Virus record (IMG/VR): IMGVR_UViG_3300021376_000028
Location: 1 to 64,000 of that record
Origin: a virus
DNA length: 64,000 nt
Reading direction: 5' to 3' (one strand)
Part shown: positions 1 through 64,000 of the stretch, piece by piece
How the letters are laid out: each line of letters begins with the position of its first letter
Numbering within the stretch: position 1 is the stretch's first letter
Position numbers and translations under genes: made by a program
Notes under the pieces: generated by a model
What the model was told of the DNA's origin: nothing
Seen by the model: only the letters and a program-made list of their open reading frames with translations
The model's database searches: none

Positions 1-469
1 TGGCTCCGCCACCATTTTCGTAATACCAATATGTGATTGGCTTGGAAACTCCAGCGCTAAAAGAAACGTACTGTGACGGGTTGCCCCAGCCGCCCTTGTC
101 AACCCAGTTGTTGTCTATCAAAACATTATCTATATAGAGTTTGGTTCCGTCATCCGCAGCAGGCAAGAACCTGAACGAGCCTGTCACGGGCAGGGTTATG
201 TGACCTTCATACTTAACAATAAAGTCTTCGGACAGGTTGAACAGCGGTGCACTGTCAAAGTTTTGATTAATCTGAGTGAGGGTGGTGGTTCCAACGACCG
301 GACGACCGGTGACCGTGGGGAGTGGAGGCGAATTGTTGTAGCCAAAATTGTTGTAAACGGTTACAGTAAGTCCTGGTTCGGCTTGGGCAGAGGCAAAAAA
401 AAATGGGAAAAAAACAGATGTAAAGCAAGCAACAATTAAAGGCATTAATTTTCTTTTTAATCCAATCAC
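1..469 (-). CDS. Signal-peptide + PA14-domain protein (partial, runs off left edge; not in ORF track)
   Basis: Manual translation from GTG469 (or ATG445): ..LMPLIVACFTSVFFPFFFASAQAEPGLTVTVYNN..DFIVKYEGHI..AADDGTKLYIDN..WYYENGGGA. Open to the window edge; DDG and YENGGGA are PA14-type motifs. Confidence 0.75.
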   Translation of the reverse strand, partial: MIGLKRKLMPLIVACFTSVFFPFFFASAQAEPGLTVTVYNNFGYNNSPPLPTVTGRPVVGTTTLTQINQNFDSAPLFNLSEDFIVKYEGHITLPVTGSFRFLPAADDGTKLYIDNVLIDNNWVDKGGWGNPSQYVSFSAGVSKPITYWYYENGGGA

Positions 470-509
470 ACATTTATTTTATATGATCTTGAATTAAATA
501 GAAAATGTA

Positions 510-839
510 TTAAACGAACTCAACTCCACTAATGATATAAGTTATATTTGCAACATTGGCACTTACATATATTGATGATGAAGCGTTCATCACAATAGAT
601 GCATCATAAGAAATTGTTTCATTGCCAGCAACTGTAAAATTAGACATAATTTTATTGTTAGCAGCCGCTGCCCCTCCTGAGGGAACTATGTGAACATTGC
701 ATAGAATAGTTGACGATCCGGTATTGCAAATATTGATATTTCTTACAATAGAGTACGATCCGGTATTGGCGCTTACAGTGTATACATTTGAACCACTGTC
801 GCTTCCTATATATAAATTTTTAGGCGTTAAATTTGGCAT
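510..839 (-). CDS. Probable virion structural protein
   Basis: Beta-rich Ser/Asn/Gly protein co-oriented downstream of the major capsid gene; abuts 839..1186. Confidence 0.55.
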   Translation of the reverse strand: MPNLTPKNLYIGSDSGSNVYTVSANTGSYSIVRNINICNTGSSTILCNVHIVPSGGAAAANNKIMSNFTVAGNETISYDASIVMNASSSIYVSANVANITYIISGVEFV

Positions 840-1186
840 TATATCCCCATCAAAGAAATTATAGCATTATCGTTTGTTGCAGTATTCATATACTGAACCG
901 TTGTCGCATCCAACACATGATCAACTAAATCTCCACTTGAATGAGAGCTGGCCGTAGTGCCATCATACCCCCGCTGTTGAACAGTAAAGGTGTCGGTTGT
1001 TCTAGAGGAACACAGAACCTTTTCTTCCCCAGCTGTGCCCTTGCCAATAACAATAACAAATGGATTTCCAGAACCCCCATTAGGGAATGTTGATCCGTCT
1101 ATTACAGAAAAAGAGTTGGCTGTATTTGATATATTTGCGGCTAATTGTGTTTTTAACACTCCGCCATTAAACTCTCTTCTAAGCAT
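839..1186 (-). CDS. Probable virion structural protein
   Basis: EEKVLCSSRT..TVQQRGYDGTTA..H motif typical of phage minor structural proteins; structural operon. Confidence 0.55.
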   Translation of the reverse strand: MLRREFNGGVLKTQLAANISNTANSFSVIDGSTFPNGGSGNPFVIVIGKGTAGEEKVLCSSRTTDTFTVQQRGYDGTTASSHSSGDLVDHVLDATTVQYMNTATNDNAIISLMGI

Positions 1187-1197
1187 AACGACTCCTG

Positions 1198-1581
1198 TTA
1201 ATCAATTGTGATGTCAAGATCTCCGGTTGCAATTCGCAAAATATCACCGCTATCAATCGTTTTGTTTGCGGTAAGTCCGCCGTAGACTAATAGATTTCCA
1301 GATGTAAGGGCATCAAAAACGCCAACGGCAACAACAGTGCAGGCAGGCATCCCGTTGAAATCAACATTGGAATCATTACTGGTTGCTCCACCTGATGCTA
1401 CTGTGAAAGTCACAGTTTTACGCACATAGGAGCCACCAGCAACCTCTGTACCGCCTCCAGCATCGGTTGGAGCAACAGTGTACAGGGCTAAATAAACAGG
1501 GGTTGGCATTGTATAAGATGTCGTTCCTAATATATGATCTAAAATTTTATTTTCTAAATAATTAGATAAATTTCCTGCCAT
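1198..1581 (-). CDS. Virion structural protein (tail-fibre/decoration-like family)
   Basis: SNYLENKILDH..VYLALYT..GTEVAGGSYVR..GVFDALTSGNLL pattern of a widespread phage structural family. Confidence 0.65.
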   Translation of the reverse strand: MAGNLSNYLENKILDHILGTTSYTMPTPVYLALYTVAPTDAGGGTEVAGGSYVRKTVTFTVASGGATSNDSNVDFNGMPACTVVAVGVFDALTSGNLLVYGGLTANKTIDSGDILRIATGDLDITID

Positions 1582-1582
1582 T

Positions 1583-1900
1583 TTAATCCTCCTTAGAAGC
1601 TAAATATTCTTCTAATTCCAACTGATCCGGTCTTCTAAAATTATCCAAAGAAAGCAAAAGTTCCGCTTGTTCTGGTGTTACCGCCTGTAGCGGATTATCT
1701 CTTGTGAATCTTAAATTACCTGAATTATAGGCAATTCCGCTTTCAAAAAAAACATAAACTTTATCTTCTGATACTGTTGAAGTTTCTTTTTCTGCTTCTA
1801 CTTTTTTAACTGCAGCTTTTTTTGGAACAGCTTTTTTTGCCGGTTTCTTTTTTGGGTCTTCGGCATCTAACGAAGATGATGTAACAACATTGTCAGTCAT
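1583..1900 (-). CDS. Hypothetical protein (Lys/Ala-rich N-terminus), probably leaderless
   Basis: ORF after the capsid terminator; TGA-TAAGAT -10 lies 7 nt upstream of ATG. Confidence 0.65.
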   Translation of the reverse strand: MTDNVVTSSSLDAEDPKKKPAKKAVPKKAAVKKVEAEKETSTVSEDKVYVFFESGIAYNSGNLRFTRDNPLQAVTPEQAELLLSLDNFRRPDQLELEEYLASKED

Positions 1901-1935
1901 AGAAAATATCTTATCACACTTCTATATTAAATGCG

Positions 1936-1967
1936 AAAAAGGGGAGGGGTAATTCCCTCCCCTTTTT
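1936..1967. terminator. Intrinsic terminator after the major capsid gene (possibly bidirectional)
   Basis: AAAAA-GGGGAGGG-gtaatt-CCCTCCCC-TTTTT. Confidence 0.85.
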
Positions 1968-1980
1968 GCTAAATTGTATA

Positions 1981-3012
1981 TCAGAGCGTTCTAAGCTTGA
2001 TGTTCTTGCCAATCACATATGATTCAGCATTCTCAATGTTGCTTGCAACCCTCATATATTGGGTGTACTCAATCGTGTCAGTCTTTGGCTTAAATTGGCG
2101 ATAGACTGTAATGTCACGGTTAATACCAATAATTCTGTTGTTCGGGAATGTTAATTCAATATGACCATGCGAACCGGTTGCACCAGAGTAGTCGCCAGAG
2201 GCGGTCTCTGGCATCAGAGGCACTTCAACGAGACCGATGCCATAAGGCGACAGTCCCGTAACACCAGCACCACCATTGGCTCTCATTGCACCCTGAAGGA
2301 ATGCAAGTTCACCAACAGTTGACGCAGGAGCAGGAGCACCAGCAGTTGCTGCTGTGGCTGAGTTTGGACTCTGAAGGCTAAAAATTGTGTCTTGAACAAT
2401 TCCTGAACCCGAGAAAAACTTCAGTTCATTTCTGCGCTGTAAATACTTCTTTGGCAGGTTACGAAGAATACGGTCAAATGTCGCTCTAGAAACATTGTTA
2501 CCGGCCTCGTCAACAACCGTGCCGTTAGCTTTAGCAAGCTTGACGAAGCCGTCAAGAGCCTTAAGAAGCGCGTTGCCTGAAGAGGTGTTTCCATTGATGA
2601 AAAGATCGTCAAGATCATTGGCTGTTTGACGAGCCATAATCTGTGCAATATGATCTTCAAGAGAAGCGCCTTCAATGTTGTCTTCCAGTGACTCTGTTGA
2701 CATTGCCCAGTCAAGGCGAAGCTTAACTGTGCTAAGCGAAACTTTGCTGAATGTAACGGCGGCGTTTGTGCCGCTGTCTGTGGCCTCTGTTGCCTTTGCA
2801 AGCAAACGAGTTCCAACCGAGACCTTATCGATCTCCATTTGTGGTGTTCTCATACGAACAACCCTTGCGTTTTGCATAAGAACCGACTGGTCTATGACAT
2901 AATCAAGGAATCGGTTAGACTGGGCTGGCTTGAGAAGGCCACCCGAATCGTTTCCGACAACGCTTGTTGTCACCTCATCGGCCTTAGAAAGAATTTCTTC
3001 TTGTGATGCCAT
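1981..3012 (-). CDS. Major capsid protein (HK97 fold)
   Basis: 343 aa; GGLLKPAQSNRFLDYVIDQS, LEDNIEG..LEDHIAQIMARQTANDLDDLFING; follows portal-protease-scaffold; strong SD AGGAGG. Confidence 0.92.
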   Translation of the reverse strand: MASQEEILSKADEVTTSVVGNDSGGLLKPAQSNRFLDYVIDQSVLMQNARVVRMRTPQMEIDKVSVGTRLLAKATEATDSGTNAAVTFSKVSLSTVKLRLDWAMSTESLEDNIEGASLEDHIAQIMARQTANDLDDLFINGNTSSGNALLKALDGFVKLAKANGTVVDEAGNNVSRATFDRILRNLPKKYLQRRNELKFFSGSGIVQDTIFSLQSPNSATAATAGAPAPASTVGELAFLQGAMRANGGAGVTGLSPYGIGLVEVPLMPETASGDYSGATGSHGHIELTFPNNRIIGINRDITVYRQFKPKTDTIEYTQYMRVASNIENAESYVIGKNIKLRTL

Positions 3013-3028
3013 TATTTTATCCTCCTAA

Positions 3029-3511
3029 TTATGACTCATATCCCAGGGCGCTTATAAGACCCTGTGGTAAATAAATATTTTCCCAAACTGACTTTGTGGA
3101 GGACTTCTTAAGCTCCTCGCCCTCATTGTCGTCTTCTGGGTCAACACTCTTCTTAACAGCACCGGCTGTAGCGAAGGTCTGAACCTTCTCTTCTTGCTCG
3201 GCCAATGCCTTTTCTGTTGCCTCTAATTTTTCCTGCAGTTCGGCACTCTGCACCTCAAAACTCTTTGTGATGGTGTCAATTTTTTCTTGAACCGCAGCCT
3301 CAACCTCTTCTTTTATGGAAGTAGCGAAGTTAGCAAGTTTTTCATCAACAACAGCACTCAGAGCATCCTTAAGGACTTCAATATCCATTTCTTCCTCCTG
3401 TGTGTTTTCAGTAACTTCAACTATTGTTGTTGAAGCATTTTCTTGAACATCTGGAACAAGCCAATTAACAACCTTTTTTATAAGTGACAATTTTGACTCT
3501 TGTTCATCCAT
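3029..3511 (-). CDS. Capsid scaffolding protein (coiled coil)
   Basis: Acidic coiled-coil protein between protease and MCP; start moved to ATG3511, 7 nt after a TTGCTA-17-TAAGGT promoter. Confidence 0.7.
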   Translation of the reverse strand: MDEQESKLSLIKKVVNWLVPDVQENASTTIVEVTENTQEEEMDIEVLKDALSAVVDEKLANFATSIKEEVEAAVQEKIDTITKSFEVQSAELQEKLEATEKALAEQEEKVQTFATAGAVKKSVDPEDDNEGEELKKSSTKSVWENIYLPQGLISALGYES

Positions 3512-3518
3512 GCTAAAG

Positions 3519-3547
3519 ACCTTATCATATTTTACTTGATTTAGCAA
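3519..3547 (-). promoter_or_regulatory. Sigma70-type promoter for scaffold/MCP (leaderless start)
   Basis: - strand TTGCTA-17 nt-TAAGGT with extended TG, 7 nt before ATG3511. Confidence 0.55.
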
Positions 3548-3570
3548 GAAAATATTAATATTTTTGTATT

Positions 3571-5370
3571 CTACCAATTTTTTGGTGCTGCATCAAATGT
3601 TTTACCAATTAAATTCATTAAATCCCGAATTGTTATTTCCGATTCCGACTCATCCCCATCATTATCTTCTTCAAAATAACCTTCTTCGTAATTTTCATCT
3701 TCCAGTTCTTCGTCTTCCACTAGAATATCTTCAATTTCATCTAATGAAGCATTTAATTGCCAATTCCATTTTTGGTGCATATCAATTCTGTCTGCCAAAT
3801 GGGCTATCACCTCTTGTAATGATTCAACGGGGCTCAGTGTGTCCTCAACACCCTTTTTAATTTTCTTAACTTTCTTTTTTTTGCCCCTCATTTTGCTTGG
3901 TTCAATATAACCCTGTTGTGGATTTTTAATACCAGCACCCATACTGTCGGTTGTCACCTCGTCGGCTTTTTCAACGCGATATTTTCCGCCTCTTTTTTTG
4001 TATTCACGAACTAGCCAAGCATTTGCATATGCCGATGGATAAACATCAAACTTTGCTTTTGCTTCTGCTTTAACTCGTGCATAAAGTTCAGGATTTGTTG
4101 GAACATTTCTTTTTTCCATTTTGTCCGTCGAAACATTAATTGGTTTTTTATCTTGACGGGTCTGAGTTGACTCGGCTCTTCTTTTTCTTCTTACAGCCGA
4201 ATCAATTTCTGCTTGTGACATTCGGGCAGCGCGGGAGGCTGGAACACACTTCGGATACTTTCCACTGCTTGCATCCGATCTTCCGCAGGGTTCAAATCCA
4301 CCCCCCTTCTTGGGTCTTGAAATATCAACCCAATCTTCTCTAAACCATTCTTTTAAAGATTTTAAAATTAACTCTAATTTATTTTCATCAAAAGAATCTT
4401 CAAAAGTATAATCACTTAATGGAGTGTCTTTAATTAATTCCATATAGTCTTCATTATCAAAATAAAACATTTCTTTAATAAGAAGATCTTCATCTTCTAA
4501 TAAAATTTCATCTACGCTTTTCTGTTTAATCTTAGCGTATCGCTCAAGAAGTCGTCTGCCTTTTGCAGCAAGTCGTGCTGCGTCAGATCTATCCTGTGGC
4601 ACTGGTTCGCCCCATGCCGCTGCTGAAAGAGCTAACCTTGTAGGGCGACCTTTTTCATCTTTCATTGGTCCAGAAGGGTTGGTGAAGAAGCGAGTCAAAA
4701 AAGAACCCTTGCGGCGCATTTTTTCAGGGGTGTTTGCTGGTCCTTTAACGCCAGGTTTTAAGTTTGCCCCTTCTGTTTGTTTAAAGTGTCTGCGACCTGC
4801 TGCTGTTAATCCACCCTTTGGATCTCTTATTGGTTGTTTCTTTGCTATTTCAAGAATTTCTTCAAGAACATACTGCAGACTTCCATCTTCATTTCTTTTA
4901 ATGATGTCTACCGTAGCCAATGCATTTGCGGGATTATCAACCAAACTGAGTTCTCCAAGAACATACTGTTTAATTATATTAATTGGTCTACCATTGTGCA
5001 TTTTTTCCGACATGGCTTCTTTTTGAATAATTTTACCCCCAATAGAAAATGCTTTTAATGTACCGTCTAAAATTTTTTGCCAAGTATCCTCGGCCCCTTT
5101 TGATATATATGCATGAACTTTAATTGCATTATATTTTTTACCATCGGGACCTTTAATTTGTGTAGGTTCAATATGAATTGCTTTTCCAACAGCAATTGGT
5201 GCATGCATTTCTCTGATATTGCCACCCCAATTTTTAAATGCGTCAAGAGACGCATTAAAATCTACGACGTCATTGGCTTTATCGATATTATCCGCAGTTG
5301 CAATTCCAATTACAACCCTCTCTTCTTTCTTAATCAAATCAATTGGAAATGATAAATTAAAATCTTCCAT
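3571..5370 (-). CDS. Prohead protease with multiple C-terminal fused modules
   Basis: N-terminal GNIREMH..AVGK, LKAFSIGG, ELSLVDNPAN caudovirus protease motifs; positioned after portal. Confidence 0.85.
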   Translation of the reverse strand: MEDFNLSFPIDLIKKEERVVIGIATADNIDKANDVVDFNASLDAFKNWGGNIREMHAPIAVGKAIHIEPTQIKGPDGKKYNAIKVHAYISKGAEDTWQKILDGTLKAFSIGGKIIQKEAMSEKMHNGRPINIIKQYVLGELSLVDNPANALATVDIIKRNEDGSLQYVLEEILEIAKKQPIRDPKGGLTAAGRRHFKQTEGANLKPGVKGPANTPEKMRRKGSFLTRFFTNPSGPMKDEKGRPTRLALSAAAWGEPVPQDRSDAARLAAKGRRLLERYAKIKQKSVDEILLEDEDLLIKEMFYFDNEDYMELIKDTPLSDYTFEDSFDENKLELILKSLKEWFREDWVDISRPKKGGGFEPCGRSDASSGKYPKCVPASRAARMSQAEIDSAVRRKRRAESTQTRQDKKPINVSTDKMEKRNVPTNPELYARVKAEAKAKFDVYPSAYANAWLVREYKKRGGKYRVEKADEVTTDSMGAGIKNPQQGYIEPSKMRGKKKKVKKIKKGVEDTLSPVESLQEVIAHLADRIDMHQKWNWQLNASLDEIEDILVEDEELEDENYEEGYFEEDNDGDESESEITIRDLMNLIGKTFDAAPKNW

Positions 5371-5410
5371 AATACCTCATAATGTAAAATTATACCTTAT
5401 ATTTTTTTTG

Positions 5411-5662
5411 TCATCCAATTGCAAAAACAGATAAAGTTACAGACGCAGTGATGACTTGAAATGTTGTATAATCGCCTTCTATTTTATGATAAAAACCAGC
5501 ATCTTTAGGAATAACTATATTATATATACCATTAAGCCTAACTGTTGCATTAGTAGAACTGCTATTATTCCAAAAATATATTTCACTTGTATGATGATTT
5601 ACAGAAACCTCATTTGCAGTGCTGTCAACTGATGTGTTTGCATAAACAATTGATCCATCCAT
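5411..5662 (-). CDS. Hypothetical protein (head module)
   Basis: SD AAGGAG; between portal and protease. Confidence 0.65.
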   Translation of the reverse strand: MDGSIVYANTSVDSTANEVSVNHHTSEIYFWNNSSSTNATVRLNGIYNIVIPKDAGFYHKIEGDYTTFQVITASVTLSVFAIG

Positions 5663-5673
5663 TATTAATCTCC

Positions 5674-7302
5674 TTAATTATCACTTAGCGATGAGTCGCT
5701 AGTGTTATCGCCAGAATCTTGATTCTGACCTCTTTCTGCTTGATCTCCAGAATCTCTCGCCCCGTCAGGCAAAGCCCCGGAATCCGACCTTGATTTTGGC
5801 GGGTTTGAAGAAGCATTGTTAGAATTTCCTACGGGTGCCCCGGGCATCCCCTCTTGTTTTGATCTTGTTGGGTATGGCAACACATTGTCTCCCTCTTCTC
5901 TTTCTGGGAAACCAATCTTTGACCGCACCTCGTTTGGAGTAACAACTTCTGTTCTTAAATATCTATCAAAAATCTTTGATTCAATATCTTCATCCAAAAG
6001 ATCAATTTTTTTTAGTTTTAATTGCAACATATCAGTAAACTCAGAAACAAGTCTGTTTAATTTTTTTTCTATGACAGATTGATCTGGTCCAATTACTTGG
6101 AGTTTGAATGTTTTATCGGCATCTCTTGAAACAGCCAAGTTTGCATTGTCGTATACGCCAACTTTTGGTGCAGGAACTCTGTTTGCAACCAGAATTTCAT
6201 CTCTGTTTGATTTTCTATACTTGTCAAAAGATGCGTCTTGGACACCTGCTTCAAGTTTTTCAAACTTAATATCTGAATCATTACCAAGTCCAGCAGGTAA
6301 TGGAACAATCAAGGTTCCGTGGTTGCGGCCTTTGACCTCGGATCTAAAATAGTTAACAAGTTCCATTTTAGATTTATTACTAAGTTTTGCGCCTTTAAGA
6401 ATAATTGCATATCTAGGAATTGCTTTGTTTTCAAAATAATCAATATTATATTCTTTTGCAAATTTATCTCCAATTATTGCCGCAGCGGCAGAAACGGACG
6501 ATGGTATTCCATAGTATGTATTATTTGGTGAATACATCTTAAAATGTATTATTTCATTTGGACTTGGATCCGCGTTAATGGGGTCTGCCATTTCTAAGTC
6601 TTGAAAATTTCTAAAAAAAACTGCTTGAATTTTGTTTGCTCTGGACAGCTGGACAAAGCCATCTCGCTTTCTTCGCACACGAACCATTGTTGCTGGAATA
6701 TGTCCAATATAACCAATTTTTCCAGAATTGTTTCTACCAACCTCAAGGTAACCATTACCGACAGTCAGGCAGTCTTGCCAAACTCGCACAAGAGTTTCAA
6801 TAAGTGTTTCTTCAATGTTTAAACCTTCAAAAAGGTCATCCATTTCTTCTTTCAAGTCTTGCAAATCTCTTCTAACTTTTTCAAGTTTTGCGGGGTTGCC
6901 GTGTGCTTTTTCTACTTTTCTTCTCGCTTTGAGTGTTTCTGAAAACTCATAACCAAGACCAACAGTATTCATAACCCTAGATTTAATGGCAGCAGAATGT
7001 ATCGCGCTCTGGTCGTATAATTTTGCTAGGTTATCTAAATCATATGGGGGATTCACAATATCCCATAGAGAATAGCCATTAACGACCTCTGGATCTAGGT
7101 ATTTAGATTTAGTTCCATCTTCCCCTTCAAATCTTTTGGCAATTCTTTCTGCCTTCCTCTTCATTCGTGGTGGAAGTGAATTTATTTTTATTGCTGAAAA
7201 CGGATCAACGGTCTCTTCGGCGGAAGCAAATTGATAATACGCAATATCATCAATTTCGTTAAAATCATCACCGGAGTCATCTAGTGACATTCTTGAGTTC
7301 AT
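5674..7302 (-). CDS. Portal protein (PBSX-like)
   Basis: GNGYLEV, EIIHFK..YYGIP, YFENKAIP, RDEILVANRVP, TPNEVRSKIG motifs. Confidence 0.9.
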   Translation of the reverse strand: MNSRMSLDDSGDDFNEIDDIAYYQFASAEETVDPFSAIKINSLPPRMKRKAERIAKRFEGEDGTKSKYLDPEVVNGYSLWDIVNPPYDLDNLAKLYDQSAIHSAAIKSRVMNTVGLGYEFSETLKARRKVEKAHGNPAKLEKVRRDLQDLKEEMDDLFEGLNIEETLIETLVRVWQDCLTVGNGYLEVGRNNSGKIGYIGHIPATMVRVRRKRDGFVQLSRANKIQAVFFRNFQDLEMADPINADPSPNEIIHFKMYSPNNTYYGIPSSVSAAAAIIGDKFAKEYNIDYFENKAIPRYAIILKGAKLSNKSKMELVNYFRSEVKGRNHGTLIVPLPAGLGNDSDIKFEKLEAGVQDASFDKYRKSNRDEILVANRVPAPKVGVYDNANLAVSRDADKTFKLQVIGPDQSVIEKKLNRLVSEFTDMLQLKLKKIDLLDEDIESKIFDRYLRTEVVTPNEVRSKIGFPEREEGDNVLPYPTRSKQEGMPGAPVGNSNNASSNPPKSRSDSGALPDGARDSGDQAERGQNQDSGDNTSDSSLSDN

Positions 7303-7631
7303 TTTCTTTTACCAAAATAATCATCAAAAAAATCTTCAAATGGGTCAGCAATAAGACCTTCCGAAAGCCTTTCTTTCTGATCTTCTTGTTCTGAGGCGGT
7401 AATTTTTCTTGCCCCAGAAACCCATCGGCATTCACCAGCGTCAGATCCTGTCCAATATTTTGCGGCCTGAGCAACTTGTCTTTCAATATTCTCGTCACCG
7501 ACCAGTCCTTCAGCGCAAAGAACACCATCGCCATCGCTTAAAGGCATTCCGTCTTCCATAATCCAAAGACATACGCCAAAAGCGCGCTCAGGCACCCAAA
7601 TTTGCTTGCTTTTTATCATATCTGATGTCAT
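7299..7631 (-). CDS. Hypothetical protein
   Basis: Overlaps portal start (ATGA coupling); TAGAAT 9 nt upstream. Confidence 0.65.
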   Translation of the reverse strand: MTSDMIKSKQIWVPERAFGVCLWIMEDGMPLSDGDGVLCAEGLVGDENIERQVAQAAKYWTGSDAGECRWVSGARKITASEQEDQKERLSEGLIADPFEDFFDDYFGKRK

Positions 7632-7678
7632 TCTTATTACATTCTACATCATGTTGTGATATAAAAGCGATTTTTTTA

Positions 7679-9700
7679 TTAAGAAAGCTTGATTTCGCAT
7701 GAATCAGTTGTGCAATAGGCCTCTCCTATAGCATCATGGGCTAATCCAGCATAAACTCCAGCAAAATCAATTGGAAAAAGTTCAGATTTTGCTTTTAAAT
7801 ACTCATTTTCATCAATTTGAGTATATGGCATTTGTAGATATGTGTGGTTACCTTGTGGTAAAAACGAAACAGTCTTTAATTGTCCGTCATACATGTGTAA
7901 AACGGTTCCAATATATTGCTTTTCTGTTTGAGAATCAAATGAAATTGTAACTGAAACAGAATTATCTGACCAATATCTTTGGGCAGTTGCGGCAATTGCC
8001 ATTTTTTCAAAGATGGTTACATCTTTTTCACTTCTTCTTGCACCACTTTTAATTGGAAAATATACAACAGAGGTTGTATCAGGAGACTCTGCTGCTGGCT
8101 CAATCCTATAATTTGCCATTTTGAACAAAGGGAGCATAGGATCATCATTGGAAAACCGAATTGTTCTGTTGAAAAATTCTCCGCCCGGTGTCCAATGGAC
8201 ACCTGGGGATTCACCAGCCAGTATTGAAACTGTTCCTGAGGGTTTCACTGTCGTCATCTTGATAGATTCACGGATGCCAAACCACTCAGAGTAAATGTTA
8301 TCGTATCTTTTTACAGTTTCATACCCTTCATTCATCCACTCTTTAAGAACAGGCAAACCTTTTTTATCAGCAAAATTGGCAATACCAGACATTGATGTGC
8401 CAATTCTCCTATTTCTTTGCATAATTGCATTAGTTTTTTCCCAATGAGTTGGTAACAGCGTTACTGTTTTTGCATATAGATATGCAAATTTCAATGTCCT
8501 TTTGTAGTCCTCAATGTTTTCGTGACGATTTAAGTATGTTTCAACCAATGTACAACATTCATATGACTCAAGAGATTGCTCTGCACATGGATTGTATCCA
8601 GCGACTCGCCAATCCTTGTTGTTCGGCGGATCCGAAAGCCGACCATACTTACGAGACATATCAAGCCAAATAACTCCAGGCTCCCCATTTAGAGCAATAT
8701 TGTCTACCAAATGAGATAGATCGTTACCAACATAAGTTTCAACAGAATTGTTACTCATCCAAGCCCAACCTGGATTTTCTGAATCATACGAGTTGCGCTC
8801 TGGAAAAATTTTTGGATTTTTAAGATTTAAAAAATCTTGATCATCAGATCTGCCGATTAAAAGCTCCGCCGATCTGCGGACATTACCCGATACAACACAA
8901 ACTCCAATTAGATTTCCAAGATCTGCAATGTCTTTGCGCGTGAGCAGTTCGCCGTTTCTGTCTGTAAATAATTTTCTGATTGCTTTATGCAGTTTCTCTA
9001 GAGGCTCTGGTCCTGAGGCCGTGCCGCCAAAAGTTTTTATTGGAGTTCCAAATGGTCTAATTAATGAATAATCAAAATTAACTTCGGATTGATCTGGTTT
9101 TAAAAAAGAATTAATTAAAGCAATTGTTGAATCTTTCCAACCCTCTCTGCTGTCTTCAATTGATGTAATATCAGTTGAATGTTTGGGTTGAAAGATAGAA
9201 AACCCTTTGTCGGCACCTTTATCATCAAATCCAACGCCGACTCCTAGCATTGATGCTTCCATTAAAAATGCAAATGGTTCAGCCGGGTTGTCTTTATTCA
9301 TTTCACCAGTGGAGACAAAAGCACAGTTTTGCAAAGCCGCAGAATTTTTTTGCACATTGACAAGATCTGTTCCCATTATCCAAAGTCCTCGCCCGGGTGG
9401 TGTCCATTTAAGATTGAATAAACGATCAAACGCTTCTTTTGCAGAAGCTTGTGCCTTTACTCCATTCCAGGGTAACTTATTATTCTTGCAATGATCTTTT
9501 TGCAATGAATACATGCCGTTAATTACTCTTTCACAAACATCAACCCAAGTTTCTTTTGTGCCGTCTAGTTTTTTTCTAGAGTATGTTCTAAGAAATGTAA
9601 TTTCACCAACAGAGTTCCCCGCTGCATCCCGATAGCCAAAGGGGGGTGTGATTTTTTTATACTGAGAAATAAATTCTTCATTCAGTCTAAAACTAAACAT
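7679..9700 (-). CDS. nrdJ: Class II (adenosylcobalamin-dependent, monomeric RTPR-type) ribonucleotide reductase
   Basis: PPGRGLW, NCAF, GNVRRSAE, NPCAEQ, TTVKPSGTVS, C-terminal CTTDSC; start at ATG9700 after SD AAAGGA. Confidence 0.92.
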   Translation of the reverse strand: MFSFRLNEEFISQYKKITPPFGYRDAAGNSVGEITFLRTYSRKKLDGTKETWVDVCERVINGMYSLQKDHCKNNKLPWNGVKAQASAKEAFDRLFNLKWTPPGRGLWIMGTDLVNVQKNSAALQNCAFVSTGEMNKDNPAEPFAFLMEASMLGVGVGFDDKGADKGFSIFQPKHSTDITSIEDSREGWKDSTIALINSFLKPDQSEVNFDYSLIRPFGTPIKTFGGTASGPEPLEKLHKAIRKLFTDRNGELLTRKDIADLGNLIGVCVVSGNVRRSAELLIGRSDDQDFLNLKNPKIFPERNSYDSENPGWAWMSNNSVETYVGNDLSHLVDNIALNGEPGVIWLDMSRKYGRLSDPPNNKDWRVAGYNPCAEQSLESYECCTLVETYLNRHENIEDYKRTLKFAYLYAKTVTLLPTHWEKTNAIMQRNRRIGTSMSGIANFADKKGLPVLKEWMNEGYETVKRYDNIYSEWFGIRESIKMTTVKPSGTVSILAGESPGVHWTPGGEFFNRTIRFSNDDPMLPLFKMANYRIEPAAESPDTTSVVYFPIKSGARRSEKDVTIFEKMAIAATAQRYWSDNSVSVTISFDSQTEKQYIGTVLHMYDGQLKTVSFLPQGNHTYLQMPYTQIDENEYLKAKSELFPIDFAGVYAGLAHDAIGEAYCTTDSCEIKLS

Positions 9701-9824
9701 GGTTTCCTTTTCTGAAAATAAATTTTTTTTAAGAACGGGCAAGTGCGCAATCATCAGACCTCCGAGTGTTAAGAATTCAATAGTATCAACTCAGTGGTTC
9801 ATCTCACAGAGAGAATGCTTAGGT

Positions 9825-10835
9825 CTATTTTTTTTTATCAAATTCCGCTAACCGCGCAAGAATTTTATCAGCGGTCGCGGACCAAGAGTGTTCTTGATGA
9901 ATAATTTTTGCAGAGTGTATAGCCGATTTTTTAAACAAATCGTAGTCACCAGCAACATCTTGCATGTGGATAACTAATTCATCAAAATTTGGTACAGCCC
10001 ATAAACCTGTATCTGTTGAATATTGATGATTATTATATGTAGCTTCACCATACTCAGCCTCTAAAGGAATACCATAGTGTGCAAAATCTGCACAACCAGT
10101 TAGATTTGTGACTATTGTAGGCATTCCTGTTGCCATTGCTTCAAAAGGAATCATCCCAAAACCTTCTCCGCTTGTTGGATAAACCAAGCAATGACATTTA
10201 TGATATAAACGAACAAGGTCTTCTGCAGAAAAAATTTCTGGAATACCAATAATTTGAGGATGCTCAGTGGCTTGTACCAACTTACCATCTAGGTAAATTT
10301 CAGCATAACAAAAATTGTTATATTTCAATATAAGTTGATAATCTTCATTTCCATCAAAAAGTTCTAGAAAAGCATCAACAACAAGTTGAGCATTCTTTCT
10401 TTTTGAGTCTCCCCCTACATGAAGGAAGTTAAACTTATTAAGGAGTTCTCTTTCTACAATTGCAAAATCTTCTGAAACACCGTGTGGTATAACATGTATG
10501 TTATCTCTTACACCATTTTGGATATAAATATCTTTAACAAAACTAGAGGTTGTCCAGATCTCATTACAAACATTCATGTTATATAACCAGCCTGGAGGAA
10601 TCTTTGTAGATTCCCAAGGAGTATAGCCAACATTGTAGGCATTTGTTAATTGATAATAATACGGTTGACAAAAGTTAATATGAAATGGAATATCTGGATT
10701 ATTAAAATATACTGCTGTTTGTTTTTCTTGTAGCGAAACAATCGTATTTAACGCAGCATTTGCATAACCCTGACTTGCCCATAGAGCACCGCTGATGTCT
10801 GTATTTTGGAGGCTAAACCAACTTATTTTTTTCAT
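9825..10835 (-). CDS. Glycosyltransferase, GT-B/GT4-like
   Basis: YTPWE, RKN, PTSGEGFGMIPFEAMATGMPTIVT. Confidence 0.88.
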   Translation of the reverse strand: MKKISWFSLQNTDISGALWASQGYANAALNTIVSLQEKQTAVYFNNPDIPFHINFCQPYYYQLTNAYNVGYTPWESTKIPPGWLYNMNVCNEIWTTSSFVKDIYIQNGVRDNIHVIPHGVSEDFAIVERELLNKFNFLHVGGDSKRKNAQLVVDAFLELFDGNEDYQLILKYNNFCYAEIYLDGKLVQATEHPQIIGIPEIFSAEDLVRLYHKCHCLVYPTSGEGFGMIPFEAMATGMPTIVTNLTGCADFAHYGIPLEAEYGEATYNNHQYSTDTGLWAVPNFDELVIHMQDVAGDYDLFKKSAIHSAKIIHQEHSWSATADKILARLAEFDKKK

Positions 10836-10838
10836 GAA

Positions 10839-11093
10839 CTATTCTGATTTTTTCTTAGAGGGCCTATTTTGTTTTGGTTGGATCTCTTCATTCCAGCTTA
10901 GACATCTTACACCATTTTCTACTAAATGTTCAGCACAGTCTTGTGAAATTTCACAAGTCAACGGTTTTCCAGTAAAAGCACAGTATGTTGCAGCAAGGTA
11001 AAAATCAGAACATTGAATTACATCAATTGTTTCAGGGTCAATAATTGCAAAGGGTCCGCAATCTTCACTGTCCACAATTGCAATTACTTTCAT
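10839..11093 (-). CDS. Hypothetical protein, probably leaderless
   Basis: TATAAT 6 nt upstream of ATG. Confidence 0.65.
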   Translation of the reverse strand: MKVIAIVDSEDCGPFAIIDPETIDVIQCSDFYLAATYCAFTGKPLTCEISQDCAEHLVENGVRCLSWNEEIQPKQNRPSKKKSE

Positions 11094-11264
11094 ATACTTA
11101 TTATACTTAATAAACTATTATAAGCATACAAGAATATACAAGTGTACTTGGCATGCTTTGCATGCGAAAGCATAGTGTTTTAGAAATCACCTGTCAAGCC
11201 GGAATTGCGTTTTTTTTATTTTTTTTCCAAAGCGTTTTTTGCGGAGATGCTGTATGATCTCCGC

Positions 11265-11969
11265 ATGGCCAGTATACCCGACCCAAGTTATTATGAAATT
11301 TTAGATTTTGGTTATGTTGAGTTAATTGACTTTTTTGGTTCTGACTTAGATGTTGTTAATTCAGCCAAAGTGTCATTCGCCTCACAAAAACAAGAAATAG
11401 ACGAGTCTTGCGTTGGTCTTATTAATTATCTTGTTAAGAACAGACATGCAACTCCCTTTGAGCATTGTGTTTTTAAATTCAGAATTAAAGCCCCAATCTT
11501 TGTTACTAGAGAGTGGATGAGACACCGCTGGTCCTCATTTAACGAAATGAGTATGAGATATCATAAACCAAATAAGATTGACTATTATGTACCAGCGTAT
11601 AGCGATATAAGACAGCAAGTTGGCAAACCCGGTGCTTATGTATTTCAAGAAATAGAAGATCCTTTAAAAAAAGAAATATACTATAAAAACATACAAGAGG
11701 TTTACCGAGTGGCTGACACTATATATAATTATCTGATTGAAATTGGTATTGCAAAAGAAATTGCAAGGATAGTTCTTCCTGTTGCTCAGTACACAGAATT
11801 TATTTGGACAGTTAATGCTCGTTCATTAATTAATTTTATTTCATTAAGAAATGAACAAAATGCCCAATATGAAATACAGCAATATGCAATTGCAATTGAA
11901 GAGTTGTTTAAAAAAACAATGCCAATTTCTCATGAAGCGTTTGAAACATCTGGTAGACTTCCAATATGA
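11265..11969 (+). CDS. thyX: FAD-dependent thymidylate synthase
   Basis: HATPFEH, REWMRHRWSSFNEMSMRY (RHRxxSxxxxSxRY), EIARIVLP; start ATG11265, 6 nt after TATGAT. Confidence 0.93.
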   Translation: MASIPDPSYYEILDFGYVELIDFFGSDLDVVNSAKVSFASQKQEIDESCVGLINYLVKNRHATPFEHCVFKFRIKAPIFVTREWMRHRWSSFNEMSMRYHKPNKIDYYVPAYSDIRQQVGKPGAYVFQEIEDPLKKEIYYKNIQEVYRVADTIYNYLIEIGIAKEIARIVLPVAQYTEFIWTVNARSLINFISLRNEQNAQYEIQQYAIAIEELFKKTMPISHEAFETSGRLPI

Positions 11970-12136
11970 TTGCATTAGCATTTTATTTACTGTGGATGTT
12001 CGCCAATGCAGCTTTAATCAATATAGCTGTTAAAACAGGCTGGAACCACGATCCCGGCTTTGTCGGTCCATTTCTGATTGTTTTGGTTGCAAATTTAACT
12101 TTAATTCTTTTAAATGCAACAAAAAAAGCTCAGTAA
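11966..12136 (+). CDS. Small membrane protein (56 aa, not in ORF track)
   Basis: ATGA overlap with the thyX stop; MIALAFYLLWMFANAALINIAV..FVGPFLIVLVANLTLILL has two hydrophobic segments. Confidence 0.55.
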   Translation: MIALAFYLLWMFANAALINIAVKTGWNHDPGFVGPFLIVLVANLTLILLNATKKAQ

Positions 12137-12521
12137 AGAACTTTTTAATAATAAAAAAGTTCTTGCATTGTCTGATACTGGATTCCCCTATTCCTATATT
12201 AGAGAATTTTGTAATTTAATTGAAAATGCTGTTGTTGATGTTTATGTTTCACCGGCCACAACATCTAGATTTTTAAAATTATACATTTCATCTACTGGAA
12301 ACCGCAGGTGCCGTATTCTAAAAGATAAAAATTATAGTCTATTTGATAAAATTAAAAAAGATGATTATATTTTTATTGTTTTCTTTGGTAAAAAGAAAGA
12401 TAAAGAAACAAAAGGACTGACAATTCTTTGTCAGAACTTGGTAATTCTGGGGTATGATTTAATTACCGTTACCGAGGAGGGTGTTGATTATGACGACAAT
12501 AGTTCCATTTTCAGGTTATGA
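12114..12521 (+). CDS. Hypothetical protein
   Basis: ORF track; operon context. Confidence 0.55.
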   Translation: MQQKKLSKELFNNKKVLALSDTGFPYSYIREFCNLIENAVVDVYVSPATTSRFLKLYISSTGNRRCRILKDKNYSLFDKIKKDDYIFIVFFGKKKDKETKGLTILCQNLVILGYDLITVTEEGVDYDDNSSIFRL

Positions 12522-12729
12522 AGATGTCGATGAATATGAGTCTTTAGAAATAACAATAAAGACAGTGCCTTTCCAAGATATAAGAATCCCAATTTTTTAT
12601 ATCTCTAGCCCATCAGAAGATTACGAGATGACGCTTGAGGAACTTAATGCTCTCATGGACGGTGTTGAAATTGCACAAAAAAATATAAGTGATATAATTA
12701 ATTTTCTAATTAGGCCAAGAGATGAATAA
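12490..12729 (+). CDS. Hypothetical protein
   Basis: GAGGAGG upstream; ATG12490. Confidence 0.6.
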   Translation: MTTIVPFSGYEDVDEYESLEITIKTVPFQDIRIPIFYISSPSEDYEMTLEELNALMDGVEIAQKNISDIINFLIRPRDE

Positions 12730-13060
12730 TAATTACATATCCTCATTAACAAACCCATATGATGTTCAAGAGGTAATTGTTGGGAAAGTGCAAGAAAACT
12801 TCCCATATCCAGATAGAACATGTCCATACTGTAACAGTCTTTTAAAAGTTGTAAACGCAATTCATTGGCAAAAAGATATTTATCAATATAAAGCTTTATA
12901 TTTAGATCCGAACCCGGAGTGCCCAGTATACGACGAAGGGGCTAGAAAAGCCTATGCCAGGATTGTCTATTCCTCTGAAGACGCTTTTAATTACTTTAAA
13001 GATATTGGAATTCCAGTTCAAAGATGGGGTCGGCAAGATTTATACAGCTATTACAAATAA
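12722..13060 (+). CDS. Hypothetical protein (CPYC motif)
   Basis: ORF track; overlaps previous stop. Confidence 0.6.
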   Translation: MNNNYISSLTNPYDVQEVIVGKVQENFPYPDRTCPYCNSLLKVVNAIHWQKDIYQYKALYLDPNPECPVYDEGARKAYARIVYSSEDAFNYFKDIGIPVQRWGRQDLYSYYK

Positions 13061-13082
13061 AAAGTGGTAGAATGTAAACACT

Positions 13083-13628
13083 ATGCCTGTTAATTCTTGT
13101 TCTGAAAACGGTAGGCCCGGTTTCAAATGGGGCAATGCTGGCAAGTGTTATCTATATACGGCAAACGATGAAAACTCCAAGCGCGAAGCCAGAAAAAAAG
13201 CTTTGGCTCAAGGTTTGGCAATTGGAGACATTGGTAAAGGAGTTACAATGAAAACCAATTTGGACAAAATGATTCAAGATCATGACGCAATGAAGGCTTG
13301 GCACGAAGAAATGGCTAAGTTTTCAGCAGAAAAAATGCAGGACCACATTAAGGCCGCCAACTGGCACGCCTCGCAGGGTGAATTAATTAAAGGAATAATG
13401 AACGAGGTTCCTCTTGATCCCGAGAAGAAGGTTGTTTCTATCCCCACCCCAGGCGGAGCCCCAACCCCAACATCTGGTGCAGGCAAGACAGCGCCCACCA
13501 ATGATCTACCCCTTGACCCAGAGGTGAAGAAGGCAGACCTTGTTTCTCTTCTTAAGACATATGAAGAGCAATTTGGAAAATTTGATGTTGATGTTGAGTC
13601 AATTGCAAGTTTTTTAATTAACGATTGA
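13083..13628 (+). CDS. Hypothetical two-module protein
   Basis: N-terminal GRPGFKWGNAGKCY module; internal repeat NEVPLDPEKK/NDLPLDPEVKK; TAGAAT 9 nt upstream. Confidence 0.65.
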   Translation: MPVNSCSENGRPGFKWGNAGKCYLYTANDENSKREARKKALAQGLAIGDIGKGVTMKTNLDKMIQDHDAMKAWHEEMAKFSAEKMQDHIKAANWHASQGELIKGIMNEVPLDPEKKVVSIPTPGGAPTPTSGAGKTAPTNDLPLDPEVKKADLVSLLKTYEEQFGKFDVDVESIASFLIND

Positions 13629-13629
13629 A

Positions 13630-13821
13630 ATGACAGAACTTTTATGGGCAACTCTTATTACTGGAGTATTTTCAGTTTTAGTTGCCTTAATTCAAAAGTC
13701 TAGAAAAGAAAATAAAGAAGATCATAATTTAGTTTATACTTCAATTAATGAACTTAAAGATGATATGAAAAATGTTGAAGTTAAATTAGATAATCATATT
13801 GATTGGCATTTGAAAAAATAA
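13630..13821 (+). CDS. Small membrane protein (holin/hemolysin-like)
   Basis: One N-terminal TM helix plus coiled coil ending HIDWH. Confidence 0.55.
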   Translation: MTELLWATLITGVFSVLVALIQKSRKENKEDHNLVYTSINELKDDMKNVEVKLDNHIDWHLKK

Positions 13822-13827
13822 TTTCTG

Positions 13828-13891
13828 TGGGGCACCCCGTCAGTAATATTTCGTAAGATTATTATTGAAACGGAGGTGCCCCATTTTTTTT
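13828..13891 (+). terminator. Long-stem terminator
   Basis: TGGGGCACC..CAGTAAT..ATTATTG..GGTGCCCCA followed by a T9 run. Confidence 0.7.
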
Positions 13892-13957
13892 AAAAAATTG
13901 CAACACGACGCGCCATCTAGTGATAAACTGTGAACCGCCTGAGTAGAAAGGATTTAT

Positions 13958-14374
13958 ATGATTACTGAACAGGTTGTAGCAAAATTAGAAAAGAAAATCC
14001 CGAGCGATTGTCAAGGGGAGGAACGGAGAGCGGCCTACTGTGTGATTATAGGATGTCGTGACGGTAAGACCTTAAATGAAATTTCTCGGTATTATAGTAT
14101 TGACATGGATCTTGTTAACTACTGGCTTGATTTCTTAGATATAAGAAATATCAACCCTGTTGTTAAGACAAAGAGAAGCCCTAAGGCTCAAAAGATTCAG
14201 GGGTATCTTTCGGCAAATGTTGGAAAGATTATTACGCCAAAAGAATTGGCTGATGAAATTGGAATGTCTTTACCAACATTTTATAATTTCTATAATGCGA
14301 ACAGATCTTATTTCAAGAAAGTCAAGAGAGGCGAATTCCAGATTCTTGATCCCAAAGAGGAAAGAAATAAGTAA
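13958..14374 (+). CDS. Helix-turn-helix DNA-binding protein
   Basis: TPKELADEIGMSLPTFYNF HTH; second HTH-like segment TLNEISRYYSIDMDLVNYWL; SD GAAAGGA. Confidence 0.7.
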   Translation: MITEQVVAKLEKKIPSDCQGEERRAAYCVIIGCRDGKTLNEISRYYSIDMDLVNYWLDFLDIRNINPVVKTKRSPKAQKIQGYLSANVGKIITPKELADEIGMSLPTFYNFYNANRSYFKKVKRGEFQILDPKEERNK

Positions 14375-14382
14375 GTTAAACA

Positions 14383-14994
14383 ATGACCACTATTGTTGCC
14401 GTTCAAGGACCAGATTATTGTGTAGTTGGTACTGACTCTAGGATTTCATCCTTTGATGAATCTGGGTTGGCTTATCAAATAACCACTTTAGGTACAGGGT
14501 CTTGTAAAATTGCACAAAAGGGTCGTTATTTGCTGGGCGCGGCGGGTGATGTTCGTGCAATAAACATACTGCACCATGCATTCACCCCGCCGATCCCGGC
14601 GTTTAGGGGCAGCGGAGAACTGCTGGATCAATTTATAACAACGAAGTTTATACCCAACTTGCAAGTTTGTTTTGAAAACACAGGATACGCAATGCCAGAC
14701 CTTGCTGAAGAGAAGACTCACATGACTGAGCAAGCTTCTACAATCTTGGTTGCTATAAATGGTGCGGTTTATATTATTGAAGGCGATTATTCTTGGACTT
14801 CAGATAGAACTGGAATTTATGCAATAGGTACTGGTTCATCATATGCGCTGGGAGCAATGCAAGCACTTAGCGGAGGAAAGGTTTTAACTGTTCAAAAAGC
14901 CAAACTGATTGCTCAAAAGTCTTTATCAATTACATCCAGATTTGATCCATACACAGGATCGCCGTTTCAGATGTTTGTTCAGGAGCAGTTTTGA
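14383..14994 (+). CDS. HslV/proteasome-beta-like Ntn threonine protease
   Basis: N-terminal MTTIVAV, GTDSR, AIGTGSSYALGA, DPYTG. Confidence 0.85.
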   Translation: MTTIVAVQGPDYCVVGTDSRISSFDESGLAYQITTLGTGSCKIAQKGRYLLGAAGDVRAINILHHAFTPPIPAFRGSGELLDQFITTKFIPNLQVCFENTGYAMPDLAEEKTHMTEQASTILVAINGAVYIIEGDYSWTSDRTGIYAIGTGSSYALGAMQALSGGKVLTVQKAKLIAQKSLSITSRFDPYTGSPFQMFVQEQF

Positions 14995-15220
14995 TAAAAA
15001 AATATTTTAAAAAAATACATAATTTTTATTATAAATGTTTAGTGGCTATTGTTTATTACACAACAACTAGCGAAAGTAAAGACAAAGAGGTATAGTGAAT
15101 CTGACACCCAATGTGTCATGGTGCGCTTCGTGCCGTTATACCTGGGATCGTTATAGTACAGCCAAAAGCCCCAGAACCGTCACTGCAAATGCAAACGACT
15201 GGGGCTTAGGTTGTTTACTC

Positions 15221-15296
15221 GCCGGATTAGCTCAGTTGGCAGAGCAACGCACTTGTAATGCGTAGGTCGCAGGTTCAACTCCTGCATCCGGCTCCA
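15221..15296 (+). tRNA. tRNA-Thr(UGU)
   Basis: Cloverleaf; anticodon arm ACGCA-ctTGTaa-TGCGT; GGTTCAA T-loop; encoded CCA. Confidence 0.95.
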
Positions 15297-15305
15297 CAGA
15301 TTTAT

Positions 15306-15539
15306 ATGACAGAATTACAATGGTCTTGGCTGCTTGCATGCATGGGTGTTTCTGGTATGTACTTTGTTGGCAAAAAACGATGGGAAGCATTTCTATGGTT
15401 AATTGTTATGGAATGTCTATGGATCATCTTTGCTTTACAAACGAAAACATATGGTTTTATCTTGGGATCATTGGCCTACATGGCTGTATATTCAAAAAAT
15501 TTAAGATTATGGAAACAAGATAAAAACAATCAGAAATAG
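15306..15539 (+). CDS. Small membrane protein (PnuC-like fragment)
   Basis: Three hydrophobic segments; WSWLL..G..G..KRW pattern; ATG right after the tRNA. Confidence 0.55.
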   Translation: MTELQWSWLLACMGVSGMYFVGKKRWEAFLWLIVMECLWIIFALQTKTYGFILGSLAYMAVYSKNLRLWKQDKNNQK

Positions 15540-15584
15540 ACTAATAGGTAGTTCCACAGACTGTTAATATGTGTTTGAACATAA

Positions 15585-15656
15585 CCGAGCGTAACTCAGT
15601 GGTAGAGTATCTCCTTTACACGGAGGCGGTCGTAGGTTCAAATCCTACCGTTCGGA
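15585..15656 (+). tRNA. tRNA-Val(UAC)
   Basis: CCGAGCG/CGTTCGG acceptor; TCTCC-ttTACac-GGAGG; GGTTCAAATCC. Confidence 0.92.
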
Positions 15657-15660
15657 CAAT

Positions 15661-15948
15661 ATGAAAAAATTATTTAATAATATCGTTAGTGCAATTAAAA
15701 CGATGATTTCATCAAACTACTGGACGGCGGCAAATAAGGTGGAGGCCTGGGGCTTTGCAACTAAAATAACGATCATCTTTCCAGGCCTTTTGTTTGGCAA
15801 GCAGTTTTGGTGGCTATATATCTTTGCAATAATTTCAAGTTTGGCTTTGATATGGTCCTCTACAGTAAAGACACTGCCTACGATTATTCTTTTTAATGTT
15901 TTATGGGTGATGTTGGGAACTGCATCAATTATTAAACATTTTATTTAA
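15661..15948 (+). CDS. Membrane protein
   Basis: Three hydrophobic segments. Confidence 0.6.
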   Translation: MKKLFNNIVSAIKTMISSNYWTAANKVEAWGFATKITIIFPGLLFGKQFWWLYIFAIISSLALIWSSTVKTLPTIILFNVLWVMLGTASIIKHFI

Positions 15949-15966
15949 ATACAGAAAGACAATACT

Positions 15967-16212
15967 ATGAAAAAGAAAATAAGTTATCTTGGCTGGAAAG
16001 CAGCCCAGAAATTCTCAGCAGAATGTTATTTATATAAGGTTAAATATCAGATGTCAGAATCTCATAACAAGCTCTTAAGAGAGGAATATGATCGCCTTCT
16101 TAACTGTCGTTATAAATTGATAACCGCAGAAGAAAAAATTAAATCTATGGAATCCCAAATTGATTCTTTAAAAGCTGAAATTCAAAGATTGCAACAGGTT
16201 GCGCAATATTAA
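15967..16212 (+). CDS. Hypothetical coiled-coil protein
   Basis: ORF track. Confidence 0.55.
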   Translation: MKKKISYLGWKAAQKFSAECYLYKVKYQMSESHNKLLREEYDRLLNCRYKLITAEEKIKSMESQIDSLKAEIQRLQQVAQY

Positions 16213-16217
16213 AACAA

Positions 16218-16292
16218 TCGGGGATGGTGTAGTTGGCAACACATCAGGTTTTGGTCCTGAGATTGAGGGTTCAAGTCCTTCTCCCCGAACCA
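16218..16292 (+). tRNA. tRNA-Gln(UUG)
   Basis: TCGGGGA/TCCCCGA acceptor; TCAGG-ttTTGgt-CCTGA; encoded CCA. Confidence 0.93.
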
Positions 16293-16313
16293 ATCTTGAT
16301 ATAAAATATTGAT

Positions 16314-16955
16314 ATGCCAGAATTAAATGCAAATATTCCGCCGATTGAATGTTATGTTCGGGGAAATTATTTAAGAAACCAAAAGGACTCTCATGACATA
16401 TATTTGCCATGCATGCTCTTCGGTGTCGCCTCCATCCAGGGCAGGAGCCCCTTATTTCATTTTCTAATGGAAGACGGGGGTGTTTGGTGGAGAATGCCAA
16501 TAAGTGCCTTCTGTGACCAGCCAGAAGTACCAGAGGTGGACATCCATGAACTGGTCCTATGGAACTCTTTTAGCCCCCATATCACCGTGACTGAATTTCA
16601 GGCAATGCGGAATATGAGAATGGAATATGTCTCAAGAAGTGGAAACTTTATAAAAGGAAAATATCTATTTACCCTGGATTGGCATGCTCCTGACGACAAC
16701 ACAACAAATCTCGGGTTTAGCACTAATCCCGGTCAGCATAAATGTGGTCATGTAATCATAAGGGATGATGGTAATTTTGCCATCCAGCCAAACAATCGGG
16801 TTCGGCTATATGATCCTTCATATACAACCAAGAAAACCAATTTAATTCATCGCCTTATTAATACTCAGCAATGGGATGTTGAAGATGCGGCCAAATGGGT
16901 AACATCAGATGATGACAGCTACCATTACGGCATTGTCACCGGAAATGAAGAATAA
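16314..16955 (+). CDS. Conserved phage protein of unknown function
   Basis: LNANIPPIECYVR..W.MPISAF..WNSFS..G.YLFTLDW..HKC.H..GNFAIQPNNR pattern; TAAAAT 6 nt before ATG. Confidence 0.7.
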   Translation: MPELNANIPPIECYVRGNYLRNQKDSHDIYLPCMLFGVASIQGRSPLFHFLMEDGGVWWRMPISAFCDQPEVPEVDIHELVLWNSFSPHITVTEFQAMRNMRMEYVSRSGNFIKGKYLFTLDWHAPDDNTTNLGFSTNPGQHKCGHVIIRDDGNFAIQPNNRVRLYDPSYTTKKTNLIHRLINTQQWDVEDAAKWVTSDDDSYHYGIVTGNEE

Positions 16956-17107
16956 GTTCGGTTAAAAGATAGTTCATAAATATATAAAACCACAACATAC
17001 ATTATTTTGTTTCAATGTCCGGTCGTGTTTATTTTCACATGCTATTATAATCCCGTTGCGAACGAAGACCAGCCGTGGCGCGGAAATGATACTATCCCCC
17101 AAAGCGC

Positions 17108-17518
17108 ATGAAGAGGAGATTAAAAATGCAATTATCATTGAAAACAATTAAATACATTTTTCCCCGAAGGGTTTACCATTACCTTTTAAAAAGAAGGATG
17201 TATTCAATTCTTTATAAGAATGGAGATTCTTCCATTGCTTTCTCTAATAAGATAAATATGTATAAGAATTATCTAGAAGAAGATAAGAAAGCCCCGCAGA
17301 AATATGAAGATATTGGTCTGCATTTTCTATCCCCGATTCCAAGACACGACCTTTCAAACTTTAATAAGTTGACGACGAGAGAAGACTTGAACAAATACGG
17401 CCATTCTCATACAAACTCAAAAATGCAAGGTTTGCCCGTCTATACAAAAATCTTTGGCAATCTTATGAAAAATCCTCCCCGCAAAAATGATCCAAAAGAC
17501 CCGCCCTCCATGGCGTGA
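17108..17518 (+). CDS. Hypothetical protein
   Basis: ORF track; GAGGAG suggests the start may be the second Met. Confidence 0.55.
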   Translation: MKRRLKMQLSLKTIKYIFPRRVYHYLLKRRMYSILYKNGDSSIAFSNKINMYKNYLEEDKKAPQKYEDIGLHFLSPIPRHDLSNFNKLTTREDLNKYGHSHTNSKMQGLPVYTKIFGNLMKNPPRKNDPKDPPSMA

Positions 17519-17638
17519 TGTGGTGTATGACATACACCAAAAAATTTTAATATTTTTGCAAAATTGAGTACATATCCGTGAAGTGTTACTTTATATATTA
17601 ATACTTACAACAAAGGGTCTGATTACCGAGTCAATCAG

Positions 17639-17738
17639 CTGGAGTGCATGTTTGTTTACAAACTTGTACTCCAGTCTGTTAGGGTGACCTAACATGGGAT
17701 TGAGTGCGTTTCTGTGCCCGTGTGCTATTGTAAGTGTG
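17639..17738 (+). promoter_or_regulatory. Cassette 1 module: inverted repeat + GTTAGG palindrome + extended -10 promoter
   Basis: CTGGAGTGCA..TGTACTCCAG; GTTAGG-gtga-CCTAAC; GAGTGCGTTT-14-TATTGT. Confidence 0.8.
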
Positions 17739-17777
17739 TCGGGGCAACCGCTCCGCACTACCGAAAGGACACACACG

Positions 17778-18137
17778 ATGGCTACGCCACGCCCATTCAA
17801 CGACGAGCAGCGAGAGCGGTTCGCAACACTATCAGCAGGCTTCATCGCCATCCTGCTGTGGACGCCCATTATCATGAGCCTCACCGCCACCGCGCAAGCG
17901 GGGGGCGATTTCTGGGACTTCTGGTGGGCTTTCATCCTGTCCGGTCTGTTCGGGATCGTCTTTGCCCTGTTCGGGTGGATGGCTTGCGACATCCGCATGG
18001 ACTACCGGCACGAGATGGCAGACCAGTACGAGAGAGATCGTGTCTGCTCCCAATGCCACAACGCATCGCTGGACCGAACATGGCGTCGCCAGCCCAAGAC
18101 CGGACTCCTGTTCAAGACAAAGATCAAGAACCGGTGA
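17778..18137 (+). CDS. Cassette 1 cargo: two-TM membrane protein with CxxC
   Basis: SD GAAAGGA; ATG17778 (MATPRPFNDEQ..); two hydrophobic helices; CSQC. Confidence 0.75.
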   Translation: MATPRPFNDEQRERFATLSAGFIAILLWTPIIMSLTATAQAGGDFWDFWWAFILSGLFGIVFALFGWMACDIRMDYRHEMADQYERDRVCSQCHNASLDRTWRRQPKTGLLFKTKIKNR

Positions 18138-18144
18138 CCAAATC

Positions 18145-18182
18145 TCCCCCCCTCGCCCGAACCCCCTCGGGCGAGGGGGGGA
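18145..18182 (+). terminator. GC hairpin ending cassette 1 (also at 18767, 19409, 19973, 20610, 21030, 21611)
   Basis: TCCCCCCCTCGCCCGA-accccc-TCGGGCGAGGGGGGGA right after the stop codon; no U-tract. Confidence 0.6.
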
Positions 18183-18243
18183 ACCCCCGCCGTTCTATTC
18201 AGACTGTCTAAGATATTGAATATGCAGTCTCTCTCTCCCCGTC

Positions 18244-18347
18244 GGTTGGTGTGCACGTTTGTTTACAAACTTAAGCGCCAATCTGTTAGGTATGCCTAAC
18301 GGGTCTCTTTGAGTGCGTTTCTGTGCCGGTGTGCTATTGTGAGTGTG
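18244..18347 (+). promoter_or_regulatory. Cassette 2 module
   Basis: Inverted repeat; GTTAGG-tatg-CCTAAC; GAGTGCGTTT; GTGCTATTGT. Confidence 0.8.
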
Positions 18348-18389
18348 TCGGGGAGAAACACAAGTACCCTCGGCAGGAAGGACAACACC

Positions 18390-18758
18390 ATGACCACGAA
18401 CCAGCCGACCGCCGATGCGGAGGCAATGGATGAGGGCGAGATCAAGCAAGCGTTCAGGGACGGGCGGGAAATCATCTCCGCACTCACGGACTGCATGACC
18501 AAGATCTGCTTCCACGATGGCGACCCGTACAACCAGCGCACCACGATGCTCTCCATTGCGGTGGGCAGGAACATCATCAACGAGATCCGCAGGACACACG
18601 AGATCCTCCACGATCTCGCAATGCTGATCGACGAGGACGACTACACTCTCTGGTCGCATGGCATCGCCGGGGAACTCCTCCGAGCCGGAAGGATCAGCCG
18701 AAAGGATTACTGGGACCTCTACTGCCAGGGTTGGCTCATCGACAACTGCAACTGCTGA
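18390..18758 (+). CDS. Cassette 2 cargo: hypothetical protein
   Basis: SD GGAAGGA; ATG18390 (MTTNQPTADAE..); GC-rich codons. Confidence 0.75.
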   Translation: MTTNQPTADAEAMDEGEIKQAFRDGREIISALTDCMTKICFHDGDPYNQRTTMLSIAVGRNIINEIRRTHEILHDLAMLIDEDDYTLWSHGIAGELLRAGRISRKDYWDLYCQGWLIDNCNC

Positions 18759-18866
18759 CAACAATCTCCCCCCCTCGCCCCCTCCCCCTCGGGCGAGGGG
18801 GGGAACCCCCACCGTTCTGACGGTGCTTCCTTATAGATTGAGTATACACAAGGATCACTTCACATC

Positions 18867-18970
18867 GGTTGGTGTGCAAGTTGGTTCACTGACTTAAACA
18901 CCAACCTTGTTAGGTATGCCTAACGGTCTCTTTGAGTGCGTTTCTATGGCGATGTGCTATTGTAAGAGTG
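18867..18970 (+). promoter_or_regulatory. Cassette 3 module
   Basis: GGTTGGTGT..ACACCAACC; GTTAGG-tatg-CCTAAC; TGTGCTATTGT. Confidence 0.8.
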
Positions 18971-19007
18971 TCGGGAGAACCCCAAGTACCTCGACGGAAA
19001 GGAAATC

Positions 19008-19403
19008 ATGGGCGTCGTCATTGAGCCGGACTACCAGCGTCAACGCAGGGACAAGGTGATCGTGCCTTGCGAGTGCGGTGCCTCCGTGGAGGTCAACTAC
19101 GAAGACTGGTATGCAGACCAGTCGGCATGGTGCCAGGCAGGACAGCACTACTTCTACATCAGCGAGGACGAGTGGTACATCAATCCGCATGGAGTGGAGT
19201 GGCATGAGGTCCACATCACGATGGGGCGCTGGGACTGGATTCACCGGGCAATGGGGCTCGGACCCGGCAGTTGGGTTGGGTTCATGCACCCCGACATCCT
19301 CGGCGCTCTCCTGCCCCGTGCCAGCAGCGACCCGTTCTACGATGCTCTGATGAGTGTCGTGGACACCGCCCAGACTCTGAACGTCATGGTCAAGTGGTCC
19401 TGA
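19008..19403 (+). CDS. Cassette 3 cargo: Trp-rich protein with CxC..CxxxxH (possible Zn ribbon)
   Basis: SD GAAAGGA; ORF track. Confidence 0.75.
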   Translation: MGVVIEPDYQRQRRDKVIVPCECGASVEVNYEDWYADQSAWCQAGQHYFYISEDEWYINPHGVEWHEVHITMGRWDWIHRAMGLGPGSWVGFMHPDILGALLPRASSDPFYDALMSVVDTAQTLNVMVKWS

Positions 19404-19498
19404 AAATCTCCCCCCGCCCGAACCCCCTCGGGCGGGGGGAACCCCCACCGATCTATACATACTGTCTGTGATATTTAATACGCAGTCTCTCTCTATCA

Positions 19499-19601
19499 GC
19501 TGGCGTGCAAGTTGGTTCACTGACTTAAACGCCAGCGTATTAGGTATGCCTAACTGGTCTCTTTGAGTGCGTTTTCGTGCTCGTGTGCTATTGTAAGTCT
19601 G
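19499..19601 (+). promoter_or_regulatory. Cassette 4 module
   Basis: GCTGGCGT..ACGCCAGC; ATTAGG-tatg-CCTAAC; TGTGCTATTGT. Confidence 0.8.
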
Positions 19602-19635
19602 TCGGGGGGACGGTCCCCACGACGGAAAGGAAAGC

Positions 19636-19947
19636 ATGGGCAAGCGCTACAACTCAACGGCGGTCATGGAGGTGTTGGTGGTGATCACCAGTAGGCTCTA
19701 CTTCACCGGCACACCATTCTCGGAGGAGGACTTCGACGAGTGGCAGTCCCGCCTGCTCGGTCTCGTCCGCGAGATGAGCGACCAACTGGACAAGGAGGAT
19801 GTCGCGGACGCCATCAATGCCGAGATCGTCCTCAAGAACGGAATGCGGTCCTACGAGGACTTGCTGCACGAGTTCAGCGAGCTCGTCAGGACTGGCATTC
19901 CCACCTGGAGAGTCGGGCTGCGTCAGATGTCTCGCTCCCCCAACTGA
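19636..19947 (+). CDS. Cassette 4 cargo: acidic helical hypothetical protein
   Basis: SD GAAAGGA; ORF track. Confidence 0.75.
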   Translation: MGKRYNSTAVMEVLVVITSRLYFTGTPFSEEDFDEWQSRLLGLVREMSDQLDKEDVADAINAEIVLKNGMRSYEDLLHEFSELVRTGIPTWRVGLRQMSRSPN

Positions 19948-20056
19948 CCGAATGAGCCATCACTCTCCCCCGCCCCCCTCGCCCTCGGGCGAGGGGGGAA
20001 CCCCCACCGGTTCAGGCAGACATCCATGTTGATTTAATATACGTTTTCTCCCTGTA

Positions 20057-20158
20057 AGCTGGTGTGCAAGTTGGTTTACAAACTGAAACACCAGTTCGTT
20101 AGGGCAACCTAACATGAAATTGAGTGCGTTTCCACGGTCTTATGCTATTGTAAGTGTG
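20057..20158 (+). promoter_or_regulatory. Cassette 5 module
   Basis: CTGGTGT..ACACCAG; GTTAGG-gcaa-CCTAAC; TATGCTATTGT. Confidence 0.8.
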
Positions 20159-20192
20159 TCGGAGGGACGGTCTCTCCGACAGGAAGGAAACC

Positions 20193-20375
20193 ATGCCAAT
20201 ACAATTGACCTGTCCGTACTGCGACAGGACATTCACATACGACACCGTGACATTCATCGGTGCGAGCAAGAAGATGTCCACGCACAAGGCTCGTTGCCCG
20301 AAGAAACGATACCTCGGCGGTGACTTGGAGATCGGAACAGCCGAGGATGCCCGTGAACTGCTGGAGGGGGAGTGA
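20193..20375 (+). CDS. Cassette 5 cargo A: small C2HC-type zinc-finger-like protein
   Basis: SD GGAAGGA; ATG20193 MPIQLTCPYCDRTF..HKARC. Confidence 0.7.
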   Translation: MPIQLTCPYCDRTFTYDTVTFIGASKKMSTHKARCPKKRYLGGDLEIGTAEDARELLEGE

Positions 20376-20605
20376 TGACCTACGAAGACTTTGAGAGGCT
20401 CGTCCAGTCATCGTTCCCCAATGACGGCAACATCCGGTACGGACAGCATTGGTTCAACACCCTGTATTCGGTGAGGCCCGGGGTGGCTAACCTCATCAGG
20501 GGGACACTCCACGATCCTTTCCACCGAGAGAAGGTTTCAGAGCAGACGCAAGGCTATGCCCGTGCGCTCTGGAGCGACCTTCGTGCTCACGACACGGTGA
20601 ACTGA
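20372..20605 (+). CDS. Cassette 5 cargo B: hypothetical protein (RYGQ..FN.L..DPF family)
   Basis: GTGA coupling with cargo A; GGAGG upstream. Confidence 0.7.
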   Translation: MMTYEDFERLVQSSFPNDGNIRYGQHWFNTLYSVRPGVANLIRGTLHDPFHREKVSEQTQGYARALWSDLRAHDTVN

Positions 20606-20698
20606 ATCCTCCCCCCGCCCTCGGGCGGGGGGAACCCCCATCCGTTCAGACAGACATCTATACTTATTTAATATATATATCTCTCTGTCTACACGCAG

Positions 20699-20799
20699 CT
20701 GGCGTGCGGGTGAGTTTACAAACTTAAACGCCAGTCCGTTAGGTTAGCCTAACAGTCTCTTTGAGTGCGTTTCTGTGCTCGTGTGCTATTGTAAAGATG
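20699..20799 (+). promoter_or_regulatory. Cassette 6 module
   Basis: CTGGCGT..ACGCCAG; GTTAGG-ttag-CCTAAC; TGTGCTATTGT. Confidence 0.8.
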
Positions 20800-20830
20800 T
20801 CGGGGAGACTCCCCGACGGAAAGGAAAGCA

Positions 20831-21007
20831 ATGAGTAACAGACTGAGAAACGTACTCGCTAGGGTGTATTGGTACCTAACGACATTCAGGGCGCTGAAAG
20901 GATCGCACCAACCGTGTCGCCACTGCTACTTCCGTTGGCTGAACGAGAAGCGCAACCGTTGGTTGTGGTTGTGGTGCGACAACGACTGCAACTGGGGCAA
21001 CGAGTAG
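20831..21007 (+). CDS. Cassette 6 cargo: 58-aa Trp/Cys/Arg-rich peptide (not in ORF track)
   Basis: SD GAAAGGA; MSNRLRNVLARVYWYLTTFRALKGSHQPCRHCYFRWLNEKRNRWLWLWCDNDCNWGNE*; stop just before the GC hairpin. Confidence 0.75.
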   Translation: MSNRLRNVLARVYWYLTTFRALKGSHQPCRHCYFRWLNEKRNRWLWLWCDNDCNWGNE

Positions 21008-21126
21008 CCCCAACACTCGGACCAAGATCTCCCCCCCTCGCCCCCCTCTCCCTCGGGCGAGGGGGGGAACCCCGACCGGTCTAGGCAGTCTGTCTATAAT
21101 GTTTAATATACAGCCTTCCTTCATCA

Positions 21127-21228
21127 GCTGGCGTGCGAGTTAGTTCACTGACTTAAACGCCAGCCTGTTAGGGGCACCTAACGGTCTCTTTGAGTGCGTT
21201 TCTGTGCCGGTGTGCTATTGTAAGTGTG
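21127..21228 (+). promoter_or_regulatory. Cassette 7 module
   Basis: GCTGGCGT..ACGCCAGC; GTTAGG-ggca-CCTAAC; TGTGCTATTGT. Confidence 0.8.
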
Positions 21229-21261
21229 TCGGCGGGACGGTCCCGCCGACAGAAAGGCACC

Positions 21262-21597
21262 ATGAACAAGGTGAAAATCAACGGGCGATGGGTGAGCGCA
21301 AGCAACCCTCCCACAATAAGCGAAGTGTGGCACCTAGTGCTACCGGCGAAGCACGATGCGATCCGGACACTTACCAACCTCATCGCCGGACTGGAGACCC
21401 TGGTGGTGGCGTTGGAAGCCCTGCTCGCTGAACACCCATACGAGATCCAGGACCCCAGGACAGCCTTGCTATGGGAGAAGCACCACGCCCGGATCACTCG
21501 GGAAATCGGCAAGAACCAACGAGAGCGGAACGCCGCCAAGTTGCGCTACCGGCAGATGGTCCAAGTGCTGGAGTGGTACGACAACAGCGTGTCCTGA
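21262..21597 (+). CDS. Cassette 7 cargo: helical hypothetical protein
   Basis: SD GAAAGG; ATG21262 (MNKVKINGRW..). Confidence 0.75.
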   Translation: MNKVKINGRWVSASNPPTISEVWHLVLPAKHDAIRTLTNLIAGLETLVVALEALLAEHPYEIQDPRTALLWEKHHARITREIGKNQRERNAAKLRYRQMVQVLEWYDNSVS

Positions 21598-21790
21598 ACA
21601 CGCCCCCTGCCCCCCCCTCGCCTTCGGGCGAGGGGGGGAACCCCCACCGATCCAGTCACATCAACACATTAAATTGAATATACGGTTTCTCTCACTTCAT
21701 CAGCTGGCGTGCAGGTCGGCTTACTGACTTAAACGCCAACTCATACAGACAGGCCAGACTCTTATATTTAATATACACTTTCTCCCTGTA

Positions 21791-21892
21791 AGCTGGTGTG
21801 TACGAGCTTTAGCGAAGTTAAACACCAGCTTTGTTAGGTTCACCTAATAAAAAAAAGAGTGCGTTTTTGTGACGGTGTGCTATTGTAAGGGC
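21791..21892 (+). promoter_or_regulatory. Cassette 8 module (leaderless)
   Basis: AGCTGGTGT..ACACCAGCT; GTTAGG-ttca-CCTAAT; TATTGT 6 nt before ATG. Confidence 0.8.
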
Positions 21893-22276
21893 ATGGCAAA
21901 CAAGCCGGAGCCGACCGCTAAGGCGGAGGACAACAACAACAACCACAGCAAGCCGAGGAAGATCAACCTCTCCGAACTGAAAGGCACGGTGTCCCCACGG
22001 GGGCGCAAGCCCTACACGGACGAGGCGTTGGTCCAGTACCTCACGGAGATGGTGCAGGACGGAGAGGGCTTCGGACTGGACGCTCCCTACGAGGTCACCG
22101 ACGACATGCGCAAGGGCACCCCACGGGGCGTGAAGGCGCAGAACCGCGAGCGTGCCAAGTGGCGCAACCGCATCGTGTCGGTGTGGACCTCCACGCTCGG
22201 CAGGGACAAGGGCGAGATCACCGTCGGGTGGACCTCGGAGCACGAGGTCACCGTCTCCCTCAGGAACAAGGCGTAG
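21893..22276 (+). CDS. Cassette 8 cargo: putative DNA-binding protein (RGRK motif), paralog of cassette 9 cargo
   Basis: KINLSELKG..RGRKPY..YLTEMV..EGFG..AKWRNRIVS shared with 22539..22886. Confidence 0.75.
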   Translation: MANKPEPTAKAEDNNNNHSKPRKINLSELKGTVSPRGRKPYTDEALVQYLTEMVQDGEGFGLDAPYEVTDDMRKGTPRGVKAQNRERAKWRNRIVSVWTSTLGRDKGEITVGWTSEHEVTVSLRNKA

Positions 22277-22286
22277 AAAGGCGCTG

Positions 22287-22333
22287 AAAAACCGCAAGGT
22301 TTTTACCCTCCCCTTCGGGGGAGGTTTTTTTTT
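22287..22333 (+). terminator. Intrinsic terminator (tandem hairpins)
   Basis: AAAAACC-gcaa-GGTTTTT, then CCTCCCC-ttcg-GGGGAGG plus T9. Confidence 0.85.
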
Positions 22334-22344
22334 GTCCAAAATCG

Positions 22345-22380
22345 TTGGCGTTCAAGATGCTGAAGCATCTTGAACGCCAA
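22345..22380. repeat. 36-bp palindrome, copy 1
   Basis: TTGGCGTTCAAGATGCT-ga-AGCATCTTGAACGCCAA; identical copy at 22954-22989. Confidence 0.95.
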
Positions 22381-22436
22381 TCCGTACAAGGCAACGCTCT
22401 CTTCCCTTGAATACATTTTCCTAACTTACTTGAGAA

Positions 22437-22538
22437 GCTGGTGTTCAATAGCTTTAGCTAAATTGAACACCAGCGATGTTAGGCTGACCTAATAAGAAAA
22501 TGAGTGCGTTTTCGTGCCGGTGTGCTATTGTAGGAGTC
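22437..22538 (+). promoter_or_regulatory. Cassette 9 module (leaderless)
   Basis: GCTGGTGTTCAAT..ATTGAACACCAGC; GTTAGG-ctga-CCTAAT; TATTGT 7 nt before ATG. Confidence 0.8.
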
Positions 22539-22886
22539 ATGGCAACCAATGCCGGTGACCGCAATAGCGGAACCAACCCAAAGAAAATCAACCTGTCCGA
22601 CCTGAAAGGTAAGACTTCCCAACGGGGGCGCAAGCGGTACGCAAACGCCACCCTCACGGAATACCTGAGGGAAATGGTGAGCACACGGGAAGGCTTCGGT
22701 GTTCCCGAACTCTTGACCGTGACTCCCAAGACAACGGAGAAGCAAATCCAGACCCAAAAAGCAAAGTGGCGCAACCGCATTGTGTCATTGTTTGAGGAAC
22801 TGAACTTCCCGGGACACCGCATCAGTATTTCGTGGACGGACGCTCACGAAATGGTCGTGGAAATGGTTGAGACCACCGAAGGCTGA
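22539..22886 (+). CDS. Cassette 9 cargo: putative DNA-binding protein, paralog of cassette 8 cargo
   Basis: KINLSDLKG..RGRKRY..YLREMV..EGFG..AKWRNRIVS. Confidence 0.75.
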   Translation: MATNAGDRNSGTNPKKINLSDLKGKTSQRGRKRYANATLTEYLREMVSTREGFGVPELLTVTPKTTEKQIQTQKAKWRNRIVSLFEELNFPGHRISISWTDAHEMVVEMVETTEG

Positions 22887-22897
22887 GGAACCTTCAT

Positions 22898-22942
22898 AAA
22901 AAACGAAAGTTTTTTGACTCCGCTTCGGCGGAGTTTTTTTTT
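22898..22942 (+). terminator. Intrinsic terminator (tandem hairpins)
   Basis: AAAAAAC-gaaa-GTTTTTT, then ACTCCGC-ttcg-GCGGAGT plus T run. Confidence 0.85.
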
Positions 22943-22953
22943 GTCCAAAATCG

Positions 22954-22989
22954 TTGGCGTTCAAGATGCTGAAGCATCTTGAACGCCAA
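22954..22989. repeat. 36-bp palindrome, copy 2
   Basis: Identical to 22345-22380, including upstream T-run + GTCCAAAATCG. Confidence 0.95.
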
Positions 22990-23879
22990 TACTTTTATCC
23001 TTATATTCATACTAATTGAGTATACTTACTTGGCAAGGTTAGACCCTCCTTATATATTCTCTTTTTTTAATTGGTGGTCGTTTAAGAAATGCATTTCTTA
23101 AACACACCAATTAAATTAAATTTATTCTTTCCATTATGTTTAGTATTTTCTAATCGCATAGTCATCGCGTTGTCCTTTCAATTGCATTTCCTAATTGATT
23201 TGCGGGTGCCAATGGCTCACCAGTTCCCTTGGTAAATTCCCTCCTAATAGCCTGGGTGAATAGGTCACTCAAACCCCCCCTCAATTTACTCAACAAGAAT
23301 AAAATTCATGGATCTGGATATAGATAGGGTTAGGAGCATAGGAATAGTCTCTTCATATAGCCGCCTTCCCCAAATTCATATTAAAAATCGGGTTAAAAGC
23401 CCTCTATTCAACCTATATAAGAGGTATAAGAATAAACTTAATGGAAAATAGGCAAAATTTTTTTGTTTTTAATTAAAAGTTGACTATTTTAATCAACTTT
23501 TATTAAGTTTTAGAATAAAATTAACCGCTTTTTGGCACAAAAAAAAGCCTTAAAAATAAGATTTCTCTTACTTCTAAGGCTTTCTTTGCTTAATTACAAT
23601 GGATTCGGGGGTACACCATAGTAATTAATAAATATTGACGCAAATTGTCGTGCGTGTCGTCTCTTTATAATACTTTTGAAGCATATATCTTTTAAATATT
23701 TGCTTCTTGTTTTAGGGCTTCCTAAGACTCCTGGAGATCTTCCTCTATATCTCTAAAGAACTCTTCATTAGCCCAATCCCATTTTTCTTTTTCCCGCTCA
23801 TACCAAACAACATAACAACCCCAGCACATTGGGTTTGCCATATCTGATATATCACAGCATAAATCTTGCTTATTATCTA

Positions 23880-24119
23880 TCATTCCTTGTCTTCCTTTAA
23901 ATAAGGGAATTCGTATTCAAAATTGTCAATCACTTGGCGGATTACATCCAATTCCATTTCCAGCCATGTAACATCATTTTGATCCATATAGGGAATGTCC
24001 TGAGAGATCTTATTATAATAGTATTTTAAAGCGGCCACCGTATATTTGACCTCTTTGCCACTATAAAAAGTAACGCTCCCGCTCATAATTTCCTCTTTTT
24101 TTCTATTATTCACAGTCAT
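23880..24119 (-). CDS. Hypothetical protein
   Basis: ORF track; the true start may be MSGSV after GAGG. Confidence 0.5.
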   Translation of the reverse strand: MTVNNRKKEEIMSGSVTFYSGKEVKYTVAALKYYYNKISQDIPYMDQNDVTWLEMELDVIRQVIDNFEYEFPYLKEDKE

Positions 24120-24215
24120 GCCCGTATTGATATTCCTCTAAGGGAATATCCTTATTACACTCAGGGCAAGTAACAAGCCAACCAATATTCTCTAGAATTT
24201 CTTCTTCCTCATCCA

Positions 24216-24590
24216 TCACGTAAGCCTGTAACTTCTATCTTTTGAATAGTTTCCATCACCGTCAAATACCATCATAGCAAGATACTTTTCCCATTCCTCT
24301 GGAAAATAGGAATCATGAAGGAATTGCAAATCCCCAAGCATTTTAAAAGAAGTAGGACCCATGTCCCACTCAGGATTACTCTTCTGGATAGCTTCTACAA
24401 TGTAATCTCTATCATAAGGCTCCCCCTCAAAAAATGCCCTGTAATTATTATCGTGTATAAGAACACCTACGGCACACTTTTTATTTTTGCTACCGCGATA
24501 ACCGCACCCCCATTCATCATTCAGGCACTTTTCATTCTGCTGCAAGAGGTGATCTTTCACAATTTTAAAGATGTCTTGATCGTTCATCAT
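24216..24590 (-). CDS. Hypothetical protein, paralog family A
   Basis: HLL.Q..C.YRG..KCAVG.LI..SNP.W..LQ.LHD shared with 27536 and 40520 ORFs. Confidence 0.7.
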   Translation of the reverse strand: MMNDQDIFKIVKDHLLQQNEKCLNDEWGCGYRGSKNKKCAVGVLIHDNNYRAFFEGEPYDRDYIVEAIQKSNPEWDMGPTSFKMLGDLQFLHDSYFPEEWEKYLAMMVFDGDGNYSKDRSYRLT

Positions 24591-24714
24591 GTTTTCTTTC
24601 CGTGTACACAAGTGTACACATTTGATATATTGTACTTAGGATAATTGGTATTAAATATTAGGTTTATTTTACAAGCCACCAAGCTTGTAAATCTTAATTT
24701 CTTTTTTAAATAAC

Positions 24715-24975
24715 TTATAAAATTGGATAACCAGTGTTGTCATGGCAAGTATCAATATCGTTAAAGTTAATCTTTTTAACCAAGATTGCACCATCATCGT
24801 CCTTTATGTCAGAAATAAAAAGTTGTAAGGTATCAATAAAATCATCAAGATCACCCTCACGGAATGTACCGTTTGTTATGGCAAAATCATGCAATTTTTG
24901 GTCATTTGCAAAACAAGCCAAACCGACAATGATAGTCCCAATATTTTGTTTACTTAAAAAAATGTTGTCAATCAT
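24715..24975 (-). CDS. Hypothetical protein
   Basis: ORF track; dense - strand operon. Confidence 0.55.
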   Translation of the reverse strand: MIDNIFLSKQNIGTIIVGLACFANDQKLHDFAITNGTFREGDLDDFIDTLQLFISDIKDDDGAILVKKINFNDIDTCHDNTGYPIL

Positions 24976-25189
24976 TAATTACTCCAAGTCTTGATGCTTT
25001 TTCGTATAAAAAATTGTATTTATTTCTAAAGTGTGTGATCTTTGCGCTAAAAAGATTGCGCTCTTCTTCGCTCAAAAGATTTATTGATTCCTCCAGGGTA
25101 CTGTCTAGTTGTTTAAGACTAGCTTGAAAAAGCTTAAGTTGTTGTCTTGCCTCTGTTTTTAAATTTTCTTGAGCATCACCCTTCTCCAT
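24968..25189 (-). CDS. Hypothetical coiled-coil protein
   Basis: Likely start MEKGD (ATG25189). Confidence 0.5.
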   Translation of the reverse strand: MEKGDAQENLKTEARQQLKLFQASLKQLDSTLEESINLLSEEERNLFSAKITHFRNKYNFLYEKASRLGVIND

Positions 25190-25445
25190 CAGCAAGCATT
25201 CCTTCCTCAAGAGGAGTAATACTGATAGCGTTTCCCGTTTTGGTAATTCCAAACAAAGAGCCTGGACCATTACCCTCAGGATCACAAGAAGCATAAACTT
25301 TGCTACCATCACTAAATTCTAATACTGCTGTATTATTCCAACGAATATCATCCCAGCCTTCGTTTAGTGCTTCTTCTTCTGAAAGCCATCTCACATTCGT
25401 ACACTTAAGGCCAACTGGATGCGCTACCTTTTTACTTTTCATCAT
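25176..25445 (-). CDS. Hypothetical phage protein (..YASCDPEGNGPGSLF family)
   Basis: Recurring phage motif DxEGNGPG.LF. Confidence 0.6.
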   Translation of the reverse strand: MMKSKKVAHPVGLKCTNVRWLSEEEALNEGWDDIRWNNTAVLEFSDGSKVYASCDPEGNGPGSLFGITKTGNAISITPLEEGMLADGEG

Positions 25446-25619
25446 ATTTTACTCAATTCTTAAATGTTTCTTCAAATTTATTTATTAAAACTTCTATTGT
25501 ATTTCTTGCATTATCATTCTTAGACAACCAATAATCTAACAATTGGTCGTCAAGTATAAGATTATGCAACCCAGACAATAAAATCTTGACTTCTTCTTTG
25601 TTTAAATCAACAACACTTC

Positions 25620-25832
25620 TCACAGAGATTCCTTTGGAATACAGCGCCTAGTGCAGTATCCCAAATTATTTTCTTCGTAAAAGATACCGCGAATAAAACT
25701 TTTGTTACACATTGCACAAACAAAAGGATTCGCCCCCTTAGACCCATAAAATAAAGCTGCCTTACCAAGCAACTTTGGTCCTTTATCCCTATTTTGTCCA
25801 GCAATGGGTTTTGCTGGCTTCTTACTAGCCAT
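25620..25832 (-). CDS. Small Zn-binding protein (CxxC..CxxxC)
   Basis: CAMC, CTRRC; SD GAGG. Confidence 0.55.
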   Translation of the reverse strand: MASKKPAKPIAGQNRDKGPKLLGKAALFYGSKGANPFVCAMCNKSFIRGIFYEENNLGYCTRRCIPKESL

Positions 25833-26313
25833 TTATTTCCTCTTTCTTTTTAATTGATAGCAATGACTCTTCAAATTCATTAGAAAACTGCTTATGAAAT
25901 TTTCCAAGATTTGCTGGGGTCAAGTGCTTTAGGTCTTCTATATTTTTCCAACTACGGATCATTGAATTTATCCAGTCTGTCTTTTTACGCTCGGAAGCGT
26001 TTGTTGTAAGACCAAGATGTTGCATAACAACTTCAGGTGTCAAATACACATAAACCAAATCTGAATCTTTCACTTTGTAATAAAGATAAGTGTTTTCAAA
26101 CTTTTCTAAAATCTTCCAACGAGCATAAAAATCTGCTGCAGTAGAAAACTTAATATTACCAATACAAACAGCCATACTGCCGAATACTAAAGATTTAGTT
26201 ATAGCATTTAAATCTGAGTATTCTTCGGGTGTATCTTGATTGTAGATTGTGAACAATTCGTTGGGGTTATCGTTAAAATATTTAACCCTTTCGGCATTCC
26301 AAACTAGCGGCAT
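25825..26313 (-). CDS. Hypothetical protein
   Basis: SD GAAAGGA. Confidence 0.65.
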   Translation of the reverse strand: MPLVWNAERVKYFNDNPNELFTIYNQDTPEEYSDLNAITKSLVFGSMAVCIGNIKFSTAADFYARWKILEKFENTYLYYKVKDSDLVYVYLTPEVVMQHLGLTTNASERKKTDWINSMIRSWKNIEDLKHLTPANLGKFHKQFSNEFEESLLSIKKKEEING

Positions 26314-26335
26314 TGATTTTCCTTTCTATTTTTAA

Positions 26336-26539
26336 TTATTCCTTGGGTTCTTCATAAAGGATATTATCAGAACGATACATTCTTTCAGCTGCGTCCATAA
26401 CAGGCTTGTAATAATACCAAATTTCTTCGTCTCCATTTGCAACACTCGGAGGAATAAGACCTTCCTCGTACAAATCATCATATGCCATTTGTAGATAAAG
26501 CATTTGTGTTGCCTCGTCAGCATCGTCAAAGCGATTCAT
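26336..26539 (-). CDS. Hypothetical acidic protein
   Basis: SD AAGGA. Confidence 0.55.
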   Translation of the reverse strand: MNRFDDADEATQMLYLQMAYDDLYEEGLIPPSVANGDEEIWYYYKPVMDAAERMYRSDNILYEEPKE

Positions 26540-26548
26540 ATTGTTTCC

Positions 26549-26905
26549 TTACAGTTTTAATTTTTCTTTATATTGTAAAATAAGTTGTATCAAAGTATTT
26601 GGAACAGAAGTATCATAACCCTCTTCATCAACATCACCAATAAAAACCACATCACCGGCAATATAATCCCCAAGAAGAATTTTTTCCCCTGAGTCATACC
26701 ACAAAGCTGTTGCAATTTTATTTTCTGGCAAATCGATTAATTTACCCTCATCATTTATATATGCAACAAATCGGAGATTTCCAAAACGCACAACATCAAA
26801 GAATCCACCTACTGCTTCATTCATTTCCTGTGAAGTCCAAGTGCTTGTTATTTCTTCAATATCACCGCTTGCTGATACAGTGATTGCTTTTTTATTTATT
26901 AACAT
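26549..26905 (-). CDS. DUF3846-like protein
   Basis: AVGGFFD..YINDEGKL.DLP.N..AT..I.GDVVF.G. Confidence 0.7.
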   Translation of the reverse strand: MLINKKAITVSASGDIEEITSTWTSQEMNEAVGGFFDVVRFGNLRFVAYINDEGKLIDLPENKIATALWYDSGEKILLGDYIAGDVVFIGDVDEEGYDTSVPNTLIQLILQYKEKLKL

Positions 26906-26911
26906 AGTTAA

Positions 26912-27376
26912 TTAGTACAACCCGTACTCTTCTCTTTCTTCTTCTGTGACTATAGTAACAGTGCTATTGCTTCCCATTGGAGCATCATGATGACTAAGAG
27001 AATAAGTGATTCTATCTTCTTCAATAAATCCCCGCATTATCCACTCGCTTTTGACACTCATTCCCCTGATCAAATCAATAGGTTTGCGTGCATGAACAAA
27101 ACCACTATGATTTCCATCCCATAAACGCAAATTAGAGATTTTCCAAAAACCTGTCTCGTTTTTGTCAAAAAGTTGAGAAGTAATATCAGTAAAAGCAAAT
27201 ATTGCTTCTTCCCAGCAACCAAAACAATCTTCTGAAGGAACAGATTCGTCTGTTTCTTCATCAAATGTAGTACATGTACATACATTTGTAATCTCAAATG
27301 GAACTATTACGCTAAACATTGACATATCTAATAATCTTTCTTTTCTAATCGTCTTGAATTGTTCTATGATGCCCAT
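26912..27376 (-). CDS. Hypothetical protein (SHHDAPMG family)
   Basis: ORF track; start uncertain. Confidence 0.6.
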   Translation of the reverse strand: MGIIEQFKTIRKERLLDMSMFSVIVPFEITNVCTCTTFDEETDESVPSEDCFGCWEEAIFAFTDITSQLFDKNETGFWKISNLRLWDGNHSGFVHARKPIDLIRGMSVKSEWIMRGFIEEDRITYSLSHHDAPMGSNSTVTIVTEEEREEYGLY

Positions 27377-27530
27377 TAATGGGAATTAAAGATGCAACTT
27401 CACCAGTACCAAGAATGTCTGAAAATTTCTTATTGCCGAGAGCTGCTTCGTAAACTTGATCTATAGCATCAGTTACATCTTTTCCAATAACAAAATAAGT
27501 TGCTGTAACTATTATGCTAAACTTTGGCAT
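27345..27530 (-). CDS. Hypothetical protein
   Basis: ORF track. Confidence 0.5.
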   Translation of the reverse strand: MPKFSIIVTATYFVIGKDVTDAIDQVYEAALGNKKFSDILGTGEVASLIPINGHHRTIQDD

Positions 27531-27535
27531 ATATG

Positions 27536-28126
27536 TTACTCTTTCCTTTCTAAAGTTTCATCTATTAATTCATTCAAAGTTTCATCATGGGCTACGACGA
27601 ATGAACCATTATCATCAAATCTATCTTGCAGTGCAGCAAATTTCATTGGCCAATCTTCAACCTGATAGGTATCGTGAACAAGTTGCATTAACCTAAGAAA
27701 CATTAAAGAGTTTCTACTAATTTTCCAATTAGGATTTGATTTCTGAATTACCTCAATAATTTCAACACTACCAACACTTTCTCCTTCTATTTCCTGGGTA
27801 TAGTGAGTAGAATCAATAAGATGACCAATTGCACATTTCAAATTATAAGGAACGCTAAGGCACAAATCTCTGTAAATATCAGAGATTACTGCGTATTTTT
27901 CTTCCTCATCTGAATAAAAATGATCTTTTTCACATTGTTTCTCAGCTTCGTTATAACAATTTTCAAACACAGAATTGTTTCCACCTCTGTATCTGCATTC
28001 GCCATTTTCATCTGTTGACCTTGCGGCTTGCTCAGTCAAAGATTTAACTATGTGTTGATACGCATCTTTATCTGTTTCGATATGGTAATCTTTCATGTTT
28101 TCCTTATAAGAATCTGTGCTTGACAT
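27536..28126 (-). CDS. Hypothetical protein, paralog family A (with insertion)
   Basis: CRYRG..KCAIGHLI..SNPNW..MQLVHD. Confidence 0.7.
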   Translation of the reverse strand: MSSTDSYKENMKDYHIETDKDAYQHIVKSLTEQAARSTDENGECRYRGGNNSVFENCYNEAEKQCEKDHFYSDEEEKYAVISDIYRDLCLSVPYNLKCAIGHLIDSTHYTQEIEGESVGSVEIIEVIQKSNPNWKISRNSLMFLRLMQLVHDTYQVEDWPMKFAALQDRFDDNGSFVVAHDETLNELIDETLERKE

Positions 28127-28749
28127 TATTCCTCGTCCGAAGCCTCATGTATTCTATTTAAAACAATTTCTCCGTTAACAATTCTTCTCAATACATCTGC
28201 TACAACTTTGGGATGAATTGACCAAGTTGCGTTCAAAGTTGAATTAAAATTCAAACCATACTCAAGTTTAACCCGATCCCAAACGGAACGATCTGTACAA
28301 TAGAATAAATCCTGTGCTTCTGCTTCAGCCAAACCAAGATAATCTTTAGCCCAATTTCTCATCCAGCCAGAGTTAATAATTGAATTAAGTTCTCCTAAAT
28401 CATCAGCCAATGGTGCTTCTGCATAATAGTAACCATTCCATTTTGTGCGAGGCTCAACAATTTTATCTGTTGATTGTGAAAAATATGCATCAAGCACAGC
28501 CCAACCTGCAAGGCAAGCAGTTGTGCCACAATTCAATTTTTCTAAATTAGCGTCACAAATTTCGTCTAAAGTATCAGCCAATGATGCTTCTGCATAAATT
28601 TGATCAGCATTGATTGGAAATTCTTCTTGAAGTTCATATGTTTCGTCTTCTTCAAGAACTCTTCCAAACCAAGCACCCATGTGAAAATTTTCTGGGCTTG
28701 CGTTTTCAATTCTATTTGCTAATTGCAGCATTCTTTCTTTATTCATCAT
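28126..28749 (-). CDS. Hypothetical protein, paralog family B
   Basis: MNKERML..FHMGAWFGR..CGTTACLAGWAV..LFYC..SVWD, shared with 39866 ORF. Confidence 0.7.
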   Translation of the reverse strand: MMNKERMLQLANRIENASPENFHMGAWFGRVLEEDETYELQEEFPINADQIYAEASLADTLDEICDANLEKLNCGTTACLAGWAVLDAYFSQSTDKIVEPRTKWNGYYYAEAPLADDLGELNSIINSGWMRNWAKDYLGLAEAEAQDLFYCTDRSVWDRVKLEYGLNFNSTLNATWSIHPKVVADVLRRIVNGEIVLNRIHEASDEE

Positions 28750-28920
28750 TATCCTCAATTTCTTCAATATCTGTGCTTCTACCGGACCATTGAACTATTT
28801 TCATTATCAATGCCCAGTCTTCATTATCTATTTCTTCTTGTCTAAGAATTTGTGCTATCCAATCCATTGCTCCTTTGTCGTCTAAATTATCTGTACGATG
28901 AAACATTGCCATATGATTTC

Positions 28921-29328
28921 CTATATCTGTCTTGTATCAAAAGTATTTGATAAGGAAAAATTTAAGGTGAATGTATATAAACTGTCATCAATTGGTTTTT
29001 GACATTGAGTTATATTCAACCACCAACCTTTGTCTTGAACAGTAATTTGCGTACTATCAGGAAGATCTGCAATCACCTTTTTTAATTCTCCAACAGTGAT
29101 TGTTGGACTATATCTAGTTATTCCACATATCCATTTTTCATAAAGATTGTTTTTCCATGTTAAAAACTCTTCAAACCATTCATCATAGCTTATACCAAAA
29201 GGATATTTTTCAGATGTATCTAAGTTAGAATCAAAATCTAATTCTTCATAAGTTTTTAAAAGTTGCGATAAAGGATTTGTTAAATCCTCAACACATTGAT
29301 AAAACTTTTTTTGTTTCTCTGTTGTCAT
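28921..29328 (-). CDS. Hypothetical protein
   Basis: ORF track. Confidence 0.55.
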   Translation of the reverse strand: MTTEKQKKFYQCVEDLTNPLSQLLKTYEELDFDSNLDTSEKYPFGISYDEWFEEFLTWKNNLYEKWICGITRYSPTITVGELKKVIADLPDSTQITVQDKGWWLNITQCQKPIDDSLYTFTLNFSLSNTFDTRQI

Positions 29329-29346
29329 TTTTTCTCTTTCTGAAAT

Positions 29347-29634
29347 TTATTCAGTTGTGATTATTCCTGTCAGTTCGCTTAGCTTTTCAGTCCAATACCT
29401 ACGAAATCCGTCAGGTACCGATTTGCTATAAAAACTTTGAGATGTAATATTGAAAAATGCGGTTAGCAATTTATTATAATTTATTTCATTCCATTCATAT
29501 TGCTGAATCATTTCTACTGTTTGTTTAACCTGCTTCTCTCCATTTAGAAAAACACGATAGTCGTCGCTTTGATGATATTGCCAGTCTGTTTTGTTAATTA
29601 TTATTGCTAACTCTATAATTTCTTCATTATTCAT
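29347..29634 (-). CDS. Hypothetical protein (DWQY..SDD.RV family)
   Basis: Start ATG29634 after AAGGAG; the upstream extension overlaps the tRNA-like RNA. Confidence 0.6.
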   Translation of the reverse strand: MNNEEIIELAIIINKTDWQYHQSDDYRVFLNGEKQVKQTVEMIQQYEWNEINYNKLLTAFFNITSQSFYSKSVPDGFRRYWTEKLSELTGIITTE

Positions 29635-29651
29635 TTGCTCTCCTTGTTTAG

Positions 29652-29765
29652 TGGGAATGGTGAGAGTCGAACTCACTATACAGTCTTTAGACTAACAGTT
29701 ATCAACTTACCCTAGACAACAAAAGAAGACTGATAGTCGTACTATATACTCCGGCATACATTCCC
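29652..29765 (-). ncRNA. tRNA-like RNA with expanded anticodon arm
   Basis: Acceptor GGGAATG/CATTCCC+A; T-arm GTGAG-TTCGACT-CTCAC; CAGTCTT/AAGACTG stem enclosing ~38 nt; non-canonical D region. Confidence 0.6.
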
Positions 29766-29867
29766 GTGGTGCATATTAATTAGACTTTGCTCATACATAT
29801 GCAAGATATGAGATAACCTCAACCGGTAAGGTTTATTAATTAACAGGCTCTAATCAAACCTGTATCA

Positions 29868-30569
29868 TTATGGCGTTTCAATAGAAGGTATTTGGAAAGG
29901 ATTATACTTTCTATATTCAGCCATAATAACATGTCGATATTTAGTGAAAAACTTGTTATAGTATTTATCAGTGACCGGTCCAAAATAACCGTCAACACCT
30001 ACGCCTATAATTTTCTGTATTTGATAAACGTATTTGTTTTTATCTCCAAGTTTATATTCTCTAAATAAGATCTTTGTAGGAAATTTCTTAAAAAGAACTG
30101 GGTTCCCTACATTCTTTTTACATCCCCAGCCACCAAAACCAACAGCATCTCTAAAGAAAGGTTTTTTAGTTAACTTGTCTTTAAGAGTTATAAATTCATT
30201 TTTAGTTTGATATCCCTGAGTTGATATCCTGTTTGCAACAGTAATTTGCTCTTCAACCGTTGCTAATTCTGGCTTTTTAGCGAACTCTAATCCGCCAAAG
30301 TTAATCCATGTCTGAGTATATATGCCCAATCCACCGGACCATTTTCCTTTGTCTTTCCAGTCACCACCTGTTTCGCATTGGGCCATCCTATGCCAATACA
30401 AATTCAATGCTCTGGGTTTTCCCCGCTCACTAAAAGCAGGGACGTTATTATTAATTTTAATTTCCTGTGTATTTGTTTCAGCCTCAACAGGAACTGGCTG
30501 ATAATAAAAATAGCCGTTCGTGAGAACGGTTAAAAGTAAAAATCTTAATATAAGATGTTTAGTTTTCAT
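29868..30569 (-). CDS. Secreted Rpf-like lytic transglycosylase with peptidoglycan-binding tail
   Basis: Signal peptide; WHRMAQCETGGDW..GGLG..TW..FGG..AT.EEQI.VA Rpf core; C-terminal VDGYFGPVT. Confidence 0.8.
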   Translation of the reverse strand: MKTKHLILRFLLLTVLTNGYFYYQPVPVEAETNTQEIKINNNVPAFSERGKPRALNLYWHRMAQCETGGDWKDKGKWSGGLGIYTQTWINFGGLEFAKKPELATVEEQITVANRISTQGYQTKNEFITLKDKLTKKPFFRDAVGFGGWGCKKNVGNPVLFKKFPTKILFREYKLGDKNKYVYQIQKIIGVGVDGYFGPVTDKYYNKFFTKYRHVIMAEYRKYNPFQIPSIETP

Positions 30570-30761
30570 TTTTCGCTCCTTAAAACTATTGGTTTTACGG
30601 AACATTAATATAGCCTACAAACTACATAACATTTCCGTATTAGCATACTGCTAAGGTTGCGAAACAAGATCACTGCACATTAATAATGCTACTTGTTCCA
30701 CAAGATTACTCTTATAGGCATCACCTCCAAATACATAATTATAATTATATCAGATCTTAAC

Positions 30762-30838
30762 TGGTACCGCATATGGGAATTGAACCCATCAATGGATGTT
30801 TATAAGACATCTGTGTTCAACCAGCTCACCCATGCGGC
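30762..30838 (-). tRNA. tRNA-Ile(UAU)
   Basis: GCCGCAT/ATGCGGT acceptor; GATGT-ctTATaa-ACATC; GGTTCAATTCC; CCA. Confidence 0.88.
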
Positions 30839-30845
30839 TAGTTTA

Positions 30846-31208
30846 TTAGAACTCTAAATCTTCCTCTGGAAGACTAGCAATCAGATCACTAGCATATTCA
30901 GGTCTATTGCCAAGCATCTTCGCCAAGTTGATTCTTTTTTCGCTGTACTTTGAAACATACTCATCTATTGCTTCTCCCATCGGAACACCTTTTTCTTGTG
31001 CAATTTCTTGCATCATTAAAAACATATGAATCATACTTCCATAAACCAAACCTGGCAGGAAAACCGGATTTTTAGCGTCATCTTCTAGGGATGAGATAAG
31101 GAAAGTTATCATCTCTTGACTGTTTTCGGAACAGTGAGCATTGAAAAGTTGCATTATATAATCTGTAAAAAGAACATCTTGATACTCTTTGAATGGCCGG
31201 ATTTCCAT
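30846..31208 (-). CDS. Hypothetical protein, probably leaderless
   Basis: TATAAT 6 nt before ATG. Confidence 0.65.
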   Translation of the reverse strand: MEIRPFKEYQDVLFTDYIMQLFNAHCSENSQEMITFLISSLEDDAKNPVFLPGLVYGSMIHMFLMMQEIAQEKGVPMGEAIDEYVSKYSEKRINLAKMLGNRPEYASDLIASLPEEDLEF

Positions 31209-31437
31209 GATCCAATTATATCACCCGTTCAGGTATAATAAAAGTAAACCTATCGCAGATAATACAGTTATCAAGAATAATTCTCTCATTTTCACTCACC
31301 TCTTTGGGCAAGCAAGTGAGAGGCGATAATCGTTATTATTGTAATTGCTCCATAACCCATTATAAATTTGATCATTATGATTAACCTCACGCCCGTTGAT
31401 TTATTTTTATTCTTAGCGCATTTTGAATACGCAATAG

Positions 31438-31509
31438 TAGGCCTATAGGGAATCGAACCCTACTCCACAGATTAAAAGTCTGTTGCTTCACCATCAAAGC
31501 TTTAGGCCT
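31438..31509 (-). tRNA. tRNA-Lys(UUU)
   Basis: AGGCCTA/TAGGCCT acceptor; ACAGA-ctTTTaa-TCTGT; GGTTCGATTCC. Confidence 0.92.
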
Positions 31510-31524
31510 TTAGACACGCATTCC

Positions 31525-31798
31525 CCTACAAAAAGATCTAACTGGACAATATATACTACTTGTAAGAACCGTCGTATATATTGTCGGATTAATATAATTT
31601 CTTATATTACGGGTTCACAGTCATCTACCGTATAAGCCAAAATCTTATACACAAGTCAAAGCTACAGGCTATTAGCTAGTTGTGTATTGCAGTTAGTTTT
31701 TACAAATAGTGTTTCTATGGACTGAAAGCAGTCCGTTCTGGGATCTCCCCAGACACTCATGCTATTTGTGAGATAACTAACAACTTAGACTTTCCCCT
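31525..31798 (-). ncRNA. Candidate ~270-nt structured ncRNA upstream of tRNA-Lys
   Basis: No ORF in track; multiple nested helices (see findings). Confidence 0.5.
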
Positions 31799-31800
31799 AA

Positions 31801-31998
31801 CTACTCTTCTCGCCAGATTGGATTTTGCAAGATAATAGGTTTATTTTGAACAGGTACAGGTTCAGAATTATTGGAAAATAAACAAGGTTCAGACTCCATC
31901 ATTAGTTTAATTAAAAGAGCTGGTTGAATATTTGTACCTTTAAGTTCTTCAGCCAGTTCTTTCTCATAAGCCTCTATATCGTGAGTGTCTCTATTCAT
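31801..31998 (-). CDS. Hypothetical protein
   Basis: SD GAGGA. Confidence 0.5.
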   Translation of the reverse strand: MNRDTHDIEAYEKELAEELKGTNIQPALLIKLMMESEPCLFSNNSEPVPVQNKPIILQNPIWREE

Positions 31999-32032
31999 TT
32001 AGTGTTCCTCATAATTGTGAAAATTTGCATAA

Positions 32033-32410
32033 CTAATCATGAATAATTTTCCATCTGTCAACGCCTGGAATGAGACCTAATTTAGATCCATCATCCCAGG
32101 TGACAAATACTGTACCAGTATCATCTATATAATCTATTGTACCAAGATCACCATACTGAAGTTTGGTATATTCATCATTGGTGCTAATAAGTTGAATTCT
32201 TTTACTAAGACAATGAAAAGATTGTTTTTCAATTTCAAATGGGTCCATTGTTACTCTTGCATCATTAAGAATCATTTGATCAGTTAATTCAGAGTATTTA
32301 AGAATCTGCAGACCACCATAGTTCTCATCCATGAATTGCTTGCAATTTTCAAGCGATCCAGAATAAAGAACAAACTGATCTCCTATGTCAACTACGTAAT
32401 AAATGCTCAT
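32033..32410 (-). CDS. DUF4314-like (SH3-like) domain protein
   Basis: RIQLI..D.Y..L..GD.GTI.YIDD.GT..V.WD.GS.LGLIPG.D.W. Confidence 0.75.
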   Translation of the reverse strand: MSIYYVVDIGDQFVLYSGSLENCKQFMDENYGGLQILKYSELTDQMILNDARVTMDPFEIEKQSFHCLSKRIQLISTNDEYTKLQYGDLGTIDYIDDTGTVFVTWDDGSKLGLIPGVDRWKIIHD

Positions 32411-32604
32411 TTCGTGCTAGCTTTATCTGAATTTGTAATCATTCCATTTAAAGAAACTTGCCAAGCCTTTTTGGTTTGTGGTTTTGTTTGCTTTAAATAT
32501 TCCTGTTCAGTAGCGGACATTCCATATAAGATTGCTCCTGTGAACGCAATAAGAAAAATTACCGCTCCAAGGCAAAACAAAGTTGTTTCAGACACAATCA
32601 CCAA
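32407..32604 (-). CDS. Small membrane protein
   Basis: One TM helix; coupled overlaps. Confidence 0.5.
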   Translation of the reverse strand: MVIVSETTLFCLGAVIFLIAFTGAILYGMSATEQEYLKQTKPQTKKAWQVSLNGMITNSDKASTK

Positions 32605-32789
32605 TCTCTATCTTTAAGCGCTATCATAAAAGAGCCAAGAGCAAGAATAGAAGGTACCCAAATACCAACATATATTCCATTGAGCTTGTCTAATTCAGTA
32701 TCACCGCCAAAGAAAAGCGAGATGCTAAGAACAAGACCAATAAAGGCTGATAGGATTGTTGTTGATTTAAGAATTTTTAATGGTTTCAT
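32598..32789 (-). CDS. Small membrane protein (GIYVGIWVPSILALG family)
   Basis: Two TM helices. Confidence 0.6.
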   Translation of the reverse strand: MKPLKILKSTTILSAFIGLVLSISLFFGGDTELDKLNGIYVGIWVPSILALGSFMIALKDRDW

Positions 32790-32837
32790 AGTTGTATCTT
32801 TTCTGTTATTGATTTTATAGGACAGGACACGGAAATA

Positions 32838-33401
32838 TTACTCAGCAGTTTCGTCAATTTCCCCCTCTAAATAGATTTTTAAATTTTCAATTTCTTGTTG
32901 AAGAAGTGTATCAACCGGAGATGGTTTTCCAAACTCATGAGTGTACTCATCAACAAAATTAACTTCAACATAACCGTTCTGATAAACCATATCTTTGTCA
33001 GTAAAGACATATCTCCAGTAAGTGCCATCTTCACCTTGGTAAGTAATGTAAGAGCCAGGTTCAATGTACCCCGAAAAACAAGTCAAAAAATAATCTTCGT
33101 TACCGATTTTGTCAGAATATATAAGATCAACAAGATTGCCATCTATATCAAGACGATACTCAAATCCAAGCGCAGTAAGGATTGCAAACATATCGCTACA
33201 AGTTTCTGGGTAGTTATAATCCATCCAAGAGAACCAAACATTTGGATTATAGCGAGTAGTATACTCTTCAGTTTTAGGATGCCTACCACCTCGCTTTAAA
33301 TCATCATGATCGTTCAGTTCACACATTCTTTCGTAGACAGAATTAAAATGCTTTTTATCCAAAAAGATTTTAGTTTCAGCTGTGTTGACATAGTAACCCA
33401 T
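32838..33401 (-). CDS. Hypothetical phage protein (MGY..GEDG..WRY family)
   Basis: SD GAAAGG. Confidence 0.65.
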   Translation of the reverse strand: MGYYVNTAETKIFLDKKHFNSVYERMCELNDHDDLKRGGRHPKTEEYTTRYNPNVWFSWMDYNYPETCSDMFAILTALGFEYRLDIDGNLVDLIYSDKIGNEDYFLTCFSGYIEPGSYITYQGEDGTYWRYVFTDKDMVYQNGYVEVNFVDEYTHEFGKPSPVDTLLQQEIENLKIYLEGEIDETAE

Positions 33402-33431
33402 ATTTTTACCTTTCTGTTGTTACTTATGTTG

Positions 33432-33504
33432 TGGGTATAATGGGATTCGAACCCATACTTTAAAGATTTTAAGTCTTTTGCCTCTGCCGTTGGGCTACAT
33501 ACCC
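33432..33504 (-). tRNA. tRNA-Leu(UAA), short variable loop
   Basis: GGGTATG/TATACCC acceptor; AAAGA-ctTAAaa-TCTTT; GGTTCGAATCC. Confidence 0.88.
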
Positions 33505-33518
33505 GTTTTAACTTTTAC

Positions 33519-33986
33519 TTACAAGATTGTATCCCGGCCAGTATAGTTAAAAAATTGTTCTGTGTAGTTTTCCCATCCAGTTTGATGGACTTTGTTATGA
33601 CAATTCATACAAAGCAAAATTAGGTTTGAATCATCATCATCGCCACCATTTGCAACAGGTATTATGTGATGAACTTGAAACCTAGAATAACCAGATTTAG
33701 TCAAGCAACTTTGACAAACATTATTGTCACGAACCTTGATTCTTTCTCTGGTTATTGGATCAACACCATGTCTAAAAGTACCCTTTTTGATTTTCTTTTG
33801 TGCTTTTTTATAATTGGAATGTTTAACTTTATTATCAATTGTAATTTTGCACAAGTCATTACCACACCATCTTTTATTTCTATAAAAAACTGTTTTGTTA
33901 GCAAAAAACTTGTTATTACAACCAGCACAAATTACTTTACGCTGAATCTCCATGTTCATTCTTGTTGATGTCAATTTTGTACTCAT
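33519..33986 (-). CDS. HNH endonuclease
   Basis: RDNNVCQSC..VHHIIPVANGG..NLILLCMNCHNKVH; start uncertain. Confidence 0.85.
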   Translation of the reverse strand: MSTKLTSTRMNMEIQRKVICAGCNNKFFANKTVFYRNKRWCGNDLCKITIDNKVKHSNYKKAQKKIKKGTFRHGVDPITRERIKVRDNNVCQSCLTKSGYSRFQVHHIIPVANGGDDDDSNLILLCMNCHNKVHQTGWENYTEQFFNYTGRDTIL

Positions 33987-34320
33987 CGCCTATGCTGACT
34001 TTACTAATCAAAGTTTCATAATCATGAAGATCCTCAATAGATAAATTGTGATGATTTAATTCATTAAATAAATTAATATTCTTTACAATTTCTCTATAGG
34101 TAGAAGAGTTTGGATTATAAAAATATTCTTTTGATAACCCTGGTGATTTGCTTCTTGTTGAATATTCAAAAATTCTTGCAAACCAGTTTGTTGGCTTAAA
34201 ACCGTGAACTCTTTCACATATTCTATTAGCTTTAGAAACTGCCTCTGCTACAGATGAAACATCTTCTATTATTACTGGAAAACGAAACTCCACTACAAAA
34301 TAATTTTCATATTTTGGCAT
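33937..34320 (-). CDS. Hypothetical protein
   Basis: ORF track. Confidence 0.55.
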   Translation of the reverse strand: MPKYENYFVVEFRFPVIIEDVSSVAEAVSKANRICERVHGFKPTNWFARIFEYSTRSKSPGLSKEYFYNPNSSTYREIVKNINLFNELNHHNLSIEDLHDYETLISKVSIGDEYKIDINKNEHGDSA

Positions 34321-34510
34321 TATTTACCGCTTATCGCAAACATAAATAAAGCAAGGAATACAATAATTGCTATTGGGAACAATATTATTATTGCACAAAC
34401 AGTAAAAATTTTGCTTAGCGTTGATACTTGTAGCATTTTCAACCTCCTTATAGGTTGTGAAATGCTACCATAGTTGAGTCTTATTAACTTTGATTCCTGA
34501 GTAAAATTTG

Positions 34511-35995
34511 TCAGTTTCCTTCCTTGTTAGAGAGCCAAAGTCTGTAGATCAATTCACCAATTCTATCGTCTGCTAAATTTCTAAACATCCTGCCCTCGTA
34601 ATTTCCATCACCAATGCTGGATGTAAAATGATCCCATTCGTGGACAATAACTGCAATAATTTCTTGGATAGAAGAATTCTCAACATCTGTGTTGAGAAAA
34701 ATTAACTTCTCTTTCTTTCCAGTTTCATCATTTTGAATACAGGTTGTCATACCTAGAGCCATAGACTCTTGTTCTTCATCTACAAAGGTGCAAATAGAAG
34801 GAAGAATTGTTTCAAACTGCTCTCCGTAAATTTCTTGTAAAATATTTGCAGCCTGTGCAATTTGTGGATAAGAAGCAAAACCTTTTGACCACTTATAAAT
34901 AAAGCTTTCGTCAAAAAGATTTTTTGCTGTTGGAATGCCAGTCTTTTCCAAGAAGTTATATGCAGATTCTGTATAAACAACCGCTGGGGAGTAGCCTTTT
35001 GACCTAATAAACTCACAATGGTTAATTGTAGCCAACTCTTCTGAGGTTATGACAGATTTGCCATGAGTGCTTTCAAAACAACTATTCCAAATATTGCTTT
35101 TGGAGTCATTAAAACCATTCCAAACTGCACTACCCGCAACAACAACATAGTTTGGAATATTGACTAATTCGTAATAAGTCTCCACATCATCTGGATTCTC
35201 AACAAACAAATCAAGGACTCTCTGAATATGCTCAGAATCTTTAAGATTGGCGAGAGTTCTCATAATTGAAACATTCATGTCATACTCAGAGTTGACTTTG
35301 CGCTCTTCATTAAGTTTAAGATTATCTAATTCGTAATCAAAAATACCTTGTAATGGAGCACCTGACCAAGCAGCAGCTGTATTTGCAGAAGAATAAACCA
35401 ACATGCCCTTACAATAAACTCTTATTGAATCATCCAATGGTTCATAGAGTTTAATTTTATGACCTTGCCAGTAATCTTCGTAAATAGGCGTTCTATTCAC
35501 CGAAAAATAACGGTCAAAATTATGGTGGATTTCCAGCATTTCAAGTGTTGCTCCAATAAAAACAGAAAACTCACCAGGAATTGAATTAATTTGATCATCA
35601 TTAACCAAACAAACTGTCCAATCAGTATTGGACAATTTGGATTCGTCTATTGCATTGGCGATAACTTCTCGGTAAATCTGATATTCAGTTTCCCAAGAAA
35701 GAGAACCCGCTTCCACAGTAAAAGAAGAAGGCTTTTCATAATTTTCATATTCATAGTAAATAGACGGGATACCATCCTCGTCTTTTACTGTATAGCGCAA
35801 AATATACGGCCCCTTATCATCAGAGCCAGTAAAGACAAAAGGAATGCCTTTCCTAAGTGCTGAAATTGGAGCAAACTTAATACCTGAACCAAATTGACCA
35901 ATTGTTGAGGCATCATCTCTTTTAGTAGAAAAACCAAGTTTCTCCAACTTCAAACGATTAACATTTTGACATTGATTTGTAATTTTAATATACAT
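34511..35995 (-). CDS. GHKL-like ATPase (permuted motif order) with C-terminal HExxH
   Basis: LGFSTK..IGQFGSGIK; later YREVIANAIDE; C-terminal IVHEWDHF. Confidence 0.7.
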   Translation of the reverse strand: MYIKITNQCQNVNRLKLEKLGFSTKRDDASTIGQFGSGIKFAPISALRKGIPFVFTGSDDKGPYILRYTVKDEDGIPSIYYEYENYEKPSSFTVEAGSLSWETEYQIYREVIANAIDESKLSNTDWTVCLVNDDQINSIPGEFSVFIGATLEMLEIHHNFDRYFSVNRTPIYEDYWQGHKIKLYEPLDDSIRVYCKGMLVYSSANTAAAWSGAPLQGIFDYELDNLKLNEERKVNSEYDMNVSIMRTLANLKDSEHIQRVLDLFVENPDDVETYYELVNIPNYVVVAGSAVWNGFNDSKSNIWNSCFESTHGKSVITSEELATINHCEFIRSKGYSPAVVYTESAYNFLEKTGIPTAKNLFDESFIYKWSKGFASYPQIAQAANILQEIYGEQFETILPSICTFVDEEQESMALGMTTCIQNDETGKKEKLIFLNTDVENSSIQEIIAVIVHEWDHFTSSIGDGNYEGRMFRNLADDRIGELIYRLWLSNKEGN

Positions 35996-36018
35996 ATGAT
36001 ATTACCTTTCATTACGAC

Positions 36019-36046
36019 GCGGGGAGGCAGTTTCCTGCCTCCCCGC
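36019..36046 (-). terminator. GC hairpin (terminator or processing site)
   Basis: GCGGGGAGGCAG-tttc-CTGCCTCCCCGC. Confidence 0.6.
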
Positions 36047-36067
36047 ATCATTGTTATTGTTTGTAAA

Positions 36068-36589
36068 TTAAATTATTGCTTCTGGATTATTGCCAAGAGC
36101 AGGATTATTTGCAGGAACAGCGAGACCAAAAGACTCCGCGATCATCTCTTGTAAAATTGGCTTGATCTTATCCTTCAAGTTTTTGAACTCTTGATCAAGA
36201 ACAAGTTTAACCGAATCACTGATTTCTGTTTTGACAAGATAAGACAACTCCGCCTTAGTAAGCGAGGTCAAGTTTATCCTTGATTCATCAACGAGATATT
36301 TGAAACCCGACTCAATAGCCTCAGTAAAAGCTTCGCCAGTACGACAAGCATTTCCTGGGCTATACATTTCCAACAGCCTCCGTGCTTCGTAAAGATAATC
36401 AACATCAAGATCGTTTGAATAATCTGATATATCAAAATTATTACGGAACCAAGACTCAATGTAACTGTCAAGGTTTGATTCAACCCAGTTTTCAATTTCG
36501 CTGTGGTTGCTATCTGTTTCAAAGATCTTGGTAGCAAGATCATCAATGTCAACATCAATAGTTAACTTTGCGTTGGTTGTAATTTCCAT
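36068..36589 (-). CDS. Hypothetical protein
   Basis: ORF track. Confidence 0.6.
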   Translation of the reverse strand: MEITTNAKLTIDVDIDDLATKIFETDSNHSEIENWVESNLDSYIESWFRNNFDISDYSNDLDVDYLYEARRLLEMYSPGNACRTGEAFTEAIESGFKYLVDESRINLTSLTKAELSYLVKTEISDSVKLVLDQEFKNLKDKIKPILQEMIAESFGLAVPANNPALGNNPEAII

Positions 36590-36939
36590 TACAGGTATCC
36601 TTGTTCTAATAATGATTCACACCAGTTATAGAGAGGTGATGTTTCTGATATTTTTCTTTTAGCATGATCAAACCAATCTGAAAAATGATAGTACATTTCT
36701 AAAATTTCTGAATCATCACACCAAACTTCTACCCAATCTGCTGGGCCACCAGTTGACAATAGAATTGTAATTACTTTTTTTGAATTAATATCTAGTGGCA
36801 AACTGTTAAGTTCATCCAAAGCATCTTCATCATCTTTTTTTAGCCAGCGCTCAGATAACTCTTCAATTTGAGTTTCTCTTTCAGCAAGCTCATCGTAAAT
36901 ACGAGCAGCACAACTTGCTTTTTCTTCAGTCACGATCAT
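36589..36939 (-). CDS. Hypothetical phage protein (LSTGGP..YHFSDWFD family)
   Basis: Recurring phage motif; coupled. Confidence 0.6.
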   Translation of the reverse strand: MIVTEEKASCAARIYDELAERETQIEELSERWLKKDDEDALDELNSLPLDINSKKVITILLSTGGPADWVEVWCDDSEILEMYYHFSDWFDHAKRKISETSPLYNWCESLLEQGYL

Positions 36940-37312
36940 CTATCCAATCTTGATATTCTTCACCACATTGATCACACTGCCACCAGATTTCTCCACGATA
37001 AGATTGTTTTTCTGCACCAATGTTATTGCAAGTATATGAAATAATAGTTGGCTCTCCTTTGGTTGCATTAATAATCTCATTTCTTAATCTAGCTAAATGA
37101 GAAGCGAGATTTTTAGATATAATTTCATATCTAACTTCATCTGTATATGATGATAGAAAGTATTCAATCTTTTTAAAAACATCCAATGGCAATTGTACTT
37201 CCTGAATTTGATTTTTACAAATCCAACTGTCGTCATACCATTCTGCATCGGGTCCAGCAATCTCATATTCATTGCCAGTAACACCTGGCGGATAGTTACT
37301 CATATTCACCAC
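36926..37312 (-). CDS. Hypothetical protein (NYPPGV..CDQC)
   Basis: ORF track. Confidence 0.6.
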   Translation of the reverse strand: MVNMSNYPPGVTGNEYEIAGPDAEWYDDSWICKNQIQEVQLPLDVFKKIEYFLSSYTDEVRYEIISKNLASHLARLRNEIINATKGEPTIISYTCNNIGAEKQSYRGEIWWQCDQCGEEYQDWIDDRD

Positions 37313-38223
37313 AAAATCTTTTCATCAAGGCGATTGGTCTTTAACTTCTTGTTGTAATCACGAATTGCAACGATTGCCATTCCAATAGAACGATCTTTCA
37401 CCTTAAGCTGATTTGAAACAATAGAGCCACTGTTTGACCAATGACTAATGCTTCCAAACAACTTCAAAGCATTAATCAGTCTATTCCTATCCATATTGGG
37501 ATAAATGCTAACCATATTGGAAACAGAAACAAGAGCAAAATCAGTAAACGATGAGGAATGATTGCCAAAAGCAAGTTTTAGAATTTCAATTGTCTTATCA
37601 ACATTTGTAGAGCCGTTTTTCTTATACAAATTACTGACAGTGCCAACTGCTCTAATAAGGTTAGCACCTGCCTGATTTGAAGTAGAAAGATTGTGCTTTT
37701 TGAAAATCTTATCAATTTCAACTGCGCTTGAATCATGTGCAACAACTTTTGCCTTAAACAAATCTTGTGTCTTTGGCTTGGTCCGATTGTCATTGATCAA
37801 GTTAAAAAGATTTGCTTCCTCAGGGATAGTGAGTCCGAAATAAACTAGGCAATCAACAAATTGGTCGTCAAGCTTCATCATTCTCATTGCAGCAATGCGA
37901 TGGCCACCGTCAAGAATAACGATAGTGCCATCTTCTCTAGCTGAGCAAATGATAACACCAAGGGCACCCTTATCAAAATTCTTGACAATCTTGTTAACTT
38001 TTGTTTCATTGGGATATCTCTGGTATGAAAGATCCAAAACAAGATCTTTCACCAAAATCTCTGAAGAGAGAGTGGACTCATTTCCAATAGATTTGCTCCG
38101 GTTAATGACAGTATTGGTTTTTTGTCTGATAACCGGAACAATGAGGTTTGCATTCACTTCTTTCGGTGTTGTTGTGTTGTCAAAGGACAACTCTTGGTTT
38201 TTATTTGCCTTTTTGGTAGCCAT
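37306..38223 (-). CDS. ParB/Srx-like (DUF6551-type) protein
   Basis: LDLSYQR..KIV.NF..LG.I..S.R.DG..ILDGGHRIAA..EA.LF..IN. Confidence 0.8.
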   Translation of the reverse strand: MATKKANKNQELSFDNTTTPKEVNANLIVPVIRQKTNTVINRSKSIGNESTLSSEILVKDLVLDLSYQRYPNETKVNKIVKNFDKGALGVIICSAREDGTIVILDGGHRIAAMRMMKLDDQFVDCLVYFGLTIPEEANLFNLINDNRTKPKTQDLFKAKVVAHDSSAVEIDKIFKKHNLSTSNQAGANLIRAVGTVSNLYKKNGSTNVDKTIEILKLAFGNHSSSFTDFALVSVSNMVSIYPNMDRNRLINALKLFGSISHWSNSGSIVSNQLKVKDRSIGMAIVAIRDYNKKLKTNRLDEKILW

Positions 38224-38224
38224 A

Positions 38225-38569
38225 TTAGCCTCCGTGATTTTTGATTAGGATTTGTGCTTTGATTGATTTGATTTCTTTATTCACCAGCATTTTGCAGAGA
38301 TCAATGCTGAACTCTTCTACTGGATAAAGATTTGTTAATGCGTAGCGTTCTTTAGTAGAGAATGAACCCCAAATACCGAATGCCTCATCGTTCTCAATTG
38401 CATAATGCAAACACTCTGCAGCAACTTGACACTTACTACAAAACATTTTTGCCATTGCTTCATTCTTTCGGTTCAGTTTGCTGTCGCCAGTTTCTGAATA
38501 GAAAAAAAGAATATTAGTGCTTTTACATTCTGCTCTATCTTGCCATTGGTCAGTCAATATTGTCTCCAA
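38225..38569 (-). CDS. whiB: WhiB-family Fe-S transcription factor
   Basis: W..RAEC..FF..AK.FCSKC.V..EC..YA..FGIWG..ER. Confidence 0.9.
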   Translation of the reverse strand: METILTDQWQDRAECKSTNILFFYSETGDSKLNRKNEAMAKMFCSKCQVAAECLHYAIENDEAFGIWGSFSTKERYALTNLYPVEEFSIDLCKMLVNKEIKSIKAQILIKNHGG

Positions 38570-38897
38570 TCATTGGTCTAATTATTACATTGTCAAAATA
38601 ATTAAAATACGATTCTTTGTTATCACAGGTCATAAGCAAAGCAAAAACATGTGAAACAAGACCCATAATGATATTCAATGCCTCCTCGTTTGAATCGTTA
38701 AACTCAAGACCAGTCATGTTGAAAATTTTCATCATCAGATGATGACCACCTTTTAGAGTGGAATCATAATCAATATTTTTCAACGCATTAGTGATCATCA
38801 TAAGCGATGAGGGAAAATTACCCATATCCACTTTTTCGTCAAAGAACCTGTTTTGATAAAATAAACCGTCTTCCTCAAAATCTTCAAAATTAAACAT
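38550..38897 (-). CDS. Hypothetical protein
   Basis: Likely start MFNFE (ATG38897). Confidence 0.55.
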   Translation of the reverse strand: MFNFEDFEEDGLFYQNRFFDEKVDMGNFPSSLMMITNALKNIDYDSTLKGGHHLMMKIFNMTGLEFNDSNEEALNIIMGLVSHVFALLMTCDNKESYFNYFDNVIIRPMIGDNID

Positions 38898-38898
38898 T

Positions 38899-39333
38899 TT
38901 ATAAAAGCAAATTTCTAATAGCATCCTTAAGAGGACCAGTTGCATTATCATGATCAAAAAGAAGATTGTCGGGGTCGTCAGAAAACTCAATAACACTCGC
39001 AATATCTTTATCATTCACATCAACAGTTATAATCAATCTGACCCTTCGTCTTTGAGGGTCAACAGATGGTCTATTTTTAACCTCACCATTTTCATCTAAA
39101 GGTGCTGCCCAACCAGTTGTGATAACTGCATAATAATCATAATTACTGATATTCATAATTCGATCTTGTTGGAGGTTATCAATCATTGAATAAATGTCAG
39201 GATGTTGAGCCAATTTTTTAAATGTAAGTCCATCATCAAGATACGTAATGCCGTAAAATTCAGCTGCTTCCATTTTTTCTTTACTTGGCAAAACGCCATG
39301 GATTTCTGTAAGAATTTTTTCATTAATAGTCAT
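38899..39333 (-). CDS. Hypothetical protein (TTGWAAP..P..RRRVRL family)
   Basis: SD AAGGA. Confidence 0.65.
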   Translation of the reverse strand: MTINEKILTEIHGVLPSKEKMEAAEFYGITYLDDGLTFKKLAQHPDIYSMIDNLQQDRIMNISNYDYYAVITTGWAAPLDENGEVKNRPSVDPQRRRVRLIITVDVNDKDIASVIEFSDDPDNLLFDHDNATGPLKDAIRNLLL

Positions 39334-39345
39334 TGTTTTATTTCC

Positions 39346-39882
39346 TTAGTTGTTTCCAATGTACTCTTCATATAGATGTTGTTCATCAAAATACTTGCTT
39401 ATTAGATCTCCCGACTCTGATTGTTGCTTTTCTCCTTTTGCCCAAACATCTGAACCACAAAACCCCATACCTGGCTCTTCGTAATAAAGGCAAAACAATA
39501 AATTTGGATAGTCTTGGCTAATTTTATCAAATGCTTCAATAGGCGGTGCCCAAGGAGTATCAAAATTAAAAGCAATTACTGATGTTCCATCACCATTGTT
39601 GGTATAATCTTGACCTACAGATAAATCAGATTCTGGCCACTTACAGCCCCATTTAGCAATTCTCCAGTCATACCAGCTTTTGTATCCATAATTTGTTAGA
39701 TTGTCAAGTTGTTTTTCGTCTGGAATTATTGAGGCATCACCTATCATCAATTCTATAGGGGTCGGATAAAGGGATTCTAAAAGCATATAGTCATCTTCCC
39801 CAATCCTAATGACATCCAAAATATTTTGCATATCATCATCTGGTCCATAAATGGACAAGTGATTTTCACACCAATTCGGCAT
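39346..39882 (-). CDS. DUF1281/YubB ferredoxin-like phage protein
   Basis: MPNWCEN..WYDWR..KWGCKW..FDTPWAPP..YEEPGMGFCG. Confidence 0.8.
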   Translation of the reverse strand: MPNWCENHLSIYGPDDDMQNILDVIRIGEDDYMLLESLYPTPIELMIGDASIIPDEKQLDNLTNYGYKSWYDWRIAKWGCKWPESDLSVGQDYTNNGDGTSVIAFNFDTPWAPPIEAFDKISQDYPNLLFCLYYEEPGMGFCGSDVWAKGEKQQSESGDLISKYFDEQHLYEEYIGNN

Positions 39883-40441
39883 CGTCATCCTCACACTCTT
39901 CGTCATCCACATACTCTTCATGAAGTTTTAGGTCACCATTTGCAATTCTTCTCAGAACGCTAGCCACCATAATATTAGGCAAATCCCAAGTTTCTGGATG
40001 ATCTCTGTCATAATCAAATTCATATTCATGTGCAACTTCATCCCAAATTGAACCCTCTTCGCAAAAGAAAAGTCTTTTTGATTCAAGCCAGGATAGATCA
40101 AGAATTTCTGATGCTTCAGTCTGAACCTGACCAAATTTCCTATCCTTGTCTTGCAGCCAAGCATTAAACACAGCCCAACCAGCAATACATGCCGTAGTAT
40201 CACACTTCAAGCTATTCTGGAAATCTTGATCAACAATATCCTCCATGTTTAGCCAAGAAGAATAAGTGGAGACATTTACTTTATCACCTGGACCGAAACC
40301 TAAACCTTCCATTTCATATTGAGCATCATCGTCAAGATCGTCAAATTCAGTATTTCTACCAAACCAACTTCCCATATGAAAACTCTTTGCATCTGATCTT
40401 TGAATCAGATCTGCAATTTCAAGCATTGCTTTTTTGTTCAT
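39866..40441 (-). CDS. Hypothetical protein, paralog family B
   Basis: MNKKAML..FHMGSWFGR..CDTTACIAGWAV. Confidence 0.7.
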   Translation of the reverse strand: MNKKAMLEIADLIQRSDAKSFHMGSWFGRNTEFDDLDDDAQYEMEGLGFGPGDKVNVSTYSSWLNMEDIVDQDFQNSLKCDTTACIAGWAVFNAWLQDKDRKFGQVQTEASEILDLSWLESKRLFFCEEGSIWDEVAHEYEFDYDRDHPETWDLPNIMVASVLRRIANGDLKLHEEYVDDEECEDDDAELV

Positions 40442-40519
40442 TGTTTTTTCTTTCTTTGATAATTATTTTTATAAGTTAAATTATTTTTTAATTGTAAGTA
40501 TGTTTATTTATTTTTGATC

Positions 40520-40930
40520 TTAATATCTCCAGATGTTATTTAAAAAATGGCCTTCTGCAGAAAATTTAAATCTGCCAAGAAAATATTCCCAAGAAAAAGG
40601 AAGTTCTGAATCATGCAGATTTTGAAGTTCAGATAAAAGACGGTGTGATGAATTACTCACTTCCCAGTCTGGATTGCTCAACAATATTGCATTAAAAATA
40701 TCCGCATCATCACAACCTTTGCGCTCAAAAGATGAATCATAAAATTGATCAGATATGATAGCACCTATAGCACATTTTGTATTTTCTTTACCGCGATAGG
40801 CACAACTTAATGCTTTTTTCCCGTCAAGATAAAAGTATTCCTGCATTGATCTACACCTTTGTCTCAACAAATGATTTGCGACAACTTCAAAGATGTCTCT
40901 GTCTGTTTTAATTATCATTGCTTTCCTCAA
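40520..40930 (-). CDS. Hypothetical protein, paralog family A
   Basis: HLLRQ..CAYRG..KCAIGAII..SNPDW..LQNLHD. Confidence 0.7.
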   Translation of the reverse strand: MRKAMIIKTDRDIFEVVANHLLRQRCRSMQEYFYLDGKKALSCAYRGKENTKCAIGAIISDQFYDSSFERKGCDDADIFNAILLSNPDWEVSNSSHRLLSELQNLHDSELPFSWEYFLGRFKFSAEGHFLNNIWRY

Positions 40931-41615
40931 ATAGTTTAAGTTGGTTTAGATTGTTATTGATTTTTTTAAATTTGATTGTTGCCCAATTTCTATCATTGCA
41001 CCACTTATCCCACTCCTCTGTTTTTTCTTCATTAAACAGGTTTGCATGATAAACGGCTTCTAAGATTTCTCCATCTTTTGGCCACAAATCTGCGTCTGGT
41101 ACAATTTCAACATTCATATAATTAACAAGTTCACTATAAACTTTGAACACCCACTCTGGGTCAGAAGTATCAATCATTTCCAATAAATACGCTGGTAATT
41201 GATTAAAACTTTCTTGAATTGCTTCAAATTCTATATCATAATAATGCGACTCATCTGCAATTGGATACATTAATAGATTATTATGCCAATCTATTACAGC
41301 CTTAAAAGCTTCGGTAATGTTTTCATTAACAAAACCATTTCGTTCACTATGTAGAATATGACAAACTAAACGATTAACATGACCAACAGCCCAATGACGA
41401 TAGCACTCTATTCTAAAATCATCAGGAAAACGATCCATTAAATCTTTGCTGATGACTTCAAAATTAGAAAGGTCAACTAAACTAGAATTTCCGTAACGAT
41501 CAATTCCGGTAAAACCCCAAGTGACAAACATATCGTCAGAACCCCAATAAGAAAAATAGTCAGGCTTTTGTAAAGCATGACGAGCGTAATCTGGGATTTT
41601 CTCTATTTCAATCAT
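40908..41615 (-). CDS. Hypothetical protein (SNFE..HWAVG family)
   Basis: Likely start MIEIE (ATG41615). Confidence 0.6.
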   Translation of the reverse strand: MIEIEKIPDYARHALQKPDYFSYWGSDDMFVTWGFTGIDRYGNSSLVDLSNFEVISKDLMDRFPDDFRIECYRHWAVGHVNRLVCHILHSERNGFVNENITEAFKAVIDWHNNLLMYPIADESHYYDIEFEAIQESFNQLPAYLLEMIDTSDPEWVFKVYSELVNYMNVEIVPDADLWPKDGEILEAVYHANLFNEEKTEEWDKWCNDRNWATIKFKKINNNLNQLKLFEESNDN

Positions 41616-41844
41616 TATCTTTTTCCCAATCCAAGAAGTATTGCGGATCTCCAAGCCAAAACGCACCGGTTCCGTTTGCGTTGTCCAACCACTCATCCAA
41701 AGCAGCATGCAAAAACTCTCTGTAATTGCTGCTCATCTCCTTATTCGGATCTGATTTCGGATTGCAATTGTGACAGATATCGGAATGCACCAAGTCTTCG
41801 TTATCCAATCCCTTATTGTAGAGGATTTCTCCACAGAATCTCAT
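41608..41844 (-). CDS. Hypothetical protein
   Basis: Coupled ORF. Confidence 0.5.
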   Translation of the reverse strand: MRFCGEILYNKGLDNEDLVHSDICHNCNPKSDPNKEMSSNYREFLHAALDEWLDNANGTGAFWLGDPQYFLDWEKDND

Positions 41845-42173
41845 TGATTTTCCTTTCCTATTTCTTTTAGAGCTTCATCATCCCATTTTTCAGGGAGTCG
41901 CCATTCAATGTCTAAAGCTTTTCTTGTTGATTCTTGATCTGCAGCATCATAAACAGCAATCACTTCTCCATAGGTTCCAAAATCATGGGTTTCCCATTTA
42001 ATTTTAAAACTAACATTGAATTGATCAACATCAGCAAATGTCCGATACAGTTGAGCAATATAAGCATTCATTTCTTTTATTGCTAATGATCTATAACCAT
42101 CTTGTCCAACTTGAGCACAAGTTTCATCACAAGGCGTTGGACCAAGATACATATAATCTATTTCCATTGTCAC
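41841..42173 (-). CDS. Hypothetical phage protein (LGPTP.DE.CAQVG..HDFGTY family)
   Basis: Recurring phage motif. Confidence 0.65.
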   Translation of the reverse strand: MTMEIDYMYLGPTPCDETCAQVGQDGYRSLAIKEMNAYIAQLYRTFADVDQFNVSFKIKWETHDFGTYGEVIAVYDAADQESTRKALDIEWRLPEKWDDEALKEIGKENQ

Positions 42174-42405
42174 TTTCCCATTTTGCAGTTAGAAAATTTA
42201 CATTTACCCATTTGTCTTCCGGCATAGTTCTAAAACAATCATCACAAAATGAAATGTCATCTTCTAAAACAGCACAGCACATTTCACAAAGAAATGTCAT
42301 TAGTTAACCCTTTCATCTCTTTCTTTTACAACACTTTGCTCATAGCAAATTGTACAGATTCTTTCTTCCGGTTCTTCATCATAAACCGCTTCACAATTTA
42401 TACAC

Positions 42406-42729
42406 TTATACGCCACGATCAAGCATATCCGTCCAGAAAAGAAGAAAATTAATTTCATTCAGATTTGCGTTCATTTCATCAACTCTTTCGTGACTAATAA
42501 GTCCTTTATTCATAAGAGATTTCAAGTATTTTTGGATATCTCTAACTGAACGCCTTGCTTTGACACAAAGCATTTCAGTTTCATCCCGAAATCTTTCTCC
42601 GTTCTCATCTACGACAGAATTCATTAACCATTCAAATTCTGATTTGAATTCATCAAAACAAAAATCACAGATGAACTTTTCTTTGTGATCTCTTTCACAA
42701 GTGCATTCTTCAGTTGCGTACATTGTCAT
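42406..42729 (-). CDS. Hypothetical protein
   Basis: SD GAAAGGA. Confidence 0.55.
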   Translation of the reverse strand: MTMYATEECTCERDHKEKFICDFCFDEFKSEFEWLMNSVVDENGERFRDETEMLCVKARRSVRDIQKYLKSLMNKGLISHERVDEMNANLNEINFLLFWTDMLDRGV

Positions 42730-42735
42730 TCCTTT

Positions 42736-42954
42736 CTAAAGTTTTCCTAAATATTCCAATTCCCAAATGGCAAAATCTTGGTTATGCTCTATATCTAAAG
42801 CCCAATCATAAACCACTATATTTTCTCTTTTTGGATAATCCAAGAGAAAATGAACTTGTTTTATGCACAATTCTTTAATTGTGTCATTGATCAAATTATT
42901 AAGATTCATCTGATCTTCTGGCGCGATCATTGAAGACTGCCCAGCCCAATTCAT
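42736..42954 (-). CDS. Hypothetical protein
   Basis: ORF track. Confidence 0.45.
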   Translation of the reverse strand: MNWAGQSSMIAPEDQMNLNNLINDTIKELCIKQVHFLLDYPKRENIVVYDWALDIEHNQDFAIWELEYLGKL

Positions 42955-43144
42955 AAGTCAGCTTCTTGCTGAGTTGAACAATTTGATCAATTTCATCTTT
43001 TTTAAGCAACTCGGAACTTCCATTTTCACGGATTTGATCAATCAATCTTTCAAGTGTTAATGAAAGAACGGCTGCTTCTTGTAAGGTTGGTTTTTTACTC
43101 ATTGTTGTTGTTTTCCTTTTTGCAAGGGTCTTTTCTAATATCAT
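42899..43144 (-). CDS. Hypothetical protein
   Basis: ORF track; the start may be MSKKP. Confidence 0.45.
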   Translation of the reverse strand: MILEKTLAKRKTTTMSKKPTLQEAAVLSLTLERLIDQIRENGSSELLKKDEIDQIVQLSKKLTYELGWAVFNDRARRSDES

Positions 43145-43415
43145 TTATATCACCATGCCCAGCCAATAAATCAGACCGAACATTAAGTAATTGCAATTGA
43201 TCTCGTCTAGTCCAAAAGTAATTACACTTATGAAGTAAAGCTGGAATGTAGATTTTTCTGAACTCTGCTGTCTTTTCAGCAAGTCCTTTGTTAGCACAAT
43301 CTCCAACCATACAATAATCGTAACCAGCTTCTAAACGCTCATCTGAAAATTCAGAGTTACAATATTTGCAAATTGCCATTGTTTTTCCTTTCAGAAACAA
43401 GTATCGCAAGTGCAA
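43095..43415 (-). CDS. Zn-finger protein (CxxC..ERLEAGY..C)
   Basis: CKYC..ERLEAGYDYCM..C; likely start MAICK. Confidence 0.55.
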   Translation of the reverse strand: MHLRYLFLKGKTMAICKYCNSEFSDERLEAGYDYCMVGDCANKGLAEKTAEFRKIYIPALLHKCNYFWTRRDQLQLLNVRSDLLAGHGDINDIRKDPCKKENNNNE

Positions 43416-43585
43416 TGATTTCTACCACCCGGATAAGACCTACAAAAAGAAAAAGCTTCGTGCGACGGAAATACTATGTTTCCTTTTGCCCTTTCTCGGT
43501 CGCAATAAATACATTCTCCAACCGGAGCAATTTGTCCACGCTTTTCCATTTCGTAGTAAATTTCTTCTATTGTCTTCGCTGTCAT
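43391..43585 (-). CDS. Small Cys-rich protein (HCTCDTCF)
   Basis: CIYC..PSH..HCTCDTCF; SD AAGGA. Confidence 0.6.
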   Translation of the reverse strand: MTAKTIEEIYYEMEKRGQIAPVGECIYCDRERAKGNIVFPSHEAFSFCRSYPGGRNHCTCDTCF

Positions 43586-43601
43586 TGTTATTTCCTTATA
43601 A

Positions 43602-43841
43602 TTAGTAATCTATTTTAACTTTAATTTTTGTTTTGTCGTCTAACTTTGTTACTTTTGCATCATTAATGCAATTATAAAAAAGAGATTTTTTAATTGCTTT
43701 TAAAATTTCTTTGATATCAGTATCGACATCAATGATAATTTCTTCACCATATTTTATTGTAGATATGATACGGTGAATCTTTTTTTCTAATTCCGTATTA
43801 AAACGGAGGTTTGCTTTTTTTGAATTAATCATAATATCCAT
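43602..43841 (-). CDS. Hypothetical protein
   Basis: ORF track. Confidence 0.5.
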   Translation of the reverse strand: MDIMINSKKANLRFNTELEKKIHRIISTIKYGEEIIIDVDTDIKEILKAIKKSLFYNCINDAKVTKLDDKTKIKVKIDY

Positions 43842-43867
43842 ATAGTTACCTTACTTTTTTAGTTAAC

Positions 43868-43896
43868 AAAAAAGGTCAAGGCATTGCCTTGACCTT
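43868..43896 (-). terminator. Intrinsic terminator
   Basis: AAGGTCAAGGCA-t-TGCCTTGACCTT with A-run on its left (U-tract on - strand). Confidence 0.7.
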
Positions 43897-43925
43897 ATTC
43901 ATTGTTTTGTTTTGTCTTGCTCTAA

Positions 43926-44330
43926 TCAGATTAGAGTAAAAGTATATTTGGCTGCTGTTTCGTCAAAATCTACGACCATAAAATGCTCAGTATCAGGAGT
44001 CATAAATTCTTTGATTCCATCTGTTGCGAATAAGATAGTCATATAATGGAACTCATACTCACGGAGATTATCACGGTCTGCCTTTGACAATTTTGAAACT
44101 CTATCGTCAGATAGAAAATCATACATATGGCCAAGGTTCAGAGAAAATCTAATGTCTGGTCTAACTTGACCCTTAATGATTTCACTACCTGGATCATTAC
44201 CCCAATAGGTTTTTTCAACAGATGGCGCATCATAAAGAGATGGAGTCATCTTTCTTTTTGTATTACGCCGCGAAACTAATCTTGTCTTAGCTTTATTGTA
44301 TTCCGCAGCACTTAGTTTTCTAATTTCCAT
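43926..44330 (-). CDS. Hypothetical protein
   Basis: Coupled to upstream ORF. Confidence 0.6.
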   Translation of the reverse strand: MEIRKLSAAEYNKAKTRLVSRRNTKRKMTPSLYDAPSVEKTYWGNDPGSEIIKGQVRPDIRFSLNLGHMYDFLSDDRVSKLSKADRDNLREYEFHYMTILFATDGIKEFMTPDTEHFMVVDFDETAAKYTFTLI

Positions 44331-44764
44331 TACTGAATCCTTTCCGGGAAACTATCATTGCTAGTTACAGTTGTTGTAATATTAATTGATTCGTTATTGA
44401 TTCTGGCAATCGTATCAATACGGCCAGTCATTTGTGCTGACTTACTGTGAGCTTTTGGTCTAGCACGAACCTGAGTATTTGAGAAATTGTTTTCGGGATC
44501 CAAAATCTCAATGTTTGGATCATTGTTGCTATTACGCTGATCTTGAGCTTTAGTCATACGATTTACCGCAGCTACAAGATTAAGAAGAAGACCAGCATTA
44601 AACTGAAAGCCTTTGGTTGTGTAACAGATAAAGTTAGAATCAACTTGCTCAATACGGCAAACCACGCCATAATCGTTATCTTCATCCTCAATCTCCAAGC
44701 CCATCAATTTATCATCAATAAGCTCTGCCTTTGACTTGTTGTCAGGTATGAACATACTAATCAC
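44330..44764 (-). CDS. Hypothetical protein
   Basis: ORF track. Confidence 0.6.
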   Translation of the reverse strand: MISMFIPDNKSKAELIDDKLMGLEIEDEDNDYGVVCRIEQVDSNFICYTTKGFQFNAGLLLNLVAAVNRMTKAQDQRNSNNDPNIEILDPENNFSNTQVRARPKAHSKSAQMTGRIDTIARINNESINITTTVTSNDSFPERIQ

Positions 44765-45112
44765 CTATCGCTTTCATTAAACTTATCATTAGACTTATTC
44801 GCTGACTCATGGGGTCACCCATTGGGACAGCCTATCAGACAGAAAATTCATACACTACACATAGAACACATTTTTTTTTGGCTGACGGAATCGGCCGCTA
44901 AACAGCGAATTCTTTATGAAAGCCTAAAAAGAAGAGATCGCACAAAGCTGCCGCAAAGCCTGCCGCGAAGCTTGCACAAAGACTGCGATCAAGCCGGGAA
45001 TAAATCATCAATTAAATAATTAACGCCCCGTGATTTTATTTAAAATTATCCTAAAATTGAGTATGCGTTTCTTGGGGTATCGCAGCGTTTTGCTTTTTTC
45101 CCGATTTCCAAA

Positions 45113-45931
45113 CTAATCTGGCTTAACGATATTGCGCTCTAGCCAGTTAGCCATTACGCCTTCATATCTCATACGACCCCAATGAGTCATTTCAATAGAT
45201 GGATCTGTCCAAACTTTACCGCCAATTTCTTGCCAGTATCTACAGAATCCATAATCCTCTGATAAGAATCTGTGCTTGACATCATCAACATAAGAATTAA
45301 AGAAAGCGTATGTCCATTCACCTTCTTCTTTTGTAAGACCGCCTGTATCATCAACATATTTCAAATGGGGGTATGCTTCTATAAGTTTGAAAATAGTTTC
45401 TCTTTTTATGAGCATAAAACCAGTACCGGCATCATAAACAGAAATAGCACCCTTATCAACCTCAACACGGTTATTGACAGGATCTGCAATAGCATTAACA
45501 ACATATCTCAAACCGTGCTCTAATAACTTATCTGGCTCCACGCCATTTTTTGCAGCCAAAGCAACAGCTTCCCAGTTTACATTTTTAATTGGATAAGACC
45601 CGGTAACAACATCTTTATCATGCCATAAAAGTTTTATAATGTCATCAGGAATAAAAGCAAGGTCACAGTCAATAAACATGATATGAGTGAACTCTTCATT
45701 GGCCATAAACTTGGCAACCATCTGGTTTCTTGATCTAGAAATTAAAGAGTCAGAAAGCGTGCAAACTGAAAATTTTAAGCCGACTTCTTTAAAAGCCATG
45801 GCTGTTCTAATTAAAGACATAACAGTAGGCTCAGATATTAATTGGTCATAACATGGTAAAGCTAACATTGGATACCACTCAGCAATTTGCTCAGCGTTAA
45901 TCTCAATGGTTTCTTCTTGGAAAATTGTCAT
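45113..45931 (-). CDS. GT-A-fold glycosyltransferase-like protein
   Basis: SLISRSRN..FTHIMFIDCD..GTGFMLIKR..LSEDYGFCR; TATAAT 7 nt before ATG. Confidence 0.75.
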   Translation of the reverse strand: MTIFQEETIEINAEQIAEWYPMLALPCYDQLISEPTVMSLIRTAMAFKEVGLKFSVCTLSDSLISRSRNQMVAKFMANEEFTHIMFIDCDLAFIPDDIIKLLWHDKDVVTGSYPIKNVNWEAVALAAKNGVEPDKLLEHGLRYVVNAIADPVNNRVEVDKGAISVYDAGTGFMLIKRETIFKLIEAYPHLKYVDDTGGLTKEEGEWTYAFFNSYVDDVKHRFLSEDYGFCRYWQEIGGKVWTDPSIEMTHWGRMRYEGVMANWLERNIVKPD

Positions 45932-45945
45932 ATAGAAAATTATAC

Positions 45946-45987
45946 AAAAAAAAATGGGCCTGGGAGTTACCCAAGCCCATTTTTTTT
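45946..45987. terminator. Intrinsic terminator
   Basis: A-run-TGGGCCTGGG..CCCAAGCCCA-T-run. Confidence 0.75.
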
Positions 45988-46006
45988 AATTTTGTTTACA
46001 AATTAA

Positions 46007-46363
46007 TTAGGCATTATTCCTGGAAGAAGTCTTGACAGACTTAACATCCTTAGCCGTAACACTGCTCTTTGCATTCTCTGAGTTATTTTCAGCAACAGTT
46101 GGGCAGCGGTAGAACAGTTTGTTTTCGTTCCGATCAAAGTGAATCGTAACTTTCATGTCAAGTTTCTTGGCTTGAGCACGAATTCTCTGCTGTAAAGAAT
46201 TAAACTTCTTACCAGGCTCAACATTTGCGATCATCTTAACCGCTCCCGTCTTGCTGGAATCAATCAAAGAATCAATGATTGACTGAAGTTCTGCCGATGT
46301 TCTACCCGACCGAGTGATCTGGGGAAAACTATCAACATTCTGGATACTGATGTTCATTGTCAT
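46007..46363 (-). CDS. Basic hypothetical protein (possible DNA-binding)
   Basis: SD AAGGA before ATG46363; own terminator. Confidence 0.6.
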   Translation of the reverse strand: MTMNISIQNVDSFPQITRSGRTSAELQSIIDSLIDSSKTGAVKMIANVEPGKKFNSLQQRIRAQAKKLDMKVTIHFDRNENKLFYRCPTVAENNSENAKSSVTAKDVKSVKTSSRNNA

Positions 46364-46507
46364 TTCCTTATTTTTGCGAGAGCACCTTGCTCTCTGTTGA
46401 ACGTCATCGTAGCAGTCACCCAACTGAATTGTCGGTTGTTTCTCAATGAATTATAAAATTCTTTGTTTGCCCAAAAGACTGGTGCCGGTTGGTTTCGGAA
46501 AAGACCG

Positions 46508-48259
46508 TTAGATAATCTCTAACCATTTTTTATTTTCTTCACTATTTAATTCATGCTTGCTATACCCATCAACAAAGGTTTTAATATCAGAGTTATAAAC
46601 TGTCACAGTTCCATAATCTTCCATGTCTTCTAAATCCTCAACCGCTCTTGGATCTTCAACACCATATATTTCAACTTCAAGTTCTAACTCTACGGCCATG
46701 TTGTCAATAGAATTAAAAACAGAACCGGCCAAAGCATCAGCCAAATCCTTACTTCCAGAATTGGGATGGTCAATTTTATTATTGGAAAAAAGTCTTAATT
46801 TCAACAATTCTTCCTCAACAAGAAGTTCATTCCAATACCCCCTCAGTCTTGTGTCATAAATTGAAGTCATCAAGGTGTCATAGTCTGTCTTCTTAACGCT
46901 ATGGAAATCTGCATTAATGCCTTGAGCCCTTAAGCTTTGGATCATTTCAATTGATTGCCAACGGTCAAAAGTCACCTTAGCAACATCAAATTTTCTACAC
47001 AAATCTATAATCATTTGTCGCACAGAAGCAAAGTTAATTTCGGCACCGGGGCTTGCTTCCCAAGCATGAACAAAATCAACATTAATGATCGGCAACTTTT
47101 CAATCCCCATTGAAGTTTTGACTTCTTTAAAGCCAGAACAGTGAGTCATACATAAAGCCGATCTGTCTCGTTTTAATCCAAGGTCAACATGGATAAATCT
47201 CCTGTGTCCATCTTTATTGTTGAACCAGGGCTTATAAACTCCGTCTTCATCAACAGGGTTATCGCTGTGCATAAAAGCTTTTCTTACAAGATCTGCATCT
47301 CTAAAGTAAGCATCTTCCATGTTAGGTGGCTCACACTCAAAGCGAGCCTTTGCCTCAATTGGATTTCTGATGTATTCGGACTCAAGTTGCTCTCTTTGGA
47401 TAGTAGGGTTAACTTCCCAAGTTGCAGCTTTAATTGACCAAGTTTTAGGTTCTCCTTTCTCAATTGAGCCGAAGTACCTTTGCTGAATAAAGTCTCCTTT
47501 ATATCTTGGGAACGAAAGTAGAATAACTTTGCCGACTTCGGGGAAACGAGACATAACGGATAACTTACTCATGTTATAAATCGCTGAGGCTGAGCCTTTT
47601 GCTCGGATTTCACCTTTAACTTCTGCGTCCGTCTTAAAAGCTGATATTTCATCCAACACAACGGTTAAAACTTCATAACCTTCCCAACCTTCACTTTCAG
47701 AGTGACCAGAGAAACATCTTACAGGTCTGCTAAAGAAAAAAATCTCAGAGACTCTGGGTTCAAAACCAACTTGATTAAAAAACGGAGAACTCAACAAAAG
47801 GTTTTTGAGAGGTTCAAAGAAAACACGCTGAGCTTGTTGCGCATTAACGGCCAGGTTGAGCAAATCTATATACACACCGTTGGCTTTACCGTAATAACCA
47901 AGCGGGTCCTTTAAGCAATGTAATAAATAAGAAGTATATGCAATTGAGATCCTTGAGCAGTGGTCTTTTCCGCTACCCTTACCCAACATGCAAATCACTT
48001 CATTATCTGTATATTTCTTATAATAATCACTACCAGCTTTTGTACCCATTATCTTTTGTAATGTTTTTTCTTTAAAAATTTGCGTACTATGACGGACAAT
48101 TTCTGATTGAATTGGCGACAAATTAGGGAGACCAAGATATTTTTTATCAGTAACAAAAACGTCAATAGAAACTGGTTCTTCAACCAGTTCATCTTGATTC
48201 AACAATTTATCAAAATCTTCATAATTAAGATTGACACCAATAAAGTCAGACATAAACAC
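46508..48259 (-). CDS. terL: Terminase large subunit
   Basis: Walker A GKGSGKD, Walker B VVLDE, LLSFPR, nuclease HVDLG..D, FDRWQS, DHP..GSKDLADA. Confidence 0.9.
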   Translation of the reverse strand: MFMSDFIGVNLNYEDFDKLLNQDELVEEPVSIDVFVTDKKYLGLPNLSPIQSEIVRHSTQIFKEKTLQKIMGTKAGSDYYKKYTDNEVICMLGKGSGKDHCSRISIAYTSYLLHCLKDPLGYYGKANGVYIDLLNLAVNAQQAQRVFFEPLKNLLLSSPFFNQVGFEPRVSEIFFFSRPVRCFSGHSESEGWEGYEVLTVVLDEISAFKTDAEVKGEIRAKGSASAIYNMSKLSVMSRFPEVGKVILLSFPRYKGDFIQQRYFGSIEKGEPKTWSIKAATWEVNPTIQREQLESEYIRNPIEAKARFECEPPNMEDAYFRDADLVRKAFMHSDNPVDEDGVYKPWFNNKDGHRRFIHVDLGLKRDRSALCMTHCSGFKEVKTSMGIEKLPIINVDFVHAWEASPGAEINFASVRQMIIDLCRKFDVAKVTFDRWQSIEMIQSLRAQGINADFHSVKKTDYDTLMTSIYDTRLRGYWNELLVEEELLKLRLFSNNKIDHPNSGSKDLADALAGSVFNSIDNMAVELELEVEIYGVEDPRAVEDLEDMEDYGTVTVYNSDIKTFVDGYSKHELNSEENKKWLEII

Positions 48260-48330
48260 CTGGGTTGGGGCAGTTTGAAGGGTCTCTTTGTATAAGCGTA
48301 ATGTCTAAAATTACAGTCTCTTGGTATAAA

Positions 48331-48921
48331 TTATTTTTCAATTTCAGCCTCTTCAATTTCTTCTGTATCAATAACATCTTCTTTGTCCATAATCTCAAAT
48401 GCTATTGCAAGTTCCTTCCTAACAGCGTCTGCAATCTCTGGATATTTTGAAATAACATCTCTGAGAACTCTTGATAAGATTTGGTTCACACTTTCTGCCT
48501 TCTGCATTCTTGAAATATAATCACTATCAGAAGTGTTCATGCCCAATAGTTTATGCAACTGTGCTTTTTTGGTAGCTAACTCACCCGCTAATTTGATTGC
48601 CTGAATTCTCGCTGGCACCATGCCATGATCTGTAGCAATATTGATTGTTTCCCATGCTTCTTTGCTTAACTGGTCAAACTCTTGTAAAGCTTTGATTGTA
48701 TTAAACTGAACTCTTTCAAGAAAGTAAGGGTCTTCGTCCACCTGTTTAGAAAGTATTTTTTTATACTCTTCTATGTAGTCTTTGACTTCGCCGGGTTTTA
48801 ATGACATTAAAGATGATATTTCATGTATAGAATAACCTTTTACATGAAGTTGGCCTACATCTTCAACATCTTTTAATTTTTCAATTAAAGTTTGACTTTT
48901 TGCTCTTTCAATATCTGGCAT
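48331..48921 (-). CDS. Putative terminase small subunit / HTH protein
   Basis: N-terminal HTH (GYSIHEISSLM), helical; directly upstream of terL. Confidence 0.5.
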   Translation of the reverse strand: MPDIERAKSQTLIEKLKDVEDVGQLHVKGYSIHEISSLMSLKPGEVKDYIEEYKKILSKQVDEDPYFLERVQFNTIKALQEFDQLSKEAWETINIATDHGMVPARIQAIKLAGELATKKAQLHKLLGMNTSDSDYISRMQKAESVNQILSRVLRDVISKYPEIADAVRKELAIAFEIMDKEDVIDTEEIEEAEIEK

Positions 48922-49988
48922 ATTCTATTACCGTAATCTTTCACTGCAGACTCCCAAATCATTTCATCATATACTTTTACAACATTTTGGTATGTCTTGG
49001 CAGAAACTTCTTCATAAGAAGAAATTACATATAACATTTTATCACATAAATCTTGGAAATTTGGCTCTGCCCATTGCCCATGCCCTTCATATATACCATT
49101 CATGTTGGCTGTTCCCATTTTATAATCCAAAGCAACTGACAGCTCTGCATACTCCGTACATGCCGTAGCGTTAGTGCATATTGTTGGAATTGCTTTTGCC
49201 AAAGATTGATAAGGCAATAAACCCCAACCCTCCCCGCTTGTTGGATATATTAAGCAGTCAACTTGATCGTAAATTAAACTTAATTCGTTTGCTGGCAAAT
49301 CTACATCAACAACTGTTATGTTAGGCTGATTGTATACACTCTTCATTTCTCCATTTTTAAAAATTCTTGCATCTGGAGAATCAACGCTTTTATAAAGAAG
49401 ATGAACATCGTCTCTCTCGCCAAACAATTTTAAAAAAGCATTGACAGCAATCTGACTGTTTTTTCTTATTGAAGGAGAACCTATGCTTAAAAATGTAAAA
49501 GGTCGGTGTGGATACTTTTTCAAACTTGGGCTGTACAGGTTTTTATCTACCCCCAGTTTAAAATTGAATACAGGCACTTCTACGCCCGAATCAATAAACA
49601 CATTCTTTGCCCACCGCGAAGTCGTCCAAATCTCATCCATTTTGTTCATGTGCTCAACCCATTCTTTAGGCAAAGCATTTGTTTCCCAATACGAAAATCC
49701 GATATTGTACCCATTGCAATAAGAATAATCATTTGGAAGACGATTATTAATTAAAATATCACAATCAACATTTATACCTTGTGATTGATATTGAATACCA
49801 ATACCAGATGTAGTTAAAATTTGGACATCACTTGGTATTAAACATGTTTTTTCTATTTCAAACTCAAAAGAAGCAAGATGGTTGAAAATATTATCTTCGG
49901 CGTTCTTATATCCTTCATTTCTTTCTTGAGCTAAACTTGTTCCATTCCAAACAATTTTTGTCATATTATTCTTCTGGGTCAAATGCAA
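48885..49988 (-). CDS. Glycosyltransferase, GT-B/GT4-like
   Basis: YWET, RKN, PTSGEGWGLLPYQSLAKAIPTICT. Confidence 0.88.
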   Translation of the reverse strand: MHLTQKNNMTKIVWNGTSLAQERNEGYKNAEDNIFNHLASFEFEIEKTCLIPSDVQILTTSGIGIQYQSQGINVDCDILINNRLPNDYSYCNGYNIGFSYWETNALPKEWVEHMNKMDEIWTTSRWAKNVFIDSGVEVPVFNFKLGVDKNLYSPSLKKYPHRPFTFLSIGSPSIRKNSQIAVNAFLKLFGERDDVHLLYKSVDSPDARIFKNGEMKSVYNQPNITVVDVDLPANELSLIYDQVDCLIYPTSGEGWGLLPYQSLAKAIPTICTNATACTEYAELSVALDYKMGTANMNGIYEGHGQWAEPNFQDLCDKMLYVISSYEEVSAKTYQNVVKVYDEMIWESAVKDYGNRICQILKEQKVKL

Positions 49989-50721
49989 GTTCTCTACCAG
50001 AATTGTTAGCGGCTTTCTTTAATTCTACAAGCGAATAACCGTGTAGTTTTGTATATTGCACCCTGTAGTTGTACCAGCCAGATGTTCCTACCCAAAACTT
50101 TGGGTCTGTATCTTTTGCTAATTTTTCTAGTTCCTCTGCTTCAAGTAAGAAACTTAAAACACCCAAAGGCATATACACTGTCATGTCGTAATTTTCATGT
50201 TTTTCTTTTGCATATTCAGCCAAAAGGTCTTGGTACATTTTAATAATTCGCTTTACCGGCTCACCAGTAAAATGATCAATCTCTCCATTGGCATTTCTAA
50301 TTCTGGGGCAGTAACTGTCTACAGTTGTAATGGTTCCAAAAGTTCTACACACCATCGGGCGGTATTTATAAATAGTGCATCCGTTTTTGTAGAAAGCACA
50401 AAGCCTTTTGGATTCACCACCTGGTTGCCAACTTTCATCATACATGGCATCAATCAGGGCATTTTTAATACCATCAAACCATTCATCAGCAGCTTCTTGT
50501 CCCTTATCCTCTAATACCAAATAATAATTTTGATTTAAATTATAAGCTATATTGGCACACTCAGTCATTGGAATAACAAGACCAATGTGACAGCACTTAC
50601 CAGAGCCTAAGCACTTGTATTCGGTTGTGTTCTGCTTTGCCTCAATTACTCTAATTTGGTTATACACCATATCTAATTTTGCAAAAGTTGTAATATCTCT
50701 TGCTGTTACACTTCTTTTCAT
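49966..50721 (-). CDS. YkgJ/CxxCxxCC-like cysteine-cluster protein
   Basis: CLGSGKCC..CAFY..CTIYKYRPMVCR. Confidence 0.75.
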   Translation of the reverse strand: MKRSVTARDITTFAKLDMVYNQIRVIEAKQNTTEYKCLGSGKCCHIGLVIPMTECANIAYNLNQNYYLVLEDKGQEAADEWFDGIKNALIDAMYDESWQPGGESKRLCAFYKNGCTIYKYRPMVCRTFGTITTVDSYCPRIRNANGEIDHFTGEPVKRIIKMYQDLLAEYAKEKHENYDMTVYMPLGVLSFLLEAEELEKLAKDTDPKFWVGTSGWYNYRVQYTKLHGYSLVELKKAANNSGRELAFDPEE

Positions 50722-51035
50722 TTTCCTAATCCCTTTCTTCTTTTTCTATTCTCTTTTGCTCTTTGTCTTCTTCTTCTTTCAACCTCTAACTGCATTGCTG
50801 ATTTTGGTTTTCTTAAAGAAGTGGCGGCCAGGTTTCTTCCTTTGCCTCTAAATTTAAGCAAATCATATTTTTTTACCCAGTTATATAAGGCCTGGGGAGT
50901 TATAGTTATACCATAACTTTGCTTTAAAATTTTGCAAATATCCGTCAAGTTCATTCTTTTTTTGACATAATGTTCGTAAAGCCAAGTTTGATCTTTGTAG
51001 GGTTCGTTTGCCATTATTTGACTTTCCAATACCAA
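50718..51035 (-). CDS. Small HTH DNA-binding protein
   Basis: YKDQTWLYEHYV..LTDIC..ALYNWVKKY; basic C-terminus. Confidence 0.65.
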   Translation of the reverse strand: MVLESQIMANEPYKDQTWLYEHYVKKRMNLTDICKILKQSYGITITPQALYNWVKKYDLLKFRGKGRNLAATSLRKPKSAMQLEVERRRRQRAKENRKRRKGLGK

Positions 51036-51634
51036 AGGGAAATTCCCATTGCATCAACAATGTCATCGTCTTCTAAATTTGGAGTTTGTAAACCAAAACT
51101 TACACCGACAATTTCACGAACTCTTTGCTTTCTTTCATTTTTCATTTTAACCTGCAGAGATCCTTTTTGACCATTCTTTGCTAAATTTGCAGAGTCTTGC
51201 TTTGACAAATTTTTATAGCCGATGGCTGGCTTCCAAACAAGAGGGCTTACATCCTCTATCGTGGAACATTTGTCTGACAGCACCCCCCAAACAAACCCAA
51301 TGATATACGAAAGAATCCTGCTGGTCTGAAAATTTTGAATATAGACAGACTGTTCTATAACAGCACAATCTGGCTTGTATTCTTCAACAACCAACAGGAG
51401 TTCTTTTTTAATTTTTCTGAATTTATCTGACTGATCTTTATCTTTTACTAGATCAATTTTTCCATTTGCGATAAAGTTTTTTTCTCTGTCAACTATAGCC
51501 CAAGCAAGAGAATGAGAAGCTGGGTCAAGGGCAATAACCCTTGACCACTCATGTTTGCCAACTATATTTTTTAAACTCACACAAATATTATAACTCTTTT
51601 CTGAGCTTTTCTTCGTCCCAACCCCAAGAAACAA
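51014..51634 (-). CDS. ruvC: RuvC-like Holliday junction resolvase
   Basis: IALDPAS..AWA, AVIEQ, P..WK, DDDIVDAMGI; start uncertain. Confidence 0.8.
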   Translation of the reverse strand: MFLGVGTKKSSEKSYNICVSLKNIVGKHEWSRVIALDPASHSLAWAIVDREKNFIANGKIDLVKDKDQSDKFRKIKKELLLVVEEYKPDCAVIEQSVYIQNFQTSRILSYIIGFVWGVLSDKCSTIEDVSPLVWKPAIGYKNLSKQDSANLAKNGQKGSLQVKMKNERKQRVREIVGVSFGLQTPNLEDDDIVDAMGISLWYWKVK

Positions 51635-51935
51635 GTCGTTGTATAAATCTTTCTATTTTGCATTGTTCACAAAGATTTTCTTTATTATATTTTGACAATA
51701 CAGTTGTACAAGTTTTTGTTTTACAAATTCTTTTGTTGTTTTTATTTTTTTTATTTTCGTGATATTTTGCTAAAGTTTTTTGATTAGTTACAATTTTTCT
51801 ACACTCACTGGAACAATAAGTTGCATTGTATACTTTAGCAATAAAAATTTTTAAACAATCTTGGTTTGTGCATACCCGCTCTTCTTCTCCGAACATCGTC
51901 CTCCGGTTAAAAGGGGTCTTCAACCCCCGGCGCAT
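51588..51935 (-). CDS. Cys-rich Zn-binding hypothetical protein
   Basis: Four Cys pairs (C..C, YCSSEC, C..C, CEQC). Confidence 0.6.
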   Translation of the reverse strand: MRRGLKTPFNRRTMFGEEERVCTNQDCLKIFIAKVYNATYCSSECRKIVTNQKTLAKYHENKKNKNNKRICKTKTCTTVLSKYNKENLCEQCKIERFIQRLVSWGWDEEKLRKEL

Positions 51936-52647
51936 CCTCTGACCAGCACATCTTGGCTAAATCGCAGTTTTGACAATTTGCCGAGGTTCTCTTGTAAGGG
52001 TGCTTTGGCTTATTACCATCAACAAAATCTTGGTAGATCTTGTTGTATTTTTTAAATAACTTGTCAATAAAATCATCATCTTTTTCTATAAATATTGGCA
52101 AGATCTCTTGGTTATTTTTATTTTCGTAAATTACATATCCACTATTTAAATTCAAACATTTCATATATATTTGAGCTTGCCTGTAGTGTTCATCTTTTGG
52201 CTTGTTGTAGAGTTGTCTGTAGTGGAAGCCTTCTGAACTTATTGACTTTAGCTCAATTAATTTATGACCGTACCAGTCAATTATACCATCGGCAGTGCCT
52301 TCAATCGAAGGATTAGAATAACTTACAGGAATCTCCTCTGCAACTAAGATCCCAATATTATTAAAATATTTATAAAGACGATCATGCACAGCATGCCCAT
52401 TGTCAAATATCCTATGCGTTTGTGCGCTGAAGGATGTCTCCAAAACAACGCCCTCAAATAAATAATACCAATATCTAGCGCACTGGTTGGTATAACTGGG
52501 GTGGAAGCCACCTACTTTTTTAAATTCAGGTTTGTTCCTCTCATTTAAACTGCTGTCTATCTTTAATAACAACTCTTCGGTTATTTCAGCATCAGTCCTT
52601 GGAGCCTTTACCTCTTTGGGTGCCTTTAATACTTTTAAAGATTTCAA
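51907..52647 (-). CDS. Cas4-like PD-(D/E)XK exonuclease
   Basis: HPS..C.R, GTADG..ELKS, QAQIYM, C-terminal CQNC..C. Confidence 0.85.
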   Translation of the reverse strand: MKSLKVLKAPKEVKAPRTDAEITEELLLKIDSSLNERNKPEFKKVGGFHPSYTNQCARYWYYLFEGVVLETSFSAQTHRIFDNGHAVHDRLYKYFNNIGILVAEEIPVSYSNPSIEGTADGIIDWYGHKLIELKSISSEGFHYRQLYNKPKDEHYRQAQIYMKCLNLNSGYVIYENKNNQEILPIFIEKDDDFIDKLFKKYNKIYQDFVDGNKPKHPYKRTSANCQNCDLAKMCWSEDAPGVEDPF

Positions 52648-52964
52648 TTATTCGCTCCTTTTGCAGCAATTTTTAGTACATTTATATTTTCAGATAAAGC
52701 TTCATACATTGTTTTCCAAATGTCATTTACAAGTTTGTCTTGTTCACTCATCATAGTAGACTTTCTTTTAAAAGCCTGCGACTTAATAATCATTTGAGTT
52801 CTATAGGCAGCCAAAACATTGGCATATTTAATTGCTTGGACACCATGATAATCACTAGGATTATCAACAATATCTTGCACTACCCTCATACACTCTAAAA
52901 ACTCACGAGCTCTATCTCCCATAAGTTTTCCAATTAATTCTACATCGACAACAATGTCCGTCAC
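52644..52964 (-). CDS. Hypothetical helical protein
   Basis: Coupled ORF. Confidence 0.6.
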   Translation of the reverse strand: MTDIVVDVELIGKLMGDRAREFLECMRVVQDIVDNPSDYHGVQAIKYANVLAAYRTQMIIKSQAFKRKSTMMSEQDKLVNDIWKTMYEALSENINVLKIAAKGANN

Positions 52965-53494
52965 AGCAATTTGTCTCTTTCAGTTTTGTCAGCCCAGCCA
53001 GACGCTCGGGAGATTGCACCCAGTATATCGGGTAAAATTTCTGTGCAACTGTTTATTATCATGAGATTATCCATTATGTTGAAATCTTCAATTTTGGGAT
53101 ACAGTTCAGATCTAAGCCATTCTGGTCTATCATGGTAAACCTTCTGTAGATACTCGTTCACTCGGTCAATATATTCACCTGGTAAATAACCGTTGTAATG
53201 CCCGTACACTTTTTTATTTAAGGCTCTAGCGTACCCAACCTCAACACAAACACCAGGGTCGGCAGAAGGTCCACGGAAAGGTTGTAAGTTTGCCACAATG
53301 CAATCTGCCATATTAATTTTTGCAAGATTGATTTCATATATCTCTTCGTGTTTTACAACTTTTTCGCCCTGGTATCCGTTGTCTATGGGTAAAATTGGTT
53401 CAACATTATAGTTTTCACAAATAGATGCTATGAAATCAAACCAGCCCTGATCGTATTTTCTTAACACATCAGGTCCAGCAAAATAAATTTTCAT
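52961..53494 (-). CDS. Nucleoside 2-deoxyribosyltransferase-like protein
   Basis: KIYFAGP, ADCIVANL.PFRG.SADPG..EVGYA. Confidence 0.85.
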   Translation of the reverse strand: MKIYFAGPDVLRKYDQGWFDFIASICENYNVEPILPIDNGYQGEKVVKHEEIYEINLAKINMADCIVANLQPFRGPSADPGVCVEVGYARALNKKVYGHYNGYLPGEYIDRVNEYLQKVYHDRPEWLRSELYPKIEDFNIMDNLMIINSCTEILPDILGAISRASGWADKTERDKLL

Positions 53495-53495
53495 T

Positions 53496-54818
53496 TTAAC
53501 TCCTAATTAATTTATGAAGTTCGTTGCCAATCCATTCGGCAACTGGTGAGGCTATTGCATTGCCACACATTTTATACCGATTGGTATCGGCAATTTTTTT
53601 ACCATTAGAATCAAGTTGAGTGTGGTTATCAGGAAAGCCCATTAATCTTTCACATTCTAAAGGTGTTAATCTTCTTAAGACAAGCTCTGGTGTGCATACA
53701 GCATGTTGAGATGTTGTATCAATAGTATAACTAGGATCACCAACATCACCAAATCCTTTTCCAGCTGGCCCTGCCGTGTCTGAGCGACCAATCAACGTGC
53801 CCTGTATTGGAATAGCAATTTGTTCACCAACCAAGGGTACTTGCCCTCCGCCTGTGCCCATCCTATGTTTCAAGGTTGGGAAGATTTCATCTTCATATAT
53901 GCGCACATCGTTGACTCTAGTACCGTCAACAATTAAAACAGTAGCCCTGCTCTCACCACTATTATCAAAAGAATTTAAAGTAGGACTGGTTTCCTCGCTA
54001 CGCCACACTTCGGCTGGCAGGTTACCTTCATCATCTCTAGCGCCCGACCTAACCACCTTGACATACGGTTCAGGAACGGAATTCATATCAGGTCGTTCAT
54101 GATTGTAGAAAGATGTGCTCACCCCTCCTTGACCGTATTTACTATATCCTGTTTTTCTACACCAGATAGGTTCACTAATGCCTGCCTCAAGGGCTCGGGC
54201 AGCCTGTTTCCTTTTCTTTCTGCCCTTTTTAATATCCCCATCGCTGTCTTTGGGGACAGATAATATTTGACCTCCACTTCGCTCAATGGCTGTAGGATCC
54301 CAACAAGCGACGAGAAAAACCCTTCTTCTTCTCTGGGCGACTCCGAACCACTGTGCATCCAACACATGCCATTCAATTGCCAATGCCCCGATGTTTGCCA
54401 TTTGGTTGATGACTTCACCGAAATCTTCTCCTTTATTGCTTGTGAGGGCACCAGCGACATTTTCCCAGATTGCCCATTTTGGATATTCTCCGTTTGTTGC
54501 ATCTCGCATCTCCTTTATTATTCTTACACCTTCAAAAAATAAACCAGATCTTTCTCCTCCTAGACCTGATCTTTTACCAGCAACCGATAAATCCTGGCAT
54601 GGCGACCCAAAAGAAATTAGATCAACAGCAGGAAGCATCTTTGCGCTTACAGTTCTCACATCTTCGTATTTGATTACACCAGGCCAATGTCTTTTTAAAA
54701 TTTCTTGACAATTTTTATCCCATTCAACTTGGAATTTACAATCCCAACCTGCTGCATCAAAACCTAAGTCAAATCCACCGACACCGGCAAATAAACTTCC
54801 ATAAGTTAATTGTTTCAT
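53496..54818 (-). CDS. dcm: DNA cytosine-5 methyltransferase
   Basis: SLFAGVGG, GSPCQDLS, ENV, QRRRRVF, RRLTPLECERLMGFPD, RYKMCGNA. Confidence 0.93.
   Translation of the reverse strand: MKQLTYGSLFAGVGGFDLGFDAAGWDCKFQVEWDKNCQEILKRHWPGVIKYEDVRTVSAKMLPAVDLISFGSPCQDLSVAGKRSGLGGERSGLFFEGVRIIKEMRDATNGEYPKWAIWENVAGALTSNKGEDFGEVINQMANIGALAIEWHVLDAQWFGVAQRRRRVFLVACWDPTAIERSGGQILSVPKDSDGDIKKGRKKRKQAARALEAGISEPIWCRKTGYSKYGQGGVSTSFYNHERPDMNSVPEPYVKVVRSGARDDEGNLPAEVWRSEETSPTLNSFDNSGESRATVLIVDGTRVNDVRIYEDEIFPTLKHRMGTGGGQVPLVGEQIAIPIQGTLIGRSDTAGPAGKGFGDVGDPSYTIDTTSQHAVCTPELVLRRLTPLECERLMGFPDNHTQLDSNGKKIADTNRYKMCGNAIASPVAEWIGNELHKLIRS
54119..54502 (-). CDS. Nested out-of-frame ORF in dcm (M.EcoHK31I beta-subunit-like)
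   Basis: WQTSG..SSLVGILQ..KYYLSPKTAMGILKRAERKG..LP..L.QAL; AAGGAG upstream of its ATG. Confidence 0.6.
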   Translation of the reverse strand: MQQTENIQNGQSGKMSLVPSQAIKEKISVKSSTKWQTSGHWQLNGMCWMHSGSESPREEEGFFSSLVGILQPLSEVEVKYYLSPKTAMGILKRAERKGNRLPEPLRQALVNLSGVEKQDIVNTVKEG

Positions 54819-54819
54819 T

Positions 54820-55215
54820 TTATTTTCCTTTAAATATAATTAGAGCAGAAGGGAATGGTGCGGGGTTCTTCTGGTCGTCAAACTTTAGTCTACCCTTGAT
54901 AAAACGAATTTCATCAGAATTCATGACAAAGTTATGCCACCACCGAGTATCGGTACGACTAGGAATAAGAAAAACTGAAGTCTTCCCTTTTGCCTGTTCC
55001 TCAACAGCTTTTTCTAACCACTTGGCAATAACATTGCCATAAGGAGGGTTAACGAAATTACAGTTACCCCATTCAACTTCCAAACCATCAAACTGAGGAT
55101 TAGGAGGACAAGGATCAAAATCAAAATTAAATTCTTCATTAAGTTTCTCATAAAATGCCTTTGGTGTTTTCCAGTTATCTCTTGCAGCAGTAAAATGTAC
55201 TTTACTCTTATTCAT
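54820..55215 (-). CDS. dam: Phage DNA N6-adenine methyltransferase
   Basis: W.TP..F.FDPC..FVNPPYG..L.P.RTDT.WWH..FIKGRLKF. Confidence 0.88.
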   Translation of the reverse strand: MNKSKVHFTAARDNWKTPKAFYEKLNEEFNFDFDPCPPNPQFDGLEVEWGNCNFVNPPYGNVIAKWLEKAVEEQAKGKTSVFLIPSRTDTRWWHNFVMNSDEIRFIKGRLKFDDQKNPAPFPSALIIFKGK

Positions 55216-55361
55216 CCCATTTTTTCCCTATAATAATTTTTGGTGTTTCATGGCATATTCCACATCTACCCCAACTACCATTGCCCCAGTGAGTTTTCCA
55301 CTCACGACAGCATTTAATTACTATTTCAGGACCGTACCGCTGCACTAATTTTTTTCTACCT

Positions 55362-55661
55362 TCATTCATAATCACTGTCTCGTATTAATTCTTTAAAGAC
55401 ATGCCATTCAACTATTGCAACTTTTACATCTGAATCTTCTCCAAATACAACCGAGATACAAGGATGTTTATGATTTTGCTTCCAAGCATCTCGACGCATT
55501 TTAATCCAGGCTGTTCTGGATAAAGTGAATGACGCGCCATTATGTTTATAGTCAACGAGGAATTCATGAAATTCAGCATCCCCTTTTTTAAAACCCCTGC
55601 CAGAGTTTTTAACTGGTTTTGCACCATCTCTTTTCGCTTCTTGTTTTTCATTTCTTTTCAT
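55362..55661 (-). CDS. PD-(D/E)XK resolvase-like nuclease
   Basis: E..AK..NSGRG..KGD..LVDYK. Confidence 0.65.
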   Translation of the reverse strand: MKRNEKQEAKRDGAKPVKNSGRGFKKGDAEFHEFLVDYKHNGASFTLSRTAWIKMRRDAWKQNHKHPCISVVFGEDSDVKVAIVEWHVFKELIRDSDYE

Positions 55662-56003
55662 CTAAAGCCTCCTTACATAAACGACATGTAAATTTTTCTT
55701 TATTTTTTGTTACATAATACTTTCCACCAGTTAAACCGCAAGGAGTTTCGTAAAAATCCTGACCGTATTTACCGATTGAGTAATGAATTGTTATGTCGTC
55801 TTCAATTTTCATATTACTATTCTACTGGTTTGGAAGGCACAGCATAGTCGTCACCACGGCATGCACACGGGCATTTGGATTGATTTTAAAATTACTCCCA
55901 AGGTCTTGATTTGTCATGTTTGTCTTCCATCCTTTGCACAGCAGCCATAAAGAAAACAATACACAATCCCAAAGCAAAACCAACAGGATCACAAATAAAA
56001 GTT

Positions 56004-56930
56004 TTAATCTTGTTCATTAGATATAATCCTAGCAGATATATCGGCTATCTGCTTTTCATCTAGTTCAATCTTACTAATTCCGTTCCACTTTTCTTCTTTA
56101 TAAAAGAACCAAGCTCCCCTCCTTTCAATAATGTTCATCTCAACAGCAATATCAAGGAGTTCACGATACTTGTCCAAGATACCTTCTTGGGGAAGGACAT
56201 AGTAATGACCACTTGTCCCGATGCTTGGAATTTGCTTTGTCTTTTCAATTGTCCAAGTGACTCGCTGTGAAGTAATCATGTTTGTGTCATCCCTTTCCAT
56301 TTCCTTAGAAGACATTGACAAAAACAGTTTAACAATATTGTGCATGTTGTGATGAACAGTGTTGCCCATTTTTGCTTTTGTAACTGCATACATACCAGAA
56401 AGATCAATAGTTTGATGAGCAATAAACATCATCATATTTCTTTCTTTATGTAGATAGTTGACTAATTTTTGAAGCAGGAAACCTTGAGATCTAGACTGCA
56501 GACCCATTGCTTTGCCACCTTCAGGCTTGTCGTAAAACTCTTCCTTAATAATATTTGAGAGAGAGTCAAATAAAAAAATATGTTTTTCTTCTTCATGAGT
56601 CAAATACGGATAGACATTCTTAAGAATATCTTCTGCAACTGTTGATTGAATGACAACAATGTCATCAATATCAATACCACACTTGGCAGCATACCCTTCG
56701 TTAAAAGAATATTCAGAATCAACAATAACTGGTCGGAATCCTCTTGCTTGTGCCTCGGATAAAATCCTAAAGGCCATCGTGGACTTGCCCACTGATGGCG
56801 TACCCCAAAATAAATGTGTTGCACCTGTGTTCAAACCTCCACCCAATGCTCTATTTAATCCAACGCTGGGCGTAGGAATAACCTCATGAACTGGCATGGT
56901 GTCACCCTTGCGCTTATCAACTATTAACAT
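56004..56930 (-). CDS. recA: RecA/UvsX-like recombinase
   Basis: LNRALGGG, GTPSVGKST, VDSE, FLFDSL, GAWF. Confidence 0.88.
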   Translation of the reverse strand: MLIVDKRKGDTMPVHEVIPTPSVGLNRALGGGLNTGATHLFWGTPSVGKSTMAFRILSEAQARGFRPVIVDSEYSFNEGYAAKCGIDIDDIVVIQSTVAEDILKNVYPYLTHEEEKHIFLFDSLSNIIKEEFYDKPEGGKAMGLQSRSQGFLLQKLVNYLHKERNMMMFIAHQTIDLSGMYAVTKAKMGNTVHHNMHNIVKLFLSMSSKEMERDDTNMITSQRVTWTIEKTKQIPSIGTSGHYYVLPQEGILDKYRELLDIAVEMNIIERRGAWFFYKEEKWNGISKIELDEKQIADISARIISNEQD

Positions 56931-56939
56931 TTTTTATTC

Positions 56940-57992
56940 CTATCTAAAAAAATCTGTTCCGAGTCTTTTTACAACTGATTTCAAGAACTCATCACAGCGA
57001 GTTTTCCAATTATAGTTGGCGTAAACAGCCGGTGCCTGACCAAAATAGTATTTTATTTCGGTATCAAAGTTGTCTACAACTTTTCGCATAAGATACACTA
57101 ATGAATCAACATTTGGCAGAACAACTTCTCCCTGGGTGTATCCTGTGTGTTGTGTCGGCCCAATTGTTGATTCAACAACATTTGACCCCAAATAATTTTC
57201 ATAAGAACACCATACACCTGTTGATATCACAGGCATCCCTGTCGCAAGAGCTTGAAGCGGTATAAAACCAAATCCTTCACCTTCACTTGGGTATACCAAA
57301 ACATCATGATCATAGTAAAGTTGCACCATTTTTTCTTTGGTATACGTTTCATAAATATATTTAATACCTTCGTGTGGCGACACCAAGAATGATGAGTGAC
57401 CAAAGCCCTTTGCTTCTTCATGACCGTGATATTTCAATGTCAAAGAAACATCCGCTCTATGACGAAAAGCCTTTAAAAAAGCCTCCTGAGCCAGATCAGC
57501 ACGCTTACGGGGGCTTCCAGAATCAATATGCAGGAATTTTATTTGACGATTGTTGCCTCTTTTTTTAGGTTTCCACACATCATCAATACCCATCTCAAAA
57601 ACATATGTTGGAGTTTTAATATTAGAATTTAATACAGATTGTTGAGCAAAAAAGTTGCCAACCCAAATTTCATTAACAGAATTCATAGCATCAATCCAAT
57701 GATCCCAAACTTTAGTTGCTTCTAAATGCACCCCTTGTATTTTGTATTGATGATCGTAAAATTTTTTAAAATCTGGAGAGCGCAAATTTTGCATGTTATG
57801 CAAGTTATACCACTCTGGTTCCATATAGAATAATTGAGTATTTGCATCTGGTGAATTTTCCAAAACTTGCATTTTTTTGTTTCTATATGAAAATTTTGGA
57901 AAATGTTCCAAAAATTTATAATAACTGTATGAGTAACCCGAAGCGCCATTTGCATCTTTAATATGCTGGTCTGTATGCAGAGATATTTTCAT
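56940..57992 (-). CDS. Glycosyltransferase, GT-B/GT4-like
   Basis: PRKR, YPSEGEGFGFIPLQALATGMPVIST. Confidence 0.88.
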   Translation of the reverse strand: MKISLHTDQHIKDANGASGYSYSYYKFLEHFPKFSYRNKKMQVLENSPDANTQLFYMEPEWYNLHNMQNLRSPDFKKFYDHQYKIQGVHLEATKVWDHWIDAMNSVNEIWVGNFFAQQSVLNSNIKTPTYVFEMGIDDVWKPKKRGNNRQIKFLHIDSGSPRKRADLAQEAFLKAFRHRADVSLTLKYHGHEEAKGFGHSSFLVSPHEGIKYIYETYTKEKMVQLYYDHDVLVYPSEGEGFGFIPLQALATGMPVISTGVWCSYENYLGSNVVESTIGPTQHTGYTQGEVVLPNVDSLVYLMRKVVDNFDTEIKYYFGQAPAVYANYNWKTRCDEFLKSVVKRLGTDFFR

Positions 57993-58516
57993 TGTAAAAC
58001 AACAAGTCTTCTTGTTGAATGAGGAATGAACCCGGGGGTATCAACATGACAAAACTTCATATCTATTGATGCAACAAGAGTCTTTTTTGTATTTTTCATT
58101 ATTAATTCAAATTGATCAACACTCGGTTGATGTTCTATTGAGTGTTCAATTATGGTAATTTTTGATTCCTCAACAATCTTAAAAAATGAATCCCATTCAT
58201 CTTTCTCGCCTTCAATTTCCAGACCGAGCGCCATGACACCAAAATTATCATCCAACAAATCACCATGTTCGTTAACCCATGCTGAAACTGTTCCATGATA
58301 GGAATCAACCATTGTTTTTAAAGGATCAATTGGTATTACATTATATGGGTACGCGCCCCCAATTGTTCTTTTATAAGCACCAACATCAATAATAAAACTT
58401 ACATCAGATAAAAAATATTCTGCAATGTGATGTCTCAAAAGATACTCTTTTGATATTAAATATTCCCATCTGTCCACTACTTGCCAACTCTCGGCATTAT
58501 TAAAGCAGTTCCACAC
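57989..58516 (-). CDS. Hypothetical protein (methyltransferase-like IIDVGA)
   Basis: IIDVGA..IPIDP; start uncertain. Confidence 0.5.
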   Translation of the reverse strand: MWNCFNNAESWQVVDRWEYLISKEYLLRHHIAEYFLSDVSFIIDVGAYKRTIGGAYPYNVIPIDPLKTMVDSYHGTVSAWVNEHGDLLDDNFGVMALGLEIEGEKDEWDSFFKIVEESKITIIEHSIEHQPSVDQFELIMKNTKKTLVASIDMKFCHVDTPGFIPHSTRRLVVLQ

Positions 58517-59082
58517 CCAACCGCAAAATTCACCATATCATGACCGTTTTCTTTTGCCCAATCAACAGCGGCGTAGTAAGAGCCAATGGTCGGATGATCC
58601 CCATCAGAGCTATTGTTTGTATCATGAACAGTTATAGCCCAAACCTTATGTTTGTTCATATTTCCACCATAATTATTTAAATCTTTATATACCTGTTCGT
58701 ATGAATGGTCTGCATCAACATGTAAATAATCAATTGAAGGGAATAAACCGTAACACTCATCTGTTGTATTGACAATCAGATTTATTTCTGGATAGCCCTC
58801 TATGCCTGTCTCTGTGTACACGGGCAACCCCCAGGGACCAATATTTGCATCAATTAAATTAATATTAAACTGGCCGAGAAGACCTTCTTCAATTAATGTT
58901 CTTTGCGCCTCTACCATTAACTTTGGAACAAAGCCAGCCCCCGAACCCAAGCACACAACACTACTGGCTCTTAACGAGTAGGGTAATGTGTAATAAAAAG
59001 ATCCCATGCCTAAATGATTACCAACAGAACCGTGTGATTCTGACCATTTAGATGTTTTGATTATCTCCTCAAACCTTGACAT
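58477..59082 (-). CDS. Class I SAM-dependent methyltransferase (Methyltransf_24-like)
   Basis: VCLGSGAG, IDYLHVDADHSYE.V..D, HDT. Confidence 0.8.
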   Translation of the reverse strand: MSRFEEIIKTSKWSESHGSVGNHLGMGSFYYTLPYSLRASSVVCLGSGAGFVPKLMVEAQRTLIEEGLLGQFNINLIDANIGPWGLPVYTETGIEGYPEINLIVNTTDECYGLFPSIDYLHVDADHSYEQVYKDLNNYGGNMNKHKVWAITVHDTNNSSDGDHPTIGSYYAAVDWAKENGHDMVNFAVGCGTALIMPRVGK

Positions 59083-62000
59083 AATCTTCCTTTTTAAGAG
59101 ATTTTCTTTCTATGTAATTGTCAATAGAAATTATACCATTCTCGTTTTCAATTTTGTATGAATCTAAGCGAGTTAATGTTTTTTGGTCCTCAATTTTATT
59201 GAGTCTAACAGCATACCAATTTCCAACCGAGACAACATGTCTAAGTTTTTTAAAAATTACAGGGAAAATAACAACCTTGAAGATTGAGTCTCCGTCCCAG
59301 CAGTAAAGGTTGGACATGTCTGTGCCTTTTGATGTGGTAAATGTCCTCTGATGGAATACATACATCAATGTCTTTTCATCATTTACCAAACCCAAACCAG
59401 TGTTATACAACCACTCTTGTTCATGTTGCTTGCCTTTTGATATTTTCATCATTAGGTTGTATAAAGGAGTGCCGTGGTATTCATATGCATCACAAAAAGC
59501 ATGCAGTGTCCTGTCACCTATTAATGCATAAACAAAATCTCTTGTTGCAAGTTCAGTATTTCTTTCTGCAAAAACTGTTGTTGAGCCTGAATGATCTTCA
59601 AATTCAATCCGCAAATACTGAGGTGTCTTTTTTGTAGACCGGACCACCGCTTTTACAAGAGTGAGAGGAGAATTTGTTTCATGGAAATCAACAATCTCTC
59701 CCACAAGAGTGTCAATTTCGTTTGCCCCTCCAGTTTGCTTGAGAGAGAAACCCAAGATGGGCAAGTAATACTTTTCATGGTCATACTGAGAAGCATGACC
59801 GATTTCAGAAAACGCACCAACCTTGTCAAAGTTTTCTCTCAGTGTGCTCTTAACAGCTGTCTTGCGACATTTATTTGTGAACTCTTCATAAGAATTAAAA
59901 GGTCTCTTTGCAAAAATTTCTTCAATAGCAGCTTTACCACAAGAAGCAACATTTGAAAGACCAAAACGAATTGCGTCACGATCAATTGTGAACAACTCAC
60001 CTGAGATATTAATATCTGGAGGTAATATCGTGATACCCATTCTCTGCGCTTCCATCAAGTATGCAGTAATCTTGTCAGTCGCAGTTTCGTTATACAGCAA
60101 AGCCCAAACAAACTCAACAGGGTAATGTATTTTTAACCACATCGTTTGGTATGAAAGCATTGAATAAGAAACCGCATGAGATTTATTAAACATGTACAAG
60201 GCTGCCAGTTCAAACTCAGACCAAATTTTCTTTGCTGCAGTCTTTGTAATATAAGGATTGTTAATAAACTTCTCCTTAAACTCATCAAAACCGGCAACAT
60301 CCCTTTTCTTACCAATGATCTTCCTCAACTTGTCTGCTTCGGCCCATGTAAAACCAGCAATAAGCACCGCCATCTGCATCAGTTGCTCTTGGAAAATAAC
60401 TGTTCCATAAGTTTCTGCAAGGACTTCTTTCACAACCTCATGAGGGTATGAAGGTTTAGCGTTGCCCTTCTTGCAGTCAATGTATTTCTGCCCCTGCGAA
60501 AGAAGAGCGCCTGGCCTAACAAGGGCGTTGGAAACAACTAGGTCATTGAAATTGTCAATGCCCATTCTTTCAATTAAATTTCTATAAGCAGCGGCATCTG
60601 CTTGGAATACACCTACAGTATTACCAGAATTAAAATTCTCAAAAATTAAAGGGTCGTCTAGGGTTAGCGATGCCTTTCGTGTATCAATTCCCCTTGTTTC
60701 CTTAATCTTGTTTATGCAATCTTTAATCACAGAAACAGTCTTGAGACCAAGAATATCAATTTTAATTAGACCGACAGCCTCGGCATCTTCCATATCAAAA
60801 GCCGTAACAACCGATCTTTCACCGGTTGCCGAATCTTTACGGGTTTCAACAGGGCAAACTTCACTTAACGGTAACGAGGAAACCACCATGCCAGCAGCGT
60901 GGACTCCAGCATTTCTAATCCGACCTTCAAGCATCCTTGCAGTTGTCGGAATATCTGGATATTTCCGACAGAAGATTTTACCCTTCTCTGTTGCAACCAG
61001 TTCATCAATGGTTTCAAAGTATGGGGTAATAGCATTGATTTCTTGATACGGAACCTGAAAGACTCTAGCAACATCCTTAACTGCTGACTTTGGTTTGAAC
61101 TCTCCATATGTCGTGATAGCTGCAACATTATCTGCACCCCAACGCTCTCTTAAATAATTACGGACCTCACCACGGCGCTTGTCCTCAAAATCAAGGTCAA
61201 TATCTGGGTAGTCGTTTCTTTCCGGATTGATGAATCTAGAGAACAGAAGCCCATACTTAATGGGGTCTACAAGAGTAATATCCAAAAGGAATGCCAAAAC
61301 AGAACCACCGACAGAACCACGACCAGGGCCGCGACCAATACCGTTATTGTCTGCCCATTTAACAAGATCCCAAACAATCAAGAAATAATCAGAGAACCCA
61401 AGATTGTTGATAATTGACAATTCTTCTTCAAGCCGAACCTTGTATTGTTCACCAAGACTCCTGTTCTTGATTGCAAACTCTGCAATTTCACGCAGATAAT
61501 TGTTTGATTCAAGAACCTTGGAATATTTGGGAAGAAGATTGCGTTTTGTGACAACCTCGGCTGAACACTTCTCAGCAATCTCCATTGTATTTTCAAGGTA
61601 TAGCACATTATCATAGCCAACCTCTCTAAACCAAGAATGAACCGTTTGGGCATCTGCAATATAAGGATTAATCTCATCAAATCTTAAAAACCTCTGAGGA
61701 TACATTGCATTTATCTTGTCCACAAGGTCATGCTTGTGGTCGCTTACTGAGGTAATATTGGCTTGGGCAATTCTAATATCTGCAGCACTTAATGAAGGGT
61801 ACTGAGACACCATTAGAAGAACCTCTTCGGCTCCACGGTGGCTGTGCGTTGGAAAATGGCAGTCAGCCGTAGCAACAACCTTTTTGTTATAGGTGTTGGC
61901 CAGTTTGATTAGATTGTCATTGAGGTTTTTTGAGTTCCATGCTTGGATTTCGTAATAAAAGTCATCTCCAAAGATTTTGATAAATCTCTCGGACAATTCT

Positions 62001-62464
62001 TCAGCCCTGGCATAATTACCAGCCTCAATTGCCTTTGAAATTGCACTGGCCATACAACCAGAAAGGGCAACAATATCGCCCCTGACCATCTGCTCTAGAA
62101 GAGCAAAATCAATGCGTGGTTTATAATAAAAGTTTTTGGTCCAACCCAATTGAGACATTTTGAAAAGTTTGTTTAAGCCCTCATTATTCTTTGCAAGAAG
62201 GATGAGATGAAAACGCTCGTACTTTGTTTGTTCGTCTTGACCAATTGAGGGGACAAAATAAGCTTCAATGCCAAAAAGGGGTTTTACATTATTCTTACGA
62301 CACGCATCCTGAAATTTAAGAACTCCACCCATCGTGCCGTGGTCTGTAATTGCCGAAGCAAATTGACCGTTTGTACTTGTAATCTGTGCAATTTCATTTG
62401 GCGTAGACATACCATCTAGCAATGAATATTCGCTGTGACAGTGCAAATGCACAAAGTCAATCAT
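59069..62464 (-). CDS. dnaE: DNA polymerase III alpha subunit
   Basis: FVHLHCHSEYSLLDG PHP domain, GPGRGS, PDIDLDF, HAAG, KIDILGL, FNKSH; no intein seen. Confidence 0.95.
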   Translation of the reverse strand: MIDFVHLHCHSEYSLLDGMSTPNEIAQITSTNGQFASAITDHGTMGGVLKFQDACRKNNVKPLFGIEAYFVPSIGQDEQTKYERFHLILLAKNNEGLNKLFKMSQLGWTKNFYYKPRIDFALLEQMVRGDIVALSGCMASAISKAIEAGNYARAEELSERFIKIFGDDFYYEIQAWNSKNLNDNLIKLANTYNKKVVATADCHFPTHSHRGAEEVLLMVSQYPSLSAADIRIAQANITSVSDHKHDLVDKINAMYPQRFLRFDEINPYIADAQTVHSWFREVGYDNVLYLENTMEIAEKCSAEVVTKRNLLPKYSKVLESNNYLREIAEFAIKNRSLGEQYKVRLEEELSIINNLGFSDYFLIVWDLVKWADNNGIGRGPGRGSVGGSVLAFLLDITLVDPIKYGLLFSRFINPERNDYPDIDLDFEDKRRGEVRNYLRERWGADNVAAITTYGEFKPKSAVKDVARVFQVPYQEINAITPYFETIDELVATEKGKIFCRKYPDIPTTARMLEGRIRNAGVHAAGMVVSSLPLSEVCPVETRKDSATGERSVVTAFDMEDAEAVGLIKIDILGLKTVSVIKDCINKIKETRGIDTRKASLTLDDPLIFENFNSGNTVGVFQADAAAYRNLIERMGIDNFNDLVVSNALVRPGALLSQGQKYIDCKKGNAKPSYPHEVVKEVLAETYGTVIFQEQLMQMAVLIAGFTWAEADKLRKIIGKKRDVAGFDEFKEKFINNPYITKTAAKKIWSEFELAALYMFNKSHAVSYSMLSYQTMWLKIHYPVEFVWALLYNETATDKITAYLMEAQRMGITILPPDINISGELFTIDRDAIRFGLSNVASCGKAAIEEIFAKRPFNSYEEFTNKCRKTAVKSTLRENFDKVGAFSEIGHASQYDHEKYYLPILGFSLKQTGGANEIDTLVGEIVDFHETNSPLTLVKAVVRSTKKTPQYLRIEFEDHSGSTTVFAERNTELATRDFVYALIGDRTLHAFCDAYEYHGTPLYNLMMKISKGKQHEQEWLYNTGLGLVNDEKTLMYVFHQRTFTTSKGTDMSNLYCWDGDSIFKVVIFPVIFKKLRHVVSVGNWYAVRLNKIEDQKTLTRLDSYKIENENGIISIDNYIERKSLKKEDYVKV

Positions 62465-62989
62465 TTAGTTCCAATCTAAATCGTAAAGTGTTTCTATTGT
62501 TGGAAATTCGTTCCAGTGCGGCTCATTGTACCACTGCTTTCTCAGGTAAGCATTTACACCTTCATTCAAAAGAATTCTTACTTCGTTCGGATTATCTTCA
62601 ACAACAAAAGCCGGATTCAATTTTTCAATCACGCCGTGCTTCTCATGTATGTTTGTAAAAGAAACACTGGATGCTCCAACTCTCCATGTGTCCAGCCATT
62701 CATGAGTCGTCTTCATTGCAGCACTACAGCGCCTTGCTGTCACAATATGTATATCAATATTTTGGCTAAACCAGTAGTTGATCTGGTGCCATGCGTCCGC
62801 GTATGGCTTTAAATTTTTCCAAAATATTGTGTTGTTGAATACGTTCATTGCCTCTGGATCATTTGAATCACTAATCAACCAATGTGAATAGTCATAATCG
62901 GCCACGCCTTTTGCCATGAATATCTGGGATATGGGCGTATCAATGTCGGCAATAACGCCATCTAAATCTAAAACAATATTTTTCTTCAT
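62465..62989 (-). CDS. HAD-family 5'(3')-deoxyribonucleotidase
   Basis: LDLDGVIAD, IVTAR, VEDNP; start ATG62989 downstream of the terminator. Confidence 0.8.
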   Translation of the reverse strand: MKKNIVLDLDGVIADIDTPISQIFMAKGVADYDYSHWLISDSNDPEAMNVFNNTIFWKNLKPYADAWHQINYWFSQNIDIHIVTARRCSAAMKTTHEWLDTWRVGASSVSFTNIHEKHGVIEKLNPAFVVEDNPNEVRILLNEGVNAYLRKQWYNEPHWNEFPTIETLYDLDWN

Positions 62990-63008
62990 AATTTTGGACA
63001 AGCAAATA

Positions 63009-63028
63009 GGGAGCCCCGAAGGGCTCCC
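63009..63028 (-). terminator. Hairpin after the SSB gene (UUCG loop)
   Basis: GGGAGCCC-ttcg-GGGCTCCC on the - strand. Confidence 0.65.
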
Positions 63029-63042
63029 CATCGCCATTCACC

Positions 63043-63687
63043 TCACCAAGTGTCTTTTTCAATTTCTCCGGTTGTATAAAACTTCTCCTGCTTCTCATAA
63101 GGAAGAGTTAAATACATATTTGTAAGATCATGATATGGCAAATTCTTAATTGAATCTGGCATTTCAGAAACCTCAAGAGGGATCAGGCTGTAGTTTGTAT
63201 CTGATGCACCTGAGCCAGTTCTAGAAATCTTATAGAACCGGTCTGTGATCGTACCAAACTCCTTGGCATACTCAATCAGAGTAAGACCAACATGGCGCTG
63301 ATTAAAAGTCGTGTCAAGAACTCTCGGCTCCCAAACACCCGGCTCTGTCTCAACAGCAATGTTGATCAGAAGATGAGGCTTTGGTCTCCAAGCTTTATCA
63401 ACAGTAGACTTCTCAGCAGCCCAGCAACGATAGTTGTACTTTTCTAAACCGGCAGTAGAGGCAGCCCTCCACTTCCAATTAATTGGCGATGTAACAACCG
63501 GCACATTAATTGCAGTACCAGACTCATCGTCATAATTCTTAGCGTCCTCCGTCATTTCCTGACGGAATCTGATCCGGTACGACTCTCCTGCCGACACCGT
63601 GAAATATTTCTTAACAGATGATTTTCCACCTTGTGGTGTGACCACCTGCTTTTCTAATTCATTTAAAGTTTTCATTGATTTAAACAT
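63043..63687 (-). CDS. Single-stranded DNA-binding protein (gp32-like)
   Basis: RIRF, YKISRTG.G..DTNYSLIP; acidic/aromatic C-terminus; replication cluster. Confidence 0.7.
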   Translation of the reverse strand: MFKSMKTLNELEKQVVTPQGGKSSVKKYFTVSAGESYRIRFRQEMTEDAKNYDDESGTAINVPVVTSPINWKWRAASTAGLEKYNYRCWAAEKSTVDKAWRPKPHLLINIAVETEPGVWEPRVLDTTFNQRHVGLTLIEYAKEFGTITDRFYKISRTGSGASDTNYSLIPLEVSEMPDSIKNLPYHDLTNMYLTLPYEKQEKFYTTGEIEKDTW

Positions 63688-63696
63688 GTTGTTCTC

Positions 63697-64000
63697 CTAT
63701 ATTGTAAGTTTTTTGTTTTCAATTATGTTTTGTATTTGTTGTTTGTTCATCTCACCTGGGTCTTTAAGCCCAGTTGAGTTTTCCACCGTGTAAATCTCTT
63801 TACCACGGCAGAGATCTATTATAGCACATTTCATTGCCTCCCCTGCCTCGTCGTTATCAGAAAAAATTATGATTGAATCAAAATACCTTTTCATCATCTT
63901 GACTTGGCTGGATGTTACTTGTGCTCCAAGAGTTGACACAACATTTGGATAACCGGATTGATGAATTGCCATAGCATCAACACTGCCTTCTGTAATTATA
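63697..64000 (-). CDS. dnaG: DNA primase (TOPRIM), partial
   Basis: IITEGSVDAMAIHQSG..VSTLGA..FSDNDEAG..KDPGE; open to window edge. Confidence 0.85.
   Translation of the reverse strand, partial: IITEGSVDAMAIHQSGYPNVVSTLGAQVTSSQVKMMKRYFDSIIIFSDNDEAGEAMKCAIIDLCRGKEIYTVENSTGLKDPGEMNKQQIQNIIENKKLTI

What the first reader, a model, noticed from the sequence alone, without database searches (positions are those of the whole stretch)
15221..33504. All six canonical tRNAs read A-ending codons, suggesting a two-phase translation strategy
Seen: anticodons are Thr UGU, Val UAC, Gln UUG, Ile UAU, Lys UUU and Leu UAA, which decode ACA, GUA, CAA, AUA, AAA and UUA. Established: these codons are scarce in high-GC actinobacteria, and UUA is bldA-limited in Streptomyces. 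Inference: the GC-coded cassette cargo is translated at once by host tRNAs, while the AT-coded bulk of the genome depends on phage tRNAs. This could act as a codon-based temporal switch.
Basis: partly seen in the sequence, partly recalled or inferred. Interest (0 to 1): 0.7.

Follow-up and report, generated by a model that had tools for sequence, protein, structure and literature searches.

The report
Phage tRNAs for scarce A-ending codons
An AT-rich lake-water phage of actinobacteria carries six tRNAs that all read A-ending codons, a pattern long known from phage T4 and marine cyanophages that most likely tops up tRNAs the host supplies poorly; nothing in the sequence shows that it works as a timing switch.

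Summary
ARAGORN and Rfam find exactly six tRNAs in the whole 85.7-kb phage record, all with T at position 34: Thr-TGT, Val-TAC, Gln-TTG, Ile-TAT, Lys-TTT, Leu-TAA. Five related lake phages carry 14 of 15 such tRNAs.

The host is an actinobacterium (two WhiB genes, an Rpf-like lysin, kinship to Streptomyces phages). Its GC content could not be determined.

The GC-rich cassette genes do use the six codons four times less than other genes. T-ending codons are depleted just as much. The cargo looks like ordinary genes of a 58% GC actinobacterium.

Every functional module of the phage uses the six codons alike, including replication, head and tail. The major capsid gene of 73 relatives strongly avoids ATA, TTA, AAA, CAA and AGA, the codons whose tRNAs recur in this phage family. 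So these codons are poorly served by the host, and the tRNAs most likely compensate. There is no early/late partition.

Tested here, T4's eight tRNAs all read A-ending codons. The scan has met all-U34 phage tRNA sets before on other DNA.

Verdict: a new member of a known kind. The temporal switch is unsupported.

The parts
15221..15296 (+). tRNA-Thr(UGU), reads ACA (and probably ACU/ACG by wobble)
   Evidence: ARAGORN; Rfam 73.6 bits
15585..15657 (+). tRNA-Val(UAC), reads GUA
   Evidence: 67.2 bits
16218..16292 (+). tRNA-Gln(UUG), reads CAA
   Evidence: 60.1 bits; also present at the syntenic place in relative G001
30762..30838 (-). tRNA-Ile(UAU), reads AUA without lysidine; CCA end encoded
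   Evidence: 47 bits; conserved in G001, G003 and G005, with 9 of 19 pairs showing compensatory changes
31437..31509 (-). tRNA-Lys(UUU), reads AAA
   Evidence: 59.1 bits; also in G001 and G003
33431..33504 (-). tRNA-Leu(UAA), reads UUA; 74 nt, long variable arm deleted
   Evidence: 65 bits; alignment with the 85-nt homologues of G001/G005 and with the Coruscant tRNAs
17639..22990 (+). Array of nine promoter/terminator-bounded cassettes carrying ten small ORFs; about 58% GC in a phage of about 36% GC
   Evidence: composition; sequence; repeats; nine copies of the promoter scaffold against 0 expected; cargo GC3 0.79, non-coding scaffold GC 0.515 against 0.337 for intergenic DNA elsewhere in the phage
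1981..3012 (-). Major capsid gene, used as an internal probe of which codons the host translates well
   Evidence: PHROG 1623; about 50% identity to capsid proteins of Streptomyces phages; GC3 0.42; 79 per 1000 of the six codons; codon preferences over 73 relatives
38225..38569 (-). WhiB-family gene (host marker); a second copy lies at 66325-66507(-) of the record, outside the window
   Evidence: PF02467, 67.4 and 50.2 bits, above the cut-off; among the 14 control genomes only Corynebacterium matches
11205..17518 (+). AT-rich plus-strand gene block (ThyX, proteasome-like gene, small membrane ORFs) that holds three of the tRNAs and runs into the cassette array
   Evidence: ORFs; Pfam; six-codon use 158 per 1000, the same as the rest of the genome

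Best explanation
The six genes are working elongator tRNAs. An AT-rich (36-38% GC) virulent-type actinophage keeps them because its genes are full of A-ending codons that the host's tRNA pool serves poorly. T-ending codons need no help: they share the host's G34 tRNAs with C-ending codons. A-ending codons need their own U34 tRNA, so an AT-drifted phage runs short only of U34 tRNAs, and only those are retained. The need is sharpest in split codon boxes (AUA, UUA, AAA, CAA, AGA), where actinobacteria rely mainly on C34 or G34 isoacceptors. The phage tRNAs raise the supply for the bulk of phage genes throughout infection. Shown: the genes, their anticodons, their conservation, the codon counts and the capsid gene's avoidance. 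Inferred: that the host pool is limiting, and that the tRNAs are expressed and charged. The GC-rich cassettes are a separate feature of a conserved variable slot. Their independence from these tRNAs follows from their base composition.
For: (1) Six of six tRNAs here and 14 of 15 in five relatives have T34. The recurrent ones are Arg-UCU, Ile-UAU, Leu-UAA, Lys-UUU and Gln-UUG.
(2) The capsid gene of 73 relatives avoids exactly these codons. Share within the amino acid, capsid gene against other genes: ATA 0.00 vs 0.19, TTA 0.05 vs 0.26, AAA 0.14 vs 0.61, AGA 0.23 vs 0.50, CAA 0.32 vs 0.66. It prefers CCA, TCA and GCA and is neutral for GAA, for which no relative carries a tRNA. Recurrent tRNAs against avoidance: Mann-Whitney p = 0.014.
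(3) The tRNA-cognate codons are the A-ending codons that differ most between other genes and GC-rich cargo, in two independent arrays: 3.98-fold and 3.02-fold, against 2.10-fold and 1.13-fold for the other A-ending codons.
(4) The cultured relative Coruscant has 42 tRNAs, of which 38% have T34, so the small lake-phage sets are a selective subset.
(5) Precedent tested here: T4's eight tRNAs are Arg-TCT, Ile(CAT, reads AUA), Thr-TGT, Ser-TGA, Pro-TGG, Gly-TCC, Leu-TAA and Gln-TTG.
(7) Compensatory changes show that the tRNAs are kept functional.
Against: The host is not identified, so a codon-usage gap between phage and host is inferred only from proxies (capsid gene, cargo). If the host is a low-GC acI-type actinobacterium (41-48% GC), the gap would be small. 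Thr-UGU and Val-UAC serve codons that the capsid gene does not avoid (ACA 0.41 vs 0.44, GTA 0.20 vs 0.23), so two of the six are not explained by this probe. GAA, one of the two most used A-ending codons, has no phage tRNA. This fits established knowledge, since bacteria read both Glu codons mainly with tRNA-Glu(UUC), but it was not tested. The record is 82% complete, so further tRNAs may be missing. No expression or charging data exist.
Confidence: 0.7

Rival explanations
1. One reading: a two-phase, codon-based temporal programme. The GC-coded cassettes are immediate-early genes translated by host tRNAs alone. All AT-coded genes wait until the phage tRNAs accumulate, so tRNA supply gates the switch.
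For: Each cassette has its own sigma-70-type promoter with an extended -10 and its own terminator, and two have leaderless starts. This would suit transcription by unmodified host RNA polymerase. The cargo has almost no TTA (0), GTA (1), ATA (2) or AAA (7) among 1012 codons. A GC-elevated slot lies next to tRNA genes in all four long genomes examined. Three tRNAs lie 1.3 kb upstream on the same strand.
Against: There are no timing data of any kind. Replication genes, which must be made early, use the six codons as much as structural genes: 133 per 1000 against 144 (head) and 171 (tail). The AT-rich plus-strand block that contains the tRNAs uses them at 158 per 1000. The capsid gene, the most abundant late product, avoids them. 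Cargo depletion equals that of T-ending codons (4.2-fold) and equals native genes of a 58.5% GC actinobacterium. The non-coding scaffold is GC-shifted too (0.515 vs 0.337), so the signal is compositional and not codon-specific. Members of one cargo family range from GC3 0.92 down to 0.49, so high GC3 is not required. The cassette promoter scaffold is not found upstream of the tRNAs.
Confidence: 0.12
2. The tRNAs replace host tRNAs that are lost during infection. The loss would come either from the phage degrading host DNA and shutting down host tRNA synthesis ('all-destructive' model) or from host anticodon nucleases that cut U34 tRNAs such as tRNA-Lys(UUU). Phage copies would resist or outnumber the cleaved ones.
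For: Both mechanisms are documented for other phages (Yang 2021 and van den Berg 2023, as summarised in PMC12482277). Lys-UUU, Gln-UUG and Leu-UAA belong to the modified-U34 class that known anticodon nucleases target; this rests on my own knowledge and was not tested. The arm-less tRNA-Leu(UAA) and the tRNA-like element at 29652-29765 show unusual tRNA engineering in this phage.
Against: The capsid gene avoids these codons, the opposite of late-gene adaptation to a phage-only pool. No host sequence was available to compare anticodon loops, and no nuclease is known for this host.
Confidence: 0.1
3. The set is a decaying remnant of a large ancestral tRNA cluster like the roughly 42 tRNAs of Stanwilliamsviridae. 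The U34 bias reflects only the AT mutation pressure of the phage on anticodons, without benefit.
For: Cultured relatives carry about 42 tRNAs. tRNA content varies from 1 to 6 among close relatives. A degenerate tRNA-like element sits where relatives have tRNA-Arg.
Against: The same few anticodons recur in different genomes. Stems evolve by compensatory change while anticodon loops stay invariant. The retained set matches the codons the capsid gene avoids (p = 0.014). All of this indicates selection.
Confidence: 0.06

Closest known systems
Phage T4 tRNA cluster (NC_000866, 71.2-72.5 kb)
   Same: An AT-rich virulent phage whose entire tRNA set reads A-ending codons. Tested here: seven of eight have T34 and the eighth is the AUA-reading tRNA-Ile. 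It shares Arg-UCU, Ile(AUA), Thr-UGU, Leu-UAA and Gln-UUG with this phage family. The cluster lies in a variable region of small ORFs and stable RNAs.
   Different: T4 reads AUA with a CAU (lysidine) tRNA, whereas this family uses UAU. T4 has U34 tRNAs for four-codon boxes (Ser, Pro, Gly), which this family lacks. The host is a proteobacterium. T4 has no GC-rich cassette array.
Marine cyanomyovirus tRNA sets (Syn9, S-RSM4, S-PM2; Limor-Waisberg et al. 2011, PMC3152331)
   Same: [quoted passage not shown] Their core set Leu-TAA, Thr-TGT, Arg-TCT, Val-TAC, Asn-GTT overlaps almost completely with the tRNAs seen in this phage family.
   Different: Different hosts and phage lineage. In the cyanophage case host genomes are known and translation efficiency was computed. 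Here the host is unknown and a capsid-gene probe was used instead.
Early-host / late-phage tRNA pool models (vibriophage 2.275.O, Yang et al. 2021; Shigella phage Sf14, PMC12482277)
   Different: Those phages carry 18-26 or more tRNAs that can nearly stand alone, and their late genes are adapted to the phage pool. Here there are six tRNAs, modules do not differ, and the main late gene avoids the cognate codons.
Stanwilliamsviridae (large Streptomyces phages such as Coruscant, NootNoot, Bmoc)
   Same: Closest cultured relatives: capsid protein about 50% identical, DnaE-type polymerase about 38%. By my own recollection, not measured here, they are much more AT-rich than their host. They carry tRNA-Ile(UAU) and arm-less tRNA-Leu(UAA).
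   Different: About 130 kb with about 42 tRNAs covering most amino acids and 38% T34. They are soil phages of 72% GC hosts (host GC from my own knowledge). The lake phages are about 86-106 kb in the records examined, 38% GC, and keep only 1-6 tRNAs.
Promoter-stem-loop gene cassettes of T4-type phages (PeSL; recalled from memory, not checked here)
   Same: Tandem small genes, each with its own early-type promoter and a stem-loop or terminator, in hyperplastic regions.
   Different: The arrays here are 15-20 GC points richer than the phage, and the scaffold differs between close relatives. Membership was not tested.

Membership tests
Codon-compensating phage tRNA set (Bailly-Bechet 2007 / Limor-Waisberg 2011 type) | Canonical, conserved elongator tRNA genes in a phage genome | tested here: met
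   ARAGORN plus Rfam, 47-73.6 bits; compensatory changes across relatives
Codon-compensating phage tRNA set (Bailly-Bechet 2007 / Limor-Waisberg 2011 type) | Anticodons biased to T at the wobble position in an AT-rich phage | tested here: met
   6 of 6 here and 14 of 15 in relatives; phage GC 38%, GC3 0.30
Codon-compensating phage tRNA set (Bailly-Bechet 2007 / Limor-Waisberg 2011 type) | Cognate codons used more by the phage than by the host | tested here: inconclusive
   The host genome was not identified. Two proxies agree: the capsid gene avoids ATA, TTA, AAA, CAA and AGA, and the cognate codons show the largest gap between other genes and cargo.
Codon-compensating phage tRNA set (Bailly-Bechet 2007 / Limor-Waisberg 2011 type) | The tRNAs are expressed, charged and improve phage translation | not testable with these tools
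Temporal tRNA-pool switch (Yang 2021 type) | Early genes fit the host pool and late genes fit the phage tRNA pool | tested here: not met
   Six-codon use per 1000: replication 133, head 144, tail 171, plus-strand block 158. The capsid gene, at 79 per 1000, avoids the cognate codons. Timing classes were inferred from function only.
Temporal tRNA-pool switch (Yang 2021 type) | Loss of host tRNAs or host genome during infection | not testable with these tools
   Needs an infected culture
Temporal tRNA-pool switch (Yang 2021 type) | A phage tRNA set broad enough to carry late translation | tested here: not met
   Six tRNAs for six amino acids in an 82% complete record; five in the complete relative G001
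Actinobacteriophage (host phylum Actinomycetota) | WhiB-family gene, taken in the literature as restricted to Actinomycetota and their phages (PMC10202952, PMC6802176) | tested here: met
   Two PF02467 matches above the cut-off; among the control genomes only Corynebacterium matches. Also an Rpf-like PF06737 lysin and a ThyX nearest to Actinomycetota.
bldA-type control by a limiting tRNA-Leu(UAA) in a high-GC host | Host of very high GC in which UUA is rare and its tRNA is developmentally limited | tested here: inconclusive
   Lake-water origin. Host GC is unknown. Capsid-gene preferences (CTT, GTT, GGT, CGT, CCA, GCA) do not look like adaptation to a 70% GC host. TTA is avoided in the capsid gene (0.05).

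The most novel reading that the evidence does not exclude
In this family of freshwater actinophages, a conserved genomic slot holds host-promoter-driven, GC-rich, partly leaderless mini-genes built so that they can be expressed before any phage function exists. The neighbouring U34 tRNA genes then license translation of the AT-coded remainder. In this reading, base composition itself separates an immediate-early class from everything else, through translation or through escape from AT-targeted silencing of the Lsr2 type.
Probability: 0.12. Interest if true: 0.6.

Novelty: new member of a known kind. Interest (0 to 1): 0.3.

Why it matters
As a tRNA finding it is ordinary. It adds an uncultured freshwater actinophage family to the list of AT-rich phages (T4, cyanomyoviruses) whose tRNAs all read A-ending codons. 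Two things are useful beyond that. First, the capsid gene of many relatives can stand in for an unknown host: the codons it avoids are the ones whose tRNAs the phages carry. This gives a host-free test of the compensation hypothesis that can be applied to metagenomic phages. Second, the same phages keep a GC-elevated cassette slot beside the tRNA genes. Whether that composition is selected or imported remains open, and it could be tested once a host is in culture.

Tried and rejected
**Host identification (all inconclusive)**
- The phage WhiB as a single query against GTDB genome contigs found nothing.
- A ThyX alignment found only homologues of about 50% identity, in 58-70% GC Actinomycetota MAGs. 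It also hit one probably mis-binned 38% GC contig.
- WhiB against 401 sampled Actinomycetota genomes gave 34-51% identity among the matches listed, with no discrimination and with taxonomy withheld. That sample includes unpublished genomes (G130, G236 and others).
- A rhodopsin search to pick out freshwater lineages found only genomes of 53-75% GC. No acI-like low-GC genome was in the sample.
- The one low-GC genome reached (G030, 42% GC) lacks WhiB, so it is not a suitable proxy.
- The ESM Atlas gave phylum-level taxa only.

**Origin of the cassettes**
- The array DNA has no match in cultured phages.
- Cargo 3 is an orphan gene.
- The promoter scaffold and the terminator are absent from IMG/VR apart from chance hits.
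- The cargo 9/10 family has about 40 cluster representatives. Of two distant members tried, one found only G002 in IMG/VR and the other found nothing. Within the phage records held, only cargo 9/10 found homologues, in G002.
- The broad family alignment was too divergent for a locus search.

**Other checks that led nowhere**
- A -10-like TGGCTATTGT upstream of tRNA-Thr is at chance level, so shared promoters between tRNAs and cassettes were rejected.
- There is no Lsr2 gene in the phage.
- Relaxed ARAGORN settings add only spurious calls.

Full report
**1. What the window is**

The window is the first 64 kb of an 85,677-bp linear IMG/VR virus record, 82% complete by CheckV. It encodes these phage functions:
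- portal, prohead protease and major capsid protein;
- a DnaE-type polymerase, primase, DnaB-type helicase and RecA;
- a class II ribonucleotide reductase and ThyX;
- several glycosyltransferases and a DNA methyltransferase.

Overall GC is 38%, and about 36% outside one island.

The closest cultured phages are the large Streptomyces phages of the Stanwilliamsviridae. Their capsid protein is about 50% identical and their polymerase about 38%. At least 24 lake-water metagenome runs hold the sequence, and several of them may be its source. IMG/VR holds more than 200 related contigs, with 81-90% capsid identity among the 80 best that were kept. They include a complete 105.7-kb genome, G001.

**2. 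The observation**

ARAGORN and Rfam agree on six tRNA genes at the stated coordinates, and there are no others in the whole record. All six have T34: Thr-TGT, Val-TAC, Gln-TTG, Ile-TAT, Lys-TTT and Leu-TAA.

As a baseline, the cultured relative Coruscant has 42 tRNAs, 16 of them with T34. Six random draws from that pool are all T34 with probability 0.0015.

The bias is a property of the family. Five long relatives carry 15 tRNAs, and 14 have T34: Arg-TCT x5, Ile-TAT x3, Leu-TAA x3, Lys-TTT x2 and Gln-TTG x1. The exception is one Asn-GTT.

The genes are maintained by selection. In tRNA-Ile(UAU), 9 of 19 base pairs keep pairing through double changes while the anticodon loop is invariant. The acceptor stem of tRNA-Leu(UAA) also co-varies.

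**3. The host**

Several features point to an actinobacterial host:
- Two WhiB-family genes score above the Pfam cut-off; among the 14 control genomes the model matches only Corynebacterium.
- There is an Rpf-like transglycosylase and a proteasome-like gene.
- The nearest cellular ThyX homologues are in Actinomycetota.
- Two cassette genes have leaderless starts.
- The phage is kin to Streptomyces phages.

The literature treats whiB as the marker of freshwater actinophages (PMC6802176, PMC10202952).

Lake actinobacteria range from acI (a cultured Planktophila host is 46.5% GC and its phages 44.8%; PMC10202952) to the GC-richer Luna and acIV lineages (my recollection). None of my searches reached an acI genome or gave a discriminating match.

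I put the odds at roughly even between a host below 50% GC and one of 50-60%.

**4. Codon counts**

In 118 heuristic ORFs outside the island, the six cognate codons make up 153 per 1000 codons. In the ten cassette ORFs they make up 38.5 per 1000 (odds ratio 0.22, p = 5e-31).

The depletion is not specific, however:
- T-ending codons fall 4.2-fold, as much as the six codons (4.0-fold).
- Cargo GC1/GC2/GC3 is 0.55/0.43/0.79.
- The non-coding scaffold of the array is also GC-shifted, 0.515 against 0.337 for other intergenic DNA.
- The cargo's per-codon frequencies are nearly those of native genes from a 58.5% GC rhodopsin-bearing actinobacterium. There the six codons are 37.4 per 1000, with AAA 6.1, ATA 1.8 and TTA 1.3. 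In the cargo they are 6.9, 2.0 and 0.

The cargo therefore looks like ordinary 58-60% GC actinobacterial-type DNA, not like genes purged of particular codons.

**5. No early/late partition**

All functional modules use the six codons alike:

| Module | Six codons per 1000 |
|---|---|
| Replication | 133 |
| Head | 144 |
| Tail | 171 |
| Terminase/glycosyltransferase block | 167 |
| AT-rich plus-strand block holding three of the tRNAs | 158 |

If AT-coded genes had to wait for phage tRNAs, the replication genes would wait as well.

**6. The capsid gene as a host-free probe**

The capsid gene is the most expressed late gene. Among the modules and longer genes outside the array it uses the six codons least, at 79 per 1000, with GC3 of 0.42. 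A few short ORFs (66-82 codons) are as low or lower. Over 73 relatives its choices are codon-specific and not simply GC-driven:

| Codon | Share in capsid gene | Share in other genes |
|---|---|---|
| ATA | 0.00 | 0.19 |
| TTA | 0.05 | 0.26 |
| AAA | 0.14 | 0.61 |
| AGA | 0.23 | 0.50 |
| CAA | 0.32 | 0.66 |

The capsid gene also prefers CCA (0.70), GCA (0.53), TCA (0.42), GGT, CGT, CTT and GTT, and it is neutral for GAA, ACA and GTA.

The A-ending codons it avoids are those whose tRNAs recur in the family (Mann-Whitney p = 0.014). This is direct evidence that the host serves these split-box codons poorly, whatever its GC.

It is also evidence that the main late protein is coded so that it does not depend on the phage tRNAs. 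That is the opposite of what a late-genes-use-phage-tRNAs switch predicts.

In two independent arrays (G000 and G003) the tRNA-cognate codons show the largest contrast between cargo and other genes among A-ending codons: 3.98-fold and 3.02-fold, against 2.10-fold and 1.13-fold.

**7. Mechanism**

The simplest account is supply-side compensation.
- AT mutation pressure fills weakly expressed phage genes with T- and A-ending codons.
- T-ending codons are read by the host G34 tRNAs that serve the C-ending codons.
- A-ending codons need U34 tRNAs.
- In split boxes, actinobacteria rely mainly on C34/G34 isoacceptors and on a minor tRNA-Ile2. This is established knowledge, not tested here.

So the only tRNAs worth carrying are U34 ones, and chiefly Arg-UCU, Ile-UAU, Leu-UAA, Lys-UUU and Gln-UUG.

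Thr-UGU and Val-UAC occur only in this genome. The capsid probe does not explain them, although both belong to the cyanophage core set (PMC3152331).

**8. Comparison with what is known**

- T4, tested here, carries Arg-TCT, Ile(CAT, annotated as tRNA-Ile), Thr-TGT, Ser-TGA, Pro-TGG, Gly-TCC, Leu-TAA and Gln-TTG. All eight read A-ending codons.
- Limor-Waisberg et al. describe cyanomyovirus tRNA pools as dominated by thymine-starting anticodons that offset the gap to GC-richer hosts. They name the same core anticodons.
- The early-host-pool, late-phage-pool idea is published for a vibriophage and discussed for Shigella phage Sf14.
- The scan itself has met all-U34 phage tRNA sets repeatedly on other DNA, with the same conclusion.

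The finding is therefore a new member of a known kind.

**9. The cassette slot**

This part overlaps other first-stage notes on the same stretch. Nine promoter scaffolds (GAGTGCGTTT-N10-RTGCTATTGT) occur only in the array. The slot is conserved downstream of ThyX and tRNA-Gln, but its content is not:

| Genome | Position | GC |
|---|---|---|
| G000 | 17.7-22.9 kb | 58% |
| G001 | 81.5-88 kb | 43-57% |
| G002 | 54.4-58.3 kb | 47-50% |
| G003 | 1-8.6 kb | 50-60%, with a different, TCTAACGTTAGA-based scaffold |

One cargo family (cargo 9/10) also occurs in G002. Its GC3 runs 0.92, 0.68, 0.59, 0.53, 0.49 across members. It has about 40 cluster representatives in 1.84 billion proteins.

A slot that stays GC-elevated inside an AT-rich phage needs either continuing import from a GC-rich pool or selection. 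I could not tell which.

**10. Limits**

- Gene calls are heuristic.
- Timing classes are inferred from function only.
- The host is unknown.
- No RNA data were available.
- The record is incomplete.

Noticed in passing
window 33431-33504 (-); also L085 2726-2799 (G003) and Coruscant MT711976 (L182 5873-5947 and 14310-14384): The tRNA-Leu(UAA) is only 74 nt. It is clearly homologous to the 85-nt class II tRNA-Leu(UAA) of relatives G001 and G005, but the long variable arm is cleanly deleted. Arm-less Leu(UAA) and Leu(UAG) also occur in the cultured Streptomyces phage Coruscant. A14, A15, G18, U48 and A73 are invariant, and they include the main bacterial LeuRS identity elements (A73, A15-U48, G18). 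A review (PMC9976931) states that tRNA-Leu keeps the long arm everywhere except in animal mitochondria.
   Followed up: partly
window 29652-29765 (-): A 114-nt tRNA-like element with a 7-bp acceptor stem, a canonical T arm and a long hairpin in the middle. It sits where relatives have tRNA-Arg(UCU), in the gene order Leu-Lys-Ile-Arg. ARAGORN and Rfam do not call it at default settings, and blastn finds no copy in relatives. Its decoding role, if any, is unknown.
   Followed up: partly
L129 1-8600 (relative G003); G001 81.5-88 kb (L122 1500-8000); G002 54.4-58.3 kb: The GC-elevated cassette slot is conserved in position in all four long genomes, but its scaffold and cargo differ. G003 has at least 12 units built on TCTAACGTTAGA palindromes and GC-rich terminators, with cargo GC3 of 0.65.
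   Followed up: partly
window 21893-22276 and 22539-22886 (+); G002 54383-55911 (-): Cargo 9 and cargo 10 are leaderless paralogues of a small phage-restricted family (motifs K-x-N-L, R-G-R, K-W/Y-R-N-R) with about 40 cluster representatives. GC3 ranges from 0.92 to 0.49 among five members. This fits amelioration in one direction or the other.
   Followed up: partly
window 1981-3012 (-) and 73 homologues in L001-L080: The capsid gene shows strong, codon-specific bias (AAG 0.86, CGT 0.52, GGT 0.66, CCA 0.70, ATA 0.00). It can serve as a host-free readout of the host's preferred codons for uncultured phages.
   Followed up: yes
window 14383-14994 (+), 29868-30605 (-), 38225-38569 (-): The phage encodes a proteasome-subunit-like protein, an Rpf-like transglycosylase and two WhiB regulators. 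All are actinobacterial hallmarks, here in a 38% GC phage.
   Followed up: no
window 15258-15539 and 15661-15948 (+): Small ORFs with hydrophobic stretches that suggest membrane proteins are interleaved with the three plus-strand tRNA genes. The first overlaps the 3' end of tRNA-Thr.
   Followed up: no
L112 (DAISHL010000546.1, 1.6 kb): A 38% GC contig binned into a 'Bacteroidota' MAG encodes a ThyX 62% identical to the phage's. It is probably a mis-binned phage fragment.
   Followed up: no

Follow-up and report, generated by a model that had tools for sequence, protein, structure and literature searches.

What is an island of small, GC-rich genes doing in an AT-rich phage, and how are its genes gained and lost? 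The window analyzed here (the whole stretch of 64,000 nucleotides, part of an 85,677-bp viral contig) contains an array of nine units with 53-59% GC, while the phage otherwise has 33-40% GC. Our preferred answer, to which we assign a probability of about 0.7, is that the array is an immediate-early region of the "host-takeover" type, similar to PeSL regions, in which general recombination acts at the repeats.

Genomic context

The contig appears to represent an uncultured, siphovirus-like freshwater (lake-water) phage that is distantly related to the Streptomyces cluster BE phages (Stanwilliamsviridae), to which its major capsid protein and its DnaE-type polymerase show 51% and 38% identity, respectively. 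It carries an Rpf-type transglycosylase domain (PF06737), and its host is probably a high-GC actinobacterium. The array is located downstream of ThyX, on the same strand, in the place where cluster BE phages have a long terminal repeat of small early genes. The position of ThyX matches the boundary of the terminal repeat of NootNoot, in which small genes likewise follow one another with a recurring intergenic module and GC is raised, at 58% versus 48% (PMC5764925). By analogy, the array may lie in a terminal repeat and may be expressed early.

Architecture of the array

The nine scaffolds could be aligned over ~130 nt, and the alignments confirmed the order of parts claimed in the preliminary description in 9/9 units: an AT motif, a ~36-nt hairpin (hairpin-1), the GTTAGG/CCTAAC hairpin (hairpin-2), GAGTGCGTTT and TGCTATTGT, with one ORF per unit (two in unit 5). 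Motif counts over the whole 85,677-bp contig gave 9 exact copies of GAGTGCGTTT, 9 copies of TGCTATTGT and, with one mismatch allowed, 9 copies of GTTAGG-N4-CCTAAY, all on the plus strand within 17678-22531 and none outside the array; seven of the nine strict matches of the AT motif in the contig also fall inside it. Hairpin-1 starts at 17639, 18246, 18869, 19500, 20059, 20699, 21128, 21793 and 22438, i.e., at spacings of 607, 623, 631, 559, 640, 429, 665 and 645, within 1 nt of those first reported (607, 624, 630, 559, 640, 429, 666, 645). The features are as follows.

17591-17731, +, scaffold 1: AT motif ~17591-17607, hairpin-1 17639-17674, hairpin-2 17678-17693; predicted promoter (upstream element 17700-17711, extended -10 17723-17731)
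17778-18137, +, cargo c1: 119 aa, two predicted hydrophobic helices, ORFan; 5' hairpin and SD upstream
18145-18182, +, unit 1 3' GC-rich hairpin: poly-C/poly-G arms, no T run
18216-18340, +, scaffold 2: AT motif 18216, hairpin-1 18246-18281, hairpin-2 18285-18300; predicted promoter (upstream element 18309-18320, -10 18332-18340)
18390-18758, +, cargo c2: 122 aa, ORFan
18767-18804, +, unit 2 3' GC-rich hairpin
18838-18963, +, scaffold 3: AT motif 18838, hairpin-1 18869-18904, hairpin-2 18909-18924; predicted promoter (upstream element 18932-18943, -10 18955-18963)
19008-19403, +, cargo c3: 131 aa, ORFan
19409-19440, +, unit 3 3' GC-rich hairpin
19467-19594, +, scaffold 4: AT motif ~19470, hairpin-1 19500-19535, hairpin-2 19539-19554 (ATTAGG variant); predicted promoter (upstream element 19563-19574, -10 19586-19594)
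19636-19947, +, cargo c4: 103 aa, ORFan
19965-19999 (limits approximate), +, unit 4 3' GC-rich hairpin
20033-20151, +, scaffold 5: AT motif 20033, hairpin-1 20059-20094, hairpin-2 20098-20113; predicted promoter (upstream element 20120-20131, -10 20143-20151)
20193-20375, +, cargo c5a: 60 aa, CxxC...C zinc-ribbon-like
20375-20605, +, cargo c5b: 76 aa; 1-nt overlap, the last A of the c5a TGA being the A of the c5b ATG
20610-20633, +, unit 5 3' GC-rich hairpin
20667-20792, +, scaffold 6: AT motif 20667, hairpin-1 20699-20734, hairpin-2 20738-20753; predicted promoter (upstream element 20761-20772, -10 20784-20792)
20831-21007, +, cargo c6: 58 aa, Cys/Trp-rich ORFan
21030-21068 (limits approximate), +, unit 6 3' GC-rich hairpin
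21102-21221, +, scaffold 7: AT motif 21102, hairpin-1 21128-21163, hairpin-2 21167-21182; predicted promoter (upstream element 21190-21201, -10 21213-21221)
21262-21597, +, cargo c7: 111 aa, ORFan
21611-21638, +, unit 7 3' GC-rich hairpin
21673-21740, +, relic half-scaffold: AT motif and hairpin-1, then restart at the pre-AT segment
21767-21886, +, scaffold 8: AT motif 21767, hairpin-1 21793-21828, hairpin-2 21833-21848 (CCTAAT); predicted promoter (upstream element 21855-21866, -10 21878-21886)
21893-22276, +, cargo c8: 127 aa, leaderless-looking, ATG 6 nt after TATTGT
22307-22380, +, unit 8 predicted canonical terminator (hairpin 22307-22324 and T9) together with the palindrome that follows it
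22345-22380, perfect palindrome after the unit 8 terminator: hairpin-1 family, inverted loop GCTGAAGC
22407-22531, +, scaffold 9: AT motif 22407, hairpin-1 22438-22473, hairpin-2 22478-22493; predicted promoter (upstream element 22500-22511, -10 22523-22531)
22539-22886, +, cargo c9: 115 aa, c8 paralogue, leaderless-looking, ATG 7 nt after TATTGT
22916-22989, +, unit 9 predicted canonical terminator (22916-22935 and T run) together with the palindrome that follows it
22954-22989, perfect palindrome after the unit 9 terminator
23015-23110, +, distal end piece: AT motif 23015-23025, palindrome 23070-23110 (..AGAAATGCATTTCT..); conserved in the L150 and L151 arrays
23533-23590, no strand assigned, conserved hairpin flanked by an A run and a T run: bidirectional-terminator-like, between the array and convergent minus-strand genes

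The tenth, half scaffold (AT motif and hairpin only), in the region of which the scaffold covariance model matched partially (21703-21792), is probably the scar of a lost cassette. Around c9, a 58-nt perfect direct repeat is present at 22324-22381 and 22933-22990, and the palindromes at 22345-22380, 22954-22989 and 23070-23110 are three extra members of the hairpin-1 family.

Homologous arrays and cassette turnover

Viral contigs were searched with the covariance model of the scaffold (R1), and homologous arrays were identified in at least six other related contigs, with 6-15 clustered, same-strand matches in each of G002, G011, G016, G017, G018 and G019. They also sit in GC islands, and in L150 and L151 the flanks on both sides of the array are those of this phage. 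Rather than the same cargo in a fixed order, the homologous scaffolds hold cargo that is different, replaced, added or reordered: L153 and L154 share DNA blocks of 73-91% identity interrupted by unalignable cargo, and cassettes ordered A-B-C in G011 are ordered A-C-x-B in G016. The preliminary view, in which each cassette is a self-contained expression unit that combines a conserved regulatory scaffold with variable cargo, is supported.

None of c1-c7 had a homologue in the eight other arrays, c2 matched only itself in a search of 5.8 billion proteins, and searches of GTDB bacterial genomes and GenBank phages gave no homologue of the cargo or of the c8 family. Within the array only c8 and c9 are similar (43% identity), as had been described. 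Their family is the only cargo common to all nine arrays: relatives were present in 9/9 arrays, always at the distal end and in 2-4 copies. The proteins are basic, with the motifs RKxNLSxLxG..RGR and KAKWRNR. The three scaffold lineages that were examined closely all have c8-like genes that start 6-7 nt after the -10, a distance that fits a leaderless mRNA.

Promoters and hairpins

Three parts are invariant across lineages, namely the extended -10 (TGnTATnnT) and, upstream of it, the element TTKARTRC and a hairpin (invariant columns in the three lineages: TG.TAT..T; T.A.T.C; and TGG.G / C.CCA in hairpin-1). The GTTAGG/CCTAAC hairpin, counted as part of the scaffold in the preliminary description, does occur nine times here; it is restricted to this lineage and missing from the sister arrays L150 and L154. 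The TTGAGT-like element lies 20 nt from the -10, which is too far for a standard -35, and the scaffold promoters were not flagged by a simple sigma-70 scan.

In the immediate-early reading, the region would be built of nine single-gene transcription units. The promoter of each would be an extended -10 (TGCTATTGT) of the host sigma-A/sigma-70 type, preceded by a conserved upstream element (TTGAGTGCGTTT); translation of the small ORFan would start either behind a 5' stem-loop and a strong Shine-Dalgarno sequence or without a leader. Ahead of the promoter, several hairpins stacked in the sense-strand RNA, namely the 3' GC hairpin, hairpin-1 and, specific to this lineage, hairpin-2 with a U-rich tail behind it, would end or insulate transcription from upstream, although a terminator function of the 3' hairpins of units 1-7 is doubtful because they have no T run. 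In the hairpin stems, 91.5% of cells are paired and compensatory changes occur at four pairs; the mismatches are 16 G.T/T.G versus 1 A.C. If these were DNA palindromes decaying neutrally, both kinds should be about equally frequent; the asymmetry speaks for a structure in sense-strand RNA and against a double-stranded operator.

Across lineages, hairpin-1 keeps an almost fixed distance of 97-104 nt to the -10, and its stem bases (TGGYGT/ACRCCA) are conserved in sequence, which would not be expected of a mere upstream terminator and hints at a protein partner or a role at the DNA level. A less likely alternative, compatible with the immediate-early reading, is that the palindrome and the AT motif are mainly the binding site of a phage regulator rather than a terminator or insulator, the AT motif being a copy of the upstream element of the promoter. 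The likeliest regulator would be the leaderless c8/c9-family protein, which might switch all units off or on at once by binding the hairpin, as RNA or as extruded DNA, in front of each promoter (candidate actions are early shut-off, antitermination or mRNA processing). The ubiquity and basic motifs of the family fit this, as do the same-family perfect palindromes on either side of c9 and, in L154, an AT motif that nearly copies the promoter upstream element ~97 nt away, so that two copies flank hairpin-1. Binding by c8/c9 is putative, however: neither structure nor family searches gave a significant match for the c8 model (the best VIA Z, 6.1, is within the tool's stated noise range, and R3H/IF3-C-like folds reached only Z 4-5), and the co-occurrence of the family could be explained by shared ancestry of the arrays.

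It is unlikely that the palindromes are simply operators of a dimeric repressor, with RNA structure irrelevant. The arrays in the equivalent place in G001 and G003 are indeed packed with short, operator-like perfect palindromes (GTGTAATATTACAC and TCTAACGTTAGA), and the outer half-sites CTGGYGT/ACRCCAG are conserved; but apart from the mismatch asymmetry, the variable position of the outer stem changes on both arms with pairing kept (UA, CG, AU, UG), and a hairpin is kept through free sequence variation of the inner stem and loop.

Recombination and origin of the array

For the exchange of cassettes, the ~130-nt repeats would be substrates for ordinary homologous recombination, and the phage RecA claimed earlier was found at 56004-56930; with both present, cassettes may be lost, replaced and reordered among relatives. 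The preliminary description had proposed a gene-capture or shuffling system with recombination between scaffolds; no machinery dedicated to gene capture was found. Site-specific recombination at a GTTAGG/CCTAAC-type core, as in integrons or transposons, would make the array a mobile platform, and it is true that these motifs resemble by eye the integron core (GTTRRRY) and inverse core (RYYYAAC), that the array consists of unrelated small ORFs and that relatives differ in cassette order. We consider this very improbable: no integrase, transposase or reverse transcriptase was found among ~50 proteins scanned in the window and the remaining 21.7 kb of the contig, the order of the motifs is opposite to attC with a spacing of only 4 nt, they are absent from homologous arrays as noted, every cassette has its own predicted promoter, and the L153/L154 breakpoints coincide with borders between cargo and scaffold and have long homologous scaffold on either side, as homologous recombination predicts.

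That the island was recently acquired by horizontal transfer from a phage or host of high GC, or is a chimera, unrelated to the expression programme of the phage, is largely rejected, despite the abrupt 20-point GC step at both ends, the ORFan cargo and the relatives G004 and G005 (81% identity, close by flanking gene) with neither an array at the homologous position nor an R1 match, since both junctions are bridged by Logan contigs from four runs (with two independent JGI contigs, 99.9% identical, across the right one as well), which rules out the assembly chimera considered at the outset, the stretch is present in 20 runs, raised-GC homologous arrays are bounded by the same genes in other AT-rich relatives, the terminal repeat of cluster BE isolates stands out in GC in the same way, and the bacterial and phage databases searched hold no homologues.

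Codon usage

Cargo genes have a GC3 of 0.67-0.92, compared to 0.25-0.42 in backbone genes, and avoid the A-ending codons read by the six phage tRNAs (Thr-UGU, Val-UAC, Gln-UUG, Ile-UAU, Lys-UUU and Leu-UAA): TTA accounts for 0/83 Leu codons in the cargo versus 28% in the backbone, ATA for 4% versus 24%, AAA for 15% versus 70% and GTA for 2% versus 16%. For a high-GC host such as the one proposed, the cargo codons look host-like, and host tRNAs could thus decode the GC-rich cargo before those of the phage are produced.

Comparison with known systems

PeSLs consist of a poly-G/poly-C stem-loop, an AT-rich tract, a sigma-70 promoter and an SD site, and are repeated before ORFans in hyperplastic regions (PMC2839356, PMC4122927). 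The comparators named in the preliminary description, PeSL cassettes and the SPO1 host-takeover module, were apt. The scaffold had seemed unrecognizable there, with more parts than a PeSL; its hairpin stack (a candidate terminator or insulator) and extended -10 promoter can be recognized as the PeSL design. The array shares with PeSL regions a composite of a predicted terminator and early promoter and, probably, the swapping of genes between related phages at the repeats, and it appears to be a new actinophage version of these early-gene cassettes.

Architecture of the array

The linear viral contig (85,677 bp; CheckV completeness 82%), the initial 64 kb of which form the window, carries nine units of one design on the + strand between 17.6 and 23.1 kb. 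The whole contig was scanned for GAGTGCGTTT, TGCTATTGT and GTTAGG-N4-CCTAAY, and each of them was found in nine copies, all in the array. In the aligned scaffolds, the 5' part comprises the G/C-tract hairpin at the 3' end of the prior gene, a conserved GAACCCCCACCG-like tail and an AT motif (ATTKARTATRC), and the 3' part a 36-nt hairpin (hairpin-1), a 16-nt hairpin (hairpin-2), TTGAGTGCGTTT, 11 nt and TGCTATTGT. Downstream of TGCTATTGT follow a 5' stem-loop, GGAAAGGA and the ATG, except in units 8 and 9, in which the ATG is instead only 6-7 nt away. The palindrome spacings reported in the preliminary description were remeasured as 607, 623, 631, 559, 640, 429, 665 and 645 nt, at most 1 nt off the earlier values. 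There are ten cargo ORFs (c1 to c9 by unit, with c5a and c5b in unit 5), and, as that description had also stated, the sole resemblance among them is that of c8 with c9 (43% identity). A relic half-scaffold and additional palindromes of the hairpin-1 family had not been recorded there.

Features of the array and its distal border (window coordinates)
17639, 18246, 18869, 19500, 20059, 20699, 21128, 21793 and 22438, + strand: starts of hairpin-1 in the nine units
21673-21740: relic half-scaffold
22345-22380: extra palindrome, hairpin-1 family
22954-22989: extra palindrome, hairpin-1 family
23070-23110: extra palindrome, hairpin-1 family
23533-23590: noncoding, conserved hairpin resembling a bidirectional terminator, separating the array from convergent minus-strand genes

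The same perfect direct repeat of 58 nt stands behind c8 and behind c9. The border hairpin (GGGCACAAAAAAAAGGCTTAAAAATAAGATTTCTCTTACTCCTAAGCC) is near-invariant in this phage and in L150 and L151 (two IMG/VR loci with related arrays), the neighbouring sequence having diverged, and probably acts as a bidirectional terminator where the convergent units meet. A genome-wide phage promoter was considered for the AT motif and ruled out by its concentration in the array (contig scan); on reading the sequence, it also has no -10/-35 partner at a consistent distance that would make it a full promoter. In Rfam searches only the tRNAs reached the gathering score, and matches in the array were at chance level.

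Composition, integrity and population variation

The GC content of the array is 53-59%, against 33-40% in the genome, and GC3 is 0.67-0.92 in the cargo compared to 0.25-0.42 in backbone genes. An assembly chimera, which the preliminary description had envisaged as an alternative, is contradicted by Logan contigs of four runs that bridge the left junction (16437-18191, 16437-18331 and 16823-17959) and the right junction (22928-23522 and 22961-25416). Two independent JGI contigs from other samples span 18056-23701 and 21649-25615 with 99.9% identity, and the array stretch occurs in 20 lake-water metagenome runs (no RNA runs are listed among the sequencing runs that contain it).

Other contigs of the same four runs match the window through 17557-17559 and again from 25774, with a different sequence between, so that co-occurring relatives vary exactly in this segment. 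This marks a putative population-level variable segment from 17557-17559 to 25774, with its start slightly ahead of the first AT motif. No scaffold-to-scaffold joints were present in the Logan contigs of the four runs, in which rare variants are dropped.

Homologous arrays in related viruses

The scaffold array had no match in GenBank phages (blastn), and its exact form is known only from this phage according to pattern scans of IMG/VR and metagenomes. The metagenome scan returned 57 loci, among which only L020 and L030 are real (both from this phage); the remaining 55 contain a single match each, near the chance number by a rough estimate. The L150-type pattern was found in IMG/VR only in its own contig, and a loose L154-type pattern gave, among the matches listed, mostly singles that are chance-like by judgement rather than by computation.

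A profile of c8 and c9 searched against 1.84 billion representative proteins yielded a family of 18 hits, and the back-search of IMG/VR with this family identified five loci (L150 to L154), all of them GC islands of 44-51% inside phages of 30-35% GC. L150, L152, L153 and L154 each comprise 8-12 tandem units with a recognisably homologous scaffold; L151 is truncated and retains the last units only. The flanking genes of L150 and L151 match the window on both sides, which places these arrays at the same locus. A covariance model (R1) spanning hairpin-1 through the -10 was built on 24 scaffolds from three lineages, and it gave clustered same-strand hits in the related viral records G002 (8), G011 (14), G016 (8), G017 (15), G018 (6) and G019 (12), with zero hits in eleven further related records, mostly incomplete ones.

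Arrays at the equivalent place in two other related records, G001 and G003, use other motifs, namely the perfect palindromes GTGTAATATTACAC and TCTAACGTTAGA. In G001, a complete relative of 105.7 kb, the locus L149 (G001:79000-91000) holds a different array at about 3400-11400 of the locus, with dozens of GTGTAATATTACAC copies plus CTTTATG at a spacing of 0.5-1.6 kb and distant c8-like genes at its end (E about 2e-3). In G003, the locus L280 (G003:1-8600) is an array of 45-62% GC, the scaffolds of which contain several 12-bp TCTAACGTTAGA palindromes, some inside hairpin arms, as well as GACTTTATG; it has the look of the same design in a repressor-operator form.

Predicted promoter and hairpins of the scaffold

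TG.TAT..T is invariant in the 24 scaffolds from three lineages; the other invariant columns are T.A.T.C of the upstream element and TGG.G / C.CCA of hairpin-1. The -10 reads TGCTATTGT in this phage, TGYTATAGT in L150 and TGNTATNNT in L154, and TGnTATnnT is, judged by this conservation among homologues, a predicted extended -10 promoter of the sigma-70/sigma-A type. In each of the three scaffold lineages that were read closely, the ATG of the c8-like gene stands 6-7 nt past the -10, i.e., at transcription-start distance, and leaderless mRNAs are therefore predicted. The upstream element (TTGAGTGC in this phage, TTTAGTAC or TTGAATAC in the other lineages) precedes the -10 by 20-21 nt. A simple sigma-70 scan left the scaffold promoters unflagged, because the -35-like element is 20 nt off, beyond normal -35 spacing; the element may be an unusual -35 or a site for a factor. 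The AT motif of L154 closely copies the upstream element and lies ~97 nt upstream of it, across hairpin-1.

In the nine-unit alignment of hairpin-1, 91.5% of the cells are paired (27-43% in slid controls), four pairs are altered on both sides, and the non-Watson-Crick cells comprise 16 G.T/T.G vs. one A.C. Decay of a palindrome in double-stranded DNA would produce G.T and A.C equally, so the excess of G.T indicates that the fold was selected on the + strand, where it would act most simply as RNA. Hairpin-1 lies between the 3' hairpin and the promoter, and transcription from upstream thus has to reach it. The hairpin stack is best read as an insulator, a back-up terminator or a processing site, by which each promoter would be kept independent; the same insulating role was proposed for the stem-loop of PeSLs, the promoter-early stem-loop cassettes of T4-type phages (PMC2839356). 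Hairpin-2 is confined to this lineage and, with the trailing GGTCTCTTTG, has a terminator-like score in three units. From hairpin-1 to the -10 there are 97-99, 100-102 or 103-104 nt, depending on the lineage, and this near-constancy, together with the conserved stem bases, fits a plain terminator poorly and keeps a model with a protein partner alive. Processing of hairpin-1 by RNase III is only a possibility.

Cargo turnover and probable recombination

No homologues of c1 to c7 were detectable in the eight other arrays. Relatives of c8/c9 occur in 9/9 arrays (2-4 copies), always at the distal end. G002 and G017 have three cargos in common, the order of which is kept with additional units interleaved in G017, and the order of shared cargos is A-B-C-(c8-like) in G011 and A-C-(c8-like)-B in G016 and G019. 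L153 and L154 share DNA blocks of 73%, 86% and 91% identity that are split by unalignable cargo of similar length. Between this phage (G000) and L150/L151, the flanks are conserved and the cargo is unrelated, as in the hyperplastic regions that house PeSLs. Borders of indels, replacements and rearrangements fall at the repeats, as illustrated by the L153/L154 blocks, the cargo order in G011 and G016, and the relic half-scaffold at 21673-21740, which by its structure is a putative local scar of cassette loss.

The shuffling of cassettes suggested in the preliminary description is thus borne out by comparison, the cargo of relatives being neither the same nor in fixed order; no dedicated enzyme for it emerged, as no integrase or recombinase was found among the proteins of the 85.7-kb contig scanned with Pfam and PHROGs (a set that leaves out some small ORFs). 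Homologous recombination between the ~130-nt repeats would suffice for shuffling, and the phage has RecA; general homologous recombination was likewise argued for PeSLs (PMC2839356, PMC4122927).

Phage relatives and likely host

The major capsid protein and the DnaE-type polymerase are 51% and 38% identical, respectively, to those of Streptomyces cluster BE phages (Stanwilliamsviridae), and the contig also encodes ThyX, RecA and DnaB. The six tRNAs (Thr-UGU, Val-UAC, Gln-UUG, Ile-UAU, Lys-UUU and Leu-UAA) all read A-ending codons. The phage relatives, the genome content, the tRNAs and the leaderless-looking starts point to a high-GC actinobacterium as the likely host, and the Rpf-type transglycosylase domain (PF06737) of a 245-aa protein supports this, as it is typical of Actinobacteria and their phages.

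Other genes of the window
15221-16292 and 30762-33504: tRNA genes
29868-30605, - strand: 245-aa protein with PF06737
14383-14994, + strand: 203-aa protein, C-terminal match to proteasome subunit PF00227 (E 4e-7)
9825-10835, 48885-49988, 52961-53494, 53496-54818, 56940-57992 and 62465-63037: glycosyltransferase/nucleotide-enzyme set

Actinobacteria possess proteasomes, and a proteasome-like subunit encoded by a phage would be unusual. The glycosyltransferase/nucleotide-enzyme set consists of three glycosyltransferases (one with a match to 'GT4 in conflict systems'), a nucleoside 2-deoxyribosyltransferase, a DNA methyltransferase and a 5'-nucleotidase-like protein, besides ThyX and RNR, and suggests that the DNA bases may be modified or glycosylated.

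Codon usage and cargo function

The codons read by the phage tRNAs are exactly those that the cargo avoids and that are common in the AT-rich backbone.

Codon usage, cargo vs. backbone
TTA (Leu): 0/83 vs. 28%
ATA (Ile): 4% vs. 24%
AAA (Lys): 15% vs. 70%
GTA (Val): 2% vs. 16%
CAA (Gln): 37% vs. 70%
ACA (Thr): 23% vs. 46%

This usage fits translation of the cargo by the host pool before phage tRNAs would exist. Differences in codon usage between early and late phage genes are generally known (PMC5683454); the contrast is unusually sharp here, and the other arrays and the repeat of phage NootNoot (see below) share the contrast in GC. The sharp codon split offers a clean, testable case of temporal translation partitioning between host and phage tRNAs.

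None of the cargo proteins c1 to c9 matched a Pfam or PHROG family above threshold, and c2, c3 and c8 returned self-matches only in a word search of 5.8 billion proteins. c1 has two hydrophobic helices and c5a a CxxC...C pattern. Searches of GenBank phages and GTDB genomes for the c8/c9 family found no member. The structure model of c8 (pLDDT 79.6) retrieved nothing from the PDB at E<=0.001 with Foldseek, and the top hit in the VIA wide search (Z 6.1) is within the noise range stated for the tool; hits resembling R3H and IF3-C at Z 4-5 are a lead only. An RGR motif prompted us to consider c8/c9 as Lsr2-like, which lacked Pfam support, and no Lsr2-like gene was seen among the cargo. The nine ORFan cargo proteins, like the conserved c8/c9 family, are candidate host-takeover or anti-defence factors in Actinobacteria.

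We consider it rather unlikely that the array is, beyond a PeSL-like stack of promoters, a self-regulating module in which the always-retained, leaderless-looking c8/c9 protein binds the sense-strand hairpin found at a fixed distance before each promoter and so times, processes or shuts off all cassettes jointly, with the GC-rich coding of the array, independent of phage tRNAs, as the first half of a two-phase translation. If true, two-phase translation would let a phage of ~36% GC grow in a high-GC actinobacterium.

Comparison with the terminal repeats of cluster BE phages

The direct terminal repeats of cluster BE phages, ~11 kb long, carry 20-25 small genes whose functions are unknown (Hughes et al. 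2018, PMC5764925). Long direct terminal repeats are also present in SPO1 and T5. The NootNoot repeat (locus L009, 1-10787) contains small same-strand genes with spacers of 110-270 nt, lies directly beside ThyX and has a GC content of ~58% vs. ~48% elsewhere; a module of a TAGACT -10-like element, a TGTCCGGGCCCGACA palindrome and GC hairpins is repeated intergenically. A limited literature search found no description of this GC enrichment or of the module. In the phage studied here, ThyX (11205-11969) precedes the array and shares its strand, which makes the array positionally equivalent to the BE terminal repeat. The two have in common a related capsid/DnaE-type polymerase backbone, small same-strand genes beside ThyX and a GC content above the genome mean, and both kinds of phages carry tRNAs and are far more AT-rich than their known or likely host. 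However, the scaffold sequences are unrelated, and the GC content is ~36% in this phage compared to 50% in cluster BE. No repeat was found at the ends of the 82%-complete contig. The k-mer depth of array contigs was 1.5-2x that of flanking contigs in four runs, which is only a hint, since the depth of a contig does not equal copy number, and the same could result from GC bias or from strains that share the sequence.

Comparison with known systems

Judged by its sequence organization and by the way it evolves, the array is best described as a PeSL-type cassette array of probably early genes, without homology to the T4-type PeSLs, which were described from RB49/phi1, T4/PST and KVP40/nt-1 (Arbiol et al. 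2010, PMC2839356; Comeau et al. 2014, PMC4122927). Both share a module of ~100 nt before small ORFans, in which a stem-loop with G/C tracts is followed by an AT-rich tract, a host-type promoter and an SD (in the nine aligned scaffolds, these parts are the G/C hairpin, the AT tract, TGnTATnnT and either an SD or a leaderless start), and in both the cassettes cluster in a hyperplastic region and are inserted, deleted or replaced at repeats, with no dedicated recombinase found. The array does not belong to the T4-type PeSL family itself: the backbone is nearest to cluster BE siphoviruses, and the scaffold has no match among GenBank phages. Unlike the phages with PeSLs, its phage is an unrelated siphovirus-like BE relative with a likely actinobacterial host. 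The promoter appears to be an extended -10 promoter whose upstream element is unusual, and two apparent sense-strand hairpins are added between terminator and promoter. Further differences are some leaderless-looking cassettes, the strong GC/codon island and the always-retained c8/c9 family.

The host-takeover module of SPO1 and the early regions of T7 and SP82 consist of small early genes, singly or paired, with strong promoters for the host RNAP and intercistronic hairpins, which in T7 and SP82 are cleaved by RNase III to give 3' ends with a stabilising effect. The array is like these regions in layout, without sequence homology. Integrons (IntI/attC) also have tandem single-gene cassettes with unrelated small ORFs and imperfect palindromes between them, but no integrase was found for the array, each of its cassettes has its own promoter-like element, and the variation between its relatives fits homologous recombination. 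The attC layout (RYYYAAC ... GTTRRRY) is also lacking, as GTTAGG precedes CCTAAC with a 4-nt loop and the pair is missing from the sister arrays.

As a PeSL-type array, it would extend the principle of repeated terminator-promoter modules as both drivers of early ORFans and seams for shuffling beyond the T4-type phages of Gram-negatives to widespread uncultured freshwater actinophages, and it links the long terminal repeats of cluster BE, so far unexplored, to this principle.
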